Shown here: one piece after another, positions 1 to 64,000 of the stretch
Numbering within the stretch: the stretch's first letter is position 1
Layout: each line of letters opens with the position of its first letter
IMG/VR virus record: IMGVR_UViG_3300046092_000062
Location: 256,768 to 320,767 of that record
Length of the DNA: 64,000 nucleotides
Reading direction: 5' to 3' (one strand)
Notes under the pieces: generated by a model
What the model was told of the DNA's origin: nothing
Databases searched by the model: none
What the model saw: the letters and a program-made list of their open reading frames with translations, nothing else
Program-made: the position numbers and the translations under genes

Positions 1-62
1 TGCTGCCCCAGCAACGAGCTACGCCAGGCTCTTGCTAAAGTGAGCACTTTTTCCAATATCCG

Positions 63-91
63 TTGCTTTTGCAAATAAGTAACTGTACAAT
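63..91 (+). promoter_or_regulatory. sigma70-type promoter
   Basis: TTGCTT(63-68)-17 bp-TACAAT(86-91) upstream of SD GGAG and ATG 114. Confidence 0.55.
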
Positions 92-113
92 ATGTTTTTC
101 AACAGGAGATTAT

Positions 114-389
114 ATGGATAACGACAACGGATATAACCGCAGCTTCAACGGTGATGCAAAAATCAAATTGCTTCAGCTGGTTAACGAAGGTATGCAGGTC
201 ATGAATGAAGTTGAGACTTTGAACGAAGGCCTTAATGACACAATCAAAGCTATCGCAGAAGAACTGGAAATCAAACCAGCTATCCTTAAGAAGGCAGTAC
301 GCATTGCATACAAGGCTAAACTTGGTGAGACCAATCGTGATCACGATGAGCTTAACACAATCCTTGAAACTGTGGGCAAAACCCTTTGA
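114..389 (+). CDS. T4 DsbA-like double-stranded DNA-binding protein
   Basis: 91-aa helical protein (IKAIAEELEIKPAILKKAVRIAYK) resembling T4 DsbA/GapR-like proteins; ATG 114 preceded by AGGAG. Confidence 0.6.
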   Translation: MDNDNGYNRSFNGDAKIKLLQLVNEGMQVMNEVETLNEGLNDTIKAIAEELEIKPAILKKAVRIAYKAKLGETNRDHDELNTILETVGKTL

Positions 390-673
390 ACGTTGTTATT
401 GACATTTGGAAATGGATTAAGGCCGACTTTAGAGCTTGGCCTTTTCGTTTCTGCTTAGAAGTAGCAGCGTGGATAGCTAGCATTGGGTGTTCAATCACTA
501 TGATGCTAACTGTTCCTACCCCACCCTTCCTAATACTGTACCCACTGTTTATTACTCAGTGCGCTATTTTTGGTTGGAGTGCGTGGTCTAGAGGTAGCTT
601 TGGAATGTTAGCTAACTATGTGTTATTAGTAAGTATTGACAGTGTTGCATTGTTTAGGTTAGTCACAATGTAA
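386..673 (+). CDS. small membrane protein
   Basis: three hydrophobic segments; start overlaps previous stop. Confidence 0.65.
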   Translation: MNVVIDIWKWIKADFRAWPFRFCLEVAAWIASIGCSITMMLTVPTPPFLILYPLFITQCAIFGWSAWSRGSFGMLANYVLLVSIDSVALFRLVTM

Positions 674-680
674 CGGAATC

Positions 681-732
681 GCCCACCTTACGGGCATGTA
701 GAGTATGTGTGAGCTCAAAATTACACTAGGAG
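681..732 (+). promoter_or_regulatory. candidate RNA operator: hairpin + H-type pseudoknot before SD
   Basis: GCCC/GGGC hairpin 681-695; S1 GAGU(701-704)/GCUC(713-716); S2 GUGUGA(707-712)/UUACAC(721-726); SD AGGAG 728-732. Confidence 0.45.
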
Positions 733-737
733 AAAAT

Positions 738-911
738 ATGAGTAATAGAACGTGGTTTGAAGAACCGGGCGAGCCTATCGCCCCATGCGAAGATTGTCCC
801 GACCCAGGTAATTGCTGCCTGACACGATGCGGGATCCAAGAATACCTTAAAGAAGATACAGCAGATATTCGTGGCGAAACCGATGAACAGCTTCGAGGAG
901 ACTGCGAATGA
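738..911 (+). CDS. small Cys-rich protein
   Basis: strong SD; CEDC...CCLTRC; ATGA overlap with polymerase start. Confidence 0.55.
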   Translation: MSNRTWFEEPGEPIAPCEDCPDPGNCCLTRCGIQEYLKEDTADIRGETDEQLRGDCE

Positions 912-3577
912 GTTATGTTGACGCAATCTTTGACAGAGCAAAAGACAAGATCCATGTAGTAGAACGAGTTAACGGCGAACGTGTTTTTCGTGAATACCCA
1001 GCCGAGTATATGTTTTATTACGACGATCCACGCGGCAAGTTTCGCACCATCTACGACACACCGGTGTCTAGATTCAGTACTCGCAACAACAAAGAGTACC
1101 AGAAAGAGCTACGCATCAACAGCGACAAGAGACTTTGGGAAAGCGATATTAACCCAATCTTTCGTTGCCTTGAAAGCAACTACTTAGGCGCTAACTCACC
1201 TAAGCTACAAACAGCCTTTTTCGACATTGAGGTCGACTTTGATCCAGTACGCGGTTACAGTCGACCTGAAGATCCCTTTAACCCAATTACAGCTATCTCA
1301 GTGTACCTAGACTGGTTAGACAAGATGGTTACTCTAGTAGTACCACCTAAGACCTATAGCTGGGAAACTGCACAAGAGATTTGCAATCGCTTTGAAAACT
1401 GCTATCTGTTTGAAAAAGAAAAGGACATGCTAGACACGTTCCTTGACTTGATTGAAGACGCAGACATCCTAAGTGGTTGGAACAGTGAAGGTTTCGATAT
1501 TCCCTATACCACAATGCGTATTACTAAGGTGTTGAGTAAAGACGACACACGTAGACTGTGCCTGTGGGGACAAATGCCAAAGCAGCGTATGTTTGAACGC
1601 TTTGGTGCAGAACAACTAACCTTTGACTTGTTGGGTCGTGTGCATTTGGACTATATGCAACTGTACCGCAAGTACACATATGAAGAACGACACAGTTATA
1701 GTTTGGACGCCATTGGCGAATACGAACTAGATGAGCGTAAGACAGCCTACGAAGGCACGTTGGACCAATTGTACAACAAAGACTTTCCTACGTTTATTGA
1801 ATATAACAGACAAGATACCATGTTGTTAGCAAAGCTAGACAAGAAACTACGTTTCCTAGATCTTGCTAACGAACTTGCACACGACAACACCGTGTTGTTA
1901 CAGACCACAATGGGTGCGGTAGCTGTGACGGAGCAGGCGATTATTAACGAAGCTCACGCAAGAGGTATGATTGTTCCTAATAGAAAGAGTCGAGATGATC
2001 AAGGTGAAACACAAGCGGCAGGTGCCTACGTTGCTTACCCCAAAAAGGGAGTACACAACTACATCGGAGCGATTGACATTAACTCGCTCTACCCCTCGGC
2101 TATTCGAGCCCTTAACATGGGCCCAGAAACAATCGTCGGGCAACTGCGAACCACAATGACCGACAAGTATATTGCAGACAAAATGGCCGCAGGGTCTAGT
2201 TTTGCAGATGCTTGGGAAAACATGTTTGGTACACTAGAGTATCAAGCAGTAATGGAAGGCAAGCCCGGTACAGAGATTACAATCGACTGGGAAGGTGGCG
2301 GAGAAACTGTACACAGTGCAGCGGATGTGTGGAAGATTATCTTCGAAGGTAATCAACCTTGGACTATCAGTGCCAACGGTACAATTTTTAAATATGACAT
2401 GAAGGGTATTATTCCCGGACTGCTAGAAAGATGGTATGCCGAACGAAAAGAAATGCAAGCTAAAAAGAAGACCGCAACGACTCCTGAGGACACAGCGTTC
2501 TGGGACAAGCGACAGCTCGTCAAAAAAATTAACCTCAATAGCTTATATGGCGCCATCCTCAATGCAGGGTGTCGCTTCTTCGATCAGCGCATTGGTCAGA
2601 GCACAACGCTTACTGGCCGGATTATCGCCAAGCATATGGACGCGACAGTCAACGAAGCGATTACTGGCAAATATGACCACGTTGGTGACTCGGTTATCTA
2701 CGGTGACACAGACTCGGTATACTTTAGTGCGTGGCCTGCCATTAAAGCGGAAGTAGAAGCAGGTACTATGGAGTGGAACAAGGACATCTGCGTTCAACTC
2801 TATGATACCATTGCGGATGGAGTTAACGATAGCTTTCCAGAATTCATGGAACGTGCATGTCACTGTCCCCGAGAAATGGGTGCTATCATTAAAGGTGGTC
2901 GTGAACTAGTTGCATACAAAGGTTTGTTTATCAAGAAGAAACGTTATGCAGTGCTAATTTACGATTTGGAAAACAAGCGATTGGATACAGATGGTAAGCC
3001 AGGCAAAGTTAAGGCCATGGGTCTTGACTTGAAGCGTAGTGATACACCTAAGATTGTGCAAGACTTCCTGAGCGAGATTTTGCTTGATGTGTTGACTAGC
3101 GAAGGTGACGATGTACGCCAAGTTGTTATTGACAAGGTGCGTAACTTTAAACTAGAGTTTGCTGCAAAGCCAGCTTGGGAAAAGGGCACACCTAAACGTG
3201 TAAACAACTTGACCAAGTACACTGCGGCAGAAGTTGCACAAGGCAAAGCCAACATGCCAGGACACGTTCGTGCTGCAATGAACTGGAACAGCCTAAAGCG
3301 TATGCACGGTGACAACTACTCAACAGGCATTGTTGACGGTATGAAGACTATTGTATGTAAGCTAAAGGATAATCCATTAGGTTATACCAGCGTTGGTTAC
3401 CCAACTGACGAAGCACACATTCCGCAATGGTTCAAGGACTTGCCGTTTGACCAAGACCTAATGGAAACTACTATTGTAGACCAAAAGGTTGAGAACTTGT
3501 TGGGAGTATTGGAGTGGAAGATCTCCGAGAGCACCGACATTAAAACAACGTTTGATAGTTTGTTTAGCTGGGAATAA
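908..3577 (+). CDS. polB: family B DNA polymerase (T4 gp43-like) with 3'-5' exonuclease
   Basis: FDIE (ExoI), GWNSEGFD (ExoII), YNRQD (ExoIII), DINSLYPS, KKINLNSLYG, YGDTDS, KKRY. Confidence 0.97.
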   Translation: MSYVDAIFDRAKDKIHVVERVNGERVFREYPAEYMFYYDDPRGKFRTIYDTPVSRFSTRNNKEYQKELRINSDKRLWESDINPIFRCLESNYLGANSPKLQTAFFDIEVDFDPVRGYSRPEDPFNPITAISVYLDWLDKMVTLVVPPKTYSWETAQEICNRFENCYLFEKEKDMLDTFLDLIEDADILSGWNSEGFDIPYTTMRITKVLSKDDTRRLCLWGQMPKQRMFERFGAEQLTFDLLGRVHLDYMQLYRKYTYEERHSYSLDAIGEYELDERKTAYEGTLDQLYNKDFPTFIEYNRQDTMLLAKLDKKLRFLDLANELAHDNTVLLQTTMGAVAVTEQAIINEAHARGMIVPNRKSRDDQGETQAAGAYVAYPKKGVHNYIGAIDINSLYPSAIRALNMGPETIVGQLRTTMTDKYIADKMAAGSSFADAWENMFGTLEYQAVMEGKPGTEITIDWEGGGETVHSAADVWKIIFEGNQPWTISANGTIFKYDMKGIIPGLLERWYAERKEMQAKKKTATTPEDTAFWDKRQLVKKINLNSLYGAILNAGCRFFDQRIGQSTTLTGRIIAKHMDATVNEAITGKYDHVGDSVIYGDTDSVYFSAWPAIKAEVEAGTMEWNKDICVQLYDTIADGVNDSFPEFMERACHCPREMGAIIKGGRELVAYKGLFIKKKRYAVLIYDLENKRLDTDGKPGKVKAMGLDLKRSDTPKIVQDFLSEILLDVLTSEGDDVRQVVIDKVRNFKLEFAAKPAWEKGTPKRVNNLTKYTAAEVAQGKANMPGHVRAAMNWNSLKRMHGDNYSTGIVDGMKTIVCKLKDNPLGYTSVGYPTDEAHIPQWFKDLPFDQDLMETTIVDQKVENLLGVLEWKISESTDIKTTFDSLFSWE

Positions 3578-3580
3578 CCC

Positions 3581-4516
3581 ATGACTATGAAACTACACGA
3601 TGTTGTAGAGCTACAGCAAGCTCTTGTGGACTTAGTGCCTACCAAAGGCATCGAACACGAGATTGATGCTATAGTGGGCAATATTGATCTAATCAAGGGA
3701 AAGTACACAGAAGACTATGCCTACAGATTAGATCAATTGCAAACTAGCCTACGAGAAATTAAGGCTAGTTTGCATAAGCCGTTGGCTCTAGTAGACGACA
3801 TTAAAGATATTGTTGGACAAGACCTAACTGATGCTACTGCTAAGTTTGATGCAGTTGATTATCAAGATGAATTGCGTTATGCCAATGCAGAACGTATACG
3901 TCAAGTACGTCAACTGTATGTGCCAAATGGTGCAGACGAAATTGTTACTAGGGCTATTGACTTATATGTTGATTGGCGCTATCCTGGATTGGAAATTGGT
4001 TGCCGTGACGGTCATTGGACCAAGTATCTAGTAAGTTGCGATCCATTGTACATTACAGATGTGTTCCAGGAATTTTTGGATAGCACCTCTAGTAACTACC
4101 CTGAAGAGTACCAACAACGGTTGCGCCCATACTTGATCGAAAATCAAAATCTATCCATGCTACCACAGAATCAATTTGGTTTTGTGTTTAGCTGGAACTT
4201 CTTTAACTACCTGACGTTAGCTAACATTAAACATTACCTAACACAAGTACTCACTCTGCTTCGGCCAGGTGGAACATTTATGTTCAGTTACAACAATGCA
4301 GATTTAGCAGCGGGTGCAGCGTATGCTGACAGCTACTTTATGAGCTATGCACCTAAGCATCTTCTAATTCCCATTTGCGAAGAACTTGGGTATGAAGTAA
4401 TTGGTACAACTGATATTGAACCGGCAGTAAGTTGGTTAGAGATCAGAAAACCTGGCACACTTAAAATGATTAAAGCTCATCAAGTTTTAGGTGAAATAAA
4501 ATACGTTAACCCTTGA
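3581..4516 (+). CDS. class I SAM-dependent methyltransferase with N-terminal helical region
   Basis: GLEIGCRDG motif I; FGFVFSWNFFNY; LLRPGGTFMF. Confidence 0.75.
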   Translation: MTMKLHDVVELQQALVDLVPTKGIEHEIDAIVGNIDLIKGKYTEDYAYRLDQLQTSLREIKASLHKPLALVDDIKDIVGQDLTDATAKFDAVDYQDELRYANAERIRQVRQLYVPNGADEIVTRAIDLYVDWRYPGLEIGCRDGHWTKYLVSCDPLYITDVFQEFLDSTSSNYPEEYQQRLRPYLIENQNLSMLPQNQFGFVFSWNFFNYLTLANIKHYLTQVLTLLRPGGTFMFSYNNADLAAGAAYADSYFMSYAPKHLLIPICEELGYEVIGTTDIEPAVSWLEIRKPGTLKMIKAHQVLGEIKYVNP

Positions 4517-4541
4517 TATTTTCTAAATATATCTATATACT
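4513..4541 (+). promoter_or_regulatory. sigma70-type promoter with embedded TAAATA late-type box
   Basis: TTGATA(4513-4518)-17 bp-TATACT(4536-4541); TAAATA at 4524-4529. Confidence 0.55.
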
Positions 4542-4562
4542 ACACATTACATTGGAGAACAC

Positions 4563-5297
4563 ATGCAAGACAATCTAAAAGACATCGTACAGCACACATT
4601 TGGACTAGGTTCAATTGAGTTGGTTAAAGTGACCGGCACTGCAAGCGAAACAGTCCTAAACACAATCGCCGAAGACCGTTCGGTTATTGTTGAGGCTAAA
4701 TTTAAAAACCCAGTACCAGAATTTGTTGGTACGTTTGGTATGCCTAACTTGGGCAAACTAAAAACAATCCTTAACATCGAAGTATATCGCGACGATGCTA
4801 AGTTGAGCATTAACACACAGCAAAACTCTGCAGGCGAAACTGTTCCAGCTGGTATCCACTTTGAAAACAAAGATGGCGACTTTAAGAACGACTATCGCTT
4901 CATGAGTGCAGAAGTTGTTAACGACAAACTCAAAGCAGTCAAGTTCAAAGGCGTTCGTTGGGGTGTTGACGTAGTTCCTACTATTGCTAGCATCCAGCGT
5001 ATGCGCTTCATGGCTAGTGCTAACAGTGAAGAAACTACGTTTACTGCTAAAACAGAAAACGGAGCACTCAAGTTCTTCTTTGGTGACTCGTCAAGTCACG
5101 CAGGTAACTTTGTTTTTGATAACAACGTTAGTGGCACATTGACTAAGAGTTGGTCTTGGCCAGTAGACGCAGTTATCAGCATCCTTGGATTGCCAGGTGA
5201 CAAGACCTTCAAGATCAGCGACGAAGGTGCTGCAATGATTACCGTTGATAGCGGCATTGCTGATTACAGCTACATTATTCCTGCTCAACAAAAGTAA
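4563..5297 (+). CDS. sliding clamp / polymerase processivity factor (gp45-like)
   Basis: 244 aa, two-lobed beta/alpha pattern (FGMPNLGKLKTIL; final strands ISDEGAAMITVDSGIADYSYIIPA); next to polB. Confidence 0.65.
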   Translation: MQDNLKDIVQHTFGLGSIELVKVTGTASETVLNTIAEDRSVIVEAKFKNPVPEFVGTFGMPNLGKLKTILNIEVYRDDAKLSINTQQNSAGETVPAGIHFENKDGDFKNDYRFMSAEVVNDKLKAVKFKGVRWGVDVVPTIASIQRMRFMASANSEETTFTAKTENGALKFFFGDSSSHAGNFVFDNNVSGTLTKSWSWPVDAVISILGLPGDKTFKISDEGAAMITVDSGIADYSYIIPAQQK

Positions 5298-5923
5298 TGT
5301 CTTTAGGTCATCTGATACCTAGAGGATACCGTCCCGGTAGTGGGTTAATATCCCCTACTGGGATTTTCTATCTAAGTATCCCCAAGAATGCCAGCACATA
5401 TATGACCAACTTACTGGTTGCCAATGATTGGCGCCACAATGACGTATACAGTCCCGATATTAAGGAATGTATAGTTGTTCTACGTGATCCAGTTGATCGT
5501 TGGCTTAGCGGCTTTGCAACGTATGCAGCCAGCTGGTTGCTCGGGGAAGGATACGGCAGTGATCACTTTAGGGAAGACTACAATGATCTCACACAGCGAA
5601 TCATCTTTGATCAAATTGTATTTGACGACCACACCACCGAACAAGTAAAATACGTTGAGCAACTAGGTGACCGTAAGATTACATTCTTTAAACTCAATTA
5701 CGAGTTAGGAATGAACTTAGAAAGTTTTTTAGATTGCAAGCTAGGTCTAAATAACCCTATAGCAGATAACGCAGGCGAAGACAATTACGATACTAAAATG
5801 ATTGCCAAGCACATGAGATTCAGAGTAGAACAAGATCCAGTTCTACGTGCTAAGATCATTGCGCGATATGCTGCTGACTACGAACTAATTAAAACAGCAA
5901 ACTATTACAATGAGCCAAGATAA
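5297..5923 (+). CDS. sulfotransferase family protein
   Basis: 5'-PSB-like YLSIPKNAST and 3'-PB-like VLRDPVDRWLSG. Confidence 0.75.
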   Translation: MSLGHLIPRGYRPGSGLISPTGIFYLSIPKNASTYMTNLLVANDWRHNDVYSPDIKECIVVLRDPVDRWLSGFATYAASWLLGEGYGSDHFREDYNDLTQRIIFDQIVFDDHTTEQVKYVEQLGDRKITFFKLNYELGMNLESFLDCKLGLNNPIADNAGEDNYDTKMIAKHMRFRVEQDPVLRAKIIARYAADYELIKTANYYNEPR

Positions 5924-7604
5924 TTTAACAAGCAAACAAAAAGATTACGCAGTATTCTTGCCAGCTATCAGTGGCTTCTACGGTACGTTTGTGGGCAAAC
6001 AGCGTGTTAACAATGACTATGTCGACCCAGCACGTTTCCCGCAAGGACTAACCGACATGGAGCAGATGAACTGGCTTAACGATCAAAAGGGCTTGTTCCC
6101 GTATAAGTGGAGTCTATATTCAGGTGGACATGCTAACTTGGATCTCACTAAAGAAGATGCAAGCGAAGACATGGTTCGCAAACGTGACCCAAACACTATC
6201 CTGCTAGGTGACTCGGGAGGATTCCAGATTGCCAAGGGCTTGTGGGAAGGCGAGTGGCGTGATCTTAATAGCCAAGAAGTTAAAGACAAAATGGCCGCAA
6301 TGGTAGCACTAGGTGTAGAAGTTAAGCCGGTGCTAGACAAAGCTGGTAACCCTGTTATTGGCAAGAAAGGTCCGAAGACTATCACAATCGACCATGCTAA
6401 AAACTATCAAAACTTAATTGATGCAGCACAAAAGAAACGTGGTGCTGTTCTAACGTGGTTAGATAGTATCAGCAATTACGGCATGGGATTGGATATTCCA
6501 ACTTGGGTTATCCATGACAAGAAAGCCAGCGATGCGTGTGGTATTAAAACTCTTGACGAAGCTGTTGCAGCTACAAAGTATAACAACGAATACTTCATGG
6601 CGCAACGCAAAGGCAAGAACAATGGCGGCGCTAAGTTCCTAAACGTGTTGCAAGGTGACAATCACAACAGTGCCGAAGATTGGTACCAAGTAATGAAAGA
6701 GTACTGTGATCCTGTTAAGTATCCTGATACACACTTTGATGGCTGGGCAATGGGAGGTCAAAACATGTGTGACGTACACTTGATTTTGAAACGTCTAGTA
6801 GCACTACGTTATGACAACTTACTACAAGAGGGCAAGCATGATTGGATGCACTTCTTGGGCACAAGTAAACTAGAGTGGGCTGTGTTGCTTACTGTTATCC
6901 AGCGAGCTGTGAGAAAATATGTCAATCCTTCTTTTACTATCTCTTTTGATTGCGCTAGCCCTTTTCTTGCAACAGCTAACGGCCAGGTATACTTCGAAAA
7001 CGTATTTCCGCACAACGGAAAGTGGAGCTACAGAATGGCTCCAAGTGCAGACGACAAAAAGTACGCCACTGACACACGCAAATGGTCAGACGGAGTGGTA
7101 CAAGACGGCATTTACCCACGCTGGGAAGACAGTCCCCTTAGTGACATGTTTAAAATGAAAGATATTTGCATCTACAAGCCAGGCGATCTTAATAAGATTG
7201 GCAAAGAAGGTGCAACATCATGGGACAGCTTTAGCTACGCATTGCTTATGGGACATAACGTATGGATGCACCTTACTGCGGTACAAGAAGCTAATAGACG
7301 TTTTGATGCAGGCGAACATCCTGCTATGATGCGATCAGAAAAGCCACTTGCACCTTACTTTGAAGATATTGTCGAAGCTATTTTTGCAGCACCCGATCGT
7401 GAAACAGCAGAAGAGATTATTGAAATGTACGGCGGCCCCAATGGTTACTGGACTGAGATTATTGGCACTCGTGGATTTAAAGGCAAGAAGGCAGTAAGCG
7501 CTCGCCCAATGTTTGATAAACTATTTGACGTAGAAGATCCTGTCAATGACGACGACACTGAATTCAACGAAGCAGCACTAGACAACTTAGAGGATACACA
7601 ATGA
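5910..7604 (+). CDS. dpdA: tRNA-guanine transglycosylase-like DNA 7-deazaguanine insertion enzyme (DpdA family)
   Basis: TGT catalytic motif DSGGFQ; LDIP; NVLQG; MHFLG; SFDCAS; clustered with folE/queD/queE in a phage. Confidence 0.8.
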   Translation: MSQDNLTSKQKDYAVFLPAISGFYGTFVGKQRVNNDYVDPARFPQGLTDMEQMNWLNDQKGLFPYKWSLYSGGHANLDLTKEDASEDMVRKRDPNTILLGDSGGFQIAKGLWEGEWRDLNSQEVKDKMAAMVALGVEVKPVLDKAGNPVIGKKGPKTITIDHAKNYQNLIDAAQKKRGAVLTWLDSISNYGMGLDIPTWVIHDKKASDACGIKTLDEAVAATKYNNEYFMAQRKGKNNGGAKFLNVLQGDNHNSAEDWYQVMKEYCDPVKYPDTHFDGWAMGGQNMCDVHLILKRLVALRYDNLLQEGKHDWMHFLGTSKLEWAVLLTVIQRAVRKYVNPSFTISFDCASPFLATANGQVYFENVFPHNGKWSYRMAPSADDKKYATDTRKWSDGVVQDGIYPRWEDSPLSDMFKMKDICIYKPGDLNKIGKEGATSWDSFSYALLMGHNVWMHLTAVQEANRRFDAGEHPAMMRSEKPLAPYFEDIVEAIFAAPDRETAEEIIEMYGGPNGYWTEIIGTRGFKGKKAVSARPMFDKLFDVEDPVNDDDTEFNEAALDNLEDTQ

Positions 7605-8104
7605 TCAGAGAAGGACACGAAGAAGTTAGATTCTTTCAAGGCAAGGAAGTAGAGCATACTCCTGCATTTGGAAAACAAACTCTATTTGTAGTGGGCGTAC
7701 AGCCATTAGCAGATATTGCCCTAAACCTACGCGGTGCGGACCATATCTACTTTGGTGCCAACATGAGCTTTCCCAATCCTGCAATAAACGATCCAGTTTG
7801 GAACGATTGGGAAAATATGATTCGACCCTTCTTGGATAAAGGGTACACTTGTACGCTAGATATTGACTCGAAATGTGCAGAAGGATTGCTAGAAAGTTCT
7901 CTGTGCGAGCATCATAACTTCATCCCAATGATTTCGGTGAAACTGCCGTATTTACAACAGCTAGGTTATAATGCTACAATCAAGCTAGATGACAAAGACT
8001 TTGCAGCAACTAACCCCGGTGTTTGGTGCCACAGTGTTCACAACCTTATGGATCGAAAAGTATTTACTGATTGGTCCAGCTATACGAAAGACGAAACTTT
8101 ATGA
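7601..8104 (+). CDS. hypothetical protein coupled to dpdA
   Basis: ATGA overlap; alpha/beta pattern (TLFVVG, HIYFGAN, CTLDID). Confidence 0.75.
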   Translation: MIREGHEEVRFFQGKEVEHTPAFGKQTLFVVGVQPLADIALNLRGADHIYFGANMSFPNPAINDPVWNDWENMIRPFLDKGYTCTLDIDSKCAEGLLESSLCEHHNFIPMISVKLPYLQQLGYNATIKLDDKDFAATNPGVWCHSVHNLMDRKVFTDWSSYTKDETL

Positions 8105-8286
8105 ACAATCTCAGTAAAGAGCAGTTACGTCTTGTGATTGCAGAAATGCGCCCAGACATCTCAGACAGCGACTTTGAAGCTATGTGGGAAGAAATGCAAA
8201 CTGCATGTACTACTCACTACTCAGAAGTAGCAAACGAAGTCATTGACTTACATACCACAACCGACTCACAAGGAATTATTAGATGA
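8101..8286 (+). CDS. hypothetical protein
   Basis: ATGA overlaps at both ends. Confidence 0.55.
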   Translation: MNNLSKEQLRLVIAEMRPDISDSDFEAMWEEMQTACTTHYSEVANEVIDLHTTTDSQGIIR

Positions 8287-8732
8287 GCCAACGAGACCAA
8301 GCACTAGCAGATAAGCGTGAGCGTATCATGCAACGTGCAGACCGACAAATTTGGGTAACCTTCAAGAAAGAAGGCATTCACAAATACCCAGCAGCAGCAA
8401 CAGACCCAGCACTAGCAACAGGCGACGAATATGATGTTTCGTTCCTTGGCTTGCCACATCGTCATATCTTTCACTTCCGTGTATGGATTGACGTGTTTCA
8501 CAATGACCGCGACATCGAGTTTATCCAATTTAAACGTTGGCTTGAAAACTTGTATGCCGGCGGTACGCTAGAGCTCAACTTTAAGAGTTGCGAAATGATT
8601 GCAGATGATTTGTACACACAAATCAACACAAAGTATCCTGACCGCAGTGTCTGGATTGAAGTTGCCGAAGATGGTGAGAACGGCGCTTTAATTAAATATG
8701 AATCTCACCGCCCACAACTGATTAGTATCTAA
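8283..8732 (+). CDS. dpdL: QueD-paralog T-fold protein (DpdL-like, proposed CDG decarboxylase)
   Basis: LGLPHRHIF matches LxxxHRHxF; SCEMIA resembles the QueD T/S-xE-x-I/L-A motif; separate canonical queD present. Confidence 0.65.
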   Translation: MSQRDQALADKRERIMQRADRQIWVTFKKEGIHKYPAAATDPALATGDEYDVSFLGLPHRHIFHFRVWIDVFHNDRDIEFIQFKRWLENLYAGGTLELNFKSCEMIADDLYTQINTKYPDRSVWIEVAEDGENGALIKYESHRPQLISI

Positions 8733-8743
8733 GGAAATATAAA

Positions 8744-9007
8744 ATGGCAAACGAACACCTGCAAAAGTACTTGAAGATGAAACCTGAAGTTTCTCGTCTA
8801 TTCAATGACCTCGAAGAGTACTTGGCGTTCTGTAAGAAGCAGGGCTACGTCTATGACGAAAGCCACCTCTACAACGAGAAAACACCGTGGGGCGAAATGC
8901 AGCGAGTTAAAGCTGGCAAGTTCCCTAAGGACAATTGGAGTCCATATCCAAAAGAGCGTCGCGAGTTTAAGCCTCGTGACAAAAACAGCAACTGGAAGTA
9001 CCGCTGA
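8744..9007 (+). CDS. hypothetical protein
   Basis: SD AAGGA; in operon. Confidence 0.7.
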   Translation: MANEHLQKYLKMKPEVSRLFNDLEEYLAFCKKQGYVYDESHLYNEKTPWGEMQRVKAGKFPKDNWSPYPKERREFKPRDKNSNWKYR

Positions 9008-9009
9008 TT

Positions 9010-9417
9010 ATGAGCGCCGCAACTGACATGGGCCAAGCAGAGTTTGACCTACAACGGGTCATGGATCTGTTTGACACTGCCCTAACCAGTAAAGATGAGC
9101 GTGTAGTAAACGCCCTTCGCAGTCTGTTGATGATTGTGGCGCTTACCAATCCCGAAGACGCCGATGCTAAAGGTGATATCGGTCCACTACGTGCAATGGA
9201 ACGTGATTTAAATTCCATGCACAGTCGTATTCGCAGTCTAGAAGACCAAGTACGCCATATTACTGATGCACTGTCTCAGCACAATACCGCTGCTCAATCA
9301 TATAACTCGTATAACTGGCGACCATCTAACCCTTATGCGAGAGATGTGTGGGGACAGGATAAGAGCAATATCACCATGCGCGATTACTTCACAAAAATTA
9401 ACGGAGGTCCCATTTAA
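9010..9417 (+). CDS. hypothetical coiled-coil protein
   Basis: heptad segment LRAMERDLNSMHSRIRSLEDQV; TAATG junction. Confidence 0.65.
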   Translation: MSAATDMGQAEFDLQRVMDLFDTALTSKDERVVNALRSLLMIVALTNPEDADAKGDIGPLRAMERDLNSMHSRIRSLEDQVRHITDALSQHNTAAQSYNSYNWRPSNPYARDVWGQDKSNITMRDYFTKINGGPI

Positions 9418-10595
9418 TGGGTAAGCTATATTACATGGGGTTAGAGAGTTACAAAGCTCGCTACACCCTGCAACTAACAGAATGGAACAAACGTGTCTTT
9501 GATCGCCGTGGCGTTGAAGCAGTATATGTTCCAGGTCTAACACTAGATAACAGTCAAAAGATTGTTACAGGACAAGTACTGGACGCACACGGTCGCAGCT
9601 ACTTTGGTATGAGCCAGATTATGAATTTGGTTCGATTAATGCAACAAGGAGCAGTGACTAAAGATGATGTTGTATATTTCGAAGACATGTTCCAACCAGG
9701 AATCGAAAGCCTACCCTACATCCTTAAACAAATCCCAGAGGCGTCGCGCCCAAGAATCTTTGTTCGTTGTCTCGCTCAGTCTATTGACCCTGACGATTTC
9801 GTACATGTTTGGGGAATGGGTGAATTTATGGGTCACTATGAACGCATGGTGGACAGCTTTGTTGATGGTGTGTTGGCCACTAATGAAGAAATGGTAATGC
9901 ACATGAAGATTGCAGGTTGGAAATCACCAATCTACAATATTTCAGGATTGGTGTTTAACACCGAAGAAGTGCAAGAGCGGGTGGGTAACAAGATTACTCC
10001 CTGGAATGAGCGCAAGCCCCGCGTGGTATTCTCTGCACGTTGGGACCAAGAGAAGCAACCAGACTTCTATATGGATGTAATCGAATCATGGCACAAACGT
10101 CATCCCGGCTCAGGCGTGGAGTTTGCAGTATGCTCGGGTGCAACACTAAAGAGCAACAATGACAGCTACATGAAGCGCACACGTGATATGCAGGCAGCAG
10201 GCTCGTTGACCATTTACGAAGACCTAGAAAAGAATCAGTACTATGACATTGTTAATAACTCTCGTGTTGTTTTTAATTGTGCATTACAAGATTGGGTCTC
10301 CAATACTGTCTCCGAAGCTGACGCTTTGGGATGCAATGTACTTTATCCTGCTTATCGTTCTTTCCCTGAAACTTTTGCAAACGATCATACTCGCATGTAC
10401 GTTCCGTGGAGCATAGATGACGCATTAGACAAGTTGGAAAAACTGTTGCAGAAGCCAAGTGAGAACATGGGCAAGATTAGCGCATGGACTAGTGGCACCG
10501 CTGATCGCATTGTTGACATTATTGAAGGCAAGGGCGAAAAGTGGTTGCGTATGTCAACTGACTATCGCAAACATACACATGAGTCTAAGTACTAA
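9417..10595 (+). CDS. GT-B fold glycosyltransferase (GT4-like)
   Basis: VVFSARWDQEKQP; VSEADALGCNVLYP; SFPE, typical of the nucleotide-sugar-binding domain. Confidence 0.8.
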   Translation: MGKLYYMGLESYKARYTLQLTEWNKRVFDRRGVEAVYVPGLTLDNSQKIVTGQVLDAHGRSYFGMSQIMNLVRLMQQGAVTKDDVVYFEDMFQPGIESLPYILKQIPEASRPRIFVRCLAQSIDPDDFVHVWGMGEFMGHYERMVDSFVDGVLATNEEMVMHMKIAGWKSPIYNISGLVFNTEEVQERVGNKITPWNERKPRVVFSARWDQEKQPDFYMDVIESWHKRHPGSGVEFAVCSGATLKSNNDSYMKRTRDMQAAGSLTIYEDLEKNQYYDIVNNSRVVFNCALQDWVSNTVSEADALGCNVLYPAYRSFPETFANDHTRMYVPWSIDDALDKLEKLLQKPSENMGKISAWTSGTADRIVDIIEGKGEKWLRMSTDYRKHTHESKY

Positions 10596-10764
10596 ACAAG
10601 AAATTTGGTTAACATTGGCTGGGGAGCAATACCCCAGCCTTAACGAAGACCAACTAAAGGCACTAAGCCTAAAGGCCGCCAGCGAGTGGTACTTGGGCGG
10701 TGACCCAGAGTTGGTCAACTTGTTTGATCAATACGTAATGCTAAAGAACATAAGGGGAGTGTAA
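10579..10764 (+). CDS. hypothetical protein
   Basis: fills operon gap; TAATG junction to next gene. Confidence 0.5.
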   Translation: MSLSTKQEIWLTLAGEQYPSLNEDQLKALSLKAASEWYLGGDPELVNLFDQYVMLKNIRGV

Positions 10765-11429
10765 TGGCTAAGTGGAGCATTGAAGCAGAACAGAAGAAAA
10801 GCGCACTAGAAGTTCAACTATGGTTTAAAGACGGCCAAACTATTCGTAAAACCGAAGGCTACCGTTGGGGCACGTTTGTTTGCGAAAGCGATGAGCGGCC
10901 CGATATCGATCTAGTTAACGAAGATAACGATTACCGCGTTGACGACGACGGCAACGACTGGGAGCTAGATAGTCTTAATGATGGTTGTTGGACTGATTGG
11001 GAATTCCCTGATGGTATGCCCAAGGAAGAGCAAGAACGTCTACAAGCACTATGGAACGAACTATGGTACGAAGGTCTTGAAAGCGAAGGATGGAGCCAAA
11101 ACGAATGCGAATACTATTTAAATGGCCCATTGCGACTGACTAACGTAGACACTGGTGAAGAATGGTTAGGATCAACTGACCCTGCCACTGTTGTGCATAC
11201 TATCGAGTTACCTACTGTGGCACCAGAACCATTGCTAACTGATTGGTTCCCTGCTAAAATTAACCCCGTACACAAAGGCATCTACGAATGTGAGATGTCT
11301 GAAGTTGATGCTTGGCCTTATCCAAAACAACTAATGTTGACTTGGACTGGTAAAGCATGGAAAGATGATGGTAAGTCCATTAAAGAAACCGTTAAGCAAT
11401 GGCGCGGCCTTGCTAGCGAACCTAAATAA
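10764..11429 (+). CDS. acidic, Trp-rich hypothetical protein
   Basis: SD GGGGAG; 221-aa ORF. Confidence 0.7.
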   Translation: MAKWSIEAEQKKSALEVQLWFKDGQTIRKTEGYRWGTFVCESDERPDIDLVNEDNDYRVDDDGNDWELDSLNDGCWTDWEFPDGMPKEEQERLQALWNELWYEGLESEGWSQNECEYYLNGPLRLTNVDTGEEWLGSTDPATVVHTIELPTVAPEPLLTDWFPAKINPVHKGIYECEMSEVDAWPYPKQLMLTWTGKAWKDDGKSIKETVKQWRGLASEPK

Positions 11430-11449
11430 TCATTAACTAAGGAAATAAA

Positions 11450-11632
11450 ATGACAAATCTACAACCACTATTTGACGCATACTTGGCAGAAAACGAAAAA
11501 TTCGAAGCCGGTAACAATGCAGCAGGCACTCGTGCTCGCAAAGCATTGCAAGAACTTGCTAAAGGCGTAAAAGCTCGTCGCAACGAAATTACCGAAACTA
11601 AGAACGCACGAGCAGAAGCTAAGAAGGCCTAA
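11450..11632 (+). CDS. histone H1-like Hc1-family nucleoid protein
   Basis: KFEAGNNAAGTRARKAL motif characteristic of the Hc1-like family; SD AAGGA. Confidence 0.7.
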   Translation: MTNLQPLFDAYLAENEKFEAGNNAAGTRARKALQELAKGVKARRNEITETKNARAEAKKA

Positions 11633-12616
11633 ATGTCAAAGACCGTTATTGTCACTGGCGGATGTGGGTACATTGGTAGTCACGTTGCACGGGCTTTCAA
11701 ACAAGAAGGCTACGCCGTACACATTGTTGACACTGTTTACCGTGAACACACTGTCAAGGACATTGACGGTCATTTGATCAATTGCTTTGCTAGCAAAGCT
11801 GCACTCAGCATGTACATCATGCTGCAACCAGACATTATTGTGCATTGTGCAGGCACTAGTCTAGTTGGTCCAAGCATAACTAATCCAGCAGAGTATTACG
11901 ATAACAACGTTAGTAAGACTATTAAGATGCTGGATGTCTTAAAGGATTTACCAAAGCGTCCCACTATTATGTTTAGTAGTAGCGCCAGCGTGTATGGCGT
12001 CCCTAAAGAATCACCGATAACAATAAACAGCCCCTTACAGCCAATTAGCCCATACGGTTCAACTAAGATGATTGTTGAGCAAGTGCTAAAGGATTACGGC
12101 AGTGCATATGGATTCAACACCATTTGCTTTAGATATTTTAATGCTGCCGGCGCAGCGGCAACTGGTGACTTAGGGCAAGAACCTGATGCAACACATCTAG
12201 TTGCACGTACAGTTGAAGCAAGCCTAAGCGGCAGATTAGTTACTATCAATGGTGACGACTTTGACACACTAGATGGTACCTGCGTTCGTGACTACGTACA
12301 CGTTTGGGATATTGCCGTGGCACACACTAAGGCAGCGGAATTCTTTGCTATCCATTATGGCCCAGACACCATTGCTGGACATCATGTGTTTAACTTAGGC
12401 ACTGGTAGCGGGTACAGTAACAAGGAAATTGTTGACTACGTTTACGAAACATACGGATTGACTACAGTCAAGTATGGCCCACGTAGACCCGGCGACCCAG
12501 ACTTATTAGTAGCAGATCCATCGGTAGCTAACTCAGTATTGGGATGGTATCCAATTAACAGCAGTATAAAAAACATCATTGATACAGCATATAACTGGTA
12601 CAAGAATCGTGTTTGA
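11633..12616 (+). CDS. galE: UDP-glucose 4-epimerase
   Basis: TGGCGYIGSH, FSSSASVYG, YGSTK, RYFNAAG, DGTCVRDYVHV, RRPGDP. Confidence 0.9.
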   Translation: MSKTVIVTGGCGYIGSHVARAFKQEGYAVHIVDTVYREHTVKDIDGHLINCFASKAALSMYIMLQPDIIVHCAGTSLVGPSITNPAEYYDNNVSKTIKMLDVLKDLPKRPTIMFSSSASVYGVPKESPITINSPLQPISPYGSTKMIVEQVLKDYGSAYGFNTICFRYFNAAGAAATGDLGQEPDATHLVARTVEASLSGRLVTINGDDFDTLDGTCVRDYVHVWDIAVAHTKAAEFFAIHYGPDTIAGHHVFNLGTGSGYSNKEIVDYVYETYGLTTVKYGPRRPGDPDLLVADPSVANSVLGWYPINSSIKNIIDTAYNWYKNRV

Positions 12617-13214
12617 TAAAATTAAGAAATTTGAACTTGCGCTAGCAGAATTTACTGGCGCACCATATGCAATCATGACCGATTGCTGCACACATGCAAT
12701 TGAACTGTGCCTACGATATGATAAGATCACTGAGTGCTCATTCACTCCTTACACGTATTTGAGCATCCCAATGACAATGCACAAGCTAGGCATCAACTAT
12801 AGCTACTTTCCAGACACGTTACCACATCGTCAACAATGGGTTGGTGAATACAAGTTTGAAGCTACTCGAATTTGGGACAGTGCAAGACGACTAGAAGAAA
12901 ACATGTACCGTCCGGGAATGATGCAATGTTTAAGTTTTGGACATACAAAGCCTTTACACATTGGCCGCGGTGGTGCTATACTACTAGACGACAAGTCAGC
13001 ATATGATGCGTTAATTTTAATGCGCTATGATGGACGCGACCTAAATATTAAACCATGGGAATCTCAGAAAGAATTCAGAGTTGGGTATCACTATAAACCC
13101 ACGCCAGAAGAAGCAGTACAAGGACTTGCACTACTACAGGGCGTTAAGGTTAATAAACCCAAACCAGTAACAGTTGAGTACCCAGACCTAAGAACAATCA
13201 CTATCAAGGACTAA
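12609..13214 (+). CDS. short DegT/DnrJ/EryC1/StrS-type PLP-dependent enzyme
   Basis: FELALAEFTG, DCCTHAIELCL, IWDSAR, SFGHTKPLHIGRGG (PLP Lys); only ~201 aa; GTG start chosen. Confidence 0.75.
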   Translation: MFDKIKKFELALAEFTGAPYAIMTDCCTHAIELCLRYDKITECSFTPYTYLSIPMTMHKLGINYSYFPDTLPHRQQWVGEYKFEATRIWDSARRLEENMYRPGMMQCLSFGHTKPLHIGRGGAILLDDKSAYDALILMRYDGRDLNIKPWESQKEFRVGYHYKPTPEEAVQGLALLQGVKVNKPKPVTVEYPDLRTITIKD

Positions 13215-13215
13215 A

Positions 13216-13917
13216 ATGACAGATACAAGTAAAAACTTATCACAAGTTATTCGCGACAAGATGCGAGCAGACAACAAACGCTTCTGGGCGGGCGACAACA
13301 TCAGTGAGTATGTTGGCGAAGAAGAAAAAGAATCGTTAATTAGCGAAGCAGCAGAAGCATTTGAAAAAGTACTTGACACACTATTGATTGACCGCGAAAA
13401 TGATCCGAACTCAAAAGGCACAGCAAGGCGTCTTGCAAAAATGTACTACAACGAAATTATGGCTGGGCGGTACGATGCAAGCCCTAGCGCAACTGCGTTT
13501 CCCAATGATAGCGATGGCGCATACGACGGAATGTTGGTTGTGCGCAGTGAGCTTAAAAGCATGTGTAGCCACCATCACCAACCTGTTACGGGTGTGGCTT
13601 ACATTGGCATTATTGCTGGACAGAAACTCATCGGACTATCGAAGTATACCAGGATTGCACAGTGGTGCGCAAGACGAGGAACACTACAAGAAGAGCTCTG
13701 TATGGACATCGCTCGTGAGATTGAACTTGCAACTGGATCACAAGACGTTGCAGTTTATATTCAGGCTACCCACGGATGTTGTGAGAATCGTGGTATCATG
13801 GCTCACTCTAGTCTTACTCAGACCACAGTACTACGCGGAGCCTTTAAAGAAGACGCAAGCGTAAAGAAAGAGTTCTTTGACAACATCAAATTGCAACAAG
13901 AGTTTGCACCACGCTAA
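13216..13917 (+). CDS. folE: GTP cyclohydrolase I
   Basis: SMCSHH, IGLSKYTR, LQEEL, HGCCENRG. Confidence 0.95.
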   Translation: MTDTSKNLSQVIRDKMRADNKRFWAGDNISEYVGEEEKESLISEAAEAFEKVLDTLLIDRENDPNSKGTARRLAKMYYNEIMAGRYDASPSATAFPNDSDGAYDGMLVVRSELKSMCSHHHQPVTGVAYIGIIAGQKLIGLSKYTRIAQWCARRGTLQEELCMDIAREIELATGSQDVAVYIQATHGCCENRGIMAHSSLTQTTVLRGAFKEDASVKKEFFDNIKLQQEFAPR

Positions 13918-13926
13918 GGAAACAAC

Positions 13927-14142
13927 ATGAACGCCGCAGACATGACAACAGCACTAATCAATCGTGCAAAGGTATTAAACGAGTTTATGGTCACTACTGA
14001 AGTGCCCAACGACTTTAGATTCAACGGGATGGTGCCATTTGATATGCAAATTAAAGATGGTATTATTTACGCACATGTTTGGGGCGTTGACTTTGACGAA
14101 GCGTGTATGCGTTTAGATCAATTTTTAGACACCTGCAAATAA
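13927..14142 (+). CDS. hypothetical protein
   Basis: SD AAGGA; in operon. Confidence 0.65.
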   Translation: MNAADMTTALINRAKVLNEFMVTTEVPNDFRFNGMVPFDMQIKDGIIYAHVWGVDFDEACMRLDQFLDTCK

Positions 14143-14150
14143 AGGCAGCT

Positions 14151-14609
14151 ATGAAGCAGTGGATTCTCAACTGGCTTGAAGCACACGGTCGCAAACGTAT
14201 TGTTATGGACCGTGTAAACAATGAACCTTATCTAGAACGTTACTATGTATTCCTTAAAGACCGTGAGAATTTTCCCTTTAACATTTTTCTGCACAAGTTT
14301 CTTAAGTCAGATCCCGATGACGTGCATGATCATCCTTGGAATTACCGAACTCTTATCTTAAAGGGCGGGTACTGGGAATGGCAACCCCAGTTTAACAGCA
14401 AAGGTCACAAAGTTGGTGAGATTGCAACATGGCGCGGTGCCGGATCATTCCGTAGTGCAAAAGCCAACAGCTATCATCGCATCGAGCTTGATCCCAATGT
14501 GGAATGTTGGACATTGTTTATGCCAGGACGCAAGCGACGCGAATGGGGTTTCCTTAGTAAAGGCACATGGGTACAATGGCAAAAATATCTAGCAACCAGA
14601 TCACAATAA
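14151..14609 (+). CDS. cupin-like protein (HDHPW motif)
   Basis: FLHKFLKSDPDDVHDHPW...ILKGGYWE...YHRI metal-binding cupin pattern. Confidence 0.65.
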   Translation: MKQWILNWLEAHGRKRIVMDRVNNEPYLERYYVFLKDRENFPFNIFLHKFLKSDPDDVHDHPWNYRTLILKGGYWEWQPQFNSKGHKVGEIATWRGAGSFRSAKANSYHRIELDPNVECWTLFMPGRKRREWGFLSKGTWVQWQKYLATRSQ

Positions 14610-14914
14610 TGAACGGATCCTATCCTGTAGACTTGTTTGAGCTTACCAAAGAAGCAGCCGAGTATCTACGTGCTCGTGGAGCAGTTATTCCAAGTAGAAC
14701 AACGTCGTGGGGCACTGTATCCTATCTAGTGCAGTTTCCAGGGTGCAAGCCTAGTTATACCAACCGCGCCGGCGGCAATACAGGTACTAGAGTATTCTTT
14801 CCAGACGAAGACACTATCCTAATGTTTAGCATAGTATACGGGCACCTAATACAGAATTGTAGAGTCAAGTCTATCATGGACATGATTATCAACGAACGGA
14901 TACTTAAACAATGA
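14609..14914 (+). CDS. hypothetical protein (dispersed small phage family)
   Basis: TAATG junction; RVFFPDEDTILMFSI motif. Confidence 0.6.
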   Translation: MNGSYPVDLFELTKEAAEYLRARGAVIPSRTTSWGTVSYLVQFPGCKPSYTNRAGGNTGTRVFFPDEDTILMFSIVYGHLIQNCRVKSIMDMIINERILKQ

Positions 14915-15249
14915 TTGCACTACCACCAGGATGCACTGTAACCTATGCAGTATGGATTGACGTTAAGGAAATGACCACTGAACTTATCGAGTGGTGCGAA
15001 CTAGTTGGTGGCCGTAAGAAAGTCGACAGCTACTACAATCATCGTGGCAACAAAGTCGATACAGAGTACATTGCATTTGGAAAAGCCAAGTGGTGTCACT
15101 ATCATCAAAATGGCAATGGTGGTGTACGCCTACACTTTCACGGCGACGATGCTTCAACTGCGAGCATGTTCTTGCTCAAGTTTATGGACAACGTAACCGC
15201 ACACAATTTAAAAGAAGTACAAGATAGAGTAGAACATGGATTTGTTTAA
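14911..15249 (+). CDS. hypothetical protein (dispersed small phage family)
   Basis: ATGA overlap; RLHFHGDDASTASMFLLKF motif. Confidence 0.65.
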   Translation: MIALPPGCTVTYAVWIDVKEMTTELIEWCELVGGRKKVDSYYNHRGNKVDTEYIAFGKAKWCHYHQNGNGGVRLHFHGDDASTASMFLLKFMDNVTAHNLKEVQDRVEHGFV

Positions 15250-16057
15250 AGGACCAGTGCCGCGACTGTTTGGGCACAAAGATAGTTTAAAAGATAACAA
15301 GTTTTTTGCATCCAACAAGTTTGTTATTAACCAACAGTTTGAAGCATTTACTAACATCTGTCCGCATCGCGGATTTCCTATTTTGCAGCCATCTGGTGTA
15401 GCAGACAACATGCGCTGCGAGCTACACGGATGGCAATGGAACGATGACGGGACACCTGCTAATAACTCAGCGTGTTTAAAGCCACGTAGGCTCACAGTAG
15501 GCAAAAGCGGGCTGATGTTTATGGACTGGCAAGAACCCTCTGATGCTAAATGGGTTAACGATTTGGCTAATGATTCGTTTACGTATAGTCATAGCACACG
15601 CCGAACTGGCACCGGTGATTGGAAGTGGCAAATGGAAATGCACGTGGATCTGCTGCACGTTGACAAGATTCATCCTTTGCTAACCAGTTACGTAGATATA
15701 AACAAACTTCAAACTGAATACGGTAGTGATTGGGTGTGCCAGCACCACGAACACGGATGGTGGTTATTTGTGTATCCATTTACTCATATTGAATGGGAAC
15801 CAGGATGCTTGTACTTTAGTGAAATGGTGCAGACAAACTACGGGTACGAGGTATACATCCATTACTTGTTTAACGAGTCTACTCCGCAGCATGTGCGTGA
15901 AAACTTTATCAAAGTAGCAGAAGTTACATTCGACGAAGACGTGGACGCAGTTAATCGACTATCTCTAAACAATAAATACAGAACACCATCAAAAACTCTT
16001 GACCCACTGGAAGTAGATATTAAGCACTTCTATGATTGGTATAAGGCAAACACATAA
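15236..16057 (+). CDS. Rieske non-heme iron oxygenase alpha-subunit-like protein
   Basis: Rieske CPHRG...CELHGWQW; mononuclear Fe motif EMHVDLLHVDKIH; distal ED. Confidence 0.85.
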   Translation: MDLFKGPVPRLFGHKDSLKDNKFFASNKFVINQQFEAFTNICPHRGFPILQPSGVADNMRCELHGWQWNDDGTPANNSACLKPRRLTVGKSGLMFMDWQEPSDAKWVNDLANDSFTYSHSTRRTGTGDWKWQMEMHVDLLHVDKIHPLLTSYVDINKLQTEYGSDWVCQHHEHGWWLFVYPFTHIEWEPGCLYFSEMVQTNYGYEVYIHYLFNESTPQHVRENFIKVAEVTFDEDVDAVNRLSLNNKYRTPSKTLDPLEVDIKHFYDWYKANT

Positions 16058-16950
16058 TGTACTGTAGAAACAATTGGCTCACTTATTCGTTTGGCGGAAA
16101 CCCTCGCCGTATTCGCGATGAGGATCTTACTGTACAATTTACTGAGCAAGCAGATAAGATAATTCCTCTAGACGAAGTAGCGCAAGCGACTGCAAAAGAA
16201 ATACACTCATTATACCCAGACATTTATGTTGCAATGAGCGGAGGGTGCGATAGCGAGTATGTAGCAAAGAGTTTTAAGGCCGCCGGAGTTCCATTTAAAG
16301 CCATTACAATGACTTGTAAAGGATACCTTGTAATCGGCGAATGGTATACTAAAAAATGGTGCGACGAAAATGATGTTGAACTAATCAAATTCGAAGTTGA
16401 TCCGTTTGAATTATTAGAATACGGTAAACGCACTGTGGGAAGAATCAAGGGCATTAGCTGGTTTGGCTCCACTGTTAATTTAGTAGCAAACGAAGTAGAA
16501 CGACGAGGGGGTTACTTAGTAACCGGAGCATTGCCATCGTACTACCCTGATCCAAAATTAAGATTAGACAAAGCAGATCCTGAATTTGTTAAAACATTTC
16601 GTGGATTCATGTTTGACGAAAGTGACTTCTACATAGAATTAGTAAACCCAAATAAGCATCCTTGGGCGTTCTTTTACTGGTCGCCCGAAATGTTGGCTAG
16701 TGTGATATACCATTGGGACACTTCTCAGCCAGTAGAGGACAACAAATGGCGCATGTTTAATGTGCTGCCTAGACCAAAACTAACTGGTTGCGAATTCTTC
16801 ACGCACAATCATATAGCCAAGACTCTTCCCGAGTACAACAATTATTTCAAATGGACGTATGCTCACCGCTCACTAAAATGGGGCGCGAGAGATTTTGCAC
16901 CTTGCCCTGACAGAGAAGAATTCTTAAAAATATTATGTCGGCCCCAATAA
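16057..16950 (+). CDS. PP-loop (adenine nucleotide alpha-hydrolase-like) protein 1
   Basis: VAMSGGCDSEYVA; C-terminal HPWAFFYWSPEML. Confidence 0.7.
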   Translation: MYCRNNWLTYSFGGNPRRIRDEDLTVQFTEQADKIIPLDEVAQATAKEIHSLYPDIYVAMSGGCDSEYVAKSFKAAGVPFKAITMTCKGYLVIGEWYTKKWCDENDVELIKFEVDPFELLEYGKRTVGRIKGISWFGSTVNLVANEVERRGGYLVTGALPSYYPDPKLRLDKADPEFVKTFRGFMFDESDFYIELVNPNKHPWAFFYWSPEMLASVIYHWDTSQPVEDNKWRMFNVLPRPKLTGCEFFTHNHIAKTLPEYNNYFKWTYAHRSLKWGARDFAPCPDREEFLKILCRPQ

Positions 16951-17789
16951 CAATTAGTGCCGGTCATAAGAACTGGTACTCAGTTACTCTAACGCCATTG
17001 CAGCATCCAGAGACTTCTACAGTCAGTATGAGCTTTGGTCACACAGAAGTCGATGGTACGCTAACTTTCCAAGCTGCGGCCGATTATACTGCAAAGTTAA
17101 TTGCGGCTCAATGCTCTAATCTCTATCTAGCAATGAGCGGAGGGCTTGACAGTGAGTTTGTAGCCGAAGTACTTTATCGCAATGGTATTCAATTTACTCC
17201 AATTGTTGCGATAACGCCCGACAACGTAGAAACTCATTGTGCATTGCACTGGTGCAAATTGCATAACTTAGATCCAGTGATACTTACATTTGTTGAAAAC
17301 GATCCTCGACTGATTAGACAGTTTAGATTAATAGCAAAAGAATTAAAACAAGCAACAGGCTTATCTAATATAGTGGCTTACTTAGCAGAGTACGTTAAAG
17401 AACTAGGTGGACAATTATTAGTAGGTGATAGCCCGTTTGGCGGCCCTACTAGCAGTTATTACCAAGCGTCTGGTGAAATATTTGAAATTGATTGGCACTC
17501 ATTTATTACAGAATTTATGCAACCTAATTCACATCCCGGTGCCTTCTTCCAGTACACCCCAGAGTTGTTTTTGGCTATGGCAAAAGAGCTTAATATCACT
17601 ATTAGTGAATCTGCAGGCAAGGCTGAGTTGTATGAAATTCCGTTTAAGCCCAAGGACCCAAACCCGGCTCTTCCTATATCACTAGCAGTTAGTAAACAGT
17701 TAGCAGAATTTGCAGGTGTAGGTATGTATTGTTTCTTCCCGCCGCTTAAATGGCACAAAGACCAATTGATTAAGTTATTGTCAAAATGA
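16935..17789 (+). CDS. PP-loop protein 2
   Basis: LAMSGGLDSEFVA; HPGAFFQYTPELF. Confidence 0.7.
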   Translation: MSAPITISAGHKNWYSVTLTPLQHPETSTVSMSFGHTEVDGTLTFQAAADYTAKLIAAQCSNLYLAMSGGLDSEFVAEVLYRNGIQFTPIVAITPDNVETHCALHWCKLHNLDPVILTFVENDPRLIRQFRLIAKELKQATGLSNIVAYLAEYVKELGGQLLVGDSPFGGPTSSYYQASGEIFEIDWHSFITEFMQPNSHPGAFFQYTPELFLAMAKELNITISESAGKAELYEIPFKPKDPNPALPISLAVSKQLAEFAGVGMYCFFPPLKWHKDQLIKLLSK

Positions 17790-18634
17790 AAATTGGACAC
17801 AACGGCTGGGCGTCTATTAACTTAGAAAGAGATAACCTAGTAAACATAACAGCACCCTTTGAATTCACTACTACCGCTGTGCCTGTAGCAATGACATTCA
17901 CCAAAGCTGCTGATTACACTGCACAGTTAATTGCAACCAAGTACACTAACCTGCACTTGTGCCTAAGTGGTGGACTTGATAGTGAGTTTGTGGCTAAAGT
18001 GTTGGTTAGAAACAGCATACCATTTACCCCAGTAATAGTGGCTGCTGACTATGTGGATGCAGAAAATTGGTACGCTTACAAATTCTGCCAAGACAATAAG
18101 TTAACTCCGCTGGTATTAGATTTTGCTGGAAAAGAAAAGCATATCGAGTTAGTTAAGATGCTCATTGCACATGCACACAAACATTGCTTACCATTTGATA
18201 GATCATTGATTGTAAACGTTGTTGCTACCCTACTACCAGAAGCGCATATAATAACGGGATACGGAGATCCTGTACATGTTTCGTCTACGTTTTACGAGCC
18301 AATTGGCCCATTGGTAGAATTAACAGACCACGATTACTTTCTGGACGTAGAATACGGAACTAAACACCCCGGTGCATTTTTTTCGTATACTCCCGAGTTA
18401 TTTGCTTCTTTGATTAAGGAGCTTGATATAACCAAAAATAGTCAAATGGCAAAAGCCGAACTGTATGGTATTCTGTGTAGATCAAAAATACAATCATCCT
18501 TTTTTAACTTTTACCATTTACCCGAACTTGAATTTATTATCAAAAAGAGTTTAGACAAATTAGGTAAAAACCCACTACACCAAGCGTTCTTTATAAATAG
18601 AGATACACTACTCAATCAGTTAAGCGGCCTTTAG
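17786..18634 (+). CDS. PP-loop protein 3
   Basis: LCLSGGLDSEFVA; HPGAFFSYTPELF. Confidence 0.7.
   Translation: MKIGHNGWASINLERDNLVNITAPFEFTTTAVPVAMTFTKAADYTAQLIATKYTNLHLCLSGGLDSEFVAKVLVRNSIPFTPVIVAADYVDAENWYAYKFCQDNKLTPLVLDFAGKEKHIELVKMLIAHAHKHCLPFDRSLIVNVVATLLPEAHIITGYGDPVHVSSTFYEPIGPLVELTDHDYFLDVEYGTKHPGAFFSYTPELFASLIKELDITKNSQMAKAELYGILCRSKIQSSFFNFYHLPELEFIIKKSLDKLGKNPLHQAFFINRDTLLNQLSGL
18592..18599 (+). promoter_or_regulatory. T4-type late promoter
   Basis: exact TATAAATA ~95 nt upstream of queD. Confidence 0.5.
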
Positions 18635-18688
18635 AGCATCATCCCGCTATACAAATTCTGCTGCCTATGCTACAATTAACATAGGAGA
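18623..18688 (+). promoter_or_regulatory. candidate structured cis-regulatory RNA leader of queD
   Basis: AGCGG/CCGCT stem 18623-18648; CCTATG(18664-18669)/CATAGG(18680-18685) stem occludes SD AGGAG. Confidence 0.45.
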
Positions 18689-18695
18689 ATAAAGC

Positions 18696-19193
18696 ATGAC
18701 ACCCGTTCAATACAAATACACCAGTACCAAAGAGTACCACAACGCCTTTCCTGTTGCTTACAGACAATGGCGAGCAGACAGCCACTGCAATCTAATTCAC
18801 GGCTATGCGTTTAGCATGAAGTTCTATTTTGGAACCAATGACCTAGACGTTCGTAACTGGGCTGCTGACTACGGCGGCCTCAAGGAACTGAAGAAAACAC
18901 TAGAAGATCAATTTGACCATACATTGATTGTGGCACAGGATGATCCAGAAATGGAAACATTCAAATTGCTACAAGAAAAGAACATGGCCAAGATTGTAGT
19001 GTTGCCAGCACTAGGTTGCGAAGCACTAAGCGATATGCTTTACAAGTATGTCAATGGCGTTTACATTCCTGAGATGTGGGGACCAGGTGAAGCGGCACGT
19101 TTATGGTGCTATCGCGTTGAAGTACGTGAAACACAGAGCAACATGGCGTACCGCGAAGGTCACCGTGAATGGAATGAGGACTTGTTTGCATGA
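18696..19193 (+). CDS. queD: 6-carboxy-5,6,7,8-tetrahydropterin synthase
   Basis: HCNLIHGY, DYGGLK, FDHT, GCEAL, VEVRET. Confidence 0.88.
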   Translation: MTPVQYKYTSTKEYHNAFPVAYRQWRADSHCNLIHGYAFSMKFYFGTNDLDVRNWAADYGGLKELKKTLEDQFDHTLIVAQDDPEMETFKLLQEKNMAKIVVLPALGCEALSDMLYKYVNGVYIPEMWGPGEAARLWCYRVEVRETQSNMAYREGHREWNEDLFA

Positions 19194-19486
19194 GCAAGCA
19201 GGAACAAGAAATCATGGATATTCTGCAAGAAGAATGTGCAGAAGTAATCCAAGCAGTTAGCAAAGCCCGTCGATTTGGCCTAGATAACTCTCACAAGTCT
19301 GGTAAGACACAGCGTCAGAATCTAGAAACAGAAATAGGCGATGTGCTTTGCATGATTGAACTGCTAAATGAGCGTGGAGTAATTGACGCCTCTAGCGTAC
19401 AAGCTGCTATCCTTGCCAAGCGAGAAAAGCTACACCACTGGTCAAATATTTTTAAGGATGACTCATGCACCCCAACATCGAAGTAA
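19190..19486 (+). CDS. MazG-like NTP pyrophosphohydrolase
   Basis: LQEECAEVIQAVSK...LETEIGDVL (ExxE..ExxD). Confidence 0.8.
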   Translation: MSKQEQEIMDILQEECAEVIQAVSKARRFGLDNSHKSGKTQRQNLETEIGDVLCMIELLNERGVIDASSVQAAILAKREKLHHWSNIFKDDSCTPTSK

Positions 19487-19683
19487 AAGAATTTACAGTC
19501 AAGGACGAACCTGCGTTCCGTATGCGAGTGCGTATGTGGAAATGCACAAGTCCAGCCGACCTAAATAGCTTAGAGATCGTGCAAGAATGTATGCGCGATG
19601 GCGAAGTCGACTTTGCTAGCACATACAATTTCCTAATGACAGACGAAGAACTAAAAACACTAGCACAAGGATTGATGAAATAA
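19465..19683 (+). CDS. hypothetical protein
   Basis: SD AAGGA; in operon. Confidence 0.6.
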   Translation: MHPNIEVKEFTVKDEPAFRMRVRMWKCTSPADLNSLEIVQECMRDGEVDFASTYNFLMTDEELKTLAQGLMK

Positions 19684-19684
19684 T

Positions 19685-20557
19685 ATGTTTGGAACAAATG
19701 AAATTATTGGTAAGAAGTATTTTAAGGATGCTCCGGCAGACAGCTTGTTTGTAACTAGCATGTTCTTTACACTACAAGGCGAAGGTCCTTATGCAGGTAT
19801 GCCCGCATTGTTTATTCGATTGGCTAAGTGTAATCTAGTGTGCAGCTTCTGTGATACATTCTTTGACGACGGTGATTGGATGACGTACGATCAAATCGAA
19901 GGCAAAATGTATGCAGCTATCAACGACTATTGGAACAACCAAGGCAAAGCAACGCCAACATGGGCAAACAATGGGTTAAATAACTATCCCGGTATTGTGT
20001 TGGTAATGACTGGCGGCGAACCTCTCCTGCAGGAGAACATTAGTGCATTTATGACACGTCAACTTGCACATTTCAAGGCAGTTCAGGTCGAAAGTAACGG
20101 CATTCCTGTTACTGATGTTCCTGCCGGTGTAACGCTAGTGTGTAGCCCTAAATGTGCTGAGAAAGATGGCAAGGCCATCAAGTACTTTGCGCCGTCGGCA
20201 ACTATCCTGCAACGTGCAGACTGTTTGAAGTTTGTTATGAGTGCGGATGCAGATAGTCCGTATAACAGCGTACCGCAGTGGGCACATGACTGGAAGGCAG
20301 CAACAGGCAAAGAGATCTATTGCAGCCCGATGAACGTGTACAACAGTTTCCCACAGAAGATCAAATTGCTTCGTGCAGAAAAAGGCAACATCACAATGGC
20401 TGAACGCAGCACAGTTGATGAAGTTATCAGCTTCTGGGAACCGGGCTTGTTGGACTTGAAAGCTAACCAAGCTAACCATGAGTACGCTGCACACTATTGC
20501 ATCGAACATGGTTTCAAACTCAACCTGCAAATGCACTTATATGCGAGCCTAGCATAA
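19685..20557 (+). CDS. queE: 7-carboxy-7-deazaguanine synthase (radical SAM)
   Basis: TLQGEG, FIRLAKCNLVCSFCDT, TGGEPLLQ, VESNG, CSPK, LNLQMH. Confidence 0.93.
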   Translation: MFGTNEIIGKKYFKDAPADSLFVTSMFFTLQGEGPYAGMPALFIRLAKCNLVCSFCDTFFDDGDWMTYDQIEGKMYAAINDYWNNQGKATPTWANNGLNNYPGIVLVMTGGEPLLQENISAFMTRQLAHFKAVQVESNGIPVTDVPAGVTLVCSPKCAEKDGKAIKYFAPSATILQRADCLKFVMSADADSPYNSVPQWAHDWKAATGKEIYCSPMNVYNSFPQKIKLLRAEKGNITMAERSTVDEVISFWEPGLLDLKANQANHEYAAHYCIEHGFKLNLQMHLYASLA

Positions 20558-20748
20558 TGACACCATGTGCATGTTTAGGACCACAATGCGGCGAAGCACA
20601 TTGCCCCTGTGTTATGGCTAGTCAAGGACTAGAGCGTAGCGCAGAGTGGCAAGCTCAGAATAGCCCCGAAGCTATTGCTCGAGTTAATGCAGAGCTTAGA
20701 GCAGTATTTGATCAAATATTTGAAAGACAAAATGCAAGAAACACATAA
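20557..20748 (+). CDS. small Cys-rich protein
   Basis: TAATG junction; CACLGPQCGEAHCPC. Confidence 0.55.
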   Translation: MTPCACLGPQCGEAHCPCVMASQGLERSAEWQAQNSPEAIARVNAELRAVFDQIFERQNARNT

Positions 20749-20935
20749 ACGAACAGTGGTTCGGATGATTACGTATAGACTCACAGCATGGTTATTTACT
20801 ATAATGTGGACATACCTCTTCACCGGCGACTTAGGTAGTGCAACTGGCTTTGCCACAGTATTACATATCTTGTTAAGTGTAGATTATTACATCCACGAAC
20901 GAATTTGGCTTAAAGTCAAATGGGGATTAAAGTAA
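20732..20935 (+). CDS. DUF2061-like small membrane protein
   Basis: ETHKRTVVRMITYR...YYIHERIW pattern. Confidence 0.7.
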   Translation: MQETHKRTVVRMITYRLTAWLFTIMWTYLFTGDLGSATGFATVLHILLSVDYYIHERIWLKVKWGLK

Positions 20936-21165
20936 TGTCAGGATTTGATCCAGGTGTGCAAATGTACGATCCGTTCAATGACAGAGCACAGTTTGAATAC
21001 GTGTTCTCTTTTTGGCCACGTAAGTGTTACAATACAGGACGCTGGATGTTTATGGAAGTGGCCATGCGAGGACGTAGGATTATTACAGGACCGGGAACGC
21101 CTGTGATTGAAGATCGCTGGTATCACAGACACGAAGCGATCATAATGATGATAAAGGGAATTTAA
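20935..21165 (+). CDS. hypothetical protein
   Basis: TAATG junction. Confidence 0.55.
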   Translation: MSGFDPGVQMYDPFNDRAQFEYVFSFWPRKCYNTGRWMFMEVAMRGRRIITGPGTPVIEDRWYHRHEAIIMMIKGI

Positions 21166-21166
21166 T

Positions 21167-21703
21167 ATGGCAACAAAGAAACCAGTGGCTGCTAAAAAGG
21201 CAGTACCAGCAAAGAAAACAGTGGCTAAGAAGACTGTGGCTAAAAAGACGGTAGCCGAACCTACACCAAAGACAGCAAAGCGTAAACTAAGCGATGCAAC
21301 AATCAATAAAATGACTAAGGCTATGTCTCCTAAGAAGACTCCTGCTAAGAAGCCAGCTGCTCCAGCAAAAGCTAAACTAACAGTTAAAGGCAAGAGTCCC
21401 AAGGAAGTGGCAACCGCAAAGGGCGAGCCGTATGTGACTATCACTAGTGTAGAGCTAGATACTGATAATATCGGTAACGGAGCATTTGAACTAGATTGGA
21501 ACGATATCTTTGTTGCCAAATTAGTACGTGCGGGCTACCAAGGCAAGACTGATGCAGACGTTGTTGACAACTGGTTCAAGACTATTTGCCGTAATATTCT
21601 CACAGAAGAATACGAGCAATGGGAAGCTAACCAACCAGAAGAAATGCGACCACGGGTTATTGACCGTCGTGACTTAGGTGGCGGAAAAACAGAGGTAAGC
21701 TAA
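21167..21703 (+). CDS. protein with histone H1-like K/A-rich N-terminus
   Basis: AKKTV repeats, then an acidic globular C-terminal domain. Confidence 0.75.
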   Translation: MATKKPVAAKKAVPAKKTVAKKTVAKKTVAEPTPKTAKRKLSDATINKMTKAMSPKKTPAKKPAAPAKAKLTVKGKSPKEVATAKGEPYVTITSVELDTDNIGNGAFELDWNDIFVAKLVRAGYQGKTDADVVDNWFKTICRNILTEEYEQWEANQPEEMRPRVIDRRDLGGGKTEVS

Positions 21704-21954
21704 TGGTTTCGCTGCCAATACCCCCAACTATGAAATTCTATCAGCTAGTTAGAATGTCTACCAAGAATGGGCTGAATTTATCAGCTACAGGATCTGTGCC
21801 AGCTGGCAGTACAAACTATGTTGGGGTTGGATTCTATACCACTCAGCAAGAAGCCGAACATAATAGAACAATCGAAACTCTTAAGAGCACAGAAGAAGGC
21901 ACTAGCTACTATGTGTTTGAATTAGAGTTTCCTAATCCAGCGCATAAAGAATAA
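21703..21954 (+). CDS. hypothetical protein
   Basis: SD GAGG; TAATG junctions. Confidence 0.6.
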   Translation: MVSLPIPPTMKFYQLVRMSTKNGLNLSATGSVPAGSTNYVGVGFYTTQQEAEHNRTIETLKSTEEGTSYYVFELEFPNPAHKE

Positions 21955-22259
21955 TGCTATCAGTCTACGTTAACGGTGTGGTGCAGTCTGTCCGAGAATA
22001 TACTGCCACTAGTGATCACATTATATTCCCAACAGCTCCGAGTGCTGGGTCCACAGTCACCATCCAATCTAGGTTTCATATTATCGAAACTAAATGCAAC
22101 GGTATCCAGGCAACATTTGACATTGGTGGAGATAGCCGAGCCGATGAATATAACCGATTCAGAGGGTTAACTGACCAGATATGGAAGCATAAAGATAACC
22201 CAGCAGTCGCCGAAGCAATGAACAGGCTAAATGTTCTAATAGCATTAATAGACGAATGA
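21954..22259 (+). CDS. hypothetical protein with small beta-sandwich (VYVNGVVQ) domain
   Basis: motif often seen in phage tail/baseplate repeats. Confidence 0.6.
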   Translation: MLSVYVNGVVQSVREYTATSDHIIFPTAPSAGSTVTIQSRFHIIETKCNGIQATFDIGGDSRADEYNRFRGLTDQIWKHKDNPAVAEAMNRLNVLIALIDE

Positions 22260-22969
22260 TACTGTACGTGAATGGTGACAGCCACAGTGTTGCGGCAGAA
22301 GCGGTGAACCCGGCTGCATTTGCCAACGACGGCCATGCGTATTGGGACACACCAAATCGTCATGGACATAAGGATAACATTGCAGTTAGCTACGGCAAAA
22401 AGATCGCCGAGCAACTTGATTGCAGTTGGATCAACCAAGGCGAGAGTGGCGGCAGCAACGACCGTATCATTCGCACAACAGATATCTTCCTCGAAACCAG
22501 CAACATCAAGGATCTAGTATTACTAATTGGCTGGACTACATGGGAGCGCGAAGAGTGGCTGCACAACAGTGTATACTATCAAATTAGCGCGAGCGGAACT
22601 GATCATGTGCCACTCGAGTTACGCGACAAATACAAACAATGGGTGATATCTAGAGAGCAGCAATACGCACACAATGAACTAACGTGGCACAAGCGTATAT
22701 GGGATTATCACCAAAAGCTCAACAGCTTAGGCATTAAGCACTTATTCTTCAACACCTACAGTTACTTTGGGCACGTAAAACTAAACAGTTTACCTAGGTA
22801 CGACTGGGGCAACAGTTACATCAACCCGTACGAAGAAAACAGTACATACTTTTATTGGTTAAAGGACAACGGGTATAAGACGGTTAGCGAGCACTCGTAC
22901 CATTATGGCAAGGATGCACATGCCGCCTGGGCTGACTACCTAATACCACATATTCAAGGATTGCAATGA
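22256..22969 (+). CDS. SGNH/GDSL-like hydrolase
   Basis: YVNGDSH, GGSNDRI, C-terminal HY...AH. Confidence 0.7.
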   Translation: MILYVNGDSHSVAAEAVNPAAFANDGHAYWDTPNRHGHKDNIAVSYGKKIAEQLDCSWINQGESGGSNDRIIRTTDIFLETSNIKDLVLLIGWTTWEREEWLHNSVYYQISASGTDHVPLELRDKYKQWVISREQQYAHNELTWHKRIWDYHQKLNSLGIKHLFFNTYSYFGHVKLNSLPRYDWGNSYINPYEENSTYFYWLKDNGYKTVSEHSYHYGKDAHAAWADYLIPHIQGLQ

Positions 22970-24060
22970 GAGAACAATTTGCATTATTACCAACTAGAAA
23001 CTTAGAAATTGCTCGCAGCGGAATGCCAGTTACACCAACTGGCGCATGGGGCAGAACCACATGCGAATACGACGAAGAGTTTATGTCAAGGCTTGCAGCC
23101 TTTGCTAAATCTCAATCTACATTGCATGACTATGGAGCGATGTGGAACGGGCACTCTGCTAATCATGCAGTGCTAATGAATTACTTGCTTAACGATCAGT
23201 TACGCGATGCACATAACTACCTTAATCACTTTCATGATACACCATTGATGCACGGCATTACTCAAGGTGATTGGTCAGCAAACAATATCCGCAGTGACCA
23301 AGTTATTGCGCAACAGATTTGCAATCGCATCTGGGACGTACTGCTCGGAGTATGTGAATACCTAGCCATTGTTCCTGTGCAAAATCCCGAACAAGGTCCA
23401 GTTGCATTATCTGTGCCAATTGACACCCTTGCATATCTACTGTCCAACACTGTACCCGGTTACCGGCCCCTAAAGTGGCAAGGGGGTCTGTATGGATTGA
23501 ATACTAACATTGGCATTATGGGCGAGCGAGATCTCACTTCTCTTTACCTGGCACATAAGATACACGCACGGTTCCCACCTGCTGATGCAGCTATTATGGA
23601 AATTGGCGGAGGTGGTGGATATATTCCCTACTGGTTGCACTTAATGGGGCATCGCAATATTACTATGGTAGATTTACCCACTATTATCATTTGCCAAGCA
23701 TACCAGTTAGCTGCAAACTTAGGTAAAGAGCATTTGCTATTGCCAAATGAATCGGGTACAGCAGACATTCGTTGGCTAACACCAGATCAAATTGCAACGG
23801 ATACTGCCCATTTTGATTGTGTAGTTAACACTGATAGTATGCCCGAAATGGCAATCGAGCATGTGCGTAACTATCTAGACCTTATCAATTCTAGGTCCAA
23901 AACTTTCTTTAGTATCAATCAAGAAACCGAAACTGGCGGTCAACACTCAGTCCATAAGCTAGCAAAAGAATACCAAATGAGTTTAACTGAGCGCAGCTTA
24001 TTTTGGTTACGCAGGGGTTATACCGAAGAATGGTATTTTATGCTCAATAATTGGGCGTGA
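22966..24060 (+). CDS. putative sugar O-methyltransferase
   Basis: IMEIGGGGG motif I, VDLP, VNTDSMPEM. Confidence 0.65.
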   Translation: MREQFALLPTRNLEIARSGMPVTPTGAWGRTTCEYDEEFMSRLAAFAKSQSTLHDYGAMWNGHSANHAVLMNYLLNDQLRDAHNYLNHFHDTPLMHGITQGDWSANNIRSDQVIAQQICNRIWDVLLGVCEYLAIVPVQNPEQGPVALSVPIDTLAYLLSNTVPGYRPLKWQGGLYGLNTNIGIMGERDLTSLYLAHKIHARFPPADAAIMEIGGGGGYIPYWLHLMGHRNITMVDLPTIIICQAYQLAANLGKEHLLLPNESGTADIRWLTPDQIATDTAHFDCVVNTDSMPEMAIEHVRNYLDLINSRSKTFFSINQETETGGQHSVHKLAKEYQMSLTERSLFWLRRGYTEEWYFMLNNWA

Positions 24061-24066
24061 CACACA

Positions 24067-24095
24067 TTGACGTCATTGGCACAATGTGCTATTAT
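24067..24095 (+). promoter_or_regulatory. sigma70-type promoter, probably giving a leaderless transcript
   Basis: TTGACG-17 bp-(TG-C)TATTAT; ATG 5 nt downstream, no SD. Confidence 0.55.
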
Positions 24096-24100
24096 TACAC

Positions 24101-25090
24101 ATGAAATATTTAATCGTAGACACTGCAAACACCTTCTTCCGCGCACGACATGCGGCACATCGACAAGCTGATACATGGGACCGATTGGGTTTTGCAATCC
24201 ACGTTACACTTGCTAGCATTGGCAAAGCGTTCCGTGAACAAAAAGCAGATCACGTTATTATCTGCTTAGAAGGCAAGAGCTGGCGCAAAGGCTTCTATAC
24301 TCCGTACAAGGCCAATCGTACTGTGGCCCGTGCTGCACTTACTGAAGCCGAGCAAGAAGAAGAAAAACTGTTCTGGGAAAGTTTTGACGAACTTAAAACT
24401 TTCTTCATTGAGAAAAGCAACTGCACAATCCTGCAACACCCTAACTTGGAAGCTGACGATTTGATTGCAGGCTTTATACAAGCCCATCCAGAAGATCAAC
24501 ACACAATCGTCAGCAGTGACAGCGACTTCTACCAGTTACTGTCAGAAAATGTTCAACAATATAACGGGATCAGTGATGAGCTCCACACAATCAAAGGTAT
24601 CTTCGATGCGAAAGGTGCCCCAGTCAAAGATAAGAAAACTAAAGAACCCAAAAAGGTACCGGACCCGAAGTGGATTCTCTTCGAGAAGTGTATGCGCGGC
24701 GACACTAGCGACAACGTCTTCTCGGCCTACCCGGGAGTACGGACCAAGGGTACAAAGAATAAAGTCGGACTCGAGGAAGCGTTTGGGGATCGTGAATCGA
24801 AAGGCTTCGCGTGGAACAATCTAATGTTGCAACGTTGGGTTGACCATAATGGTGCTGAGCACAAGGTTTTGGATGACTACAACCGAAACGTCACGCTCAT
24901 TGACTTGACTGCCCAACCCGACGATGTTAAACTGCAAATTGCAGAAACTATTGCAACTAACAGCGTTCCAAAAGATGTAGCGCAAATTGGTACAAAGTTT
25001 CTTAAATTTTGTGGCAAGTACGAATTGAAACGTATCAGTGACAACTTGCAAAACTACGTAGACTTTCTTTCAAAGGCATATCCAGAATGA
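24101..25090 (+). CDS. rnh: T4-type RNase H / 5'-3' exonuclease (FEN family)
   Basis: LIVDTAN, YKANR, LEADDLIA, VSSDSDFYQL, GDTSDNV. Confidence 0.9.
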   Translation: MKYLIVDTANTFFRARHAAHRQADTWDRLGFAIHVTLASIGKAFREQKADHVIICLEGKSWRKGFYTPYKANRTVARAALTEAEQEEEKLFWESFDELKTFFIEKSNCTILQHPNLEADDLIAGFIQAHPEDQHTIVSSDSDFYQLLSENVQQYNGISDELHTIKGIFDAKGAPVKDKKTKEPKKVPDPKWILFEKCMRGDTSDNVFSAYPGVRTKGTKNKVGLEEAFGDRESKGFAWNNLMLQRWVDHNGAEHKVLDDYNRNVTLIDLTAQPDDVKLQIAETIATNSVPKDVAQIGTKFLKFCGKYELKRISDNLQNYVDFLSKAYPE

Positions 25091-25629
25091 TTACATTAAA
25101 ACAATTCCTTGAAGCAGGACAGTACCGTATTACCGAAGGTAGCGATTTCCAATGGCAATGCTTTGGTCCAAATGCCTACAACCTAGATGTGCAAGTGGGC
25201 GCATGGGACAGCAACAGTGCTTCGATTATTTTTGATCGAGTAACGCAAGAAGTCTACCAAGCTACTTGTTACGATTACAAAAACAACCGTGCTTATCGAC
25301 TATTTGGCAGCGATGACTTTCGTCGTTTGCACACAGCAGAAGCATTAGTACGCAAAGTAGAATATAACCAAGCATGGGACGATGTCCGCTATACAGAGCT
25401 CGAAGTTGAAGAAGACTTCATGGAAAAAATGACTGCTATTATGTCAGGGCAAGAATACGACACAATGGTTAGTATTCCGTTGGACCTTGACCGAGACACA
25501 TTGCACGACTTGATGTTGCGAGCACACGCAAAGAACATTACCTTAAACGAAATGGTTGCAGAAATATTGCAACTGGCAATTGATCATGCAGAAGAAATTG
25601 TAGAGGGTGCAGATGGATTTCAAGGCTAA
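25087..25629 (+). CDS. hypothetical protein with C-terminal ribbon-helix-helix-like segment
   Basis: ATGA overlap; LHDLMLRAHAKNITLNEMVAEIL. Confidence 0.7.
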   Translation: MITLKQFLEAGQYRITEGSDFQWQCFGPNAYNLDVQVGAWDSNSASIIFDRVTQEVYQATCYDYKNNRAYRLFGSDDFRRLHTAEALVRKVEYNQAWDDVRYTELEVEEDFMEKMTAIMSGQEYDTMVSIPLDLDRDTLHDLMLRAHAKNITLNEMVAEILQLAIDHAEEIVEGADGFQG

Positions 25630-25843
25630 AGTAACTGAGCTAGCACTGCAAGCAGGTGGCAGTCATTACCCGAGCGTAAATCGCTCGCAAATGGAGTCGT
25701 ATACCAAGCTAGTAATTGCTGAATGTATTTCTGCCCTAACTGAAGGCGAGCGCAGTCACATTTGCACAAACTTTGATCAAAGCCAATATGAAGCTACTCT
25801 TACAGGCGCCGAGTCTGCTATTAATCGGAGATTTGGGCTATGA
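25613..25843 (+). CDS. hypothetical protein
   Basis: SD GAGG; in operon. Confidence 0.6.
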   Translation: MDFKAKVTELALQAGGSHYPSVNRSQMESYTKLVIAECISALTEGERSHICTNFDQSQYEATLTGAESAINRRFGL

Positions 25844-26070
25844 CGTTTGTTGAGCACAAATCTACTATCCGTGCCATTAGGCAGGGCGAAAAAGACTTTA
25901 TGCTAGTAGATGGGTTTGCTACATACCCCAGGGCAATGGCGCATATCCTGCCCCAATGTCCAAACGACGTTCGAGACATGGTTAATTTTGCACTAGCAAA
26001 AGGCTACCTGCAATTGGTATCACACGTACACGACAACGAATTAATGTGGGAGAAACTAAATCATGATTGA
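25840..26070 (+). CDS. hypothetical protein
   Basis: ATGA overlap. Confidence 0.6.
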   Translation: MTFVEHKSTIRAIRQGEKDFMLVDGFATYPRAMAHILPQCPNDVRDMVNFALAKGYLQLVSHVHDNELMWEKLNHD

Positions 26071-26431
26071 AGCTGCACTATTACTACTGGTCTTGTTCCA
26101 ACTTAAACACTGGTACATCGACTTTGTTGACCAAGACATGGACGAAGTTAACAGCAAAGGTCATTACGGACAATGGCTAGGCATTCGTCACAGTCTTAAA
26201 CACGGGATCGGTACTTACATCGCAGTGGCCTTAGTAGTTGGTGCAGAGTACTGGATCTTCGCTCTAGTTATTGCATTGTTCGACTTTGTGATCCACTATC
26301 ACACAGACTGGGCTAAAATGAACTGGGGCAATAGAGATATTCAAACTCCTGCGTTCTGGGCGCACCTGGGACTTGATCAAATGGTACATCAAGTTACCTA
26401 CATACTGTTAGCTTATATGGTGTGTGCATGA
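26063..26431 (+). CDS. DUF3307-like membrane protein
   Basis: KHWYIDF, HSLKHG, IHYHTDWAK, GLDQMVH His/Asp motifs within hydrophobic helices. Confidence 0.7.
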   Translation: MIEAALLLLVLFQLKHWYIDFVDQDMDEVNSKGHYGQWLGIRHSLKHGIGTYIAVALVVGAEYWIFALVIALFDFVIHYHTDWAKMNWGNRDIQTPAFWAHLGLDQMVHQVTYILLAYMVCA

Positions 26432-26787
26432 TTAAGAGTGTATCTGGCGGTAATGGCATTGTAGTAGATAGTGGATACACTACTCTGCCGTTTATCGGCC
26501 AAAATTCAAACAACCCAATGCAAGGTATGCTACGTATTGCAGGCAACGACCTCCAGGTATTCGATGGATCGACTTGGATACATGTAGGCGGAGGTTACCC
26601 GAGTATTTCATTAAATGGTGTAGCACAGTCTGCCATTAATTGGGCTCAAATGAAGATGGCCGAAGAAGAAAATCTCAAGCAGCTGGCCGCAAAGCATCCT
26701 GCGGTTGCAGATGCAGTAAACACAATCAACGAAGCATACGAAAAACTTAAAGTTATCGTTGCTCTAACAGAGGAAGAAAACAAATGA
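26428..26787 (+). CDS. hypothetical protein
   Basis: ATGA overlap. Confidence 0.65.
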   Translation: MIKSVSGGNGIVVDSGYTTLPFIGQNSNNPMQGMLRIAGNDLQVFDGSTWIHVGGGYPSISLNGVAQSAINWAQMKMAEEENLKQLAAKHPAVADAVNTINEAYEKLKVIVALTEEENK

Positions 26788-27071
26788 AAAGATGGCTAAG
26801 AAATCGACTACACCAATTCCTGTATCCATCAGATGAGATGTCACAGCCCGTTGGCACCGCAACAGCAAAGTATCATTCAGGCAACCGAATTGAAGCTTCA
26901 ACTGAAATTCAATTTACAGTGTCAGCAGCACGTGGTGGTCTAATTGTATGTGTTCGCACTTACGACAAGCAACGTGACCGACATGATTTCGTCAATCACA
27001 TTATCCACGACGACGAAGATGTCGCTAAAAATGTTGCAGACATTGTGTCCGTAGAATTGATGAAGGCATAA
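26784..27071 (+). CDS. hypothetical protein (paralog of next gene)
   Basis: FTVSAARGGLIV...HIIHDDEDVAKNVADIV. Confidence 0.65.
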   Translation: MKRWLRNRLHQFLYPSDEMSQPVGTATAKYHSGNRIEASTEIQFTVSAARGGLIVCVRTYDKQRDRHDFVNHIIHDDEDVAKNVADIVSVELMKA

Positions 27072-27072
27072 T

Positions 27073-27366
27073 ATGTCAGTAACGCAAGCAAAACTGGCCA
27101 CTGCAAATCATGTTACCCTCGGTGGCCCTTACGCCATTTCAGGTGGTATGAGTGGACTAGGTATCGGTGGATCAGATCAAGTGCAACACGAATTCAATCA
27201 CGGTATTGACATTCGAGTTACTCCTGCAAATGGTGGTTATATCGTTAGCATCAGTCCACGAACTGGATACGGGCAAGTACCAGACCTACATATTGTATCT
27301 CAGGACCAAGACTTGGGTGCAGAAATCGGCAAGATTATTACCCTAACTTGCCTTAAGAAAGAATAA
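27073..27366 (+). CDS. hypothetical protein (paralog of previous gene)
   Basis: IRVTPANGGYIV...HIVSQDQDLGAEIGKII. Confidence 0.65.
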   Translation: MSVTQAKLATANHVTLGGPYAISGGMSGLGIGGSDQVQHEFNHGIDIRVTPANGGYIVSISPRTGYGQVPDLHIVSQDQDLGAEIGKIITLTCLKKE

Positions 27367-27368
27367 GA

Positions 27369-27839
27369 ATGATGACAATCGTAGCAAAGCCAGTGATTAA
27401 AAACAAGTACTGGATCGTGGAAAGCGACGGCACTAAGATTGCCACTATTCAAGCAATTGAAGAGGGCGGTGGGTACGCATACGTGCATGATGATACTCGC
27501 GAGCAATTTGCAAGTATCAAGCTAATTAGCAAAAAGTACAATATTGTATTTGATACCACTAAGCCAACCAAAACAAAGATTACACACGAAGCGTATGGAT
27601 TCCCTTGCTCCAGCAAACCATACAATCAAGTTTGGGATGTTCAACGCAAGCTGCCTATCTATAGCAAAGAGCCTAAGAGCAAGAGTTTGTATTGCGCAGG
27701 GCACTATGCAATCAAATTCAACAACACTTGGATCACAGAGTTTTGCCCCAAGAACATTACAGTTAGTCGCTACGAGCACCACGGGCCATTTGTAACTAAA
27801 ACAGAAGCCACTAATAAAATTAAAGAATTAAAAGCATAA
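27369..27839 (+). CDS. hypothetical protein
   Basis: SD AAGGA; 156 aa. Confidence 0.7.
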   Translation: MMTIVAKPVIKNKYWIVESDGTKIATIQAIEEGGGYAYVHDDTREQFASIKLISKKYNIVFDTTKPTKTKITHEAYGFPCSSKPYNQVWDVQRKLPIYSKEPKSKSLYCAGHYAIKFNNTWITEFCPKNITVSRYEHHGPFVTKTEATNKIKELKA

Positions 27840-28057
27840 TGGAACAACTATCTCTGGCTATCCGTACATTTAATGATCGGGTAAAACAACTGAACCAAAC
27901 CAATGGCAAGCAAGTGGTCTTGTCTGCACAGGAAGCACGTAGCTTGCACAACGACATCTACGCATTACTTGCAAACGTTGCTGAGTTATCTGCACAAGGC
28001 GGCGCAGTAACAGACGAAGTTATCCAAATTAGTGTTGATGGTGGTGGTTTTAAATAA
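27839..28057 (+). CDS. hypothetical protein
   Basis: TAATG junction. Confidence 0.65.
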   Translation: MEQLSLAIRTFNDRVKQLNQTNGKQVVLSAQEARSLHNDIYALLANVAELSAQGGAVTDEVIQISVDGGGFK

Positions 28058-28074
28058 TATACGTAGATTACTGA

Positions 28075-28082
28075 GATAAATA
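28075..28082 (+). promoter_or_regulatory. late-type promoter
   Basis: GATAAATA in intergenic gap before SD AAGGA. Confidence 0.45.
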
Positions 28083-28103
28083 TTATTATCAAGGAACTAT
28101 GAA

Positions 28104-28391
28104 ATGTCGAGACCTAAGCCAACAGTACTGTTAGAACACGTTAACAAAACCAACTACAAAAGCGATCAAGTATTAGCCAGCGAAGGCATCTGGGCGGTAT
28201 TCTACGATAGTCAGCCTATCAACTTAAAGACTAGCAATGTTTTGATCTCGTATCCGGGACCGAAATATCGTAAGAACTCTTTTAGTAATCCGGGCCATGC
28301 AATTAACTTGGCCAAGAAACTAAACACCCTTTTTAAGACAGACAAATTTACAGTAGTTCTATTAAAAGCCGGTGACCAAGTCTACCCGTAA
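28104..28391 (+). CDS. hypothetical protein
   Basis: SD AAGGA; basic 95 aa. Confidence 0.7.
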   Translation: MSRPKPTVLLEHVNKTNYKSDQVLASEGIWAVFYDSQPINLKTSNVLISYPGPKYRKNSFSNPGHAINLAKKLNTLFKTDKFTVVLLKAGDQVYP

Positions 28392-28740
28392 TCCGCAACA
28401 CGATTGGTTCGTCAAGGCCGTTGTTGCTGCTGGCCTTGAGGTTAGCATGGTCGGCGATGTCACCAAGCTGTGGTGGCGTAACCCATTGAACCACAGCAGC
28501 CTACGACTAACATCAATTGGTCATACCTGGTTCACCAAGCGTTCTAAATTTCCTTCCCACCAAATTGATCTAGTGACAGGCGTAACTGGCAAGCAGATGC
28601 TACAGTTAGAGCGTTTGTTTAAAGAACCTTACTTTATCAAATCCAATAAAAGTATTTTCCTCTATGGCGAGAGTGATGCTATAATGTTGCAGCTACACGC
28701 AGGCAATTTAGGTCAATATTTAGATAACCTGCAAATGTAA
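28372..28740 (+). CDS. hypothetical protein
   Basis: GTG start; IFLYGESDAIMLQL motif. Confidence 0.6.
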   Translation: MTKSTRNPQHDWFVKAVVAAGLEVSMVGDVTKLWWRNPLNHSSLRLTSIGHTWFTKRSKFPSHQIDLVTGVTGKQMLQLERLFKEPYFIKSNKSIFLYGESDAIMLQLHAGNLGQYLDNLQM

Positions 28741-28753
28741 TACTTTAGTGTAA

Positions 28754-28782
28754 TTGACACAATAAGAAATTCCCGTTATAAT
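28754..28782 (+). promoter_or_regulatory. consensus sigma70 promoter
   Basis: perfect TTGACA-17 bp-TATAAT, followed by TACCTGT/ACAGGTA hairpin (28788-28808). Confidence 0.85.
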
Positions 28783-28836
28783 TCGACTACCTGTTTAAGT
28801 TACAGGTAATTCAATCTCTATAAAAAGGAAAATCTT

Positions 28837-30030
28837 ATGGCAACCGCCGCACCAGTCTCTACTCCTGTGCAACGCACAATCAACCGTGGAGCAAATCCGT
28901 TTGCACCAATGGTCATTCAACAAAATGTAAATATGACGCCCCAAGGCGCAGCAAATATTTACGAGCCGCTCACAGTACGTGGCGCACGGGCTCATACCAA
29001 TTCTCATGTGCAGCAAGCACTAAACAATCTTCGCATTCGACTCGGCGGAGAAAAATACACCCACAAACATTTCGGTGAACTGATCTGGGCTAAAATTAGC
29101 GACCTGGACATCAACATCGAGATTCAGCGCGACGAGGATGCAGAACATCAGGCTAACGTGCTTGAACGATTTGATCCACGTATTGCAATGCCTGTGATGG
29201 CAACCAAACTTGCAAACGGTCGTTATAGTGTGTGGGAAGGTCAACAAACTTCCTGCTTGTACTACCATTTGTATACTGCCGGTTTGATCGACGGCGACTT
29301 CCTTGTGCAAGTAAAAGCGTTCGACGAAGACATGGAAGTACCGGGCACAGACTTGCAGGGCGAAGCTGTTGGTAACTATGGTTTCCGCCAAATTAACGGT
29401 GGTGGCCGCAAGGGCATTGATGCGTATCACTTGCATCGTAGTCGAGTTAACGGTGTACGTTTATATGCCAGCAACTTTGACGAAGACGTACAAAGCGAAG
29501 CAATCCAGTGTGCAATGGAAAAGAACAACATGTTCCCAGCAAAGGCTAGCGATGCTCGAGGGCAACTTGCAACACCGGGCATGGTAACTTACATTCATGG
29601 TTTAAACACCATTGCAGGACATGGTACTGACATGAAGTTGTTTAAAAAGTCTATCCAGGACCTGGAGTGGGCGCTTGCGTGGCACAACAAGTACTACCCT
29701 GCTGAAAAGGGTGTAGATGGTGGTTTCATTCTTGCATTTGGTCGGTTGCATCACGCTTCGCGAACTGCTAAGACACCAGTAACATTGACCCCTGCGGTTG
29801 AGCAAGATTTGTACAATCTGTTCCGCTCTGTGTATGGATCTCCCAAGTCCTTTCACAAGGACTGTAAGTCACGCTTGGAAAAGTTCCAAGACGACAACGG
29901 CTTGGTACGTTCATGGAGCGACGGTTGCTTGACCCCGATCCTGGTAATGGATTACTACAATCCTGCCAAGTTTGCTGGTAAACTGAGCTTGCCACAAGTG
30001 CCCGACAGCCAAAAATACGCAGGGTACTAA
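28837..30030 (+). CDS. ParB/Srx-like N-terminal domain protein
   Basis: ISDLDINIEIQR...FDPRIAMPVMA...YSVWEGQQT resembles the ParB-like DGQHR region. Confidence 0.6.
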   Translation: MATAAPVSTPVQRTINRGANPFAPMVIQQNVNMTPQGAANIYEPLTVRGARAHTNSHVQQALNNLRIRLGGEKYTHKHFGELIWAKISDLDINIEIQRDEDAEHQANVLERFDPRIAMPVMATKLANGRYSVWEGQQTSCLYYHLYTAGLIDGDFLVQVKAFDEDMEVPGTDLQGEAVGNYGFRQINGGGRKGIDAYHLHRSRVNGVRLYASNFDEDVQSEAIQCAMEKNNMFPAKASDARGQLATPGMVTYIHGLNTIAGHGTDMKLFKKSIQDLEWALAWHNKYYPAEKGVDGGFILAFGRLHHASRTAKTPVTLTPAVEQDLYNLFRSVYGSPKSFHKDCKSRLEKFQDDNGLVRSWSDGCLTPILVMDYYNPAKFAGKLSLPQVPDSQKYAGY

Positions 30031-30031
30031 A

Positions 30032-30391
30032 ATGACAGCGCCAAAGGTATATTACTTCTATCTTTGGCGTCATCGCTATGTTGATGACGTCACTGAACAA
30101 ATTGTCACCAGGACCTGTCTTGGTATTACAAGCAACCCAGCAAATCGAATTCACGGATACGAAGGACATGTGGGACACCCTGTAAAATTTACAGGATTGT
30201 GGTCGGGCCCAGAACGATTGATCCGCGAAATTGAAGCCAAAATCAAAAGCGATTTCCACAGCTACTTGTTTGTGGGCACAGATAACTATCGTTACGAATG
30301 GATTGATGAGCGTATCGAGCACCAATCCGTGCATGACTGGGTTATGTGGGAAATCGAAAACAGCTACATCGGAATTACTAAGGTGATCTAA
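30032..30391 (+). CDS. GIY-YIG-like (T5orf172-type) nuclease
   Basis: YYFYL...LGITSNPANRIHGY...REIEAKIK...RYEW. Confidence 0.55.
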   Translation: MTAPKVYYFYLWRHRYVDDVTEQIVTRTCLGITSNPANRIHGYEGHVGHPVKFTGLWSGPERLIREIEAKIKSDFHSYLFVGTDNYRYEWIDERIEHQSVHDWVMWEIENSYIGITKVI

Positions 30392-30847
30392 ATGGAAGAC
30401 GAAGAACTAATTTTTAAACGTTTTGCAGAAGACAAGCAGGATCAAGTGCGAGCATTGGTAAACTATGCCACGCTAATGGGCTTGTCGGGTAAGGATCTTG
30501 TTAGCATCGGTGGCAAGCTAGATCGTATCAAAGCTAGTCGTGAGCGTAAACAACGTACTGCGATTGTACAAGGGTATCAAATCAAGCCCATCGGGAAGGA
30601 TGCTAACAAAACCAAAGCCGAACAAGCTCGTGCAGTCAACCGACGATTCAAATTGGAAACTGCCACTGGCGCTTACTACTTTGAACAGCACTACACAGGC
30701 TGGAAGGTTACTAACCCTCGCACCAAAGTGTCTATTAGATATAACAGTGGGTACTACGAATGGGGCCGCGGTGTGATGTATGACGTGCGCGAGCGTTACA
30801 ACTTGCTAATGGACTATCATGAAGGACTGTTACAACTAAACTTCTAA
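30392..30847 (+). CDS. hypothetical protein
   Basis: abuts previous stop; SD AAGG. Confidence 0.65.
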   Translation: MEDEELIFKRFAEDKQDQVRALVNYATLMGLSGKDLVSIGGKLDRIKASRERKQRTAIVQGYQIKPIGKDANKTKAEQARAVNRRFKLETATGAYYFEQHYTGWKVTNPRTKVSIRYNSGYYEWGRGVMYDVRERYNLLMDYHEGLLQLNF

Positions 30848-30869
30848 AACAGAAGTATTAGTTTTGGGC

Positions 30870-30887
30870 TGTTGCGTAATTGCAACA
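30870..30887. repeat. palindromic operator-like motif, copy 1
   Basis: TGTTGC-N6-GCAACA, 15 bp upstream of -35 at 30903. Confidence 0.55.
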
Positions 30888-30902
30888 GCCTGTCGTCTTG
30901 AT

Positions 30903-30931
30903 TTGTCCGAAATGACAAATTATGGTATAAT
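30903..30931 (+). promoter_or_regulatory. early sigma70-type promoter
   Basis: TTGTCC-17 bp-TATAAT with extended TG; leader TACATAGCAAAACAGGAG. Confidence 0.75.
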
Positions 30932-30957
30932 AGATACATAGCAAAACAGGAGTTAGC

Positions 30958-31431
30958 ATGTTTCAAAAGTACACAGACGCACTGGCATTGATGGACGCCA
31001 CAATCGCAGTCAACGATGCTGCTATTGCAGCCAATGGTGAGTATAGTACATGGTACTACAGTGATCGTGGCACAGAGATCAGTGCTCCTATTTGTACCGC
31101 ATGGGACAATCTGTATACTTTTGTACACGCTAATTTTCCTGCTCCGGTTAGCTTTGGAAATTCTCCTTACGCTGATCCAGACAAAGAAAAGTATGCAGCG
31201 GATGTCAACGAAATGATTGCGATGTTTGGCAAGGATCGCGAGACTTTGGAAGAAGAATTGCGTAAGATTCCTCCTGTAATTGCAGAAGTGGCGTTTCCAG
31301 TGTACATTGCACGTCACCTCTTGCGTGATCAGCAGTTGGCAATTAGCATAAACCGTCTAACTACGTTTGACGAGTTTCATAATCGTTACGGTTACATGAT
31401 CATTGAGGGATCAGACAAGCGCCGCAAATAA
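30958..31431 (+). CDS. hypothetical early protein
   Basis: own promoter and SD AGGAG. Confidence 0.75.
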   Translation: MFQKYTDALALMDATIAVNDAAIAANGEYSTWYYSDRGTEISAPICTAWDNLYTFVHANFPAPVSFGNSPYADPDKEKYAADVNEMIAMFGKDRETLEEELRKIPPVIAEVAFPVYIARHLLRDQQLAISINRLTTFDEFHNRYGYMIIEGSDKRRK

Positions 31432-31444
31432 TTGTAGATTTTGG

Positions 31445-31473
31445 TTGACCCGAAATGAAAGATCGGGTATAAT
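31445..31473 (+). promoter_or_regulatory. early sigma70-type promoter
   Basis: TTGACC-17 bp-TATAAT; leader TACATAGCAAAGCAAAACAGGAG nearly identical to the previous one. Confidence 0.8.
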
Positions 31474-31505
31474 AACTACATAGCAAAGCAAAACAGGAGT
31501 TTTAA

Positions 31506-31709
31506 ATGAGTTTCGAAAAACGTGTTCTTAACAAAGTGTCTGACATTCTGGGCACCGATACACCAGCATCGTTCACTAGCGGTACGTTGTTTGTTGTTTG
31601 CACACCACGTGATGCAGCTATGCTAGAGACTGCATTGCTCGACGTCACTAACGGTGGTGTGATTGTTAGCAAGACTCCTGCAGAGTTTGCGTTTGACTTT
31701 GTTGCTTAA
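31506..31709 (+). CDS. hypothetical early protein
   Basis: own promoter and SD AGGAG. Confidence 0.75.
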   Translation: MSFEKRVLNKVSDILGTDTPASFTSGTLFVVCTPRDAAMLETALLDVTNGGVIVSKTPAEFAFDFVA

Positions 31710-31717
31710 TTGCAACA
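31700..31717. repeat. palindromic operator-like motif, copy 2
   Basis: TGTTGC-N6-GCAACA, 15 bp upstream of the -35 position at 31733. Confidence 0.55.
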
Positions 31718-31732
31718 CAAGGCAAAAAGAGT

Positions 31733-31761
31733 TTTTCCAATAAAGAAAAGAGTGTTACAAT
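31733..31761 (+). promoter_or_regulatory. early promoter (extended -10)
   Basis: TTTTCC-17 bp-TACAAT; near-identical to 33348-33381. Confidence 0.6.
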
Positions 31762-31803
31762 ACACTCATAGCAAGAAAACAACTTGCTAGCAAAGTTCAA
31801 GGG

Positions 31804-31821
31804 TGTTGTGTAAAAGCAACA
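31804..31821. repeat. palindromic operator-like motif, copy 3
   Basis: TGTTGT-N6-GCAACA. Confidence 0.5.
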
Positions 31822-31827
31822 CACTAT

Positions 31828-31856
31828 ATGACAAGAAAAGACTCTTGTTGTATAAT
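31828..31856 (+). promoter_or_regulatory. early sigma70-type promoter
   Basis: ATGACA-17 bp-TATAAT upstream of SD AAGGAG. Confidence 0.7.
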
Positions 31857-31899
31857 AAGTTTTTAATGTGTTAGTTAGTCCATTTCAAAGGAGTTAAAA

Positions 31900-33000
31900 A
31901 TGGCAGTTACCGAGTCCCGTTCAGTCACCCCAGGTGAAGCCCGTAGCCGTGTGTTGCGAGCATTTAAAAACAAACGTCCCGTGTTTATGTGGGGCCCTCC
32001 TGGTATCGGTAAGTCCGAGCTCGTGCAAGAGCTGACTGACGAACTCGGCGGTCACATGATTGACTTGCGTTTGGGCCAGATGGAACCCACTGACATTCGT
32101 GGTATTCCTTTCTTCAACAAAGACAACGGCAAGATGGATTGGGCTCCCCCAATTGACCTGCCAGACGACGAGTTGGCTAGCCAATTCCCTGTGGTTGTTT
32201 TGTTCTTGGACGAAATGAACACTGCTGCTCCTGCTGTTCAAGCTGCTGGCTACCAGCTGATTTTGAACCGTCGCGTGGGTAAGTACGTGTTGCCTGATAA
32301 CGTTGTTATCGTGGCTGCAGGTAACCGCGAAAGCGACAAGGGTGTGAGCTACCGTATGCCAAGCCCATTGGCTAACCGTTTCGTCCACTTGGAAGTGCGT
32401 CCGGACTTCGAGTCTTGGCAGACTTGGGCTGTGGGCAAGAAAGTTCACAAGGACGTTGTGGGTTACTTGTCTTACGCCAAGCAATTCTTGTTTGACTTTG
32501 ATCCAAAGTCTTCAAGCCGTGCGTTTGCTACTCCACGTACATGGAGCTTCGTGTCAGACTTCTTGTATGACGAAGAAGCAACTGACGCAGAGTTGATGGA
32601 CTTGATCGCAGGTACTGTCGGCGAAGGTGTTGCTGTGCAGTTTATGGCTCACCGCAAGGTTGCTGGACAAATGCCTAACCCAACTGACATCTTGGCCGGC
32701 AAGGTCAAGGAGTTGAAGGTTAAGGAAGTGAGTGCTATGTACTCCCTGACCATTAGCATGTGCTACGAGTTGCAAGACTCGTACAAGAAGTTGGGCAAGG
32801 ACAAGATGGCTGACTGGCATGCCCAGGCTGACAACTTCCTGAGCTTTATGATGGCTAACTTCACTACTGAGTTGGTTGTTATGGGTGCTCGAGTTGCGTT
32901 GACAACTTACAACCTGCCAATGGTGCCAGGCAAGATGCCGAACTTTGACGAGTTCCACAAGCGTTTTGGCAAGTACATCATCGCAGCTTCTGGCAAGTAA
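31900..33000 (+). CDS. MoxR-like AAA+ ATPase
   Basis: Walker A GPPGIGKS, Walker B LFLDEMN, sensor AAGN, Arg finger ANRF, TPRTW. Confidence 0.9.
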   Translation: MAVTESRSVTPGEARSRVLRAFKNKRPVFMWGPPGIGKSELVQELTDELGGHMIDLRLGQMEPTDIRGIPFFNKDNGKMDWAPPIDLPDDELASQFPVVVLFLDEMNTAAPAVQAAGYQLILNRRVGKYVLPDNVVIVAAGNRESDKGVSYRMPSPLANRFVHLEVRPDFESWQTWAVGKKVHKDVVGYLSYAKQFLFDFDPKSSSRAFATPRTWSFVSDFLYDEEATDAELMDLIAGTVGEGVAVQFMAHRKVAGQMPNPTDILAGKVKELKVKEVSAMYSLTISMCYELQDSYKKLGKDKMADWHAQADNFLSFMMANFTTELVVMGARVALTTYNLPMVPGKMPNFDEFHKRFGKYIIAASGK

Positions 33001-33011
33001 TTGCTGTTAAC

Positions 33012-33036
33012 AAAAAGGGGCTTAGGCCCCTTTTTT
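33012..33036 (+). terminator. intrinsic terminator (bidirectional)
   Basis: AAAAA-GGGGC-TTAG-GCCCC-TTTTTT. Confidence 0.85.
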
Positions 33037-33040
33037 CACT

Positions 33041-33337
33041 ATGTCACATACACAATACAGTATAGTTAAGATGGACAAGCGCCATAAAGGGTTTGGCGTG
33101 TTCACCTATTACGTTGATTTCTGGAAAACAAAAGAACACCTGAGAAATCCAAGTGTGATGATGCAGGATTTCAATGCCCGTCGAGTGTGGTGTTGGGAGA
33201 ACTTTGGTCCAGGACTAGAGTTGGATTACACTACATGGGGCACAGATGCAAGTTGGGCGTGGTGGCGTGATACTAGTCATATGCAACTTTACTTCGCAGA
33301 TGCCAGTTTAAGTGCATACCTACTGTATTGGGACTAA
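33041..33337 (+). CDS. hypothetical protein (dispersed small phage family)
   Basis: WCWENFG...QLYFADASLSAYLLYW. Confidence 0.6.
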   Translation: MSHTQYSIVKMDKRHKGFGVFTYYVDFWKTKEHLRNPSVMMQDFNARRVWCWENFGPGLELDYTTWGTDASWAWWRDTSHMQLYFADASLSAYLLYWD

Positions 33338-33347
33338 AATGGTCAAC

Positions 33348-33376
33348 TTGACCAATAAAGAAAACAGTGTTATAAT
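33348..33376 (+). promoter_or_regulatory. early sigma70-type promoter
   Basis: TTGACC-17 bp-TATAAT with extended TG. Confidence 0.8.
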
Positions 33377-33401
33377 ACACTTAGTTTAAAAAGGAACACA
33401 A

Positions 33402-34673
33402 ATGTCTGAATCTACACAAGCAGAAAAGCCAAAAGTTAAAACAGTTACAGATCCCAAAGTGGATGCTGCTGCTCGCGAAAAACTGATTACTGCCCGTATT
33501 GGCTTGCTGTTGAAGGCTCCCTTCTTTGGCAACTTAGCTACACGCATGGCGCTCACTAACGCAGATGAGTGGTGCGGTACTGCTGCTACTGACGGTCGCA
33601 AGTTCTACTACAACAGCGAGTTCGTGAACAAAATGCCACTCAAGCAAGTTGAGTTCTTGGTAGGTCACGAAGTGCTCCACGCTGTTTACGACCACATGGG
33701 ACGCCGAGGCGACCGTGATCCAAAGATCTCTAACATTGCTGCTGACTTCTGTGTCAACGCAGACTTGATCGACCAGAAGGTCGGTGAGAAGATCACTGTA
33801 GTGGGTATGCTGTACGATCCTAAGTACAAAGGCATGAGCATGGAAGAAGTCTACGACGACTTGATGCAAAACGCCAACAAAATGGACATCAGTAAGATGT
33901 TGAGTCAAGTGTTGGACGAGCATTTGGACGGCGAAGGCGATGACGAAGATGGCGACGGTGATGGCAATAAAGACGGCAATGGTCGTCCTAAGCTGAGTGC
34001 CGCAGAAAAGAAAGCAATCAAAGATGAGCTGAAAGAAGCCATGATTGCTGCTGCACAAGCTGTTGGTGCAGGTAACTTGCCCGCAGGTGTTAAGCGTCTT
34101 GTTAAAGACATGCTGGAGCCACAAATTTCTTGGAAAGAGCTGTTGGAGCAACAAATCCAAAGCACTATCAAGAGTGACTACACCTTTGCACGTCCTGGCC
34201 GTAAGAGCTGGCACATGGATGCTATCTTGCCTGCACAAAAGCCCGGCGAGACCATTGACGTTGTGATTGGTATTGACACTTCTGGTTCTATTACCGACCA
34301 CGACTTGAAGATCTTCTTGAGCGAGATCAAAGGCATTATGGAATCGTACGATGAGTACAAGATCCACGTAATGGGTTGGGATACTCAAGTTCACAACCAC
34401 GCAGACTTTACAAGTGAAAACTTGGAAGACATTGCAGGCTTTGTGCCAGGCGGTGGTGGTGGTACTGATCCAATGTGCGTGTGGGAACGCTTAATCGAAG
34501 AAGGCATTGAGCCTAAGAAGCTGATCATGTTTACTGACTACTGCTTCTTTGGTTGGACTCCAGACAAGGTTGCTAACTACTGCGACACTGTGTGGATTAT
34601 CAAAGGTAACCCAAGTGCCGAGCCCGAGTTTGGTGTGTGGGCACATTACGAAAACGCTGCGAAAGGCAAATGA
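33402..34673 (+). CDS. HExxH metallopeptidase-like + vWA domain protein (DUF2201-type)
   Basis: TAATDG, HEVLH, acidic linker, MIDAS IDTSGS, GGGGTD, FTD. Confidence 0.88.
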   Translation: MSESTQAEKPKVKTVTDPKVDAAAREKLITARIGLLLKAPFFGNLATRMALTNADEWCGTAATDGRKFYYNSEFVNKMPLKQVEFLVGHEVLHAVYDHMGRRGDRDPKISNIAADFCVNADLIDQKVGEKITVVGMLYDPKYKGMSMEEVYDDLMQNANKMDISKMLSQVLDEHLDGEGDDEDGDGDGNKDGNGRPKLSAAEKKAIKDELKEAMIAAAQAVGAGNLPAGVKRLVKDMLEPQISWKELLEQQIQSTIKSDYTFARPGRKSWHMDAILPAQKPGETIDVVIGIDTSGSITDHDLKIFLSEIKGIMESYDEYKIHVMGWDTQVHNHADFTSENLEDIAGFVPGGGGGTDPMCVWERLIEEGIEPKKLIMFTDYCFFGWTPDKVANYCDTVWIIKGNPSAEPEFGVWAHYENAAKGK

Positions 34674-34674
34674 G

Positions 34675-35037
34675 ATGACACAAGCAACTAACACAACCGA
34701 AGTGAGCGAAGATGGTATGTCTGCTGAAAAGTGGGAGGGCATGACCGACGCCGAGAAGGCCAAGTATGCCCGTAGTCAAGAGAATTATCTCAATGCTCCC
34801 GCTGACATGCAAGATGCGATTGATCGCATTATGGAACTCGAGATGCGTCTCGAGGACCTGGCCCGTGCAAGTGAGATTGTTGAGATTACTCGACAATTTG
34901 AATTGTTCGAGGGCTTCCGACGTGAAGCAGAAGCTGCACTAGAAAAGAAAATCACAATCGACCGTCCTATTCCAACAGAGAAGATGAAGATTACCATTAT
35001 CACCAACGACGAAGCTGACGCAAAGGAGAAAGCATAA
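34675..35037 (+). CDS. hypothetical protein
   Basis: acidic coiled-coil; ATG 34675 chosen. Confidence 0.65.
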   Translation: MTQATNTTEVSEDGMSAEKWEGMTDAEKAKYARSQENYLNAPADMQDAIDRIMELEMRLEDLARASEIVEITRQFELFEGFRREAEAALEKKITIDRPIPTEKMKITIITNDEADAKEKA

Positions 35038-35729
35038 TGTTTGCAACTGGAATTTATCGAGATGCGGCAGGCATCAATCAAGCAATGGGTCGCGTGTATT
35101 TTTACATGATGACTGCTGTACTTAACAGTATGATTGTTAGTTTCCTAGTGGGACACAATCATGAACTGATGCAATTCTTTTTCACTGGTGCAATGAAATG
35201 GGTTGTGTTGTTTGCACCCTTAGTGGCGATTTTCTTTATCACTCCCGCTATTGCTGCTGACCCGCCTGCATCAGTATCAGTTGGACTGCTGCATGTATTT
35301 GCTGCACTAATGGGATTGAGTATGTCGGCCATCTTTGTAGTCTACTCAATGGGCAGTATCTTTACCGCGTTCATGGGCGCTGCTGTGCTGTTTGGTGTAA
35401 TGAGCATTTATGGATACTTTACCAAGAAGGATCTAAGTGGCATGGGACAGATGCTGTTCGTTGCACTCATTGCAATCATTATTGCCAGCTTGATTAACAT
35501 CTTTATTGGCAGCACTGTAATGCAGATGGTTATTAGTGCTATTGCGATTGTGATCTTTTTGGGATTCACTGCATACGACACTCAGCAAATCCGAGAAGCA
35601 GTTAGTGTTGAGGGCGAAGATACTACTTCTGTAGAAGTACTCGGAGCACTGAATCTGTATCTAGACTTCATTAACTTGTTTGTTAACTTGCTGCAACTGA
35701 TTGGTGTTGCCCCGGGCAACGATGACTAA
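35037..35729 (+). CDS. Bax inhibitor-1/YccA family membrane protein
   Basis: ~7 TM helices; TKKDLSGMG, TAYDTQQI, ALNLYLDFINLF. Confidence 0.9.
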   Translation: MFATGIYRDAAGINQAMGRVYFYMMTAVLNSMIVSFLVGHNHELMQFFFTGAMKWVVLFAPLVAIFFITPAIAADPPASVSVGLLHVFAALMGLSMSAIFVVYSMGSIFTAFMGAAVLFGVMSIYGYFTKKDLSGMGQMLFVALIAIIIASLINIFIGSTVMQMVISAIAIVIFLGFTAYDTQQIREAVSVEGEDTTSVEVLGALNLYLDFINLFVNLLQLIGVAPGNDD

Positions 35730-36019
35730 TGCTAAAGCATAACGAAGTCAATCCGCTTGCTGTTTTTGGATTGCGAAGGGTAGATCACTGCCCTCCGCAT
35801 TTCACTAAGGTAACGTTTGATCTTGCAACCCAAGAGAAAACGATTACCGATTGGATTTGGGAACACTTAGATGGTCGCTTTTACATAGGCGACTTCTACA
35901 TCGAATCCACTGGTAGCGGAGTTAACATGCAAAAAATGGTTGCATTTGAAAGTCCCGGAGAAGCCAGCTATTTCAGTCTAATACTGGACACCATTAACCA
36001 GTATCAATCAGACTTCTAA
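35729..36019 (+). CDS. hypothetical protein (dispersed small phage family)
   Basis: DWIWEHLDGRF...VAFESPGEASYFSL. Confidence 0.7.
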   Translation: MLKHNEVNPLAVFGLRRVDHCPPHFTKVTFDLATQEKTITDWIWEHLDGRFYIGDFYIESTGSGVNMQKMVAFESPGEASYFSLILDTINQYQSDF

Positions 36020-36034
36020 GAAATTTTTCGTCTC

Positions 36035-36081
36035 TGTGATCCTATCGTAAATAACTATAGTTATTACGCATAGGATACACA
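36035..36081 (+). promoter_or_regulatory. SD-occluding hairpin containing late-type promoter TAAATA
   Basis: TGTGATCCTATCGTAAATAAC-TATA-GTTATTACGCATAGGATACACA; TAAATA at 36048-36053. Confidence 0.6.
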
Positions 36082-36324
36082 ATGAGTACAGAGCAAACCC
36101 AAACCCCCGAACAAGTACAACCAGAAGCGCCAAGCCTGCAACTAGCAGACATGGTTTTAATGCTAAAGGTTATTCAAGCCACTGCACAACGCGGTGCAAT
36201 TCGCGCCGAAGAAATGGCCGAAGTTGGTGCATTGCACGATAAGCTAGTTAAGTTCTTAACTGCTACCGGAGCACTACAGCCTGCACCGCAACCACAACCC
36301 ACTGAGGAGAATCAAAATGGCTAA
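36082..36324 (+). CDS. hypothetical protein
   Basis: SD AGGA; QRGAIRAEEM core with P/Q-rich ends. Confidence 0.7.
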   Translation: MSTEQTQTPEQVQPEAPSLQLADMVLMLKVIQATAQRGAIRAEEMAEVGALHDKLVKFLTATGALQPAPQPQPTEENQNG

Positions 36325-37015
36325 GCACGTAGGTAAACATAACGATCGGAAAGTAGTTATTCTATTCCGTGAAGTTCCAGACGAAGGACACATGTGTCTT
36401 GTAATTTATAGTGACTTGCTACCACGCATGATCCACGATGACTTGATGCGAGCAGTTGAAGGCGATGCCGGACAATCTGCTAAAGAAATTGCAGAAGTAT
36501 TGCACAGAACATATATGCAAGATGGACGAATCTTATTGTCAGTGTTGCATCAAGAAGGCATGATCAAGAAGGTTCCGTGTAACCAAGTTCTAGTTACTCC
36601 TAACGCAAAATCAAGTGTGCGTTTAGATGAACTAAACAAGATTTTAAATGAAATGGCAATGGGCGAAGGCGCTGTTAAGCGTCTAGCAGAAATTGATGCC
36701 AACAAGGGTATGACCGGCAAGCGTGGACAAGCTGCTGAGGCCCGTGAAGTAGGTATGCCTGCTAATAGCAGAGCAAACGCAGGTGTTGAAGGATCAATGA
36801 GTGCAGAACAATATGTAGCAGGTGTACTATCTGACGCAGATCTAGCACAACAACGTCTAACTCAAGCAGCTGATATGAAGCGCCAAGCCGAAGCTATGTT
36901 AGCTGAAGCTGCTCGTCTTGAAACAGAAGCAAGCACACTAAACCCTACCGCACCTACTACAAATGGCACAAGAAAAACCACAAAAGCCAAAGCGACCAAA
37001 AAGCAAGCGGCTTAA
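36317..37015 (+). CDS. hypothetical protein
   Basis: SD GAGGAG; 232 aa. Confidence 0.75.
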   Translation: MAKHVGKHNDRKVVILFREVPDEGHMCLVIYSDLLPRMIHDDLMRAVEGDAGQSAKEIAEVLHRTYMQDGRILLSVLHQEGMIKKVPCNQVLVTPNAKSSVRLDELNKILNEMAMGEGAVKRLAEIDANKGMTGKRGQAAEAREVGMPANSRANAGVEGSMSAEQYVAGVLSDADLAQQRLTQAADMKRQAEAMLAEAARLETEASTLNPTAPTTNGTRKTTKAKATKKQAA

Positions 37016-37307
37016 TCTAAGCAGTAAAAAACAGTGGGAGGCCATCCTCAAAGACGTTGAGAAAGAGGATGTGCCCATTGAGATGTTGGAGACAATAGTA
37101 GTGAACCTAACCGATGGAACACAAGTTGTTATTGATATCCAGGAAATGCTTGCCGAAGGGGCCGACCCAGACGCTCTTAGAATTCACCTCGAAGAGCGAT
37201 TGGAGACCCTAGACGACATCATCGATGATGTTGATTTTTACATTAACATCGAGCAAGTGCGCCTCGCAGTGCAACCAGCAACAGATAATCTACTAAAGAA
37301 CTTATGA
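36963..37307 (+). CDS. acidic hypothetical protein
   Basis: overlaps neighbours in operon. Confidence 0.65.
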   Translation: MAQEKPQKPKRPKSKRLNLSSKKQWEAILKDVEKEDVPIEMLETIVVNLTDGTQVVIDIQEMLAEGADPDALRIHLEERLETLDDIIDDVDFYINIEQVRLAVQPATDNLLKNL

Positions 37308-37813
37308 TAAACGCCCTTTTTGCCGTAGACCAATACGGCGGAATGGGGTTTAATGGCACACTGCCATGGCCCCACAACTCCGAAGATATGAAACACTTTA
37401 AACGACTTACAGATGGTCATGTAGTCGTAATGGGGCGCACCTCATGGGACGATCCTAAGTTACCTAAACCGTTAACTGGTCGTACAGTATATGTTGCAAC
37501 CACTAAGCCTGTATTTCATGCAGCACAGATCAAAGGCGATCTCAAAGAAGAAATCCTTGCACTAGAAAAACGTCACCCAGACAAAATCATTTGGGTAGTA
37601 GGCGGACCAAACGTATTGGAACAATGCGATGGTATCTTTGACAGAATGTACTTGACTCACATCAAGGGTTCATATAAAATAGATACTAAGATAAACTTAA
37701 AATCTCTGCTAACAGGGTGGAGCCCAGTACGTGCTACATCAGACGCAGCAAACAATTTCACTTACGTAATTTATGAACACCTATTTGGCCGCACTACAGG
37801 AAGTCCTGAATAA
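37304..37813 (+). CDS. folA: dihydrofolate reductase
   Basis: GFNGTLPW, EDMKHFKRLT, VVMGRTSW, PLTGR, WVVGG. Confidence 0.93.
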   Translation: MINALFAVDQYGGMGFNGTLPWPHNSEDMKHFKRLTDGHVVVMGRTSWDDPKLPKPLTGRTVYVATTKPVFHAAQIKGDLKEEILALEKRHPDKIIWVVGGPNVLEQCDGIFDRMYLTHIKGSYKIDTKINLKSLLTGWSPVRATSDAANNFTYVIYEHLFGRTTGSPE

Positions 37814-38684
37814 AGGGACTGAGAAAACAGATCGTACCGGAACTGGCACTATTAGCCACTTTGGTATGCAGCAACGCTATAACCTAGCAGAATCATTTCC
37901 CGCAGTAACAACAAAGAAGCTAGCTTGGCGCAGCGTAGTATCTGAGTTACTGTGGTTTATTGAAGGATCAGGCGATGAAAGACGACTCGCTGAGATATTA
38001 CATGGAACTCGTGACCCTAGCAAGACAACTATCTGGTCCGGTAACGCTGGAGCTGATTATTGGACTCCTAAAGCAAAGTTCCCAGGAGACCTTGGCAGAG
38101 TATACGGAGTGCAATGGCGCAAATGGCGCACGCCAGTAGAGCACACACAAGAGACATTTAGAGATGACTTTGGCACTACATATAATAGACAGGGTAGTGT
38201 CCATTTCAAAGAAGTCGATCAACTTATGCAACTGATCGACGGTATTAAGCGAGATCCGCACGGACGAAGACATATTATATCAGCATGGAACCCAGGCGAG
38301 TTAGAAGCTATGGCCCTGCCACCGTGCCATATCTTAGCGCAGTTTTACGTATCAGATGGCAAACTAAGTTGCCAAATGTACCAACGAAGTTGTGATATGT
38401 TTTTAGGCGTACCGTTCAATGTCGCCAGCTATAGTTTGCTTACGCATCTGATAGCCAAAGTGTGCGATTTACAGGTCGGCGAGTTCGTTCACGTGCTAGG
38501 CGATGCACACATATACCTAAATCACGTAGAGCAGGTAAAAGAACAATTGAAGCGTGAACCCTTACCTGCGCCACAACTATGGATCAATCCGGATATTAAA
38601 GATATCACTAAGTTTACAATGGACGATATCAAGTTGATTGGTTACGAAAGCCATGCAGCAATTAAAGCGGAGATGGCAGTATGA
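37773..38684 (+). CDS. thyA: thymidylate synthase
   Basis: DRTGTGT, ELLWF, YGVQWR, ALPPCH, YQRSCDMFLGVPFN, DAHIYLNH. Confidence 0.96.
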   Translation: MNTYLAALQEVLNKGTEKTDRTGTGTISHFGMQQRYNLAESFPAVTTKKLAWRSVVSELLWFIEGSGDERRLAEILHGTRDPSKTTIWSGNAGADYWTPKAKFPGDLGRVYGVQWRKWRTPVEHTQETFRDDFGTTYNRQGSVHFKEVDQLMQLIDGIKRDPHGRRHIISAWNPGELEAMALPPCHILAQFYVSDGKLSCQMYQRSCDMFLGVPFNVASYSLLTHLIAKVCDLQVGEFVHVLGDAHIYLNHVEQVKEQLKREPLPAPQLWINPDIKDITKFTMDDIKLIGYESHAAIKAEMAV

Positions 38685-39649
38685 AATTTATCGTAACAGG
38701 TGGCGCAGGCTTTATTGGCCACAATGTAGTTAGACAGTTAGAAGCACAGGGACACGAATGTTTCGTGATTGACAGCGTAACTGACTATGGGTTTGTTAAC
38801 CGAGAAGAACTTGACTACTTGTACAAAAGCCGCAGAAGTCGGATGAAGGCAAGCGTTCATCACTTTGATCTGTGCGACAGAAAAGCAGTCGAAGATTTCT
38901 TTAGAACCTTTGCAGCCAAGTGCGATGCAGTTATTCACCTTGCTAGCTTTCCGAGACAAAAGGTTGTGGGATCTAACCCTGTATGGGGCAGCGAAGTGAT
39001 GGCCACTGCCCTAGTTAACTTACTAGAGATGACAAAGATTAACAAGATTCCCAAGTTTGTTTACATCAGCTCTAGCATGGTCTACGGTGACTTTAAGGAT
39101 GATGTTACTGAGTCGGCTATCTGCAATCCACAAGGCCAATACGGCATTATGAAATATATGGGAGAACACCTTGTTAAAGACTATACTCGTCGTGGCATTT
39201 TTGATCACGTTATTATACGCCCCTCTGCTGTTTATGGTGAATACGACGTGGAAGACAGAGTCGTTTCCAAGTTTATGCTCTCAGCTATGCGCGGAGAAAC
39301 TCTTAAGGTAAACGGCGCAAACGAAACGCTGGATTTTACATACGTAGAAGATGCTGCTGCCGGAATCGTTGCTGCTACCCTAAGCAAACAAGCTGTTAAC
39401 GGAACATATAACATTACCAAGAGTCATAGCTGTAGTCTACTTCAGGCTGCTAGCCTTGCTATTAAGATTGCAGGCAAAGGCAATGTAGAAGTTCGTGACA
39501 AGGATGCAGACTTCCCGTCACGTGGTGCATTGAATATTGATGCTGCCCGTAGAGACTTTGAATTTGATCCCAAAGTTGATGTTGAAGAAGGATTCCAGAA
39601 ATATCACGACTGGTTTAAATCGAGTCCATTTTGGAAATCAAGAATCTAA
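38681..39649 (+). CDS. NAD-dependent nucleotide-sugar epimerase/dehydratase
   Basis: TGGAGFIG, ISSSMVYG, YGIMK, DFTYVED. Confidence 0.9.
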   Translation: MKFIVTGGAGFIGHNVVRQLEAQGHECFVIDSVTDYGFVNREELDYLYKSRRSRMKASVHHFDLCDRKAVEDFFRTFAAKCDAVIHLASFPRQKVVGSNPVWGSEVMATALVNLLEMTKINKIPKFVYISSSMVYGDFKDDVTESAICNPQGQYGIMKYMGEHLVKDYTRRGIFDHVIIRPSAVYGEYDVEDRVVSKFMLSAMRGETLKVNGANETLDFTYVEDAAAGIVAATLSKQAVNGTYNITKSHSCSLLQAASLAIKIAGKGNVEVRDKDADFPSRGALNIDAARRDFEFDPKVDVEEGFQKYHDWFKSSPFWKSRI

Positions 39650-40740
39650 TACCGTTCTTTGGTATTGACCGTCAATACCTGACTATCCGCGACGAGTTGC
39701 TTAACGCAAGCGATGAGGTTTATAGGACTGGTCAGGTACTTGGTGGGCAACAAACATTCAATTTTGAATTGGCTATTGCTGAACGTTGCCAAAGGCGCTA
39801 CGCTGTTGCAGTTGGTTCATGCACACAAGGGCTAATCTTCTCTCTAATGGCAGGACCAAAAGCAGGGGAGAAAGTAATGATTCCCACTATCAGCTTTGCT
39901 GCCACAATCAACAGTGTGCTCCTAAGTGGGCACGAACCTGTATTCTGCGACACTGATTACAAAGCACTAATTGATCTCGAAAGCAGCGACTATGCACTCA
40001 AAGGTGCAGGAGTTGGTGCTATCATGTACGCCAACTTGTTTGGCAACACCATTGATTACGATCGCTTTAGAGTCATGACAGAGTTTTTCAATCACGATCT
40101 GTTTATCCTAGAGGATGCTGCACAGAGCTTTGGTGCAAGTTACAAAGGTATCCCCAGTGGCAAGCTAGGTACTGCAAGTGTGCTGAGTTTTGATCCCACT
40201 AAGAATCTTCCCAACTACGGGTCAGGCGGGATGATACTCACAGACGATTACGAGTTCTTCTGCAACATAGTAGACCTACGGGACAATGGCAAAACAAGTG
40301 GGCATCAAATTCCTGGAACCAACAGTAGAATGAGCGAAAGCGATTGCGCTCAGATGCTGGTTAAACTCAAGTACTTTGATGCGTGGCAAAAACGTAGAAC
40401 AGCCATTGCAGAGTACTACATTGAGAACCTTGTGTCTTACGTGGATGTGCTACTGCCCAACGAAGATGTTGTTCACGCATGGCACAAGTTTGTTATTCGC
40501 CTAAGTAACAGACACGCATTGATGCAGTATATGCGCGATGCAGGCATCGAAACAAAGATGCACTACGATAAACCACTGTTTGAATTGCCAGTAGGATACG
40601 AGTATACAGATTATATGAATGAGTTCTTTAGGGAATCAAGTGCATACACACGTGAATGTATGAGCTTGCCTATCTATCCCGAAATGACTGATGCCGAAGT
40701 CGAACACGTAGTTCGCACAATTAAGCAGTTCTTTAGTTAG
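39631..40740 (+). CDS. DegT/DnrJ/EryC1/StrS sugar aminotransferase
   Basis: LEDAAQSFGA, SFDPTKNLPNYGSGG, GTNSRM, SLPIYPEM. Confidence 0.92.
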   Translation: MEIKNLIPFFGIDRQYLTIRDELLNASDEVYRTGQVLGGQQTFNFELAIAERCQRRYAVAVGSCTQGLIFSLMAGPKAGEKVMIPTISFAATINSVLLSGHEPVFCDTDYKALIDLESSDYALKGAGVGAIMYANLFGNTIDYDRFRVMTEFFNHDLFILEDAAQSFGASYKGIPSGKLGTASVLSFDPTKNLPNYGSGGMILTDDYEFFCNIVDLRDNGKTSGHQIPGTNSRMSESDCAQMLVKLKYFDAWQKRRTAIAEYYIENLVSYVDVLLPNEDVVHAWHKFVIRLSNRHALMQYMRDAGIETKMHYDKPLFELPVGYEYTDYMNEFFRESSAYTRECMSLPIYPEMTDAEVEHVVRTIKQFFS

Positions 40741-41557
40741 CAGGAGCAGTTAATATAAACTGTTTATCGGTTTGTGTTAACTGCCACGTTGGTAATAAAC
40801 GTTTGGCCATTCTAGCATACAACGATTGACGTGACTGTTCGTCTGCTGTGAATGTGAGTGCTGTTACTTTACCTTGGTAACGCTGCAAGAATTCGCGCAT
40901 GATATCAGTAATAGTTGACATTACTTCTGCACTGTTGCCGGTGCCAGTTAGACCAAATTTACCGTAACGGGTGCGCCCACGTTCGGCATTTTTAAATTCC
41001 ACTTCCCATGTACCATTCGCCTCTGGATAAGTGTACGCATGGAATTGAAACGGGATCTCGCCAATGTGGAATACTGCTACTGCTTCTTCGCTGCCAGTAA
41101 AACTCCATTTGTAGTCTTTGCCGGGCTCAAATAATTCAGCAAGAGATTGGCCTGCTGCATCTTCGTAATAGCCTTTTTGGCCGTTTGGTAGGATGTGCTT
41201 GGACTGCTTGGATTGGTTCCAAGAACGCCACATTCTTTCGCCGGCATCAGTTTGGTCTGGATGCGGCATGACATCGTTGCCCAACATCTTAGCATACGCA
41301 TACATGGTAGTAGCAACGCCTTGATCTCGGTAATTTGGATTTACCCAAGTACTTTGGCTTTTTAATGTGTCGGGATCAAAGTAAAAATTAAACAAAATGT
41401 CGCCGATTAACTTTTTACCATCGTAGGCTTTAATTGCTAATCCAGCACCCTGGCTAGTCGCAGTATATGTATAGTCGCCGATTTGTTGTGTATGTTTAAA
41501 ACGACGATGGGCGATGTCTGGGTTAATAGCTTCTGTGATAATTTCATTGATTCGCAT
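40733..41557 (-). CDS. two-domain protein with GNAT-like N-terminal domain; possible virion-packaged protein
   Basis: MRINEIITE start; WVNPNYRDQGVATTMY (acetyl-CoA motif A); second domain begins SLAELFE. Confidence 0.65.
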   Translation of the reverse strand: MRINEIITEAINPDIAHRRFKHTQQIGDYTYTATSQGAGLAIKAYDGKKLIGDILFNFYFDPDTLKSQSTWVNPNYRDQGVATTMYAYAKMLGNDVMPHPDQTDAGERMWRSWNQSKQSKHILPNGQKGYYEDAAGQSLAELFEPGKDYKWSFTGSEEAVAVFHIGEIPFQFHAYTYPEANGTWEVEFKNAERGRTRYGKFGLTGTGNSAEVMSTITDIMREFLQRYQGKVTALTFTADEQSRQSLYARMAKRLLPTWQLTQTDKQFILTAPAN

Positions 41558-44005
41558 TCAGTATTTAGCATCGTAGCGGGCACGTAGCCACGCCCACTCA
41601 AAGCTCAACTGTAGCTTTGCTAAATCACCCTGCACTTCTTCGTAGTATGCAACTGCATCGTTAGCACCGTCTATGCTGTAATTGCTGTAATTGCCCGATG
41701 CAACCGTGCGCCATGTTTCAAGTCTATGCTCAGTTTCTAGTGTAGGCTGCGTATCCATAAACAATCGCAGCTTTAACACCTCTCTAAATGCTGTGCGCCA
41801 TGTGGTCCAAGCGTCTTGGTTATAGTGAGCTACCCCGCTTAAAATAGGCACCGATTCGTGCGGTTGTGACAGTGTAAAGTCAATTCCAGGATCGTTATTT
41901 GCTAAAACAAGGCTCTTATTGTAGGCAATCATTCCTTGGTGTCCGTACACTAGTCCATTGACGGGATTCTTTGCATTAAAGATGTAATGCTTGGGACCTT
42001 GCCAATAGTCTGGGCGGAACTCCCATATATCCCTGTTACCAAACACTTCTAGCTTGGCAAACACTGCTAGAAACCAATCTGTTGTGCTGGCCTGCGCTGC
42101 CGCTTGATATGCTGCTACACGCCCATTAACTCCACGGATCCATTTTACATCACGATTGCTCATGTACTCAGTATGCTCAAACCATTTCTGTTCGTCTGGT
42201 TCGCCATTGCTGATAAACACAATGTCCAAATCCTTTACTGCCTTCATATTACGCAATCGGGGATGCTCTACTAGATGCGGATAATCGTAAATTTGCGTTT
42301 TGAGATACTTCTTAATATCACGCGGAATCAAGCTGGTACTTTTGTCTGCACCAATGTCAATTGCAACGCGATCTTTTTCAGTCCACAGGCATGTGGTATA
42401 CCCGGTCATGCTAGTGAATTGTTTTTCCTTTGTAAACAAGGCATAGGGTGTAGTGAAGTTGTGATTCTTAATAGCGTTGATTAGATTGTCATGATCGTAG
42501 TGAACTGCTGGGACTGGGTAACGTGTTACTTCGTGCCCTTCTATATAGTTGATCACATTAAACCAATCCAACAACTCCAGTTCAACCATTTGCTTTTTAA
42601 ATGACTCAACGTGAATGTAGAATGTGTCGCCACGCTTCTCTGGTGAGAGTGTCCATCTAGATTCATTAGAGAAGCAATGAATCATCTCACGTTGCCACGG
42701 CTCAGGTTCCCACGTGAAGTCAAAGTCTCTGTAATCGCAAATGCTGTTGAGGATCCACACATACTCAGTGTCTGCGTTTTGCATGATACGCTTAAAGGTA
42801 TCAAAATATGTGTTTACAAAACGTGTCTTAACCATGTCCGGATATGTGTTTAACATTGCCGGGTAATCGATTTCGCTTTCCGGATTGCCGTGGTCCACAA
42901 AATACATGTCGCAGTTGGTGTCGGGCTTTACTACGCTTTGGTCAGACACAAAGTTTAAGCTAGGAAACTCTTCTATACCCTTTGCCCACTCTGTGTGTCG
43001 ATTGAATTCCCACTTGTTGATTAGGAATGTGTCACTCCATTTGTTATGCTGACTTGGAAACACATGAGTCATGTACTGTTGCCATGGTTCGGCGTGCCAG
43101 TGGAAGTCAAAATTAGAATAGTCATACTCGCTGCTAACTACCCAAAACTTATTGGTCTTGCTTCGTGTAACACATCGCTTGATTGTGTCCATCATGCTGT
43201 TAGCATAACGAACCTTAGTGACATTGTGTATTTCATTAAGTCTATCATACCGCACCTGTGCTGTAGGGTTGCCTTTATCAACAAAGAAAATGTCCAGCAC
43301 TTGCATTGCAGTTAATTTGTGATAGCCAGGTGTAGGCATAGGTCCTGCAAAGCTAATGTCTGTTGCTCCGGGTACGGTATAAGTTAAGCCAATGCTTTGT
43401 TGATAGTCACTGCCAAAATGATAAACATAAAGTGGATCAAGCGGATTAGGATGCCAACTAAAGTCTACTGTAGACTCGTTAATCTCTTCAGGGATCGCCC
43501 AATGCGTTTTGTCCGCTAATGCAGTAACCGTAAACGCATTACCGAACTTGATGCCAGTTGTATGCAACATGGTGTAGTAAACACCACTGGCACTCTGATG
43601 CTGACTAGGAAAGTGGTAAGTGTAGTTACCTTCTGTTGTATCCGGATGCCAAGTTAGATCCACCGAGGATGGGTCAATATAATCAGGTATCGTCCAGCCC
43701 GCAGGATAAGGCAATCGTTTAACTGATTGTTCAGTTCTAAAGTGATATTGTTTATGCGCATGGGTGTCTACGTGCGCAAGAAACACATCACCACATCGTT
43801 GATGCTGACTTGGCCACACATGCAAATGACTGTGTTCCCACGGCACAGGACGCCAATTAAAATCGAAGCCTGTGTAATCGTTGCCCCCATAAATATACCA
43901 GTAGTACCCAGTTTTACACTTGGCCGCTGCTGCTTCTATGCTCGGCGCATATTGCTCAAATGCAAATAGGTTTGGCTTGCGGCCATAATAAAATACGTCA
44001 AACAT
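41558..44005 (-). CDS. large protein of repeated glycosyltransferase-like modules
   Basis: four repeats starting D(V/I/M)xF/Y, each with T-x-x-x-W and FDF-x-W-x-x-x-PW-like motifs; C-terminal WRTAFREVLKL shared with 57085-57984. Confidence 0.7.
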   Translation of the reverse strand: MFDVFYYGRKPNLFAFEQYAPSIEAAAAKCKTGYYWYIYGGNDYTGFDFNWRPVPWEHSHLHVWPSQHQRCGDVFLAHVDTHAHKQYHFRTEQSVKRLPYPAGWTIPDYIDPSSVDLTWHPDTTEGNYTYHFPSQHQSASGVYYTMLHTTGIKFGNAFTVTALADKTHWAIPEEINESTVDFSWHPNPLDPLYVYHFGSDYQQSIGLTYTVPGATDISFAGPMPTPGYHKLTAMQVLDIFFVDKGNPTAQVRYDRLNEIHNVTKVRYANSMMDTIKRCVTRSKTNKFWVVSSEYDYSNFDFHWHAEPWQQYMTHVFPSQHNKWSDTFLINKWEFNRHTEWAKGIEEFPSLNFVSDQSVVKPDTNCDMYFVDHGNPESEIDYPAMLNTYPDMVKTRFVNTYFDTFKRIMQNADTEYVWILNSICDYRDFDFTWEPEPWQREMIHCFSNESRWTLSPEKRGDTFYIHVESFKKQMVELELLDWFNVINYIEGHEVTRYPVPAVHYDHDNLINAIKNHNFTTPYALFTKEKQFTSMTGYTTCLWTEKDRVAIDIGADKSTSLIPRDIKKYLKTQIYDYPHLVEHPRLRNMKAVKDLDIVFISNGEPDEQKWFEHTEYMSNRDVKWIRGVNGRVAAYQAAAQASTTDWFLAVFAKLEVFGNRDIWEFRPDYWQGPKHYIFNAKNPVNGLVYGHQGMIAYNKSLVLANNDPGIDFTLSQPHESVPILSGVAHYNQDAWTTWRTAFREVLKLRLFMDTQPTLETEHRLETWRTVASGNYSNYSIDGANDAVAYYEEVQGDLAKLQLSFEWAWLRARYDAKY
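41562..41568 (-). promoter_or_regulatory. late-type promoter
   Basis: CTAAATA 4 nt upstream of ATG 41557. Confidence 0.35.
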
Positions 44006-45122
44006 GTATAATCTTAACAGTCATTACGAAAACATCTATCACTTCTTGTCTACTATTGTAGCACAACCAAGGGTATTATATCTACACCCATTTGGATCGA
44101 GTCAACCGGAAAACATCGAAGTGCTAGCAAAAGACATGAGTCATTTGCCCAATAACGGCGACCCATTGTTTATCTTCTACGATCAAGAACCCATTTACGG
44201 TGCGTACAATTTTAGGTTATTTGATTACATCAGAGATAACATGAGTGGCCCATTTGTTCTAGTCACTACGGAAAAGGAAAGTAGTGCCGTTGAAGATATT
44301 CGTACTCGTTACGGATGGGAGGTTGTGTATTACTTTCATCATGTGTTTGCTGCACACGATTGGTTTCGCGGATACAGTTACGATAGCAGATTAACGCTAC
44401 CAGTAGATAGAACAATAAAAAAGAAGTATGTAACATTTAATAGACTCACTAGTAATTCGAGGGTGTATAGAAGTTTGTTGATTAGTGAACTAATCGAACG
44501 CAATATCCTGAGCAAAGGGCATGTTAGTTATAATGACACCTGCCCAGATGGCGGATCATACGCGGACAACTTATCGTCTGCTGCGTCCAATTGGTTAATC
44601 TCATGGGATGTAGCGAACAAAGCCATTGCAAATATTTCAACAGCACCATTGCCATTGCGTGTTGACTACAAAGACCGTGATTCAATTCCTAATCATAGCT
44701 TTGTATTAAGTGCAGTACCAGAGACACAGGAGAGTTTTGTGTATGTAGTCACTGAGACTTGCTTCTGGGATCGCAAACATCACCTAACTGAAAAGATATT
44801 CAAACCTATTGTAAGTCAAATGCCCTTCTTACTTGTCGGGCCTGCTCACAACTTAAAGTATTTACGCGAATACGGATTTGAAACATTTGGCCAATGGTGG
44901 GATGAAAGTTACGACGATATCGAAGACCCTGTGCTGCGACTAAAAGCTGTTGCGGATGTATTAGAAACTATTTGCAAAAAGACAGACAAACAACTAGAGC
45001 GTATGCTTAAAGAAATGCAGGATGTGCTTTCATACAACTATAATCGATTCTACAGCCAAGACTTCCTGGATGCAGCATGGTGCGAACTAACCGATAATCT
45101 ACGATTCGCTATTCCTCTTTAA
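44004..45122 (+). CDS. putative glycosyltransferase (GT10-like C-terminal motif)
   Basis: VVTETCF...LTEKIFKPI...PFLLVG...LREYGFETF. Confidence 0.65.
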   Translation: MYNLNSHYENIYHFLSTIVAQPRVLYLHPFGSSQPENIEVLAKDMSHLPNNGDPLFIFYDQEPIYGAYNFRLFDYIRDNMSGPFVLVTTEKESSAVEDIRTRYGWEVVYYFHHVFAAHDWFRGYSYDSRLTLPVDRTIKKKYVTFNRLTSNSRVYRSLLISELIERNILSKGHVSYNDTCPDGGSYADNLSSAASNWLISWDVANKAIANISTAPLPLRVDYKDRDSIPNHSFVLSAVPETQESFVYVVTETCFWDRKHHLTEKIFKPIVSQMPFLLVGPAHNLKYLREYGFETFGQWWDESYDDIEDPVLRLKAVADVLETICKKTDKQLERMLKEMQDVLSYNYNRFYSQDFLDAAWCELTDNLRFAIPL

Positions 45123-45541
45123 TGCTTCATGTACTTTGCAACTACTTCTGCTAGTTGCTTATGTGTATCATCAAACCAAGTGCTAACATGGTAATCGCAG
45201 TTGATGGGTTTTTCAAACAGTTTATTAGTGTCTTCAAATCTACCTTCATTGATAGTGTCCATCCACACTGTGAACTCAGCATCAAATTCTGCTCTTGCTG
45301 CTTCTGTGGGGCATACAAAATCTGCTACTGCAATCTTACCAGCTTTAACTACACCGTCGGCTAGATACTTCATACGCATTGCCTGCCTCATACGACCTTC
45401 TGGTGTAAAGTCCCAGTCATTGTATTCCTTGCGTACTGCATCTGCGTTAAGCCATACTCCGCCGATTAGATCTGCAAATGGTTTAGCCAATGTGCTCTTG
45501 CCACTTCCCGGCAATCCAAATATCAGTATCTTCTTAGTCAT
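45119..45541 (-). CDS. cysC: adenylylsulfate (APS) kinase-like protein
   Basis: GLPGSGKSTLA, LNADAVR, DFTPEGRMRQ, DFVCP, FEKP. Confidence 0.75.
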   Translation of the reverse strand: MTKKILIFGLPGSGKSTLAKPFADLIGGVWLNADAVRKEYNDWDFTPEGRMRQAMRMKYLADGVVKAGKIAVADFVCPTEAARAEFDAEFTVWMDTINEGRFEDTNKLFEKPINCDYHVSTWFDDTHKQLAEVVAKYMKH

Positions 45542-45897
45542 TTTAGACCCATTTCTAATCTAATTTTTGTAGCACTTATGTTATGAATTTGTTCATCAAA
45601 AGTTTCTTTCTCTATTGAGTACCCAACCTCTCGTCCGTATGTGATATTTGTTATATTCGGAACTACTAAGATTTCATATTGACCTGCATACATTGGATCT
45701 AAGTCTTTCTGTATATTAGCAATCACTTCGTTGAGTGTAAATGGATTGGACTCATTCCATCCCTGACAGTCCCTAATCATAATACACACCTGTCCAGTTT
45801 TAGCAATAGCACGTTCGAACAATGCACGGTGGCCGGCATGCCAGGGCTGCCATCTTCCTAGCATTTGTACCGTCGGTTTCTTCCAATCAAATTTCAT
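45538..45897 (-). CDS. HxGH nucleotidyltransferase (cytidylyltransferase-like)
   Basis: GRWQPWHAGH, ISATKIR. Confidence 0.8.
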   Translation of the reverse strand: MKFDWKKPTVQMLGRWQPWHAGHRALFERAIAKTGQVCIMIRDCQGWNESNPFTLNEVIANIQKDLDPMYAGQYEILVVPNITNITYGREVGYSIEKETFDEQIHNISATKIRLEMGLK

Positions 45898-46097
45898 TCT
45901 CTTCCCCAAATAATTTTGTTCCAGACACGTTCGTGTATAAAATATAACACGGTGTTAATTACTAATTGTGTTGATGCTATTGCTCCGGCTATTTGAAGGT
46001 TGCCGAGTACCAAATACGATATCAATAAAGTTGATGCCGTACCGGTTACTCTCCAACTAATAGTCTTAGCAATGCTTCTACCAGTCGCTTCAGTCAT
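45894..46097 (-). CDS. DUF2061-like small membrane protein
   Basis: RSIAKTISWR...LYFIHERVW. Confidence 0.75.
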   Translation of the reverse strand: MTEATGRSIAKTISWRVTGTASTLLISYLVLGNLQIAGAIASTQLVINTVLYFIHERVWNKIIWGRE

Positions 46098-47581
46098 GAA
46101 CAGACCTTTACGCCATACAACTGTTCGAATCTATCTGCATCTGCACGATCGTTTACCATTGGTTCCCCACGTATGTTAAGACTTGTGTTTAACAACATAG
46201 GGCACCCTGTCATCACGTACCATTTTTCGAGCAGCTCTCTAATGCCGCTTCCATCTTTTGGCACTGTCTGTACACGACTAGTTCCGTCAGCGTGAACGAT
46301 AGCAGGAAATAGGTCAGGAACCCTACACCTAGCGACTGACTGCATATACCTACTATGCTCGAACCCACGAGGCATATCAAAGTAAGTATCAGCCAGTTCT
46401 TCCAAAATAACTGGCGCAAAGGGTCTGAATTGTTGTCTACGTTTGATGTCATTTACTTTCTCCTTAATCTCGCTGCCTCTAGGATCTGCAAGCAGGCTTC
46501 TGTTTCCAAGTGCTCTTGGACCGAACTCGGCTCTCCCGGAAGCCACTCCCACAATTTGCCGAGTAAGTAACTCGTCCAGAACGTCGTTAACAGGGTAAGG
46601 GCCAGGAATATTATGCCCGAGATAAGCGTCATGCCAGTTAAGGGCACCCCCATAAGCCAGAGCGGCAGCACCAAGGCTACTGCCAGCATCCCCAGGGTTA
46701 GGCATAATCCATATATTCTCAAAGTAGTTTCCTATACGTGCATTTGCTGCACAGTTTAAAGCGCATCCGCCCATGTATACAAGGTTGTCACTCCACTTAA
46801 ATTGCTTTGCGCGAAGCATGACGTTGAGAATCAAATCCTCAGCCAGGTCCTGTGCTGCGGCCGCAATATCCATGTCACTAAAGTTAGACAGGTACTTTGT
46901 ACTCATGCCCATGTGCAAGTTTTCTTTAAACTTGATTTCCCATTCGTCGGATACCAAGTCTAGCTTCATTATGTCTTTAGCATATCCGCCACCATAAGCA
47001 GCCATGCCCATTAGAATGTATTCTTCGTCTAGTGGGCGTAGGCCAACGAGCTTAGTAGCTCCAGTATAAAAGAGTCCGATTGAATGTGGGTAATTCTGTT
47101 GCCAAAGTCGCTTATAAGTTGCTTTACCGTTGCTATCATATTCTGCTCCCCAAATTGAGATAGTTTCAAATTCACCAATGGCGTCAATAACAACTACTGT
47201 GGCCTTGTTGAAACTGCTGGTCTGAAATCCCGCTGCTGCATGGCTCAGATGATGATTGTAGTTCTTATAGTACTTTAGATCCCACCACTTGGCATGCCCA
47301 ATCTGCTTATGCACAAGTTTCTTAACGCTGAGCTTATCCCACTCGAATCCTTGTCCTGCATAAGCCTGACGCAACTGCTTATATAGAGGACGTTCGTAAT
47401 AAGCCACGGTCTGGATGGGATTGTATTCCTCGAGCTTACGAATAAGTGGACTACAGAAATTAGCATCTGACTTTGACTTACTATATCTTTCGGAATGACT
47501 GGCGAAAAGGATGTTCCCATCTTCGTCTAATACTGTTGCGGCTGCGTCATGATAACCAGCCGAGATGCCTAATATGTTCAT
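46094..47581 (-). CDS. NodU/CmcH-family carbamoyltransferase
   Basis: YHDAAA, SERYSK, HHLSHAA, DAIGE, GGCALN, GDAG, EFGPRALGNRS, FRPFAP, HADGTSRVQT, LNTSLN. Confidence 0.95.
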   Translation of the reverse strand: MNILGISAGYHDAAATVLDEDGNILFASHSERYSKSKSDANFCSPLIRKLEEYNPIQTVAYYERPLYKQLRQAYAGQGFEWDKLSVKKLVHKQIGHAKWWDLKYYKNYNHHLSHAAAGFQTSSFNKATVVVIDAIGEFETISIWGAEYDSNGKATYKRLWQQNYPHSIGLFYTGATKLVGLRPLDEEYILMGMAAYGGGYAKDIMKLDLVSDEWEIKFKENLHMGMSTKYLSNFSDMDIAAAAQDLAEDLILNVMLRAKQFKWSDNLVYMGGCALNCAANARIGNYFENIWIMPNPGDAGSSLGAAALAYGGALNWHDAYLGHNIPGPYPVNDVLDELLTRQIVGVASGRAEFGPRALGNRSLLADPRGSEIKEKVNDIKRRQQFRPFAPVILEELADTYFDMPRGFEHSRYMQSVARCRVPDLFPAIVHADGTSRVQTVPKDGSGIRELLEKWYVMTGCPMLLNTSLNIRGEPMVNDRADADRFEQLYGVKVCS

Positions 47582-48092
47582 TTATTTTATCTGCTATTCT
47601 TTGATGACCTAGCTCCAGCGGATGCCCGCCAGGTCCTTTAGGGCAATCGCCCATCCACTCTACCATACTGCCCGGTATCCAATTGCCTACATTGCAATTA
47701 GGAACATCAAACGTTCTTACGAATACATAAGGTATATTGCGATCACGCAAGTACGCATCTAACATTAACACTTGCGTAAAAAACTTTGTCTTGGCCCATT
47801 CTTCGTCCCAATCTAAAAATACATGATCGCAAATTGATCCATACTTTCTATGACTACTTGGAGTAAGGTGTTGTCCGTTTACTTCTATCCTATTAGGAGT
47901 AGTCCATGCAATAATTGCATAGGTTGGGTAATGATTCTCCACTGCGACTACAGTAGACTTAATGATTGCATCATTACTGTAGCCTGGCTGAGCTCTATTC
48001 ATAACAGGGCAGTCTAATAACTCTGGCCACGGTTTTTGGCCGTTTGTTAGTTCTTCCCCGTATGTAAAGCTGTCGCCGTTAACAAACATCAT
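47547..48092 (-). CDS. SGNH/GDSL-like hydrolase
   Basis: FVNGDSFTYG, GYSNDAI, GHPLELGH. Confidence 0.75.
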   Translation of the reverse strand: MMFVNGDSFTYGEELTNGQKPWPELLDCPVMNRAQPGYSNDAIIKSTVVAVENHYPTYAIIAWTTPNRIEVNGQHLTPSSHRKYGSICDHVFLDWDEEWAKTKFFTQVLMLDAYLRDRNIPYVFVRTFDVPNCNVGNWIPGSMVEWMGDCPKGPGGHPLELGHQRIADKINEHIRHLGWLS

Positions 48093-48190
48093 TTGTATAT
48101 AAATGGATCGCGCTTACGCAATTCCTTGAGTTTCTTGCGGTAACGAATTTCCAGACGGATTCTGTTGTACAGACTTTTTAACCAGTTCAT
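48089..48190 (-). CDS. 33-aa basic peptide (not in ORF track)
   Basis: MNWLKSLYNRIRLEIRYRKKLKELRKRDPFIYK; TGA overlaps next ATG. Confidence 0.55.
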   Translation of the reverse strand: MNWLKSLYNRIRLEIRYRKKLKELRKRDPFIYK

Positions 48191-48938
48191 TGAATTGTTC
48201 TTTCATTAATAGGGCTGCGTCACTGTGCGCTTGCTCTAGCGGATGTGTGGTACCTATAGGGTATTTATTTTCCTTTGCCCACTGATAGAAACCTCTTGGG
48301 TTGCATGTTTCATTGAACTTAGTTCCTGCAGGAAACCAATACCATTTCAACAAATCAATTTGGTTTACAAGACTCATAATAGTAGGATCGTTTTGGCTAA
48401 CGGTGTAGTTATAGATCAAGCTATTGTCTGCACAAGTAAACATGTAGGGAATGCCTTTTACTTGAAGGTAATTTTGAAGGTACACAATTTCTTTAAGACT
48501 TGAATACACTTCCCAATATTCCGTAGAACCCACGTGTGCGTAGAACGTTCTTGCAAAATCTGCAACACCAGTCGTCTGCGCTCTGCCGATGGTCTCCAGC
48601 TGGGCATCCAGAATAGCCTTATCCTTAGTAACGAATTCTTTTTCAATTTCTCTTGCATCTTGTTTTATCGTCCACGAGTTAATGCTGTACCATGGACTTT
48701 TGCGCTGCTTTGTATCGTATGCAAATCTAAACTCGTAACGACCGGAAAATGTCCAGCTAACGATTACACCAGTTACCCCGCCTTGCTCGCAACGTTCAAT
48801 GGTGGTGCGGGCAATAGCATCGTTGCTATATCCCGGCCATGCAACGCACTCGTCTGCGCCTAACAATGCTGTAAAGGTATTGGCTGGGCTTGCTAGCTCA
48901 CTGCCATAAACAAAACTATCGCCTGCTGCTATAATCAT
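48114..48938 (-). CDS. SGNH/GDSL-like hydrolase
   Basis: AAGDSFVYG, GYSNDAI, THPLEQAH. Confidence 0.75.
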   Translation of the reverse strand: MIIAAGDSFVYGSELASPANTFTALLGADECVAWPGYSNDAIARTTIERCEQGGVTGVIVSWTFSGRYEFRFAYDTKQRKSPWYSINSWTIKQDAREIEKEFVTKDKAILDAQLETIGRAQTTGVADFARTFYAHVGSTEYWEVYSSLKEIVYLQNYLQVKGIPYMFTCADNSLIYNYTVSQNDPTIMSLVNQIDLLKWYWFPAGTKFNETCNPRGFYQWAKENKYPIGTTHPLEQAHSDAALLMKEQFNELVKKSVQQNPSGNSLPQETQGIA

Positions 48939-50019
48939 ATCCAGGCTTTAAACGGTCGATTTGTTGTTGGTAGTAGTCCGGGTCTGTCCAAGTGTAGGGA
49001 TATAGGGAGCGTAGTACATTCCCTTGCCCGTCATCTGTAGTGATCCCCTGTATGTCAAGGTATTTAGAGAGGATGGGCCATATGCTGGCGTAATCAGTTG
49101 TGCCAAAACTTTCTTGCAACGAAACTTGGCCCACTGGGTGGTATCCATAGTTATATTGCGTGTCATGTAAGTCGAATCCGTTGCGGACAAGCCAATCCCT
49201 AAATCCTGTAAGCTCTCGGGTGTGCCAAGGATGCGGACCATTAAAGCATACATCTTGTGCCCATTCGATGTCAAACTCCCCGCTATAGTAACGTAGGTGA
49301 GTAATAGCATCACAAGTGGCCTGGTCAATATCGACTCCCGCCTCATCTCTATAGACTTCAAACAGTGTTTTGCCAATTTGTGTCCAATGTAGGTATACTT
49401 CCCCGAAGCGTCTGTCATATCGAGATTCGTCAAATGTAGTTCTATGTACTGATGGGAATTCATGGCGTGGGCAATTTAAGAATGTTGTAATTTGACTAGG
49501 ACGAATCCACTCAGGCTGTGTTGCTTTCTTGCGCTGACTTAACATTAAACTTTCTGCTTCGTGGCACAGCAAGTTTAGTTGACGGATAGCAAACTTTGTG
49601 GTGTAGTCTGCCCGCTTGTAATATTCACTAAGTCCGTTAACAGTGCCTTGCAGTATCTCAAAATGATTGTGCAACTTGTTCATCAAGTCTTGGTTGGGAT
49701 CGAGTGTAATTGGATCACGTAATGTGGTATGAGTATACAGTTCTTCGATATGATAGTCGTCAAAGAAACTGTTAATCTCATTTACTGCCCAAAACAGTTC
49801 TTGGCAAATAAAACGCAAGTCACGTTGGCTATCCGGAAATCCCAAAAAGCAAAAGTTCTTTTCAAGATAGAGATTACGCTGCACTACATCCTGCAATGCT
49901 TCGAACCACAGTTTACCCATTGACGTATCATTCACGTTAATGTAGTAATCTAACGTGTCACTTTTGTCTAACGGGTTTTGTAGTGTTACTGTTACTTTGT
50001 TCAAATTGAATCCCACCAT
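48916..50019 (-). CDS. hypothetical protein in radical SAM cluster
   Basis: 367 aa; His-containing helices LNKLHNHFE, LNLLCHEAE. Confidence 0.75.
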   Translation of the reverse strand: MVGFNLNKVTVTLQNPLDKSDTLDYYINVNDTSMGKLWFEALQDVVQRNLYLEKNFCFLGFPDSQRDLRFICQELFWAVNEINSFFDDYHIEELYTHTTLRDPITLDPNQDLMNKLHNHFEILQGTVNGLSEYYKRADYTTKFAIRQLNLLCHEAESLMLSQRKKATQPEWIRPSQITTFLNCPRHEFPSVHRTTFDESRYDRRFGEVYLHWTQIGKTLFEVYRDEAGVDIDQATCDAITHLRYYSGEFDIEWAQDVCFNGPHPWHTRELTGFRDWLVRNGFDLHDTQYNYGYHPVGQVSLQESFGTTDYASIWPILSKYLDIQGITTDDGQGNVLRSLYPYTWTDPDYYQQQIDRLKPGYDYSSRR

Positions 50020-51296
50020 TCTAACACCGCAGGTCTGCCTGCAAGTATATCTCTCATAGTATACTGGTCATTGCGAATTTGTTCAAGTTTTTCGATACGA
50101 GCTTTGCCACGCTTTAGTCCATCTTGATATTCGTTGGGCCATTGTTCAGCAAATGTGGGTCTAGTTTTCAGCTGGACTAAGATATCCTTTAACGGATCGT
50201 TACTGATTAAGTTAAGTTGTTCGTCTATCCATTCATCAAGCAGATGTCTAGGTAGGGCTAAAGGTGACATAACTATGTCCGGACTGAAACTAAAAATTAC
50301 TTTGGCAAGGATGTCGACGTTGAGTTCTTGGGACAGTCGTTGCATGGATTCGAGCTCGAACATACCTGGCAAAGTGAGTGTAAAGTCGATTCGCATTTGG
50401 CGACGGTGACGTTGGATCGCAATTCCTGCACGGAAGTTTTCAAGCCATCTAGTGTAATCAAGGCCTGTTCTAATGTATTCGCCAATTTTTCCCGTGCCGT
50501 CAAGACTTGCACATATTTGCCAATCCCGTATATTAGCAAGGATATCAGTATAGAGGTTAACACCCCGATAAGTAGTTCGAGAAAGATTTGTATTATATCG
50601 TGCATAGACATTTTGGCCATCTCCTAGTTCTATGATGCGTTGCATATAGCGCCAGTGTTGTTCATACATGAGTGGTTCTCCGCCAACCCAGTACACTTCT
50701 TCAACACGGTGTTCTTCGACGGCTTGACTAAACTCTGCCTCAATTTCTCTATCTTGAAATTGCTCAATTTGTTTTTTGACTTCAGGTTGCATCCAAGTAT
50801 TCTTTGGATTGGACCAATCTATCATGTTATGCTGTCTTTGCTCTGTCTCCCAACTACTACTTAACATGTCACCACACATACGGCACTTGAAATTACATAG
50901 ATTGGTAAATCTGTAATCCCAACTAACAGGTTTCATTGTAGTGTAGCCTGTTTCGTCCGTTGCATTTATTACAACATTGTAATCGTACTTATGTCCAAAC
51001 ATGTGATCAAAATAGCTGCGGTAAACGGAGGTATTCAACAGTTTATCATTACATACTTCACACTCTGGTAGGGTTTCCCCAGCAATCATGCGACGACGGA
51101 CCGACCGCATGTGCTCGCTATTCCAGTGTTCTTCCAGAGTTATCGGTATATAACGTCCTGTACCCGCCGAAACGTCGATATACTGTTGAAAATTTTGTGC
51201 AGGTTCGCGACTAGCGCAACACATTCTGCGTTCTGTTTGTGGGCTTAGATACGTATGCACCCAAGGTGCAAGGCACATAGTAGCAGGTTTATTCAT
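50001..51296 (-). CDS. radical SAM protein with N-terminal SPASM/twitch-like Cys domain
   Basis: CLAPW..MCC..CEVC; CNFKCRMC; GGEPL; YNTN; SLDG. Confidence 0.9.
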   Translation of the reverse strand: MNKPATMCLAPWVHTYLSPQTERRMCCASREPAQNFQQYIDVSAGTGRYIPITLEEHWNSEHMRSVRRRMIAGETLPECEVCNDKLLNTSVYRSYFDHMFGHKYDYNVVINATDETGYTTMKPVSWDYRFTNLCNFKCRMCGDMLSSSWETEQRQHNMIDWSNPKNTWMQPEVKKQIEQFQDREIEAEFSQAVEEHRVEEVYWVGGEPLMYEQHWRYMQRIIELGDGQNVYARYNTNLSRTTYRGVNLYTDILANIRDWQICASLDGTGKIGEYIRTGLDYTRWLENFRAGIAIQRHRRQMRIDFTLTLPGMFELESMQRLSQELNVDILAKVIFSFSPDIVMSPLALPRHLLDEWIDEQLNLISNDPLKDILVQLKTRPTFAEQWPNEYQDGLKRGKARIEKLEQIRNDQYTMRDILAGRPAVLEWWDSI

Positions 51297-52497
51297 ACCC
51301 CATTGCCTTTGCGATTTCTAAGTGAGTTGTTCTAAAGTCTTGCTTGCGGTAGTCATCTGTGCGCTGCATTTGACGCAGGAATTCTGCACCATCGCTACCT
51401 TGTCCGTTTTGTATAAACTTAACTACGTTGTCGACTTCTTGCTGATAACGACCCGGCCATGCAGTTGATTGCAGTTTAGCAATAACCAGCTCTTGTGCTG
51501 CGGGCGTCATGTATTGTACGCTCATCTGGTTAGGGCTATGTAGCATGTTGAAGTGGATGCTGTTAAACATCTTAGGTGCTGCCCAAGCTAGCAATTCATC
51601 AATGTAATAAACGTTTTGAATGTTGATTGTAAAGCATAGCTGAGTTGTAATATTCTTCTGCACTCGACGCAATTGATGTGCTGCATCAACTACTTCATTT
51701 GCTCTATCCCACTTAGCACCGTAGCGCTCATACTCAAAACGATCGCCTACGTTATCGACGCTAAATGCAATATCTACACGACCAAACTCTTTCCAAAGAT
51801 CCACTGCATCCTCAGGCCATTGGGTAGCATTTGTATTGTAGTGAATATCGATACCTTTTGCAAAACCGTTGTCTGCTGCATAACGCAATAGATCAAAGTG
51901 CTCTTGAATTAACCACGGCTCCCCACCAGTAAACTCAAAGTATTTGATATTGGGTAGCATCTCTCTGAGGTTGTCCCAGAACGTTGTGGTCTTACGTGGC
52001 CATGCGCCCTTCTTTAACCACTGGTATGCAATGTGTTGTTTCTTATCTGCACCTGCAGGCATGTAGTTCATTTCTTCTTCTGCCCACTTGCTGCTACTCC
52101 AGCTTCCGCAAATGCGACATTTTAAGTTACAAATGTTGCCTAGCTTTAAGTCAATGAACCACAGCTGATCCGGAGTATCATTGGCCCAGTCTACAAGCGG
52201 GTACAATTCCTTTAGTCGAATCTGGCTGTTGATACGCTTGCTGTTGCGACCAATTTCTTCTTCTTTCCAACAGTCACTACATGTCGCAGGCTTTTCACCT
52301 GCACGGAATTGTCTACGCAGGTTCTGCATGTATTCGCTCTTGTACACTGTTGCCAAGTCGGTTTCGTTAAGATCGTACTTGACACCGTTTTCGTCTGTGA
52401 TTTGCTCTTGTGCAAGACAACATGGGCGTGTGGTTCCCATTGGGCTAGTTTCAATACTAACCCACGGTAGCATACAAATAGTCTTAGGTAGGTGCAT
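51289..52497 (-). CDS. radical SAM protein with N-terminal SPASM/twitch-like Cys domain
   Basis: CMLPW..PCC..CSDC; CNLKCRIC; GGEP; YNTN. Confidence 0.9.
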   Translation of the reverse strand: MHLPKTICMLPWVSIETSPMGTTRPCCLAQEQITDENGVKYDLNETDLATVYKSEYMQNLRRQFRAGEKPATCSDCWKEEEIGRNSKRINSQIRLKELYPLVDWANDTPDQLWFIDLKLGNICNLKCRICGSWSSSKWAEEEMNYMPAGADKKQHIAYQWLKKGAWPRKTTTFWDNLREMLPNIKYFEFTGGEPWLIQEHFDLLRYAADNGFAKGIDIHYNTNATQWPEDAVDLWKEFGRVDIAFSVDNVGDRFEYERYGAKWDRANEVVDAAHQLRRVQKNITTQLCFTINIQNVYYIDELLAWAAPKMFNSIHFNMLHSPNQMSVQYMTPAAQELVIAKLQSTAWPGRYQQEVDNVVKFIQNGQGSDGAEFLRQMQRTDDYRKQDFRTTHLEIAKAMGYE

Positions 52498-53800
52498 ATT
52501 GTTTCAGCTCGTGTAATTCAGGAAACACATCAAAGAAGTTTTCTTTGCGTACATTGTCAATTAAATCATTGTTCTTAAAGAACTCTGGTAACTGGTCAGT
52601 GCTGTCATTTGCCATCATGAAGTTGATAATGCCTTCGTAACCGCTAGTGGCTCTACTTAGTTTGTCTTGTGGGCGTAGCCAATCTAAATGGCGCTCAATT
52701 TTTGCTTTAGCCCTATCTTTAAGCACCTGCGGTAACACGTCAACACGATACCGGTGCGGATGCTGTAGGATGTTAATGTTCCAATCCATTGGGCGCACTA
52801 AACCTAGCTCGCTCCAGTCACGGTGAAAGTCTGCGATATGCAAAACGTTCATCATGCTTACTGTGCTGCTAACATAGAAGTCTACGTTAGGACATACCTC
52901 AATCATACGCTTACGGTTGTCAACTGTTTGTTGCCAATCTTGTCCCTTACGTATGTACTCGCCACGTTCAAAGCTGCCATCTAAACTAGCGCCAACGCTC
53001 ACACAGTCAAACAGTTTCCACATTTCAAATACGTCACGACCTTTAAACTTCATTTCGCTAAAGTTAGTGTTATAGATCAGTCGTACATGGAACATCTTGC
53101 GCTTAACCAGTTCGTCAAGCACCTTCCAATGTTCTTCCATAATAAGTGGTTCACCGCCTGCCCAGTAGATTTGTTCAAGGTGCGGAATATGCTCTTGCAT
53201 CTGCTCCCACATATCGCCTTTGTCTTTACCAGCATACATCACTTGTGGGTGTTTTGGATCCCATCCAGCTGCTTTTTCATCTCTATACCAACTACTTGAA
53301 AAGATGCTACCGCAGGTACGGCAGCTAAAGTTGCAAAGGTTGCTAAAGCGAATATCGTAGTAGCGCAATTTAAAGTCATCATATTGTCCATCCTCTTTTG
53401 TATCATCAACTAATCCAATGTGGTGCCCAAAGTTCTTGTTAGCACTTTCACGCATACTAAACAGTTTACTATCTTCTTGCTCATAGCACTTGGTGCATTC
53501 CTTGCAAGGTTGATTTAGTAACATACGTTTACGCATGTCCTTCATCGGAGCATCGTTCCAAATCTCACGCATGGTTTGCGTTTTAAGATTACCAATTGGG
53601 TGCTCTGGCTCGCTTAGGCAGCAAGGATATGCACGACCATCGGGGAAGGCGTGCATGTGAATCCAAGGAATCATACAGAACTGATCGCTCTTGATTAGTC
53701 GATCAAGTTGATCTGTTCGTAGGTCTTCTTCTTTGATATAAACTGGCTTACGGGCGCCGTAGTTGTAATCTTTATAGTAGTCGTTTAGGTTATCTGCCAT
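52484..53800 (-). CDS. radical SAM protein with N-terminal SPASM/twitch-like Cys domain
   Basis: CMIPW..PCC..IGNL..CTKC; CNFSCRTC; GGEPL. Confidence 0.9.
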   Translation of the reverse strand: MADNLNDYYKDYNYGARKPVYIKEEDLRTDQLDRLIKSDQFCMIPWIHMHAFPDGRAYPCCLSEPEHPIGNLKTQTMREIWNDAPMKDMRKRMLLNQPCKECTKCYEQEDSKLFSMRESANKNFGHHIGLVDDTKEDGQYDDFKLRYYDIRFSNLCNFSCRTCGSIFSSSWYRDEKAAGWDPKHPQVMYAGKDKGDMWEQMQEHIPHLEQIYWAGGEPLIMEEHWKVLDELVKRKMFHVRLIYNTNFSEMKFKGRDVFEMWKLFDCVSVGASLDGSFERGEYIRKGQDWQQTVDNRKRMIEVCPNVDFYVSSTVSMMNVLHIADFHRDWSELGLVRPMDWNINILQHPHRYRVDVLPQVLKDRAKAKIERHLDWLRPQDKLSRATSGYEGIINFMMANDSTDQLPEFFKNNDLIDNVRKENFFDVFPELHELKQYAPT

Positions 53801-53834
53801 TATAGTGAATTATAGTGAATTATAGTTGATTATA
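53801..53834. repeat. 10-bp tandem repeat at gene junction
   Basis: TATAGTGAAT x2 + TATAGTTGAT + TATA. Confidence 0.7.
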
Positions 53835-55169
53835 CCAAGCTGCTAGCTCTGGGAATGTGTTGCAGAAGTCTTTGCCCCTGCGTTGATCGTACTGTGCAAA
53901 GAAGTTTTTAAAGTCCTGTTGTAACACTGATTGCTCTGCTGCGCCTGCATGTGGAGTTATCATCACATCAAGGTAATCAATTAGTCGTTTCAATTGATCA
54001 ATTTCAAATCCATGGCACACGTTGCTATCTTTGTGTGCTTGATAGAAGTTGCTGAGATTTGTTCTGTATTGGGTGCGTAGTTCGTCGGGTAATACCAACG
54101 GGCTTTGAAAACTTGGGAATCGTAAAATATTTAGCGAAAAGTTAATCGAGTCTTTACCATACTTACGCTTCCATGCCACTACCATCTCAAGGAAGCGGTC
54201 TAAGCTGCTAAGACATAGTGCGTTGACAGTACACATCACATGCAAACCACGGAACTTGCCGCTATCTAACAAACGCTCTACGTTGTTAGTCCAGTCCTCA
54301 AAGTTAATACCATCACGGATGTACTCAGACTGCAAGCCAATGGATTCGTTGCTGGTATACAAGTCAACTTCAACGCCATCAATGGCGCCAAGCAAGCGAT
54401 CGATATCTACTTCCGTGCCTAAGTTACTGTTAATAGCAAGGCGTGTCTTGCTCTTGCCTTTGTTGGTCTTAAACCATTCAATCAGCTTCCACGTTTCGCC
54501 CGACATCAATGGCTCTCCGCCGGTGATGCGTAGTTCCTTTAGTGTTCTGTGGAGATCGCTTTCCCACCACTTGTGAAAGGCGTCCACATAAGGATTAGCT
54601 TGACCGAAGCGATACAGTTGAGAGCTATCATGAGCATGAGTAAAGTGATTTCGTCCGTCACTAACCAATCCGTTATAGGCCCCGTTATTCCTAATGTCTT
54701 TAACCCAAGTGCTGCTAAAAGCAGGATTGCAGTAACTACATGCAAACTGACAAGTGCGGTCGAAAGCAATTTCCAAAGTTTGCAAATCCACATCGGTGCT
54801 GGCTGGGGTACTAAAAGCATAATTTAAATCCTTATCGTCATATATAACTGTTTTGTAAACACGGTCAGACACAGAGTCTTTACCCATGTCTTCAATCTTC
54901 CAGCAGTATTCACAACCTGCAGGACGTTCTCCCTTTTGCATCTGCTCACGTTCCATTTTCTTTTTAGAAGTGTTGTGCAGTGCTTTGGGGTTTGATGATA
55001 GCTCACTCACATCAATTGCATGTGGCAACGGATGATGGCAGCTAGTGGTTTGACCACTACCTAACCAGATAGTGGCGTTGTACCATTTTGCTCCGCAGAA
55101 GCTTTCGCTCTTAATGTCAATCACTCTGCGTTTGTATTCTAGGTCTGTTTCGTTATTGATTCTGGGCAT
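53820..55169 (-). CDS. radical SAM protein with N-terminal SPASM/twitch-like Cys domain
   Basis: CGAKW..SCHHP..CEYCW; CQFACSYC; TGGEPL. Confidence 0.9.
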   Translation of the reverse strand: MPRINNETDLEYKRRVIDIKSESFCGAKWYNATIWLGSGQTTSCHHPLPHAIDVSELSSNPKALHNTSKKKMEREQMQKGERPAGCEYCWKIEDMGKDSVSDRVYKTVIYDDKDLNYAFSTPASTDVDLQTLEIAFDRTCQFACSYCNPAFSSTWVKDIRNNGAYNGLVSDGRNHFTHAHDSSQLYRFGQANPYVDAFHKWWESDLHRTLKELRITGGEPLMSGETWKLIEWFKTNKGKSKTRLAINSNLGTEVDIDRLLGAIDGVEVDLYTSNESIGLQSEYIRDGINFEDWTNNVERLLDSGKFRGLHVMCTVNALCLSSLDRFLEMVVAWKRKYGKDSINFSLNILRFPSFQSPLVLPDELRTQYRTNLSNFYQAHKDSNVCHGFEIDQLKRLIDYLDVMITPHAGAAEQSVLQQDFKNFFAQYDQRRGKDFCNTFPELAAWYNQL

Positions 55170-56544
55170 GGTACCTACATTCGTCCCAGAACTCTTTCAT
55201 CTCTGGGAATGTTGTTTTAAAGTCTGTTCCGCGTCTTGCATCGTGATGATTAAAGAAGCGATAAAAGTCAGCACGTTGCAGTGTAACATATTCAGGATCA
55301 AGAGTGCTACCTTCTTTCATCCATTCTATGTCACGAGCCATACGTTGAATCTCGTAATCCTTAAAACCTTGAAATGGTTTGTCTGCTGTTTCTTTGTTAG
55401 CTTCCATCCATTTTAGAATGTCTTCCATACGCTTAACATAGACCCAAGGCATGATCTGAATACTTTGCCAGCTAGGGGTGCGTAGCAAGGGAGTGTCAAA
55501 CCAAACACGTTGATAAGTTGTGCTGTGCTGTTTTCGTAAATCCAGAATCCAATCTAGCTGCGCCTGTAAACCAACAATGCTTAAATTATTCATTGTGATA
55601 ATGAATGTGAGACTGTTGCGGTGAGGAATATCAGTTAGGTAACGCTGCACGTTGTTATGAACACGAGATGCTATCATGCCATGTCGAATGTACTCAGCCT
55701 GTTCCATATTGCCTGAGTCCAAACTAACATACTGCATAAAATGCTCAATTTGAGTATTGCACAAACGTTTTACATAATCAAGATACTGATCCATTAACTT
55801 AGGATCTACGCTGAAGTTACTGGTCACATTCAAATGTAGGTCTGGCTTGGGCATAGCCAGCACATAGTCAAACACCTTGTAAGTGTTCTTGTCCATCAGC
55901 GGCTCGCCACCTGTCATGCGGAAATGTTTAAGTTTAGAGTACAGTTCAGGCCACCACTCCCAAAACGCATCAACGTAGGGATTAGACTCTCTGGCAGGTA
56001 TTGGTCGTCTAGCATTAGTGAAGTGAGCCGGATCATTGTGAGGAACAGAGGTAGGAAAAGCACCGTGTCGTTGTACTTCATCAGCCCAACTGCTAGAAAA
56101 CTGAGGGGAACAATAACTACACTTAAGGTTACAAGCGTGGTTAAAATTAACTTCAACATAACTTGGAATTGTATCTTCTTGTCCTGTAGAATTTTTGATC
56201 TCGTCATAGTGTTCTGCTGCCCAAGGCTCTCCGCTTCTGTAATGTCTGTCACTTAGTTGATCATGTGCTTCAATGTTCCAGCAATAGCTACACTCACTGG
56301 GCTTTTCATCCTTTAGCATAATCACACGCTGTTGCTTTTTATGCTCGGTGTTATGTAATGCGCTGGGATTGAGTTTGATTGCTTCTGGATCAATCTTGTG
56401 CAATGGCGGATGGTAGCAACTGTTGTTCAATCCAGTTGGTAAGTGCAGGCTTACTTGTTTCCATTTAGCCAGACAGAGTGCAGGACCTAACTTGGCCTTC
56501 ATCTCATCTGCTGCACTCATAAAGTCGCTCTTACCTGTTGTCAT
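55153..56544 (-). CDS. radical SAM protein with N-terminal SPASM/twitch-like Cys domain
   Basis: CLAKW..SCYHP..CSYCW; CNLKCSYC; TGGEPL. Confidence 0.9.
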   Translation of the reverse strand: MTTGKSDFMSAADEMKAKLGPALCLAKWKQVSLHLPTGLNNSCYHPPLHKIDPEAIKLNPSALHNTEHKKQQRVIMLKDEKPSECSYCWNIEAHDQLSDRHYRSGEPWAAEHYDEIKNSTGQEDTIPSYVEVNFNHACNLKCSYCSPQFSSSWADEVQRHGAFPTSVPHNDPAHFTNARRPIPARESNPYVDAFWEWWPELYSKLKHFRMTGGEPLMDKNTYKVFDYVLAMPKPDLHLNVTSNFSVDPKLMDQYLDYVKRLCNTQIEHFMQYVSLDSGNMEQAEYIRHGMIASRVHNNVQRYLTDIPHRNSLTFIITMNNLSIVGLQAQLDWILDLRKQHSTTYQRVWFDTPLLRTPSWQSIQIMPWVYVKRMEDILKWMEANKETADKPFQGFKDYEIQRMARDIEWMKEGSTLDPEYVTLQRADFYRFFNHHDARRGTDFKTTFPEMKEFWDECRYHAQNQ

Positions 56545-57097
56545 ATGAAAATTTCTCTAACATGTTTTTAACTAATGTGTAATTGGTTACTATCTCTTGG
56601 GGAGGAATTGGGTATTGGTTCTGCTTAAACTTAGTTGTCTTGCGGGACTTGACCATATCTTCGTAATAGACAATTTCATTTGGCGTGATTGCAAAGTCTA
56701 AATATTGTTCCATTAGAAATTGCTCTATGTCGTCTTTAGTTGACTCCCACGGTAACAAGTCTTTGTAGTCATTCCAGTCCGGCGAATGTTTGCTTATGCT
56801 AGCCTGCGTCTGTGCTCTAAATACGCACCAACTTAGATACTGTGCTACTTTGTCTCTGCGGCGTAAATTAACCACATAGTAATCACTTGTCCAACTAAGG
56901 TCTACTGCTAGCGCAATCTTTGCCCAGTTTTGCACAATGCTGCAATACACAAACTTGTCGGCTATATCAGGCAGTTCAGTAACTTCACCTAGTATAACTT
57001 TTTCAGGCAACTGCGACTCGTTATAAAGCATGTCGCAGGTCATGTGACTGCCACTACGAGCAGTGCCAATGACTATCATGCCTTTTATTCTCTGCAC
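56531..57097 (-). CDS. Stf0-like sulfotransferase
   Basis: IGTARSGSHM, LRRRDKVAQYLS, YYED. Confidence 0.65.
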   Translation of the reverse strand: MQRIKGMIVIGTARSGSHMTCDMLYNESQLPEKVILGEVTELPDIADKFVYCSIVQNWAKIALAVDLSWTSDYYVVNLRRRDKVAQYLSWCVFRAQTQASISKHSPDWNDYKDLLPWESTKDDIEQFLMEQYLDFAITPNEIVYYEDMVKSRKTTKFKQNQYPIPPQEIVTNYTLVKNMLEKFSYDNR

Positions 57098-57984
57098 ATG
57101 ATTCCCTTGTTCTTAAACTGACTATTATAGTGATGTTTGAAAAATTTACTTTGGTATTCGTCCAAGTCAATAATAGGTAAGTCCAAGCATCTTGTTAATT
57201 CAACGCTGTATAAGTTTACAAAGTCAATAACCTCAAACTTGTGTACAGTGTTATCCCAATAGTCTTTTAACTTTTGGAAGTCTTGGACTTCTGTGTAGTC
57301 CCAGTCTGAGAGCATGGTGTTGTAAGTGCCTTGGCGGGCGCCTGCCATTGCCCACAGTCCATTTTCCACATCTGATCCCACGTTGTGCCAGATAGATAAG
57401 TTGTCAAGGTTTCTCCTAACAACGCTATTTTTGAAATCAGATAAACTTGGTTTACGTCCACGGTCCAAACACATTTTAACGCCTTCCCTAAATCCTGCAC
57501 GCCAAGCCTGGAACGCAGTGGCATTCGGATACGTGGTACTGTAGCAGTCCGCCATAGCCCAGTATTGAGGATGGAAACAGAATTCGACTTGTGTCTCATG
57601 ACTACCATCAGTGGCTTCGTGTGTGCGCATAGATTCGATAAAGCTCCTAGTCCAGCACGAAATCCCACCATTGCCATATTGTAACCCATTTATAATATTC
57701 CTCGCTCTCCATCTAAATACACAATCACGATTAGTATCATCAATACTAAGTTGCTGGTTAAAGAAAGCAGGATCGGGGAGGTTGTCTCCGTCAATAAGAA
57801 TGAAGCGGTCCGTGTCACTAGCTCTTGCCGCTGCTTTGTGTGCAGCATCGCTCCCGCTAACGCCATCCACCCGCTTGGCCCAAGGAACGACATTCTGTAT
57901 CTGAATCCAGAACTCTTCTTTTTTAGGTTCATCATATGTAAGGAAGATGCAGTCCAGGTCTGCAACGTCAATTATTTCTGTCAT
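57085..57984 (-). CDS. GT-A-like glycosyltransferase
   Basis: DCIFLTYDEP, AAHKAAARAS, FILIDGDN (DxD). Confidence 0.7.
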   Translation of the reverse strand: MTEIIDVADLDCIFLTYDEPKKEEFWIQIQNVVPWAKRVDGVSGSDAAHKAAARASDTDRFILIDGDNLPDPAFFNQQLSIDDTNRDCVFRWRARNIINGLQYGNGGISCWTRSFIESMRTHEATDGSHETQVEFCFHPQYWAMADCYSTTYPNATAFQAWRAGFREGVKMCLDRGRKPSLSDFKNSVVRRNLDNLSIWHNVGSDVENGLWAMAGARQGTYNTMLSDWDYTEVQDFQKLKDYWDNTVHKFEVIDFVNLYSVELTRCLDLPIIDLDEYQSKFFKHHYNSQFKNKGIMCRE

Positions 57985-58318
57985 AGTATTCGATGTTTGT
58001 GTACTCTTCGTCTTGTTCTATTAGCAGTGCAGGATGGTTCTTAACCACTGCGTATCCACTTGTTGATTTACGTAACTGCAACCACATTGTGCCAGCATCG
58101 ATTGTGATTAACTGCCCATTTACAACTTTTAGGTTATGCACTGTTGCTCTATTGTATACTGATTTTGGTATAGTGATATAATTAGTACCCTTGCTATCAC
58201 CCATGCCCATGTACAGGGCATTACCATGCGCATCGTAGTATAAACGATATTCAATGGTTTGCACAACCTCTGGTTCAATCAAACCAAATGCTTTAATTAA
58301 CTCCGGCAGCTCGTTCAT
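57968..58318 (-). CDS. hypothetical protein
   Basis: in operon; YRLYYD. Confidence 0.65.
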   Translation of the reverse strand: MNELPELIKAFGLIEPEVVQTIEYRLYYDAHGNALYMGMGDSKGTNYITIPKSVYNRATVHNLKVVNGQLITIDAGTMWLQLRKSTSGYAVVKNHPALLIEQDEEYTNIEYYDRNN

Positions 58319-59135
58319 AATCTCTAATTATCTCATCCGTAATAAAGTCTTTGTAATGGTAGTGGACCGGAAATAGTTGCAGCACATTATTGATTCTAAT
58401 ATCAGGTGCATCTATTACTACGTTAACCGCCCTATGGAATTCAGTATCCGAAGGCCATCCATTAATACCGGGCTTCATGTGTACAAAACTTGTTCCAACA
58501 CCAGGTAGAGTAGTTAACTCTCTACCAACAATGTTAGCGGCCACTGCATATACAAAATCTGTAGTGGCTTGAGTAGTTGCTGTTCGCTTAAACTCTGAGC
58601 CGACCTGTTCCCACGTAAGGAACAGTTCTCTTGCTACTTTAAAGAATTCTAATGCTGTTTTACTGTAACGAAAATACATTAGTCCGTTATATACATCGGG
58701 CAACTCATTGTCTACAAACGATGCCCGATAAGGACTTGGCACTTGATCGCCGTGATAGTTTCTGCATCCTAGTCCTAATACTACATCTCGCATACGGTAC
58801 AAATCCCACCGCTGTGTCATGTCCCGTGTAACTAAGATATCTGCTTCCAACTTGATTGTTTCTTTAAAAGGAGTAAGCCAAAATACTTGCCATTCGTTTG
58901 CTAACTTCCAATCAGTGCCAGTTGAATAATCATGTGTTAATTCAATTACATAATCAAACACCTTGCGATGTTGTTCTGTTACTTGTGCCATGGTAGCTGC
59001 GTCCACAATAACTGCGTACCTGGCACCCGGTGTTACTGCCTTAATACTCAATGCTTGCACGTAGGCCATTCGCAGATAATCTGCTTTGCCGTTTTGTGCA
59101 ATAGTTAAAAATCCCTGTTGTTCTTTATGCTGCAC
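58293..59135 (-). CDS. GT8-like glycosyltransferase
   Basis: YLRMAYVQALSIK, TPFKETIKLEAD, YNGLMYF, FVHMK; GTG 59135 chosen over 59168. Confidence 0.65.
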   Translation of the reverse strand: MQHKEQQGFLTIAQNGKADYLRMAYVQALSIKAVTPGARYAVIVDAATMAQVTEQHRKVFDYVIELTHDYSTGTDWKLANEWQVFWLTPFKETIKLEADILVTRDMTQRWDLYRMRDVVLGLGCRNYHGDQVPSPYRASFVDNELPDVYNGLMYFRYSKTALEFFKVARELFLTWEQVGSEFKRTATTQATTDFVYAVAANIVGRELTTLPGVGTSFVHMKPGINGWPSDTEFHRAVNVVIDAPDIRINNVLQLFPVHYHYKDFITDEIIRDYERAAGVN

Positions 59136-59952
59136 AGTGCTGGTCCACGAATGTTTTAAAGTTGTCACTAAGTAAATATCCTTTACTCAGGACATGTAAA
59201 TTGCCCACTGGAATAACATAGCCTTCCTTAGTATCCTTAACGTGCAGTAAAGATCCAACCCTTGCAATACTTTGTAACTGTCCAGTGGCAGTTAATAGGG
59301 GCTGTGGTAACTGCGTTTGTTTATCAGTCTGGTAACCGTTAACCAAATAATCTGCAATTGCAAACGCATAATCGTTGCGATAATTAGTTGCAGGGATATT
59401 GTATAACATCTTATAGTAATCGTAATTGCGCTGTACTCGTCCTACTAAATCAAATAGCATTTCTGCCTTGGCTGTTTTGCGAAACAAGATCACTGTGGCC
59501 CAGATAAATGGCAGGCTGTACATGCCCATAGTATCTGTAAATTCGTCTTGACCTAGATTGATATTACGATGTGGAATTAGGTAGTCCCATTCTGTATCAA
59601 AGTAAGTTAATAGACTGTTATCTAACACAAGATAGTCGGTGTCCATAAGAATAGTTTCATCGTATGGACTAAGCTCGTAGGCCATATAACGACCAAAGTT
59701 TCGCCACTGTACACGTTGACCTAACTCTGTGCTGTAACGTGTGTTGCCACCTTGTGATTCAATGCGTACTATGTTGTCTACATCAAACTCAACTACTTCA
59801 TCTAAGCCCGTTACTAAGGTAACCGGCAAGTTGAGGTTATGCTTAATCAAGCGAATGGTGTTACTAGTTAGCTTAACGTAATCAGTGTCTGCATTGTTAA
59901 ATGCAAACAATAACACGCCCTTAGATTTTTCTAATCTTTTTAAGTTCTGCAT
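59125..59952 (-). CDS. GT8-like glycosyltransferase
   Basis: SPYDETILMDTD (DxD), WATVILF, YRNDYAF. Confidence 0.7.
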   Translation of the reverse strand: MQNLKRLEKSKGVLLFAFNNADTDYVKLTSNTIRLIKHNLNLPVTLVTGLDEVVEFDVDNIVRIESQGGNTRYSTELGQRVQWRNFGRYMAYELSPYDETILMDTDYLVLDNSLLTYFDTEWDYLIPHRNINLGQDEFTDTMGMYSLPFIWATVILFRKTAKAEMLFDLVGRVQRNYDYYKMLYNIPATNYRNDYAFAIADYLVNGYQTDKQTQLPQPLLTATGQLQSIARVGSLLHVKDTKEGYVIPVGNLHVLSKGYLLSDNFKTFVDQHCAA

Positions 59953-60235
59953 GTTGTTGGTGCCATTCATTCATAACTCGACTGTAATGTTGTTGTGCCT
60001 GCACTAAGAATACCTGTCGGTCCACTTGAATTGGATTCTCGTAGACATCTTCGATATAGAGTTCGTCAACTGGCCATTCCTTTACAAAGGAGATCAAGCC
60101 CGGAGTGATTTTAAATAAACCGCCATTGTGTGCAAAATGCAAATCGGTTTGGATGCGCTCTCTTAGTAGGCGCTTGTTCTTTTGATAGTCAGTGGCCAAT
60201 CGAATTTGTTCCACAATCGTAGGTATGTTACTCAT
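59921..60235 (-). CDS. hypothetical protein
   Basis: first gene after promoter 60242-60270. Confidence 0.7.
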   Translation of the reverse strand: MSNIPTIVEQIRLATDYQKNKRLLRERIQTDLHFAHNGGLFKITPGLISFVKEWPVDELYIEDVYENPIQVDRQVFLVQAQQHYSRVMNEWHQQHAELKKIRKI

Positions 60236-60241
60236 AACACA

Positions 60242-60270
60242 ATTATACACAAAGGAGAATGGACAGTCAA
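60242..60270 (-). promoter_or_regulatory. sigma70-type promoter driving the tailoring cluster (probably leaderless)
   Basis: TTGACT-17 bp-TATAAT on minus strand; ATG 6 nt downstream. Confidence 0.7.
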
Positions 60271-60298
60271 ATTAAAAGCACTCGAAAGTGCTTTTAAT
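60271..60298 (-). terminator. intrinsic terminator
   Basis: ATTAAAAGCACT-TTCG-AGTGCTTTTAAT perfect hairpin after virion gene. Confidence 0.75.
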
Positions 60299-60299
60299 A

Positions 60300-61295
60300 T
60301 TACGCGATTGTTGGGTTAACAATACCAGATAGGTTTGAAGTTTCTGGTGGTCGAATTGTAATGCTTACTGGAATAGTTAAGTTTAACGAATCGTTAAAGT
60401 TACCTTGAGTTGGTGCTGTACCAGCCGGGGTGTATGATGGGATACCTGCAGGCGCTGTGTTTGTGTCTGCCGCTGCATCGCTTAAATCAATTTGGAACGT
60501 CATAATGGTTCCGACGTCTGAGTTGGCACCTTGTACACCGTTTGTCTTAATACCAACAGCAATTGAGTTAGAACCGTAGTCTGCTGTACCGGATGCAGAG
60601 GTTAAGTTAATCATTGAGTTGTTACTTGTGCCGGCATTCCAATATCCAATTGCTGTATTGGTAAATCCAGCAGTTCCGCCTGTTCCATTACGCACATTAG
60701 AATACCCACCAACAGTAATACTGCTAAATTTAGTATTAAGCAATGTGGCCCAATCGGCGCCTTTGCTGTTACCTGCGGTGTTAGTGACTGTACCAAACGT
60801 AAGGATCAGTTTGCCGCCTGCATTAAAGAAGTAGCGAGCTTGGTCTGCGCTAGCCCAAGATGCTGTTTTAATAATCTGGAATGTGGTCGGTGTGCCAGTA
60901 CTCCACACACTGTTAGTTGCTGTTCCTGTAACATCGGTTCCGTTAGATGTAGAATTTAAACGGTTGTTAAACGCTGTGGTTATGCTTGAGCTCAATGTGT
61001 TTAGGTACGCAATCGTTGCTCCTGCTGTTGGTGCAGTGATTCCTGAACCCGACCCACTTTGGTGAGTTAGCATACTGTTTAAACGGGAAATCATTGTCGC
61101 CCATTGGGTAGCAGTTACCGTATCGGTGCCCCCTGCAACGGTTGGTAACACAGAACTTTGTCCATACCCTTTATCGCCTTGGCCCGTGCCCCAAATAGTG
61201 TTAATGTTTGCTACTGCATGGTTGACTGTCGCACCACCTTGTGCAAAGGTGTTGTAGTCTAACGCAATAATTTGATTTCCTGATCCGTATGCCAT
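60300..61295 (-). CDS. virion structural protein (tail/baseplate-associated)
   Basis: T/G/S/A/N-rich; DQARYFFNAGG motif; located among tail genes. Confidence 0.7.
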   Translation of the reverse strand: MAYGSGNQIIALDYNTFAQGGATVNHAVANINTIWGTGQGDKGYGQSSVLPTVAGGTDTVTATQWATMISRLNSMLTHQSGSGSGITAPTAGATIAYLNTLSSSITTAFNNRLNSTSNGTDVTGTATNSVWSTGTPTTFQIIKTASWASADQARYFFNAGGKLILTFGTVTNTAGNSKGADWATLLNTKFSSITVGGYSNVRNGTGGTAGFTNTAIGYWNAGTSNNSMINLTSASGTADYGSNSIAVGIKTNGVQGANSDVGTIMTFQIDLSDAAADTNTAPAGIPSYTPAGTAPTQGNFNDSLNLTIPVSITIRPPETSNLSGIVNPTIA

Positions 61296-61309
61296 TTTGT
61301 ATTCCGATA

Positions 61310-62848
61310 TTAGCTATTAACTTTAACAATAGCTTCAATTACGCCATTGCCGGTTGTGGTTTTATTTTCTAGTGCTCGCCCAATTACATTCCACGGAGTA
61401 ATTTCCTCTTTGGTTCCTGCTCTAGCAAATCCATTGCCTGCACTCACTAGGCGGTCGCCTTTATTAATTAAACCAACTACGTTAACTGGTACTCGACCTG
61501 CTAGCGCAATCGCTGGATGCGATGCATCTGACCCGACTGTAGAGTTTAGCAAATAAGCAGCACCGGTGCTCACGACCCCAAATACTGTATCGCTAAGAGC
61601 ATCCTTAACCATTGTAACTTCTTTGTCGCCACCTAATTCAACTACCGTGCCCTTTGCATACGCTGCATCAGCTTCAAAGCGTTCTGCCAAGTCAGCGTAT
61701 TGAGCTTGGTAGGATTTACCGTACATGATATTAAACCAAGCTGTACTAGAACCTAGATTATACGTTACGTTGGCTGCAGGTGTCAATGATCCTGTGATGG
61801 TAGTTGTACCATCTCGTTTTAACATCGTTGATGCAACCGATGCGTTAGCCAAATCAACGTATTGTTTAGTTGCTACACCCAATCCAGTAGTTGGATCATT
61901 GTATAATTGCAGTGCGCCAAGAGCACCGTTTGCTTTCAGAACCGGAGTAGTCACGCCACCTGTTTTAACATAAAACACTGTGTCGTAATTGTTGTCTGTG
62001 TTATATAAACCAATTGATGTAGTTGATGGCGTTACGTTAACTACAAAATCGCTAGTTGGGCCAACTGCCAATCCCGCAATGTTACTAGTGATAATCGGCA
62101 CAGTGCTGGTAGTAACCACGTCCGAACGAGTAAAGTTGCTGGCGCTAACCACTGATCCGTTAACCATCAAGCTCATTGCAACGTTAGCGTTACCAAAATA
62201 CTGTAATTGGTTAGTCAATCCTGTACTTAAATTAAAGCCAGGTTTGATTGTACTAAATCCCGAAATTGGTGTTCCGGGAATAAATTCTGCGTCTTTGCTC
62301 AAAATAGCAACTAAGTCGCTGCTAATGTAGAACTTAACTACAACGTGGCTAATAGACCCCGAATCGACTACTGTGTCGGGTTGTGCGCCCGATTGTCCAG
62401 TGGTAGTATTACTTGCAGGACCAACTGTTACCCACCCAGTGTCGCCTTGCGATAGTAGTCCGCTGTAGACTTTAAGTTGGTTGTTGGTAGTATCCCACCA
62501 AAATTCTCCCACATTTGGGGCAATAGTAATTGCTGCCTTAGTTGCAGCATTAGTAATTCCCGCTAACACTTTCCACGACGTGGAACCGACTGCGCTTGCT
62601 ACGTTTAGTTTTAGCGACTTATTTGCTGAGTCAAACCAAATTTGCCCAGGTAGTGCAGCGGCTGGGGCTGTTGAATTTGCAAAGTTTTCGACTAAGTGAA
62701 CTAAGTTACTGTTAAGAAATACTCCGTATCCTGGGTAGTTTTTACCAACTAATGCCAAGCTAGTAGAAGTGGTGTCAATTGTACCATCCGGTAGCCCGTC
62801 GGCCCCGAATAGTGATTGCCCGTTTGATAATGATATTGTGTACGACAT
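61310..62848 (-). CDS. tail fiber/baseplate-associated protein with C-terminal chaperone-like domain
   Basis: LVGKNYPGYG..N..HLVENFA; GQIWFD and GEFWWD repeats; ATKQYVD; AQYADLAERF...GRVPV. Confidence 0.75.
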   Translation of the reverse strand: MSYTISLSNGQSLFGADGLPDGTIDTTSTSLALVGKNYPGYGVFLNSNLVHLVENFANSTAPAAALPGQIWFDSANKSLKLNVASAVGSTSWKVLAGITNAATKAAITIAPNVGEFWWDTTNNQLKVYSGLLSQGDTGWVTVGPASNTTTGQSGAQPDTVVDSGSISHVVVKFYISSDLVAILSKDAEFIPGTPISGFSTIKPGFNLSTGLTNQLQYFGNANVAMSLMVNGSVVSASNFTRSDVVTTSTVPIITSNIAGLAVGPTSDFVVNVTPSTTSIGLYNTDNNYDTVFYVKTGGVTTPVLKANGALGALQLYNDPTTGLGVATKQYVDLANASVASTMLKRDGTTTITGSLTPAANVTYNLGSSTAWFNIMYGKSYQAQYADLAERFEADAAYAKGTVVELGGDKEVTMVKDALSDTVFGVVSTGAAYLLNSTVGSDASHPAIALAGRVPVNVVGLINKGDRLVSAGNGFARAGTKEEITPWNVIGRALENKTTTGNGVIEAIVKVNS

Positions 62849-62868
62849 TCTTTTACCTGATTATTAGT

Positions 62869-62876
62869 TATTTATC
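62869..62876 (-). promoter_or_regulatory. late-type promoter
   Basis: GATAAATA on minus strand, 20 nt upstream of ATG 62848. Confidence 0.55.
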
Positions 62877-62905
62877 TTAGTTTTATGGTGCTTTTACAAT
62901 AGGGG

Positions 62906-64000
62906 TTAGCCGTCGCCACCACCTCCGTCGCCACCACCTCCGCCATCGCCACCACCTCCGCCATCGCCGCCGCCATCTCCGTCACCATCTCCGTCACCAT
63001 CTCCGTCACCATCGGTGCCGTCTGTGCCACTGTCGGATTGTCCGTCGCCGCCCCAGCCGCCGCCACCGCCATCGCCACCTAAGTAGTAAGTTGGAGGAGT
63101 AATAAAGTCTGATGGTAGTCCACTGTCGCCCCAATTTACGCTGTCTTGATCAAACACTACAGTATCTGACCCATTGGCGCTGCGCCACTCTCCGTCGATC
63201 TTAACCCATGTGTGCAATCTCGACGCGAATACATTGTTAACCTTTACCCGAGGGCGAATAAGAGAGTACGCTCCATCTTTCTTTACAAAGAATCCAGAAG
63301 ACCTATAGAAAGTAACGATTGCGTAACCATTTCCGCCTTGAGCAGTTCTGGATCCATCATTGGGGTTAATTTCGCTTCGTGTATTCCAAATTTGGCTTCC
63401 GTTTTGTAGAATCTGCGCACCAATTGCTCCTGGGCCACCGGTGTTAATGCCGTAAACTCTAACTGTATGCCAACCTGCTGAAATAAAGTGCGTAGCTGAC
63501 CATACTCCGTTGAAACTCGGTGCATACACCATTTCGACATCATCTACATACAACCAACCGTAGTTGTCAATTGCTAGATCAAATTGATAGTTTTGCGAAG
63601 CAGGAAAGTATACGCTGTAAGTATAATTGCCGTTGCCTTGCCACACGCTATATGTGTTTAGTAACCAACTCCATGCACCGTTTGCGCCACCGTTTGGGTA
63701 ACGACTTGCAGTTGCATCATTTGATCCACCAAATCCAACATTATTACCAGGATAGCCGGGGGCATTAAATCCGCCAGGTACTTTGTAATTACAATATTCA
63801 CCTGTAAATACTGGCTGTTCTGAACGTGCATCGTTAGTTCCGTTGGAGCCGCAGTCGCCACCACTGTCGCCACCTGCTGGGTACCCGCCGCTACCTCCTG
63901 CAATGCCACCACCGCCACCGCCACCACCGCCACCATCCCCGTGATGGCTTCCTCCGGCGATTCCCTTTGACTGGTCAATTGTTGCCACGCTATCTTTATA
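62906..64000 (-). CDS. glycine-rich tail-associated protein with PA14-like domain (5' end outside window)
   Basis: frame open to window edge; YQFDLAIDNYGWLYVDD...AGWHTVRVY; G/D-rich tail. Confidence 0.7.
   Translation of the reverse strand, partial: YKDSVATIDQSKGIAGGSHHGDGGGGGGGGGGIAGGSGGYPAGGDSGGDCGSNGTNDARSEQPVFTGEYCNYKVPGGFNAPGYPGNNVGFGGSNDATASRYPNGGANGAWSWLLNTYSVWQGNGNYTYSVYFPASQNYQFDLAIDNYGWLYVDDVEMVYAPSFNGVWSATHFISAGWHTVRVYGINTGGPGAIGAQILQNGSQIWNTRSEINPNDGSRTAQGGNGYAIVTFYRSSGFFVKKDGAYSLIRPRVKVNNVFASRLHTWVKIDGEWRSANGSDTVVFDQDSVNWGDSGLPSDFITPPTYYLGGDGGGGGWGGDGQSDSGTDGTDGDGDGDGDGDGDGGGDGGGGGDGGGGGDGGGGDG
62909..63080 (-). repeat. low-complexity Gly/Asp coding repeat
   Basis: (GD)n and DGGGG repeats; 12-bp CCATCTCCGTCA units. 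Confidence 0.8.

What the first reader, a model, noticed from the sequence alone, without database searches (positions are those of the whole stretch)
16057..18634. Three tandem SGGxDS PP-loop paralogs where queC would be expected
Seen: three ~280-300-aa paralogs (SGG[C/L]DSE[Y/F]VA; HP[W/G]AFFx[W/Y][S/T]PE[M/L]) directly upstream of queD, with no QueC Zn-binding Cys cluster. Known: QueC, asparagine synthetase and TilS use this PP-loop to adenylate a substrate before amine attack. Inference: they may be non-orthologous QueC replacements that activate the CDG carboxyl for amide or ester formation. Alternatively they may be an unrelated cassette inserted with the Rieske gene.
Basis: partly seen in the sequence, partly recalled or inferred. 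Interest (0 to 1): 0.68.

Follow-up and report, generated by a model that had tools for sequence, protein, structure and literature searches.

The report
Accessory phage amide-ligase paralogs beside queD
Three old paralogs of an unnamed, phage-only family of asparagine-synthetase-like ATP enzymes sit inside a jumbo phage's 7-deazaguanine DNA-modification gene cluster; they are optional add-ons rather than QueC substitutes, and may attach amines to the carboxy-deazaguanine intermediate.

Summary
Three co-directional, overlapping genes (16057-16950, 16935-17789, 17786-18634) encode true paralogs with an SGGxDS PP-loop and an HPxAFFxY(S/T)PE motif. They have no QueC zinc site and lie 61 nt upstream of queD.

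They are not QueC-like. A confident model (pLDDT 96.5) matches asparagine synthetase B, beta-lactam synthetase and carbapenam synthetase at Z 13-14 over about 250 residues. QueC reaches only Z 7.3. They are stand-alone synthetase domains without a glutaminase domain.

The window holds a full 7-deazaguanine DNA-modification cluster: a divergent TGT-fold DpdA-like protein, DpdL, FolE, QueD, MazG-like and QueE. The absence of QueC is typical of DpdL-type phages such as phiST.

The ligase genes are accessory. Two near-complete sibling genomes with the same cluster have neither them nor QueC. Only 2 of 24 independently sampled clusters carry them. The folE-queD slot is hypervariable, and distant family members lie elsewhere, next to oxygenases.

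Best reading: ATP-dependent carboxylate-amine ligases. The enzyme class is well supported. CDG or dCDG as substrate is inferred only (about 0.4). An independent ligase-plus-Rieske cassette is a serious rival.

The parts
5910..7604 (+). 564-aa divergent DpdA-like DNA/tRNA-guanine transglycosylase (TGT fold), with a DSGGFQ motif
   Evidence: No Pfam, PHROG or PDB sequence hit. The AF2 model has pLDDT 80.3 and the top 50 Foldseek PDB hits are all TGT. The atlas feature search points to a TGT cluster at 0.92. Homologs occur in PA5oct-like phages, Phosso and Vibrio phage 2.275.O.
7601..8104 (+). 167-aa conserved ORF of unknown function between the DpdA-like gene and DpdL
   Evidence: Conserved at this position in 11 loci with full-length matches. 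No family hit.
8283..8732 (+). DpdL-like T-fold protein (proposed CDG decarboxylase), with an LxxxHRHxF motif
   Evidence: phmmer vs phiST DpdL gives 6e-14. phrog_17812 gives 6e-37. The motif is seen in the alignment and is defined in PMC10516641.
9417..10595 (+). Group-1 glycosyltransferase-like protein; core member of the cluster
   Evidence: Pfam Glycos_transf_1 and Glyco_trans_1_2 match below their cut-offs. Present in 32 of 32 sampled clusters.
11633..12616 (+). NAD-dependent sugar epimerase/dehydratase; core member of the cluster
   Evidence: Homologs in L085 and L088 carry PF01370. Present in 32 of 32 clusters.
12579..13214 (+). Short (211 aa) DegT/DnrJ-like protein
   Evidence: PF01041 1e-13. 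Present in 30 of 32 clusters.
13216..13917 (+). FolE, GTP cyclohydrolase I
   Evidence: Homologs carry PF01227. Present in 31 of 32 clusters.
14103..14609 (+). Cupin / cysteine-dioxygenase-like protein; variable-slot cargo
   Evidence: phrog_4786 2e-41. Found in only 3 of 32 sampled clusters.
14911..15249 (+). 112-aa ORF of unknown function that recurs just upstream of ligase genes
   Evidence: A 112-aa ORF stands directly before the ligase gene in L018, L037 and L085. tblastn hits in 9 loci.
15236..16057 (+). Compact Rieske non-haem-iron oxygenase
   Evidence: PF00355 2e-9. The sequence shows CxH-x16-CxxH and ExxxDxxHxxxxH; reading these as the Rieske and mononuclear-iron motifs rests on my own knowledge. 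Its stop overlaps the PP1 start by 1 nt.
16057..16950 (+). PP1: stand-alone asparagine-synthetase-type PP-loop ligase, subfamily A
   Evidence: dN/dS 0.037 against L001.
16935..17789 (+). PP2: same family, subfamily B
   Evidence: dN/dS 0.067.
17786..18634 (+). PP3: same family, subfamily C; this is the paralog that was modelled
   Evidence: AF2 pLDDT 96.5. AsnB, beta-lactam synthetase and carbapenam synthetase at Z 13-14. dN/dS 0.097.
18696..19193 (+). QueD (CPH4 synthase) of the phage type, with a CxxxHGY motif
   Evidence: PF01242 1e-14 and phrog_2389 5e-35. 51% identical to R26L QueD and 34% to phiST QueD.
19190..19486 (+). MazG-like nucleotide pyrophosphohydrolase
   Evidence: PF03819 1e-8. 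phiST also has a MazG-like gene in its cluster.
19685..20557 (+). QueE, radical-SAM CDG synthase
   Evidence: tblastn matches annotated phage QueE proteins at up to 55% identity, E 5e-99.

Best explanation
PP1, PP2 and PP3 are three anciently diverged paralogs of an unnamed family found so far only in uncultured phages. Each is a stand-alone asparagine-synthetase-type synthetase domain: a PP-loop ATP pyrophosphatase with the helical C-terminal subdomain of AsnB and beta-lactam synthetase, and with neither an Ntn glutaminase domain nor the QueC zinc site. Enzymes of this fold bind ATP at SGGxDS, adenylate a carboxylate and let an amine displace AMP to give an amide. The genes lie in the variable slot between folE and queD of a DpdA-like / DpdL / FolE / QueD / MazG / QueE cluster for 7-deazaguanine DNA modification in a jumbo phage. 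They are optional decorating genes, not a core step. The core cluster without them presumably gives a phiST-like product through DpdL. Most likely the ligases take the one carboxylate this cluster makes, 7-carboxy-7-deazaguanine. They would take it either as free base or after DpdA has placed it in DNA, as CmoY does with 5-carboxymethylcytosine. They would then couple it to ammonia or another amine, giving 7-carboxamide-type deazaguanines. The three subfamilies would differ in amine or in sequence context. The translationally coupled Rieske oxygenase would act on the amine or on the product. What is shown: paralogy, purifying selection, the fold class, cluster membership by position, and the accessory status. 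What is inferred: the amide-ligase chemistry (from the fold family), the CDG/dCDG substrate (from context and chemical logic only), and any division of labour among the three copies.
For: Fold. The model has pLDDT 96.5. VIA-align gives human ASNS Z 13.9, E. coli AsnB 13.2, beta-lactam synthetase 13.1 and carbapenam synthetase 12.9 over 234-254 residues. The next tier is at or below 9.8, and QueC reaches 7.3 over 137 residues. The Foldseek top hits are beta-lactam synthetase. In BFVD a stand-alone 'asparagine synthase' has TM 0.64, while QueC proteins stay below 0.3. Nine of 72 family members give weak Pfam Asn_synthase hits against 3 for QueC.

Functional genes. SGGxDS, C101, P195, F198 and K234 are invariant in all 72 aligned members. 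H194, Y201-E204 and R232 are conserved in at least 90%. dN/dS is 0.04-0.10 for all three paralogs.

Context. The DpdA-like protein has a TGT fold. DpdL is present, as are FolE, QueD and QueE. There is no QueC in G000 or in the 100%-complete relative G002. Of 55 non-redundant full-length family members in IMG/VR loci, 45 lie in loci that carry folE, queD or queE. In every such locus where both folE and queD are seen, the ligase genes lie between them. Members of at least four starred subfamilies occupy that same slot, in 1, 2 or 3 copies per phage. The ligase genes and queD share one high-dS mosaic block.

Precedent. CmoY is a 271-aa stand-alone asparagine-synthetase homolog that ligates glycine to 5-carboxymethylcytosine in phage DNA (PMC12783734).
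Against: The genes are dispensable for the cluster. G011 (92% complete) and G012 (95% complete) have no family member and no QueC, and only 2 of 24 DpdA-seeded clusters carry one.

The slot also holds cargo with no plausible link to deazaguanine, such as an FG-GAP protein and ClpP. Position is therefore weak evidence.

All slot occurrences come from one broad syntenic phage lineage, so they are not independent replicates.

More distant members (E 1e-40 to 1e-48) lie outside que clusters with TctC, FA-hydroxylase, NMO, 2OG or Rieske genes.

DpdL, if it is a CDG decarboxylase, would compete for the same substrate.

There is no sequence similarity to CmoY beyond the PP-loop.

No substrate-level evidence of any kind was obtained.
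Confidence: 0.42

Rival explanations
1. Independent cassette. The ligase(s) and an oxygenase partner (Rieske here; FA-hydroxylase, 2OG or NMO elsewhere) form a self-contained accessory module. It amidates some other carboxylate, such as a host metabolite, a sugar acid, a lipid or a peptide. It merely sits in a recombination-prone slot of the que cluster.
For: Ligase+Rieske pairs occur away from que genes: L014-16 and L021 next to radical-SAM/B12 and desaturase genes, L047, and L176. In G006 and G007 the pair lies about 30 kb from queD. Distant members recur with TctC, FA-hydroxylase, NMO and 2OG oxygenases. The slot is hypervariable and holds FG-GAP and ClpP genes. The family is absent from most siblings. 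The block has a separate dS history.
Against: The closest 45 of 55 members lie in loci with que genes. Four subfamilies all use the same slot directly before queD. Other slot and flank cargo is nucleotide-related: HIT, MazG, PRTase and HhH-GPD. G006 and G007 still carry queD and the DpdA-like gene. No alternative carboxylate is suggested by any neighbouring gene.
Confidence: 0.33
2. Sugar-acid amidation. The ligases work with the upstream glycosyltransferase, epimerase and DegT-like genes to amidate a uronic-acid-type sugar that ends up on DNA or on the virion. O-antigen asparagine-synthetase-like amidotransferases do this kind of reaction.
For: GT, epimerase and DegT-like genes lie 3-6 kb upstream in the same orientation. 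That asparagine-synthetase-family enzymes amidate uronic acids in polysaccharide pathways is my own knowledge and was not tested here.
Against: The sugar genes are core (30-32 of 32 clusters) while the ligases are accessory. No UDP-sugar dehydrogenase was seen that would make a uronic acid. The ligases are physically tied to the Rieske gene and queD, not to the sugar genes.
Confidence: 0.1
3. True non-orthologous QueC. One or more paralogs convert CDG through ADG to preQ0 (amide, then nitrile), restoring the canonical pathway.
For: The position is next to queD, QueC is absent, and PP-loop chemistry could in principle activate CDG and ADG.
Against: The fold is the AsnB type, not the QueC type, and there is no zinc site. 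No known member of the AsnB fold family makes a nitrile (my own knowledge). Siblings need neither QueC nor these genes. DpdL marks a QueC-less route. No QueF, ArcS or Gat-QueC downstream genes were found in the loci.
Confidence: 0.05

Closest known systems
Asparagine synthetase B family synthetase domain (AsnB/ASNS, beta-lactam synthetase, carbapenam synthetase, TsnB9; Pfam PF00733)
   Same: SGGxDS PP-loop. Whole-domain structural match at Z 12.9-13.9 over 234-254 residues, including the C-terminal helical subdomain. The expected chemistry is carboxylate adenylation followed by amide formation.
   Different: No N-terminal Ntn glutaminase domain. None of the three reaches the Pfam cut-off. The family has its own HPxAFFxY(S/T)PE motif and an invariant Cys. 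It was found only in viral or metagenomic sequence.
CmoY of Synechococcus phage S-B43 (ATP-dependent amide ligase on 5-carboxymethylcytosine in DNA; PMC12783734)
   Same: A stand-alone, roughly 270-300-aa asparagine-synthetase-like protein (271 aa, PF00733 4e-15). It is encoded next to the enzymes that create a carboxylated base in a phage. Its homologs form several clusters with differing active-site residues, for which the authors propose different amine substrates. That resembles the subfamily mix seen here.
   Different: Only the PP-loop aligns (hhalign probability 12%). CmoY lacks the roughly 50-residue N-terminal extension. The base system is different (C5-carboxymethylcytosine vs 7-deazaguanine). 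Activity on DNA is proven for CmoY and untested here.
QueC (7-cyano-7-deazaguanine synthase), with the phage QueC* and Gat-QueC variants
   Same: PP-loop ATPase superfamily. Gene position beside queD, queE and folE. CDG as a conceivable substrate.
   Different: No zinc-binding Cys cluster. Z is only 7.3 over 137 residues. TM is below 0.3 to phage QueCs. There is no Pfam hit. The genes are accessory rather than core.
DpdL-type phage 7-deazaguanine systems (Cellulophaga phage phiST, Acidovorax phage ACP17; PMC10516641)
   Same: FolE, QueD, QueE, a MazG-like protein, DpdL with the LxxxHRHxF motif, a TGT-fold transglycosylase, and no QueC.
   Different: The transglycosylase is a 564-aa form that matches neither DpdA3 nor Pfam TGT or DUF6610 by sequence. 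Sugar genes are added to the core. phiST and every other cultured phage searched lack the ligase family.

Membership tests
QueC (PF06508) | SGGxDS PP-loop near the N-terminus | tested here: met
   SGGCDS or SGGLDS is present in all three. The feature is shared by the whole PP-loop superfamily, so it does not discriminate.
QueC (PF06508) | C-terminal zinc-binding cysteine cluster | tested here: not met
   No CxxCxxC-type cluster is present in the three sequences. The only invariant Cys is C101.
QueC (PF06508) | Match to the family profile above the gathering score | tested here: not met
   No QueC hit for PP1-3 at E up to 1. No PF06508 match anywhere in G000.
QueC (PF06508) | QueC is the closest fold | tested here: not met
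   3bl5 scores Z 7.3 over 137 residues, against AsnB-family Z 13-14 over about 250.
QueC (PF06508) | Converts CDG to preQ0 | not testable with these tools
   This needs complementation of E. coli delta-queC or an in-vitro assay.
Asparagine synthetase family, synthetase domain (PF00733) | Whole-domain structural match, including the C-terminal helical subdomain | tested here: met
   9b6c Z 13.9, 1ct9 13.2, 1jgt 13.1 and 1q15 12.9, well clear of the next tier. Foldseek top hits agree.
Asparagine synthetase family, synthetase domain (PF00733) | Match to the family profile above the gathering score | tested here: not met
   No hit for PP1-3 and none in G000. Nine of 72 relatives give hits at E up to 0.1, the best 2.9e-5.
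Asparagine synthetase family, synthetase domain (PF00733) | N-terminal class-II (Ntn) glutaminase domain | tested here: not met
   The proteins are 282-297 aa with about 55 residues before the PP-loop. No GATase hit was found.
Asparagine synthetase family, synthetase domain (PF00733) | Catalytic Lys and the SGxGxDE-like AMP-binding loop | tested here: inconclusive
   An invariant K234 and a conserved TGxGxP loop exist. Residue-level superposition on AsnB or beta-lactam synthetase could not be made with these tools.
CmoY-type DNA-base amide ligase | Stand-alone asparagine-synthetase-like domain encoded beside the enzymes that make a carboxylated base | tested here: met
   The size and fold class fit. 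QueE, the CDG synthase, lies 1 kb downstream.
CmoY-type DNA-base amide ligase | Sequence homology to SpCmoY | tested here: not met
   hhalign aligns only 25 columns around the PP-loop, probability 12%. tblastn of PP1 and PP3 finds nothing in 50,697 phage records, which include S-B43.
CmoY-type DNA-base amide ligase | ATP-dependent ligation of an amine to a carboxylated base in DNA | not testable with these tools
   This needs biochemistry.
Phage 7-deazaguanine DNA-modification cluster (Dpd type) | DpdA-family (TGT-fold) transglycosylase | tested here: met
   For the 564-aa protein at 5910-7604, the top 50 PDB fold hits are all TGT, and it carries a DSGGFQ motif. Sequence profiles fail to detect it.
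Phage 7-deazaguanine DNA-modification cluster (Dpd type) | FolE, QueD and QueE present | tested here: met
Phage 7-deazaguanine DNA-modification cluster (Dpd type) | DpdL with the LxxxHRHxF motif | tested here: met
   the motif is defined.
Phage 7-deazaguanine DNA-modification cluster (Dpd type) | A modified guanine actually present in virion DNA | not testable with these tools
   The phage is uncultured. PA5oct, which shares the DpdA-like protein, resists G-containing restriction sites.

The most novel reading that the evidence does not exclude
The ligases turn 7-carboxy-7-deazaguanine, free or already in DNA, into N-substituted 7-carboxamido-deazaguanines. That would be a class of DNA hypermodification not yet described. 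The four or more subfamilies, carried singly or in twos and threes by related jumbo phages together with changing oxygenase or aminotransferase partners, would be a mix-and-match toolkit. It would diversify the guanine decoration under pressure from modification-sensing nucleases. This phage would then carry up to three different decorations.
Probability: 0.25. Interest if true: 0.8.

Novelty: new variant of a known kind. Interest (0 to 1): 0.55.

Why it matters
Eight 7-deazaguanine derivatives are known in phage DNA. All are explained by QueC, QueF, DpdL, DpdM, DpdN or the archaeosine-forming enzymes ArcS2 and Gat-QueC (PMC10516641). An asparagine-synthetase-type ligase working on the CDG carboxyl would add an amide branch to that chemistry. 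It would parallel the CmoY branch recently found for cytosine.

The family has at least 241 clusters (50% identity) at E 1e-30. It has no name, no Pfam model and no cultured representative, so it is invisible to current annotation.

The context work also turned up a 564-aa TGT-fold protein shared with PA5oct-like Pseudomonas jumbo phages. Their DNA is reported to carry a modified G, but the preprint passages read here name no transglycosylase for it. That protein is directly testable in a cultured phage.

If the rival reading is right, the result is still useful. It defines a recurrent phage ligase-plus-oxygenase module of unknown substrate. It also warns that position in the folE-queD slot is not proof of function.

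Tried and rejected
- Sequence-profile annotation of PP1-3 gave only N-terminal PP-loop hits: Pfam, PHROGs, NCBIfam and a PDB profile search.
- megablast of the region and tblastn of PP1 and PP3 against 50,697 phage records found nothing. The family has no cultured representative in that collection.
- Pfam TGT and DUF6610 searches of the whole genome were negative. BLASTP of the 564-aa protein against R26L DpdA and phiST DpdA3 was also negative, as was phmmer of phiST DpdA3 against all ORFs. Only the fold search revealed the transglycosylase.
- The 316-aa hypothetical next to QueE in Sinorhizobium phage Phosso was checked as a possible distant ligase. It has no PP-loop.
- hhalign of the family profile against single CmoY and QueC sequences aligned only the PP-loop. 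Single-sequence targets make this an insensitive test.
- The promoter and terminator scan of 13-21 kb was not above shuffled expectation.
- pI and net charge do not separate these proteins from CmoY or from the other cluster enzymes, so they say nothing about DNA binding.
- A full-text search for 'DpdL' returned no relevant paper beyond PMC10516641.
- The careful tree search did not finish in time; the quick IQ-TREE result was used.
- One context look-up returned a 984-bp contig and was uninformative.
- Positive selection was considered and rejected: dN/dS is 0.04-0.10.
- Not used, because they would not bear on the question: complex prediction, the read-mapping tools, alternative genetic codes and RNA-family searches.


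Full report
**1. What is there.** The window is the last 64 kb of a 320,767-bp IMG/VR jumbo-phage record with a CheckV completeness estimate of 92%. At exactly the stated coordinates lie three co-directional ORFs: 16057-16950 (PP1, 297 aa), 16935-17789 (PP2, 284 aa) and 17786-18634 (PP3, 282 aa). They are packed like an operon. The upstream Rieske gene's stop shares one base with the PP1 start. PP1 and PP2 overlap by 16 nt, and PP2 and PP3 by 4 nt. queD starts 61 nt after PP3.

They are real paralogs. PP2 vs PP3 is 38% identical (E 8e-43). PP1 vs PP2 and PP1 vs PP3 are each 24% identical (E 1e-18 and 4e-19).

**2. What the proteins are.** Sequence libraries see only the PP-loop: weak MnmA, LarE, WbuX, TtuA and NAD-synthetase hits confined to about 40-70 residues. 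A word-based search with PP3 found 172 relatives. All are unnamed or called 'hypothetical protein', and none carries a Pfam domain.

An alignment of 72 relatives shows these columns as invariant: G62, G63, D65 and S66 of the SGGxDS loop, plus C101, P195, F198 and K234. S61, H194, Y201-T202-P203-E204 and R232 are conserved in at least 90%. With that alignment AlphaFold2 gave a very confident model of PP3 (pLDDT 96.5, pTM 0.93).

An exhaustive structural comparison with 48,161 PDB representatives put four enzymes clearly on top:
- human asparagine synthetase, Z 13.9 over 254 residues;
- E. coli AsnB, Z 13.2;
- beta-lactam synthetase, Z 13.1;
- carbapenam synthetase, Z 12.9.

The next tier is LarE, TsnB9, NAD synthetase, NcsA, Cap9 and TilS at Z 8-10. 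QueC reaches only Z 7.3 over 137 residues. Foldseek agrees, with beta-lactam synthetase first. Among predicted viral structures, the only close matches are uncharacterized proteins of uncultured phages. A 281-aa stand-alone 'asparagine synthase' follows at TM 0.64, and annotated phage QueCs stay below TM 0.3. Nine of the 72 relatives give weak Pfam Asn_synthase hits, against three for QueC.

The proteins are therefore stand-alone asparagine-synthetase-type synthetase domains with no glutaminase domain. From my own knowledge of the family, every characterized member of this fold adenylates a carboxylate and then forms an amide. AsnB makes an amide with ammonia. Beta-lactam synthetase and carbapenam synthetase form one intramolecularly. 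TsnB9 makes a hydroxamate. That is the basis for the class-level assignment 'ATP-dependent carboxylate-amine ligase', which I hold at roughly 0.85.

**3. What surrounds them.** The full picture is larger.

Upstream lies a 564-aa protein (5910-7604) with a DSGGFQ motif. It escapes Pfam TGT, DUF6610, PHROGs and PDB sequence searches. Modelled from 23 homologs (pLDDT 80.3), its top 50 PDB fold hits are all tRNA-guanine transglycosylases. A language-model feature search also points to a TGT cluster.

Next come a conserved 167-aa ORF and a DpdL-like T-fold protein (8283-8732). The latter matches phiST DpdL by phmmer at 6e-14 and phrog_17812 at 6e-37. It has the exact LxxxHRHxF signature that Cui et al. 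give for DpdL.

The rest of the cluster, in order:
- a glycosyltransferase-like gene, an epimerase and a short DegT-like gene;
- FolE;
- a variable stretch: a cupin, two small ORFs, the Rieske gene and the three ligases;
- QueD, a MazG-like pyrophosphohydrolase and QueE.

No QueC exists in this genome or in a 100%-complete close relative, nor in any of the first 78 related loci. This is the gene set that Cui et al. (PMC10516641) describe for phiST and ACP17: FolE, QueD, QueE, DpdL and a DpdA, but no QueC. phiST DNA carries 2'-deoxy-7-deazaguanine. So QueC is not really 'expected' here. Its absence is a known feature of DpdL-type systems. DpdL's decarboxylase activity is itself unproven: Cui et al. 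could not reconstitute it in E. coli.

**4. Are the ligases part of that system?**

*For.* Among loci recovered with the ligases as query, 45 of 55 non-redundant full-length family members lie in loci that also carry folE, queD or queE. In every such locus where both folE and queD are visible, the ligase genes lie between them. The same holds in independent assemblies. Copy number there is 1, 2 or 3.

The tree shows that PP1, PP2 and PP3 belong to three different well-supported clades. Each clade supplies the single copy in other phages, and a fourth clade also uses the slot. The paralogs are therefore old, not a recent triplication, and related phages carry different subfamilies at the same place.

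All three are under strong purifying selection against the nearest relative (dN/dS 0.037, 0.067 and 0.097). Synonymous divergence of the block Rieske-PP1-PP2-PP3-QueD is 0.75-2.2, far above the flanks at 0.14-0.45. This block was exchanged as a unit that includes queD.

Chemically, the QueE product CDG is the obvious carboxylate made by the neighbours. CPH4 is the other, but QueE consumes it. There is now a precedent. CmoY, a 271-aa stand-alone asparagine-synthetase homolog of Synechococcus phage S-B43, ligates glycine to 5-carboxymethylcytosine in DNA. Its homologs fall into clusters with different predicted amine specificities (PF00733 4e-15).

*Against.* When the lineage is sampled through the DpdA-like gene instead, 32 loci have enough downstream sequence. 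All have DpdL, the GT and the epimerase, and 31 have FolE, but only 5 show a ligase. Of 24 such loci where both folE and queD are visible, 2 have ligases in the slot.

Two near-complete sibling genomes (92% and 95%) contain no family member anywhere. They have no QueC above threshold either. The deazaguanine system therefore works without these genes, so they are accessory.

The slot is a hot spot. Its minimal content is a 133-aa HIT protein. Elsewhere it holds FG-GAP repeat proteins, ClpP, an alpha/beta hydrolase, PLP-aminotransferase-like proteins (the usual neighbour of one ligase subfamily) or Rieske proteins (the usual neighbour of the PP1 subfamily).

The profile search of 1.84 billion representatives finds 241 clusters at E 1e-30 and 671 at 1e-10. 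More distant members (E 1e-40 to 1e-48) sit outside que clusters. Their neighbours are repeatedly TctC-like binding proteins, FA-hydroxylase, NMO-like, 2OG-oxygenase, radical-SAM or Rieske genes. In one such phage the ligase+Rieske pair lies about 30 kb from queD, although that genome does carry queD and the DpdA-like gene.

Finally, all slot occurrences come from one broad syntenic lineage. They are not independent evidence of functional linkage.

**5. Verdict on mechanism.**
- *Shown:* three functional, anciently diverged paralogs of an AsnB-fold PP-loop family without a glutaminase domain or zinc site. They are translationally coupled to a Rieske oxygenase. They are embedded in, but dispensable for, a DpdA-like/DpdL-type 7-deazaguanine cluster.
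- *Inferred from the fold family:* ATP-dependent adenylation of a carboxylate and amide formation.
- *Inferred from context only:* the carboxylate is CDG or dCDG, giving carboxamide-type deazaguanines, with subfamilies differing in amine.

I put the full chain at about 0.4. An independent ligase-oxygenase cassette stands at about 0.33, sugar-acid amidation at about 0.1, and a true QueC replacement at about 0.05.

The chemistry class is right. 'QueC replacement' is not right.

**6. Novelty.** The family is unnamed and has no Pfam or PHROG model. It has no member in 50,697 deposited phage genomes, and I found no paper describing it. The enzyme class and the idea of an asparagine-synthetase-like ligase decorating a carboxylated DNA base are known from CmoY. 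I therefore rate it a new variant of a known kind.

**7. Limits.**
- No substrate-level test is possible with these tools.
- Residue-level superposition on AsnB or beta-lactam synthetase could not be made.
- The tree is the quick IQ-TREE result, because the careful search did not finish.
- Viral contigs are fragments, so absences outside the two near-complete siblings are soft.

Noticed in passing
window 5910-7604 (+): A 564-aa TGT-fold protein with a DSGGFQ motif is invisible to Pfam TGT, Pfam DUF6610, PHROGs and PDB sequence searches. It has about 32%-identical homologs in PA5oct-like Pseudomonas jumbo phages, and more distant ones in Sinorhizobium phage Phosso and Vibrio phage 2.275.O. PA5oct DNA is reported to resist enzymes that cut at G-containing sites. 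The passages of that preprint read here name QueE and PTPS genes but no transglycosylase. This may be a further DpdA subfamily.
   Followed up: partly
window 8283-8732 (+): A DpdL-like protein carries the exact LxxxHRHxF signature. It places this uncultured jumbo-phage lineage among the QueC-less phages predicted to carry 7-deazaguanine in their DNA.
   Followed up: yes
window 15236-19193 compared with L001: Synonymous divergence is 0.75-2.2 across Rieske-PP1-PP2-PP3-QueD but 0.14-0.45 in the flanking genes. This is a mosaic block exchanged by recombination.
   Followed up: partly
folE-queD slot in L022, L034, L037, L093, L104, L124 and others: The slot between folE and queD is hypervariable across the lineage. 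It holds a 133-aa HIT protein alone, or additionally FG-GAP proteins, ClpP, PLP-aminotransferase-like proteins, an alpha/beta hydrolase, Rieske proteins or ligases.
   Followed up: partly
L171:7300-9366 (protein P0196); L043, L041; the P0220 context: Distant family members form a recurrent phage module with TctC-like binding proteins, FA-hydroxylase, NMO-like and 2OG oxygenases. P0196 is 688 aa and matches the family profile in two stretches, possibly a tandem fusion of two ligase domains. The substrate is unknown.
   Followed up: no
L047:5702-11489: One viral contig carries five paralogs of the wider family (four divergent, one closer) around a Rieske gene, with no que genes in the flanks. 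The contig is only 11% complete.
   Followed up: no
window 12579-13214 (+): The DegT/DnrJ-like gene encodes only 211 aa, against about 360 for the family profile. It overlaps the end of the epimerase gene, yet it is conserved in 30 of 32 related clusters. It may be a truncated or repurposed fold.
   Followed up: no
window 18696-19193 (+): QueD has CxxxHGY instead of the canonical CxxxHGH. The QueDs of phiST and Dinoroseobacter phage R26L share this, so a phage QueD subtype replaces one presumed zinc-ligand His with Tyr.
   Followed up: partly
window 908-5923 (+): Just upstream of the modification cluster lie a family-B DNA polymerase (my reading of the 889-aa sequence, not tested), a SAM-dependent methyltransferase (3581-4516), a 244-aa ORF and a weak sulfotransferase-like ORF (5297-5923).
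   Followed up: no
L088:8368-9160 and 13211-15369; L176:2821-3234: Relatives carry further nucleotide or DNA enzymes next to the ligase and que genes: an HhH-GPD glycosylase-like protein, HIT, a phosphoribosyltransferase, an NAD-synthase/QueC-faint PP-loop protein and SAM synthetase.
   Followed up: no

What the first reader, a model, noticed from the sequence alone, without database searches (positions are those of the whole stretch)
38681..60270. ~21-kb tailoring cluster downstream of tail genes: candidate virion or host-surface decoration pathway
Seen: nucleotide-sugar dehydratase + aminotransferase, at least five glycosyltransferase-like genes, carbamoyltransferase, APS kinase, nucleotidyltransferase, sulfotransferase, two SGNH proteins and five radical SAM enzymes. 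Most form one overlapping minus-strand run with its own promoter, next to Ser/Thr-rich tail proteins. No flippase, polymerase or other export gene is visible. Inference: cytoplasmic assembly of a complex carbamoylated/sulfated glycan on virion proteins (or DNA), rather than host O-antigen conversion.
Basis: partly seen in the sequence, partly recalled or inferred. Interest (0 to 1): 0.7.

Follow-up and report, generated by a model that had tools for sequence, protein, structure and literature searches.

The report
Jumbo-phage sugar-tailoring operon with five radical-SAM enzymes
A freshwater jumbo phage carries a conserved block of about 22 genes that looks built to make and decorate a sugar chain inside the infected cell without any export machinery; what it decorates (probably the phage's own fibres) is still unproven.

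Summary
The cluster is real. The window is the last 64 kb of a 320,767-bp freshwater jumbo-phage genome. From 60,250 down to 45,119, seventeen minus-strand genes mostly overlap. A hairpin and a near-consensus sigma-70-type promoter separate them from two fibre genes. Firm calls are five N-terminal-twitch radical-SAM paralogues (NF033640), a NodU/CmcH carbamoyltransferase, a DegT aminotransferase and an SDR. Calls at Pfam level only are the APS-kinase-like and nucleotidyltransferase-like genes.

The "glycosyltransferases" pass no Pfam threshold. Four have only remote support: a GT-A/nucleotide-sugar-transferase fold for P299 and the P815 C-terminus, and a GT8-like signal for P291 and P281. The fifth (P372) is unverified. 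The sulfotransferase and SGNH labels rest on motifs alone.

The gene order recurs in about 100 uncultured viral contigs; 36 hold all 13 core genes.

A Crocinitomicaceae chromosome has the same toolkit beside a membrane anchor and an ABC-transporter ATPase, which the phage lacks. The phage genome has no Wzx, Wzy, GtrA, initiating phosphoglycosyltransferase, second thymidylate-synthase homologue, TET or C5-methylase. A cytoplasmic glycan pathway is therefore supported and DNA modification disfavoured.

A virion-protein target is plausible but untested, and remodelling of host-envelope glycan remains a live rival.

The parts
38681..39649 (+). SDR: NAD-dependent nucleotide-sugar epimerase/dehydratase family protein. 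Its active-site motifs are GalE-like.
   Evidence: PF01370 at 146 bits. Best NCBIfam hit is dTDP-glucose dehydratase at 121 bits against a cut-off of 365. Motifs SSSMVYG and YGIMK resemble the in-window GalE. Found in 31 related loci.
39631..40740 (+). DegT/PseC/ArnB-type PLP sugar aminotransferase. It overlaps the SDR gene by 19 nt.
   Evidence: PF01041 at 257 bits. PseC 169 bits and ArnB 143 bits, both below the equivalog cut-offs.
40733..41557 (-). Weak GNAT-like protein, an accessory gene.
   Evidence: Acetyltransf_1 at 22.8 bits against a cut-off of 20.7. Present in only 3 related loci.
41558..44005 (-). P815: five N-terminal repeat modules ending in a D-F/L-x-W-x-P motif, plus a C-terminal domain homologous to P299 that lacks the DGD motif.
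   Evidence: No Pfam, PHROG or NCBIfam hit. hhalign to the P299 family gives 98% probability over residues 589-758. Repeat motifs at residues 48, 116, 181, 300 and 429. Found in 90 loci.
44004..45122 (+). P372: conserved phage-only protein of unknown function, on the opposite strand and wedged between minus-strand genes. The glycosyltransferase label is unverified.
   Evidence: No family hit, even across 22 members at E<=1. The Atlas lead to GT10 scores only 0.80. Three paralogues lie elsewhere in the genome.
45119..45541 (-). APS-kinase-like P-loop small-molecule kinase (140 aa).
   Evidence: PF01583 at 33.3 bits against a cut-off of 21.1; AAA_33 at 31.8. TIGR00455 at 26 bits against 138.7. 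In some relatives the matching ORFs are 262-284 aa, which suggests fusion with the nucleotidyltransferase.
45538..45909 (-). Small HxGH nucleotidyltransferase (123 aa), nearest to the NMNAT type.
   Evidence: CTP_transf_like at 21.4 bits against a cut-off of 21. NMN adenylyltransferase model at 37 bits against 127. Motifs GRWQPWHAGH and ISATKIR.
46094..47581 (-). NodU/CmcH-family O-carbamoyltransferase.
   Evidence: Carbam_trans_C at 160 bits and Carbam_trans_N at 119 bits. 46% identical to a Ralstonia phage RsoM2USA protein. Found in 82 loci.
47547..48092 (-). SGNHa: SGNH-like protein with an N-terminal GDSFTYG motif.
   Evidence: Motif seen in the sequence. DUF6071 at 23 bits against a cut-off of 27. 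36% identical to SGNHb over the first ~90 residues.
48114..48938 (-). SGNHb: SGNH-like protein with an N-terminal AGDSFVYG motif.
48916..50019 (-). P367: conserved unknown protein. The confident model shows a cyclophilin-like barrel with a helical insert.
   Evidence: AlphaFold2 model with pLDDT 89 and pTM 0.87. No Foldseek match in the PDB. VIA-align gives Z 7-8 to many cyclophilins, which is within the noise range. Found in 81 loci.
50001..51296 (-). rS1: N-terminal-twitch radical-SAM enzyme.
   Evidence: NF033640 at 286 bits against a cut-off of 170. CxxxCxxC motif and four N-terminal Cys residues.
51289..52497 (-). rS2: N-terminal-twitch radical-SAM enzyme.
   Evidence: NF033640 at 336 bits; conserved Cys motifs.
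52484..53800 (-). rS3: N-terminal-twitch radical-SAM enzyme.
   Evidence: NF033640 at 412 bits. The profile weakly matches the BtrN twitch domain and the viperin core.
53820..55169 (-). rS4: N-terminal-twitch radical-SAM enzyme.
   Evidence: NF033640 at 296 bits. 51% identical to RsoM2USA_202.
55153..56544 (-). rS5: N-terminal-twitch radical-SAM enzyme.
   Evidence: NF033640 at 301 bits. 31% identical to rS4.
56531..57097 (-). P188: sulfotransferase-like by motif only; an accessory gene.
   Evidence: GTARSGS and RRRDKVAQYLS align with the two motifs of a bacterial Sulfotransfer_3 protein. No HMM or PDB hit. Present in only 3 loci.
57085..57984 (-). P299: nucleotide-diphospho-sugar-transferase (GT-A-type) fold with an invariant D65-G66-D67. 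It is among the most conserved non-rSAM genes (median 67% identity).
   Evidence: Alignment A1 invariant columns. AlphaFold2 model with pLDDT 78. Top Foldseek hit is PBCV-1 A64R at E 2.9e-3, probability 0.98, followed by other GT-A enzymes. AFDB hits are GT2-like. VIA-align gives Z 6.6-7.9 to GT-A enzymes and to sugar nucleotidyltransferases. Pfam GT2 reaches only 12.9 bits.
57968..58318 (-). P116: small conserved protein of unknown function.
   Evidence: No family hit. Found in 55 loci.
58293..59168 (-). P291: GT8-like candidate transferase.
   Evidence: The profile hits glycogenin-1 at E 0.007. Homologous to P281 by hhalign at 98.5% probability. phrog_1903, function unknown.
59125..59970 (-). 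P281: paralogue of P291 with a D-x-D-Y motif (MDTDYLVLD).
59921..60250 (-). P109: first gene of the operon, a small conserved protein of unknown function. The real start is probably the ATG at 60235.
   Evidence: Homologues are 104 aa long. Intergenic sequence read directly. No family hit.
60242..60270 (-). Sigma-70-type promoter of the operon: TTGACT, 17-nt spacer, TATAAT.
   Evidence: 11 of 12 consensus positions. The same promoter class occurs 36 times in the genome against about 2 expected. It is conserved at this position in 22 of 42 related loci under a strict pattern.
60271..60298 (-). Terminator-like hairpin directly after the fibA stop codon.
   Evidence: 12-bp stem, dG -14.1 kcal/mol, z -4.7, followed by a U-rich tail. 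Hairpins are seen at the same place in many relatives.
60300..61295 (-). fibA: Ser/Thr/Gly/Asn-rich fibre-like protein. It is a neighbour and a candidate acceptor, not part of the operon.
   Evidence: Sequence composition. Syntenic in 54 loci. RNA word depth 57-70 against about 10 for the operon.
61310..62848 (-). fibB: tail-fibre protein whose C-terminal module is shared with two other fibre proteins in the genome. A late-like GATAAATA motif lies 20 nt upstream.
   Evidence: PHROG hits to tail fibre and virion structural protein families. Paralogous C-termini. Promoter motif.

Best explanation
This is a conserved phage-encoded pathway that builds and decorates a carbohydrate in the cytoplasm.

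Shown:
- An operon of seventeen mostly overlapping genes with its own host-type promoter. Next to it are a divergent pair (P815, P372) and a convergent SDR-aminotransferase pair.
- The genes encode an amino-sugar branch (SDR + DegT) and four remote GT-A/GT8-like transferase candidates.
- They also encode an O-carbamoyltransferase, two SGNH-like proteins and a nucleotidyltransferase plus APS-kinase-like pair.
- There are five anciently diverged radical-SAM enzymes, each with an N-terminal auxiliary-cluster (twitch) domain.
- The phage has no lipid-carrier initiation, flippase, polymerase or exporter gene.

Inferred:
- Activated sugars taken from the host pool are converted (an amino sugar among them), transferred stepwise onto an acceptor and O-carbamoylated. 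In some relatives they may also be N-acetylated or sulfated.
- They are further altered by up to five radical-SAM steps acting on sugar or nucleotide-sugar substrates.
- The acceptor is most likely a phage-made surface protein of the virion, such as the Ser/Thr-rich fibres encoded next door. This would resemble the way chloroviruses, mimiviruses and mycobacteriophages glycosylate their own particles.
For: Remote transferase evidence:
- P299 has a GT-A fold, with the PBCV-1 capsid glycosyltransferase A64R as top PDB hit and an invariant DGD.
- The P815 C-terminus is homologous to P299.
- P291 and P281 are homologous and weakly match glycogenin.

Coherence of the unit:
- The same gene order occurs in about 100 IMG/VR contigs. 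36 hold all 13 core genes, down to about 50% protein identity.
- GC content equals the genome's, 0.43 against 0.44.

The same toolkit sits in a bacterial surface-glycan locus on a Crocinitomicaceae chromosome. That locus holds three N_Twi_rSAM genes, a NodU carbamoyltransferase, an SDR, a Sulfotransfer_3 protein, GDSL proteins and a GT1/GT4 domain. It also has a UbiA-type membrane domain and an ABC ATPase, which the phage lacks.

Cytoplasmic and exporter-less:
- TM scan.
- No Bac_transf, WecA-type, Wzx, Wzy or GtrA gene in the genome.

The radical-SAM profile is nearest to BtrN (twitch domain) and viperin (core). Both act on small carbohydrate or nucleotide substrates.

The multi-transferase set is conserved across a diverse phage clade together with fibA and fibB. 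That fits a phage-encoded acceptor better than fast-evolving host glycans (inference).

Precedent: virion glycoproteins were detected in the jumbo myovirus XacN1 (PMC5852040).

The operon region is represented in a lake metatranscriptome.
Against: - No direct evidence for any acceptor.
- The operon is insulated from the fibre genes by a hairpin. It uses a sigma-70-type promoter, while fibB has a late-like GATAAATA motif.
- Its RNA word depth is 5-10 times lower than that of the fibres. Co-regulation with the virion genes is therefore not seen.
- None of the 'glycosyltransferases' reaches a curated family threshold.
- The structural Z-scores for P299 (below 8) also fit sugar nucleotidyltransferases.
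- Synteny with the fibre genes may simply reflect conserved genome order within one clade.
- The bacterial counterpart decorates an exported, probably lipid-linked glycan.
Confidence: 0.45

Rival explanations
1. Host-envelope remodelling. The soluble phage enzymes act on the host's own lipid-linked or nucleotide-sugar intermediates at the inner face of the membrane. The host's flippase or ABC transporter and ligase then export the altered glycan. This changes the cell surface, for example to block superinfection or to stop progeny sticking to debris.
For: - The closest cellular counterpart is a bacterial surface-glycan locus with a membrane anchor and an ABC ATPase.
- The operon has a host-sigma-70-type promoter of the class that clusters in the small-gene, early-like region of the genome.
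- It is expressed separately from, and at lower depth than, the fibre genes.
- Carbamoyltransferases of this family sit in many cyanophage and pelagiphage genomes.
Against: - The 92%-complete genome has no initiating transferase, Wzx, Wzy, GtrA or polytopic membrane protein.
- A set of four or five transferases is conserved across a diverse phage clade. That is hard to square with host glycans, which differ between hosts (inference).
- About 6% of a lytic genome is a large investment for surface conversion.
Confidence: 0.25
2. A soluble product. The cluster makes a free small molecule, or a modified peptide matured by the twitch-domain radical-SAM enzymes. Candidates include a modified nucleotide-sugar or an aminoglycoside- or nucleoside-like compound. 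The product would act on the host or on competitors.
For: - Carbamoyltransferase, DegT, SDR, kinase, nucleotidyltransferase and radical-SAM enzymes are the standard parts of aminoglycoside and nucleoside antibiotic pathways (established knowledge; TobZ is cited in PMC8670742).
- The twitch domain is nearest to BtrN of butirosin synthesis.
- Small conserved unknown proteins (P109, P116) and a cyclophilin-like P367 could bind or carry a substrate.
Against: - No exporter or self-resistance gene is evident.
- P109 and P116 are conserved, apparently folded proteins rather than leader-core peptides. This is a reading of the sequence, not a test.
- Several transferase-like proteins imply an oligomeric product.
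- The bacterial counterpart is a surface-glycan locus, not a natural-product locus.
Confidence: 0.15
3. DNA hypermodification. The carbamoyltransferase and transferases decorate hydroxymethylated bases in phage DNA, as in 5-carbamoyloxymethylcytosine or glycosylated 5hmC.
For: - A phage NodU/CmcH-family carbamoyltransferase was shown to carbamoylate 5hmC in DNA and in 5hmdCTP, and it co-occurs with thymidylate-synthase homologues (PMC8670742).
- A thymidylate-synthase gene lies 7.4 kb from the carbamoyltransferase.
Against: - That thymidylate synthase has PCH and GVPFN, with Asn at position 177. This marks unmodified contigs in that study.
- It is the only family member in the genome.
- There is no TET/JBP and no C5-methyltransferase.
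- In that study, carbamoyltransferases on unmodified contigs were flanked by genes such as group-1 glycosyltransferases.
- A separate FolE and QueE-like pair could account for any DNA modification.
Confidence: 0.05

Closest known systems
Virus-encoded virion glycosylation machinery (chlorovirus PBCV-1 A64R and partners; mimivirus fibril glycosylation; mycobacteriophage capsid and tail-tube glycosylation)
   Same: - The virus encodes its own nucleotide-sugar-modifying enzymes and soluble GT-A-type transferases.
- They act in the cytoplasm without the host's membrane-bound glycan export route.
- P299's best PDB match is A64R.
- Glycoproteins have been reported in the jumbo phage XacN1.
   Different: - No glycan on any virion protein has been shown here.
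- The transferases are too diverged to be placed in any CAZy or Pfam family.
- None of those systems is known to me to include a tandem radical-SAM array, a carbamoyltransferase or SGNH proteins (from memory, not tested).
Bacterial surface-glycan locus with N_Twi_rSAM genes (Crocinitomicaceae chromosome OZ252050.1, locus L135; similar loci L154, L156, L163, L173)
   Same: It holds three N-terminal-twitch radical-SAM genes, a NodU-type carbamoyltransferase, an SDR, a sulfotransferase, GDSL/SGNH proteins and a glycosyltransferase in one locus.
   Different: - The bacterial locus adds a UbiA-type membrane domain fused to the GT, a UDP-glucose dehydrogenase, a PhyH dioxygenase and an ABC ATPase. 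These point to a lipid-linked, exported glycan.
- The phage has none of these. It has its own phage-only proteins instead (P815, P372, P367, P299, P291, P281).
- This bacterial locus is itself uncharacterised.
Phage 5-hydroxymethylcytosine carbamoyltransferase system (Yang et al., eLife 2021, PMC8670742)
   Same: Same carbamoyltransferase family (PF02543 + PF16861), in a phage, with a thymidylate-synthase homologue on the same contig.
   Different: - The thymidylate synthase here is the canonical Asn177 type.
- No second homologue, TET or C5-methylase exists in the genome.
- The neighbours are sugar enzymes rather than dCMP deaminase or MazG-like genes.
Tandem N_Twi_rSAM arrays in cultured phages (Vibrio phage KVP40 group such as K566; Ralstonia phage RsoM2USA)
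   Same: - K566 has four N-twitch radical-SAM genes clustered within about 7 kb.
- RsoM2USA has an rS4 orthologue (51% identity) close to a carbamoyltransferase orthologue (46%) and an SGNH-like gene.
   Different: These are smaller sets without the transferase-like genes, and all are annotated as hypothetical. No function has been reported.
Temperate-phage O-antigen conversion (GtrABC, Oac, Wzy-beta)
   Same: A phage-borne set of genes that alters a sugar polymer.
   Different: Those systems consist of integral membrane proteins acting on lipid-linked or periplasmic O-antigen. None is present here.

Membership tests
NF033640 N_Twi_rSAM (twitch domain-containing radical SAM protein) | Whole-protein score above the curated cut-off of 170 bits | tested here: met
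   All five score 286-412 bits. The genome has eight members over the cut-off.
NF033640 N_Twi_rSAM (twitch domain-containing radical SAM protein) | CxxxCxxC radical-SAM cluster motif, plus N-terminal Cys residues for an auxiliary Fe-S cluster | tested here: met
   C156, C160 and C163 are invariant, as are C42, C61, C102 and C105, in the seven-sequence alignment. The GGEP motif is also invariant.
NodU/CmcH O-carbamoyltransferase (PF02543 + PF16861) | Both Pfam domains above the gathering score | tested here: met
   119 and 160 bits. The NodU equivalog model is not met, at 140 bits against 1000.
Phage 5hmC-DNA carbamoyltransferase system | A co-encoded thymidylate-synthase homologue with Asp at E. 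coli position 177 (dCMP-specific), or another route to 5hmC | tested here: not met
   Asn in the GVPFN motif. Only one thymidylate-synthase gene. No TET/JBP. No C5-methyltransferase.
DegT/DnrJ/EryC1 sugar aminotransferase | Pfam PF01041 above the gathering score over the full length | tested here: met
   257 bits over residues 19-364. No equivalog is reached, so substrate specificity is unknown.
   TIGR01181 scores 121 bits against 365. The motif SSSMVYG resembles the in-window GalE's SSSASVYG. The expected dehydratase motif (TDE) is recalled from memory. Only membership of the SDR epimerase/dehydratase superfamily is established.
GT-A glycosyltransferases (GT2-like), for P299 and the P815 C-terminus | Match to a curated GT family model | tested here: not met
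   PF00535 reaches 12.9-13.5 bits against a cut-off of 23.3.
GT-A glycosyltransferases (GT2-like), for P299 and the P815 C-terminus | Nucleotide-diphospho-sugar-transferase fold with a DxD-type motif | tested here: inconclusive
   - Foldseek hits are dominated by GT-A enzymes, with lesser hits to sugar nucleotidyltransferases. The top hit is A64R at E 2.9e-3 and probability 0.98, with TM 0.25-0.37.
- AFDB hits are GT2-like.
- VIA-align gives Z 6.6-7.9, shared with sugar nucleotidyltransferases.
- D65-G66-D67 is invariant in P299 but absent from P815.
GT8 (glycogenin/LgtC-like), for P291 and P281 | Match to PF01501 or to solved GT8 sequences | tested here: inconclusive
   PF01501 has no match in the genome at E<=0.1. 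The P291 family profile hits glycogenin-1 at E 0.007 over the N-terminal 110 residues. The P281 profile hits nothing. The two families are homologous to each other.
GT10 fucosyltransferase-like, for P372 | Any sequence or structure match to GT10 | tested here: not met
   The only lead is a language-model cosine of 0.80, which is chance level. No Pfam hit in any of 22 members at E<=1. No PDB profile hit.
Adenylyl-sulfate (APS) kinase | Pfam PF01583 above the gathering score, and the NCBIfam equivalog | tested here: inconclusive
   PF01583 at 33.3 bits against 21.1 is met. TIGR00455 at 26 bits against 138.7 is not met. AAA_33 scores nearly the same. The substrate is unknown.
Sulfotransferase, for P188 | Match to a sulfotransferase model; 5'-PSB and 3'-PB PAPS-binding motifs | tested here: inconclusive
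   No Pfam, NCBIfam or PDB match. Both motif-like stretches align with a bacterial Sulfotransfer_3 protein from the cognate locus.
SGNH/GDSL hydrolase, for 47547-48092 and 48114-48938 | Match to GDSL models; catalytic blocks I, II, III and V | tested here: inconclusive
   Only block I (GDS) is evident. DUF6071 is sub-threshold. There is no Lipase_GDSL hit.
O-antigen conversion or Wzx/Wzy-dependent glycan export | Presence of Wzx, Wzy, GtrA or an initiating phosphoglycosyltransferase | tested here: not met
   PF01943, PF04932, PF04138, PF02397 and PF00953 all have no match in the genome. No polytopic membrane protein exists apart from Bax1-I. The genome is 92% complete, so a gene in the missing 8% cannot be excluded.
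Virus-encoded virion glycosylation | A glycan covalently attached to virion proteins | not testable with these tools
   This needs glycoproteomics or glycan staining of purified particles.

The most novel reading that the evidence does not exclude
An abundant clade of freshwater jumbo phages uses a fixed set of five (up to seven) N-terminal-twitch radical-SAM enzymes as glycan-tailoring catalysts. These would perform radical chemistry not yet described for any glycoconjugate, such as C-C or C-O cross-links, epimerisation or deoxygenation on a sugar chain. The result would be a carbamoylated, hypermodified glycan coat on the phage's own fibres. The same enzyme family would do the equivalent job in uncharacterised bacterial surface-glycan loci.
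Probability: 0.3. Interest if true: 0.85.

Novelty: new variant of a known kind. Interest (0 to 1): 0.65.

Why it matters
- The N-terminal-twitch radical-SAM family (NF033640) has no characterised member that I could find.
- It also appears in tandem arrays in cultured Vibrio and Ralstonia phages and in bacterial glycan loci.
- This window gives a compact, conserved, transcribed context that ties the family to carbohydrate tailoring. It names concrete partner enzymes for biochemical reconstitution.
- If the product decorates virions, it would extend self-glycosylation from giant eukaryotic viruses and actinophages to jumbo phages, whose nearest cultured relatives infect Gram-negative hosts. 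That bears on adsorption, defence evasion and phage stability in lakes.
- If the product instead rewrites the host surface, it would be an exporter-less mode of surface conversion by a lytic phage.

Tried and rejected
- Megablast of 12 kb against 50,697 phage records: no match.
- Pfam, PHROGs and NCBIfam gave nothing for P815, P372, P367, P299, P116, P281 and P109, and only function-unknown PHROG hits for P291.
- Family-profile searches against PDB sequences gave nothing for P299, P372, P367 and P281.
- The ESM Atlas returned only phage-only unnamed clusters for P299 and P372, and nothing for P367.
- P367: Foldseek found no fold. VIA-align gave cyclophilin-like matches at Z about 8, which is within the noise range, so I treat this only as a lead.
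- hhalign found no relation between P299 and P291, or between P372 and P367.
- The five-paralogue alignment was too diverged for a genome scan. Relatives cannot be drawn for a virus record.
- Exact-protein look-ups for two bacterial homologues were not on record.
- The T4-type late promoter TATAAATA is real in this genome but does not precede the operon.
- Reichenbachiella and Synechococcus single-copy N_Twi_rSAM contexts were uninformative or only loosely sugar-related.
- Literature searches:
  - No paper on N-terminal-twitch rSAM function turned up.
  - The 'moraphage' paper concerns another lineage.
  - The RsoM2USA paper does not mention these genes.
- I did not run complex prediction because I make no protein-binding claim.
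- I considered the kinase plus nucleotidyltransferase pair as a NadR-like NAD-salvage pair. The HxGH motif is NMNAT-like, and a second NMNAT-motif protein exists at C1:249158-250447. This could not be settled.

Full report
**Setting.** The window is the last 64 kb of a single-contig IMG/VR virus record of 320,767 bp, estimated 92% complete.
- Its T4-type DNA polymerase is 52% identical to that of Sinorhizobium phage Phosso, 48% to Agrobacterium phage Atu_ph07 and about 42% to Rak2-like jumbo phages. It is therefore a jumbo phage whose nearest cultured relatives are jumbo myoviruses.
- No near-identical cultured phage exists.
- The DNA is found in many freshwater and lake metagenomes.

**Anatomy.** ORF listing and translation give the following layout.
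- On the plus strand: SDR (38681-39649) overlapping DegT (39631-40740).
- Converging on them from the minus strand: a weak GNAT (40733-41557) and the 815-aa P815 (41558-44005).
- P372 (44004-45122, plus strand) starts back-to-back with P815 and ends tail-to-tail with the kinase.
- From 60250 down to 45119 runs a chain of seventeen minus-strand genes: P109, P281, P291, P116, P299, P188, rS5, rS4, rS3, rS2, rS1, P367, SGNHb, SGNHa, carbamoyltransferase, nucleotidyltransferase and kinase.
- Thirteen of the sixteen junctions in that chain overlap by 4-50 nt. The three gaps are 19, 21 and 184 nt.
- Upstream on the same strand lie fibA (60300-61295), fibB (61310-62848) and a Gly-rich protein (62906-63988).
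- The plus-strand neighbours to the left are DHFR, thymidylate synthase, Bax1-I, a DUF2201/VWA protein and a MoxR-like ATPase. The 'tail genes' of the finding are therefore the minus-strand fibre genes, not these left-hand neighbours.
- If the record is circularly permuted, the large fibre genes at the start of the contig (C1:4751-20600) lie on the other side.

**What the genes are.**
- Strong calls:
  - Five radical-SAM enzymes, all members of NF033640 with an N-terminal twitch domain (286-412 bits against a cut-off of 170).
  - They are only 20-31% identical to each other but keep the CxxxCxxC motif and four N-terminal cysteines.
  - A NodU/CmcH carbamoyltransferase, a DegT aminotransferase and an SDR.
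- Pfam-level calls: an APS-kinase-like P-loop kinase and a small HxGH nucleotidyltransferase.
- The SDR's motifs look like the phage's own GalE rather than a 4,6-dehydratase.
- The transferases needed remote methods:
  - The P299 family (mean column identity 70%, invariant DGD) folds into a nucleotide-diphospho-sugar-transferase domain.
  - Its Foldseek hits are dominated by GT-A enzymes, led by the PBCV-1 capsid glycosyltransferase A64R. The Z-scores stay below 8 and are shared with sugar nucleotidyltransferases.
  - The C-terminus of P815 is homologous to P299 but lacks the DGD motif. Its N-terminus holds five repeat modules.
  - P291 and P281 are homologous to each other, and P291 weakly matches glycogenin.
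  - P372 remains unassigned.
- P367 gives a confident model with no convincing structural relative.
- P188 has two sulfotransferase-like motifs only.
- The SGNH label rests on the GDS motif.

**Conservation.**
- Two scans of IMG/VR returned 102 loci. tblastn shows the module in nearly all of them, in the same order. 36 loci hold all 13 core genes.
- P188 and the GNAT occur only in the three nearest relatives, so sulfation and acetylation, if real, are accessories.
- Some relatives carry six or seven radical-SAM genes and extra P372-like fragments beside them.
- The cluster's GC content equals that of the genome.
- The protein database holds at least 7,988 homologues of the radical-SAM family at E<=1e-10. 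Many of the best hits lie on contigs of 100-360 kb.
- Cultured phages have pieces of the module:
  - RsoM2USA has an rS4 orthologue near a carbamoyltransferase orthologue.
  - Vibrio phages of the KVP40 group have clustered N-twitch radical-SAM genes.
  - All of these genes are unannotated.

**Transcription.**
- Directly after the fibA stop codon there is a 12-bp hairpin (dG -14.1, z -4.7). It abuts TTGACT-17-TATAAT, and the probable ATG of P109 follows six bases later.
- This promoter class occurs 36 times in the genome against about 2 expected. It is concentrated in a region of small genes.
- A promoter and/or hairpin is seen at the same junction in most relatives.
- TATAAATA, the T4 late motif, occurs nine times, seven of them just upstream of genes. 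fibB has GATAAATA 20 nt upstream.
- In a lake metatranscriptome, contigs of an 85-95% identical relative cover the operon at word depth 6-12 and the fibre genes at 57-100. A DNA run shows the opposite trend. The break falls between 60120 and 60304.
- Depths from assembled contigs are crude. They do agree with the sequence signals that the operon and the fibre genes are separate units. That sigma-70-type promoters are early in T4-like phages is established knowledge; that the same holds here is inference.

**Where the product goes.**
- Export. A hydrophobicity scan found no protein with more than four predicted TM segments apart from the 7-TM Bax1-I, and none with two or more in the cluster. 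Family scans found no Wzx, Wzy, GtrA, Bac_transf or WecA-type gene. No canonical GT2 or GT8 was found either.
- DNA. The known phage DNA carbamoyltransferase needs 5hmC (PMC8670742). The only thymidylate-synthase homologue here has Asn177, and TET and C5-methylase are absent.
- Bacterial counterpart. A genome scan found N_Twi_rSAM genes in many bacteria.
  - In a Crocinitomicaceae chromosome, three of them sit with a NodU carbamoyltransferase, an SDR, UDP-glucose dehydrogenase, a sulfotransferase, GDSL proteins, a UbiA+GT1/GT4+GDSL fusion, PhyH and an ABC ATPase.
  - The enzyme mix is therefore a recurring glycan-tailoring toolkit. The phage version lacks the membrane anchor and the exporter.
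- Radical-SAM substrates. The profile's nearest solved relatives are BtrN (twitch domain) and viperin (core). Both act on small carbohydrate or nucleotide substrates. These are weak hits.

**Judgement.**
- I am fairly sure (about 0.8) that this is a carbohydrate-building and tailoring pathway that works in the cytoplasm.
- The acceptor is open.
  - A phage-made virion protein is the most economical reading. A multi-transferase set conserved together with its neighbouring fibre genes across a diverse clade suggests a conserved, phage-encoded acceptor. Self-glycosylation also has precedents, including glycoproteins in the jumbo phage XacN1.
  - Separate regulation from the fibres and the bacterial surface-glycan counterpart keep host-envelope remodelling alive.
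  - A soluble product is possible. DNA modification is unlikely.
- The five radical-SAM steps are the novel part. Nothing here tells what they do.

Noticed in passing
window 13216-13917 (+) and 19685-20557 (+): A GTP cyclohydrolase I (FolE, 139 bits) and a QueE-like radical-SAM protein (69 bits, below cut-off). Together they hint at a 7-deazaguanine (preQ0-type) pathway, possibly for DNA modification, separate from the cluster.
   Followed up: no
window 9417-13214 (+): A second sugar mini-cluster: a GT1-like protein (25 bits against a cut-off of 26.4), a bona fide GalE (288 bits against 262) and a short DegT-like ORF.
   Followed up: partly
G000:C1:64967-66139(+), 111110-112018(-), 181272-182168(+): Three more N_Twi_rSAM genes above the cut-off lie outside the cluster, making eight in the genome, plus three weaker radical-SAM matches. 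Three further P372 paralogues lie at C1:160333-161454, 167074-168165 and 121651-122775.
   Followed up: partly
whole genome; for example C1:54155-76924: Two promoter classes. A sigma-70-like TTGAC[AT]-N16-18-TA[TC]A[AC]T occurs 36 times (about 2 expected) and clusters in a small-gene region. A T4-late-like TATAAATA occurs 9 times, 7 of them directly upstream of genes.
   Followed up: partly
window 31900-38684 (+): A MoxR-like ATPase, a DUF2201 metallopeptidase/VWA protein, a 7-TM Bax1-I homologue, DHFR and thymidylate synthase lie in a row. A Bax-inhibitor homologue is unusual in a phage.
   Followed up: no
window 62906-63988 (-): The Gly360 protein has long poly-Gly and Gly-Asp repeats at both ends around a central domain, with a weak PHROG hit to a major head protein family. 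It is transcribed at about 30x word depth in the RNA run.
   Followed up: no
L113-L118: Phage contigs carrying this cluster in full or in part are binned into bacterial MAGs labelled Legionellales, Polynucleobacter, Flavobacterium, Porticoccaceae and Haliscomenobacter. This is either mis-binning or a hint at hosts.
   Followed up: no
window 43990-44020 and 45119-45122: P372 is on the opposite strand with no intergenic space. Its start codon overlaps that of P815 head-to-head, and its stop overlaps the kinase gene tail-to-tail. Its promoter must therefore lie inside a neighbour's coding sequence. The arrangement is conserved in relatives.
   Followed up: no
L112 (Vibrio phage K566, record 161548-174447): The N-twitch radical-SAM array of this KVP40-like phage lies a few kb from a PagP-like lipid A acyltransferase gene and a nicotinamide phosphoribosyltransferase gene.
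   Followed up: no

What the first reader, a model, noticed from the sequence alone, without database searches (positions are those of the whole stretch)
50001..56544. Array of five radical SAM enzymes with the auxiliary Cys domain placed N-terminally
Seen: five consecutive 402-463-aa genes, each with C-x3-W...C(C/H/Y)...CxxC before the CxxxCxxC core. They form two subtypes: CxxPW/CC (three genes) and CxAKW/SC(H/Y)HP (two genes). Known: SPASM/twitch domains normally follow the radical SAM core and occur in peptide, protein and sugar-modifying enzymes. Inference: a phage-expanded, permuted family performing sequential radical chemistry on an unknown substrate.
Basis: partly seen in the sequence, partly recalled or inferred. 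Interest (0 to 1): 0.75.

Follow-up and report, generated by a model that had tools for sequence, protein, structure and literature searches.

The report
Phage array of N-terminal-twitch radical SAM enzymes
A freshwater jumbo phage carries five old, strongly conserved paralogues of an already catalogued but functionally unstudied radical SAM family whose extra iron-sulfur domain sits at the N-terminus, embedded in a sugar-tailoring gene block, so the architecture is not new but the chemistry and the substrate are unknown.

Summary
Five co-directional, mostly overlapping genes (50001-56544, minus strand) each carry four N-terminal Cys ahead of CxxxCxxC, in two subtypes as described. The architecture is already catalogued: all five score 286-412 bits against NCBIfam NF033640, "N_Twi_rSAM" (cut-off 170). 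I found no paper or solved structure for this family.

The family is large (about 7,500 50%-identity clusters at E<=1e-30). It also occurs in bacteria, often in multiple copies in Bdellovibrionota. The five genes are not recent duplicates. They are 19-31% identical to each other, yet each has its own orthologues (50-98%) in the same order in 60+ related phage contigs. Natural fusions join neighbours (R1+R2, R3+R4, R4+R5).

The array lies in a conserved block. Its clearer members are a GT-A-like glycosyltransferase, a carbamoyltransferase, DUF6071 (GDS-motif) proteins, an APS-kinase-like gene and a DegT/dehydratase/GNAT sugar set. A conserved 33-aa peptide ends in an invariant DPFIYK.

Best reading (about 0.4): consecutive radical tailoring of a sugar or glycoconjugate, with the four-Cys cluster acting as an electron conduit. 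A peptide substrate is the main rival. I rate it a new member of a known kind, of moderate interest.

The parts
55153..56544 (-). R1: N_Twi_rSAM paralogue, subtype B (CLAKW...SCYHP...CSYCW; CNLKCSYC)
   Evidence: It scores 300.7 bits against NF033640. Its orthologue clade has 99* support. Median identity is 66% in 42 distant related loci.
53820..55169 (-). R2: N_Twi_rSAM paralogue, subtype B
   Evidence: It scores 295.7 bits against NF033640. It is 51% identical to gene 202 of the cultured Ralstonia phage RsoM2USA, and the two group together at 100*.
52484..53800 (-). R3: N_Twi_rSAM paralogue, subtype A (CMIPW...CC...CKEC)
   Evidence: It scores 412.4 bits against NF033640. Pfam SPASM matches residues 42-105. 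The AF2 model has pLDDT 94.7 and pTM 0.91.
51289..52497 (-). R4: N_Twi_rSAM paralogue, subtype A; the least constant member of the array
   Evidence: It scores 335.6 bits against NF033640. It is present in 28 of 42 distant loci and is sometimes replaced by another paralogue.
50001..51296 (-). R5: N_Twi_rSAM paralogue, subtype A; the most conserved member
   Evidence: It scores 285.8 bits against NF033640. Median identity is 74% in distant loci.
57085..57984 (-). GT299: GT-A-fold glycosyltransferase-like protein, the first conserved gene upstream of R1 (an optional small gene, ST188, lies between them in this window)
   Evidence: The AF2 model has pLDDT 88.8. All top Foldseek PDB matches are GT-A glycosyltransferases (RmlT, TarP, HAS, PBCV-1 A64R, SunS), with E 2e-4 and probability 0.99. 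A DGD motif at residues 65-67 is invariant. Median identity is 68%.
56531..57097 (-). ST188: small protein between GT299 and R1, present only in the closest relatives
   Evidence: It has no family match. Its P-loop-like N-terminus was noted by eye only.
48916..50019 (-). U367: conserved unknown protein directly after R5
   Evidence: Synteny is. Pfam, NCBIfam, PHROGs and the Atlas give no match.
48114..48938 (-). S274: DUF6071-like protein with a GDS motif; SGNH-hydrolase-like by eye only
   Evidence: The Pfam DUF6071 match is weak. RsoM2USA genes 201 and 203 score above the DUF6071 cut-off.
48089..48190 (-). pep33: conserved 33-aa basic peptide with an invariant C-terminal DPFIYK
   Evidence: Its sequences are. 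Substitutions follow a coding pattern: 158 changes at third codon positions against 61 and 38 at the first and second, and 121 synonymous against 57 non-synonymous codon changes. A homologue exists in RsoM2USA.
47547..48092 (-). S181: DUF6071-like protein whose start codon overlaps the pep33 stop codon
46094..47581 (-). Carbamoyltransferase (NodU/CmcH/TobZ type)
   Evidence: Pfam Carbam_trans_N and Carbam_trans_C match at E 5e-34 and 5e-47. It lies next to pep33 in 60+ loci.
45119..46097 (-). APS-kinase-like protein, cytidylyltransferase-like protein and DUF2061 small membrane protein
   Evidence: Pfam matches are.
58293..59970 (-). GT291 and GT281: conserved unknown proteins with DxD-like motifs upstream of GT299
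   Evidence: Synteny is. The only match is to the unannotated phrog_1903. The glycosyltransferase reading rests on motifs seen by eye only.
38681..41557 (.). NDP-sugar set: 4,6-dehydratase/epimerase (+), DegT aminotransferase (+) and GNAT acetyltransferase (-)
   Evidence: Pfam matches are. The same genes flank the module in L011, L013, L076 and L078.

Best explanation
The five genes are paralogous radical SAM enzymes of the catalogued but uncharacterised N_Twi_rSAM family (NF033640). Each has three parts: an N-terminal twitch-like domain whose four conserved Cys should hold a fully ligated auxiliary [4Fe-4S] cluster, a partial TIM-barrel core with CxxxCxxC, GGE and SAM-binding motifs, and a C-terminal helical cap. 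They are the slowly evolving core of a roughly 25-kb tailoring module in a lineage of freshwater T4-like jumbo phages.

Proposed mechanism (inferred). Each paralogue reductively cleaves SAM, and the 5'-deoxyadenosyl radical abstracts one specific hydrogen. The four-Cys auxiliary cluster then takes up the electron of the substrate radical, as it does in BtrN/anSME-type dehydrogenation or cross-linking. The paralogues act one after another, possibly as a physical assembly, on one sugar, NDP-sugar or glycoconjugate. That substrate would be built by the flanking dehydratase/DegT/GNAT genes, transferred by the GT-A-like enzyme, and further decorated by the carbamoyltransferase and perhaps the DUF6071 and APS-kinase-like genes.

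Graded confidence: they are radical SAM enzymes with an auxiliary cluster, about 0.9. They work as one pathway or set, about 0.7. The substrate is a carbohydrate or glycoconjugate, about 0.4.
For: Family membership is shown. The four N-terminal Cys are 97-100% conserved in 513 unique family members, matching the conservation of CxxxCxxC, while the fifth Cys is specific to one subtype. The R3 model is confident, with three domains.

That the genes work as a set is supported by several results. Gene order R1-R2-R3-(R4)-R5 is fixed in 60+ contigs. Each of the five orthologue groups is monophyletic. The genes are packed as an operon. Natural fusions R1+R2, R3+R4 and R4+R5 occur in the same order as the array. 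GT299, R1-R5, pep33 and the carbamoyltransferase are 58-82% conserved, whereas most flanking genes are 29-51%.

The carbohydrate context rests on GT299 being GT-A-like with an invariant DGD motif, on the carbamoyltransferase, DegT, epimerase/dehydratase and GNAT genes, and on the APS-kinase-like gene. The best core matches include enzymes that act on nucleotide-linked substrates: BlsE is the top VIA hit (Z 12.8) and second in the PDB sequence search, and viperin and MoaA also appear.
Against: No member of the family has a known substrate. Fold and sequence matches are flat and cover only the core. Peptide maturases (CteB, SkfB, anSME, SuiB, MftC) score as well as BlsE and viperin. Most neighbouring genes give no family match, so calling several of them sugar enzymes rests on motifs seen by eye. 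Bacterial homologues sit in varied, mostly non-glycan contexts: PqqD with an HprK-like protein, a methyltransferase with TPR proteins, photolyase and carotenoid genes, or further radical SAM genes. In RsoM2USA a lone R2 orthologue sits with DUF6071 genes, pep33 and the carbamoyltransferase, with no detected GT299 homologue nearby. Five or more radical steps on one sugar would be unprecedented.
Confidence: 0.4

Rival explanations
1. The enzymes are peptide or protein maturases. The array would install cross-links, epimerisations or oxidations either on the conserved 33-aa peptide (used as a RiPP-like precursor or as a scaffold, then glycosylated and carbamoylated, by analogy with mycofactocin or PQQ) or on a virion or tail-fibre protein encoded next to the module.
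For: From general knowledge, most characterised SPASM/twitch enzymes act on peptides. CteB, SkfB, anSME, SuiB, AlbA, MftC and PqqE are among the best core matches. pep33 is a real coding gene with an invariant DPFIYK C-terminus, conserved as far as RsoM2USA, where it lies two genes downstream of the R2 orthologue. A Cohaesibacter homologue lies beside a stand-alone PqqD/RRE gene. The module abuts genes resembling tail fibre or virion proteins.
Against: Pfam detects no RRE/PqqD domain in any of the five proteins. pep33 always lies with the carbamoyltransferase and DUF6071 genes. The array occurs without them within 10 kb in L075/L081 and in L076/L078, although those contigs are fragments. pep33 has no conserved Cys, Ser or Thr. 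The family-wide invariant residues look like cofactor-binding rather than peptide-binding residues.
Confidence: 0.25
2. The enzymes modify nucleic acids or nucleotides, for example by DNA hypermodification, by a tRNA or nucleotide-pool modification, or by radical DNA repair.
For: The module lies beside thymidylate synthase and DHFR, and in relatives beside dCMP deaminase. Weak core similarity to viperin, MoaA and QueE recurs. Two bacterial homologues lie next to photolyase genes.
Against: The genome has a single thymidylate-synthase homologue, and it scores as a true ThyA, so there is no sign of a hydroxymethylase pathway. The viperin family scores are 15-26 bits against a cut-off of 180. No DNA-binding or DNA-transferase domains were found.
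Confidence: 0.1
3. The paralogues are redundant or decaying copies, or each works independently on an unrelated substrate, so the array is merely a gene-family cluster.
For: Copy number varies between relatives from 4 to 8. R4 is dispensable in many loci. Three further paralogues are scattered elsewhere in the genome.
Against: All cofactor motifs are intact in all five proteins. Each orthologue group is conserved more strongly than most neighbouring genes. Gene order is fixed, and neighbouring genes are found fused.
Confidence: 0.1

Closest known systems
NCBIfam NF033640, N_Twi_rSAM ('twitch domain-containing radical SAM protein')
   Same: All five proteins match the model end to end at 286-412 bits against a cut-off of 170. 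They share the N-terminal four-Cys domain, the CxxxCxxC-SSxW motif, and the GGEP and EYIR motifs.
   Different: Nothing structural differs. The family itself has no assigned function, and I found no paper on it. The new element is the conserved array of five to seven genes in a phage.
BtrN (twitch radical SAM 2-deoxy-scyllo-inosamine dehydrogenase; comparison drawn from general knowledge)
   Same: Both have one auxiliary [4Fe-4S] cluster bound by four Cys next to a radical SAM core. BtrN has a carbohydrate-like substrate and works in a pathway with a DegT-type aminotransferase. It is the model for the proposed role of the auxiliary cluster as an electron sink.
   Different: The twitch domain of BtrN is C-terminal. 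BtrN was not among the listed fold or sequence matches, so no specific relationship is shown.
SPASM/twitch peptide maturases (anSME, CteB, SkfB, SuiB, AlbA, MftC, PqqE)
   Same: The cores are similar (VIA Z 9-12, Foldseek E about 1e-5) and the auxiliary-cluster domain is homologous (PF13186).
   Different: In these enzymes the auxiliary domain follows the core, and they have seven Cys and two clusters (SPASM) and/or an N-terminal RRE. Here the domain precedes the core, there are four to five Cys, and there is no RRE. TM-scores are below 0.4 and the matches cover only residues about 121-404.
BlsE, viperin and MoaA (radical SAM enzymes acting on nucleoside- or nucleotide-linked substrates)
   Same: They are among the best matches to the core: BlsE Z 12.8, viperin Z 11.8, MoaA Z 11.4, with weak HMM hits as well.
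   Different: None has an N-terminal twitch domain, and viperin has no auxiliary cluster. Scores lie far below the family cut-offs.

Membership tests
NF033640 N_Twi_rSAM | Whole-protein HMM score at or above the curated cut-off of 170 bits | tested here: met
   R1 scores 300.7, R2 295.7, R3 412.4, R4 335.6 and R5 285.8 bits, covering model positions about 1-398.
NF033640 N_Twi_rSAM | Radical SAM CxxxCxxC motif with GGE and the other SAM-binding motifs | tested here: met
   These residues are 100% conserved in 513 family members.
NF033640 N_Twi_rSAM | Twitch-like Cys domain lying N-terminal to the core | tested here: met
   C42, C61, C102 and C105 (R3 numbering) are present in all five proteins and are 97-100% conserved across the family. 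PF13186 matches the N-terminus of R3 and R4.
NF033640 N_Twi_rSAM | The N-terminal Cys actually bind an Fe-S cluster | not testable with these tools
   This needs anaerobic reconstitution, iron and sulfide counts, EPR or Moessbauer spectroscopy, and Cys variants.
Canonical SPASM subfamily (PF13186/TIGR04085 type) | Seven-Cys motif for two auxiliary clusters, placed C-terminal to the core | tested here: not met
   There are only four to five Cys, all N-terminal. No conserved Cys cluster follows the core.
Viperin / pVip | Score above the family cut-off (NF038283 cut-off 180 bits) | tested here: not met
   Scores are 17-26 bits against NCBIfam and 22-31 bits, partial, against PADLOC.
RiPP radical SAM maturases that recognise their substrate through an RRE | An RRE/PqqD-like peptide-binding domain within the enzyme | tested here: not met
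   Pfam finds no PqqD/RRE domain in any of the five proteins. The N-terminus is occupied by the twitch domain.
Anaerobic sulfatase-maturating enzyme (the 'AslB' label that JGI gives some homologues) | A match to an anSME equivalog model, and an associated sulfatase gene | tested here: not met
   No anSME model appears among the NCBIfam hits. No sulfatase was found among the neighbours scanned. The label reflects only a generic COG.

The most novel reading that the evidence does not exclude
The module is a phage-encoded, multi-enzyme radical assembly line. Five to eight N-twitch radical SAM enzymes, sometimes fused, would build a heavily tailored molecule not yet seen in viruses. Two candidates are a peptide-derived, glycosylated and carbamoylated product made on the invariant DPFIYK tail of the 33-aa peptide (a viral counterpart of mycofactocin- or RiPP-type chemistry), and a radically rearranged sugar that decorates the virion or the host surface. 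Either outcome would give the first function to a family of more than 7,500 sequence clusters.
Probability: 0.2. Interest if true: 0.85.

Novelty: new member of a known kind. Interest (0 to 1): 0.55.

Why it matters
N_Twi_rSAM is a very large family: about 7,500 50%-identity clusters at E<=1e-30. It has a permuted auxiliary-cluster domain, no characterised member and no solved structure. This phage lineage offers an unusually clean entry point. It has five co-conserved, ordered and sometimes fused paralogues, and a defined set of partner genes: a GT-A-like enzyme, a carbamoyltransferase, DUF6071 proteins and a 33-aa peptide. Cultured phages carry reduced versions, namely RsoM2USA (one R2 orthologue with pep33 and the carbamoyltransferase), Vibrio phage K566 (four copies) and KVP40 (three copies). 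Finding the substrate would annotate thousands of genes. It would also show what a jumbo phage gains from investing about 6.5 kb in oxygen-sensitive radical enzymes.

Tried and rejected
- **Megablast of the array against GenBank phages:** no match.
- **tblastn of R3 against phages:** only matches at 25% identity or less, in vibriophages and RsoM2USA. R2, by contrast, has a 51%-identical orthologue in RsoM2USA.
- **PHROGs:** only generic 'radical SAM domain' families for the array and nothing for the neighbours.
- **ESM Atlas for GT299 and U367:** only unnamed viral clusters, or nothing.
- **Profile A1 as a query for genome loci:** too divergent to use. Relatives cannot be drawn for a virus record.
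- **Fold searches with R3 (PDB by Foldseek and VIA-wide, AFDB Swiss-Prot):** only the common core matched, with no specific relative.
- **Complex prediction of R2 with pep33, plus two 4Fe-4S clusters and SAM:** no verdict (score 0.03). This counts neither for nor against binding.
- **T4 late-promoter motif and sigma-70 promoter/terminator scans:** at chance level.
- **PADLOC:** only weak, partial pVip hits.
- **Literature searches:** searches for the family name, for an N-terminal twitch or SPASM domain, and for radical SAM in jumbo phages found nothing on function. The RsoM2USA paper does not mention these genes.
- **DNA hypermodification through a second thymidylate-synthase homologue:** rejected, because the genome has only one copy and it is a true ThyA.
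- **A sulfotransferase role for ST188:** this was only an impression from the sequence, and no search supports it.
Full report
**What is there.** The window is the last 64 kb of a 320,767-bp IMG/VR virus record that is about 92% complete. It encodes a T4-type DNA polymerase, so it is a jumbo phage. It occurs in many freshwater and lake metagenomes.

Positions 50001-56544 hold five minus-strand genes: R1 (463 aa), R2 (449), R3 (438), R4 (402) and R5 (431). They are packed with 8-17-nt overlaps and one 19-nt gap. Each has a single CxxxCxxC preceded by four conserved Cys. R3, R4 and R5 read CxxPW...CC...CxxC. R1 and R2 read CxAKW...SC(Y/H)HP...CxYCW.

**What family it is.** All five proteins match NCBIfam NF033640 from end to end, at 286-412 bits against a curated cut-off of 170. 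That model is named N_Twi_rSAM, 'twitch domain-containing radical SAM protein'. Pfam SPASM (PF13186) matches the N-terminus of R3 (E 2.5e-13) and of R4, ahead of the Radical_SAM domain. The 'permuted' architecture is therefore real but already catalogued.

I found no paper on this family and no solved close relative. The best PDB sequence match is 37 bits, to the core only. A confident AF2 model of R3 (pLDDT 94.7, pTM 0.91) has three parts: an N-terminal Cys domain, a partial TIM barrel and a C-terminal helical cap. Foldseek and VIA-align match only the barrel, residues about 121-404, to a flat list of radical SAM enzymes with TM-scores below 0.4: BlsE (Z 12.8), SkfB, anSME, CteB, viperin, SuiB and MoaA. 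AFDB Swiss-Prot gives the same picture.

**The N-terminal Cys.** I aligned 513 unique family members from related phage contigs, bacterial genomes and metagenomic representatives to a family profile. C42, C61, C102 and C105 (R3 numbering) are 97-100% conserved, which equals the conservation of CxxxCxxC, GGE, N246, S272 and R284. The fifth Cys, C60, marks one subtype: it is Cys in 64% of members and Ser in 35%. Four strictly conserved Cys in a SPASM-homologous domain argue for a fully ligated auxiliary [4Fe-4S] cluster. Metal binding itself cannot be tested with these tools.

**Size and spread of the family.** A profile of the genome's eight paralogues finds 7,515 50%-identity clusters at E<=1e-30 and 13,042 at E<=1e-10 among 1.84 billion representatives. 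Cellular members lie mainly in Bdellovibrionota, often at 2-6 copies per locus and next to further radical SAM genes. They also occur in Hyphomicrobiales and Bacteroidota. Subtype B (the R1/R2 type) is mostly viral, with a few Bdellovibrionota examples. The family is thus neither phage-specific nor rare.

**The array is old and works as a unit.** The five proteins are only 19-31% identical to each other. Yet each has its own orthologues, at 50-98% identity, in 67 related IMG/VR loci, almost always in the order R1-R2-R3-(R4)-R5. Each orthologue group is one side of a branch in a 185-sequence tree, with supports of 99*, 98*, 77, 99* and 74.

R4 is missing or replaced in about a third of the distant loci, and extra paralogues are inserted in others, giving up to seven or eight copies. 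In 42 distant loci the median identities are GT299 68, R1 66, R2 68, R3 63, R5 74, pep33 82 and carbamoyltransferase 63. Most other genes of the block lie between 29 and 51. Many metagenomic proteins of 800-1,400 aa are natural fusions. Their halves type as R1+R2, R3+R4 or R4+R5, which is the order of neighbours in the array. Together these results support, but do not prove, a single pathway or a physical assembly.

**Context.** The conserved block reads: tail-fibre/virion-like genes - U331 - U109 - GT281 - GT291 - U116 - GT299 - [ST188] - R1...R5 - U367 - [S274] - pep33 - S181 - carbamoyltransferase - [APS-kinase-like, cytidylyltransferase-like, DUF2061] - U372 - U815 - GNAT - DegT - 4,6-dehydratase/epimerase - ThyA - DHFR.
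- GT299 is the first conserved gene upstream of R1. It folds confidently (pLDDT 88.8), and its PDB matches are all GT-A glycosyltransferases. It has an invariant DGD motif.
- S274 and S181 are DUF6071-like proteins with a GDS motif.
- The thymidylate synthase is a true ThyA and the only homologue in the genome, so a hydroxymethyl-pyrimidine route to DNA hypermodification is not indicated.

**The 33-aa peptide.** The ORF at 48089-48190 (minus strand) encodes MNWLKSLYNRIRLEIRYRKKLKELRKRDPFIYK. It is a real gene. Across nine orthologues, substitutions fall mainly on third codon positions (158 against 61 and 38), and synonymous codon changes outnumber non-synonymous ones 121 to 57. W3, E14, K19, K26 and the C-terminal DPFIYK are invariant.

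A homologue ending ...RKQDPFIYK exists in the cultured Ralstonia jumbo phage RsoM2USA. There the arrangement is DUF6071 (gene 203) - R2 orthologue (gene 202, 51% identity) - DUF6071 (201) - pep33 - S181-like (200) - carbamoyltransferase (199, 46%). pep33 always lies with the carbamoyltransferase and DUF6071 genes. The array is found without them within 10 kb in L075/L081 and L076/L078, although those contigs are fragments. pep33 is therefore a candidate substrate or scaffold for at least R2, but not clearly for the whole array.

**Mechanism.** By homology, these are SAM-cleaving radical enzymes with a second, fully Cys-ligated cluster. The rest is inferred. Each paralogue would abstract one specific hydrogen, and the auxiliary cluster would act as the electron conduit for oxidation or cross-linking, as in BtrN and anSME (general knowledge). 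The paralogues would act in turn.

On the substrate I favour a sugar, NDP-sugar or glycoconjugate, at about 0.4. The reasons are the glycosyltransferase, NDP-sugar and carbamoyltransferase context, and the fact that BlsE, viperin and MoaA are among the best core matches. The main rival is a peptide or protein substrate, either pep33 or a virion protein, at about 0.25. It is supported by the peptide bias of SPASM/twitch enzymes, by the PqqD neighbour in Cohaesibacter and by the R2-pep33 link in RsoM2USA. Nucleic-acid chemistry (about 0.1) and independent or redundant copies (about 0.1) are less likely.

**Expression.** A freshwater metatranscriptome library holds contigs of a 90-97%-identical relative across R5, R4, R2 and R1. 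This is compatible with transcription but does not prove it, because DNA can be carried over into such libraries.

**Verdict.** The architecture is a known, catalogued kind, so I rate this a new member of a known kind. The family's chemistry, the conserved multi-paralogue phage array and its partner genes are undescribed and can be tested experimentally in cultured relatives. Interest: 0.55.

Noticed in passing
window 48089-48190 (-); L167 10183-10275 (RsoM2USA): A 33-aa basic peptide with an invariant C-terminal DPFIYK is conserved from freshwater jumbo phages to Ralstonia phage RsoM2USA. It always lies directly upstream of a DUF6071-like gene and a carbamoyltransferase. In RsoM2USA it is not annotated.
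   Followed up: partly
window 48114-48190: The 3' end of the 274-aa DUF6071-like ORF overlaps the start of pep33 by 77 nt in another frame. The pep33 stop codon overlaps the start codon of the next gene (ATGA), which suggests translational coupling.
   Followed up: no
window 45119-46097 (-): An APS-kinase-like P-loop protein, a cytidylyltransferase-like protein and a DUF2061 membrane protein sit next to the carbamoyltransferase. A second DUF2061-like ORF lies beside another radical SAM gene of the same genome (L009 42-491, seen by eye only). This may be a sulfation or nucleotide-activation side branch.
   Followed up: partly
L082-L085 (genome contigs): Contigs filed in MAGs named Rickettsiales, Flavobacterium, Porticoccaceae and Haliscomenobacter carry arrays of four to five family members, including subtype B copies in L082 and L085. 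One of these contigs is 148 kb. They are probably phage contigs binned into bacterial MAGs, or they may hint at the host.
   Followed up: no
L164 (Cytophagales) and L170 (Bdellovibrionales): In two unrelated bacteria, N_Twi_rSAM genes lie next to a DNA photolyase. In L164 they also lie next to a MerR/B12-binding regulator and carotenoid genes. This looks like a light-responsive neighbourhood.
   Followed up: no
G000 C1 about 181272-183400 (L008): A scattered paralogue (322 aa) is followed by ORFs that look like AhpC peroxiredoxin and AhpD-type alkylhydroperoxidase. This rests on their N-terminal sequences, read by eye only.
   Followed up: no
window 31900-35729 (+): A MoxR-type AAA ATPase, a DUF2201 metallopeptidase/VWA protein and a Bax1-I (TMBIM/YccA-like) membrane protein are encoded together in the phage.
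   Followed up: no
window 44004-45122 (+): U372 is the only plus-strand gene inside the block. It has a TEK...P(I/V)V...G stretch reminiscent of fucosyltransferase motifs. No family search supports this.
   Followed up: no
P0123-P0159: Dozens of metagenomic proteins of 800-1,400 aa contain two or three complete N_Twi_rSAM units in one reading frame.
   Followed up: partly
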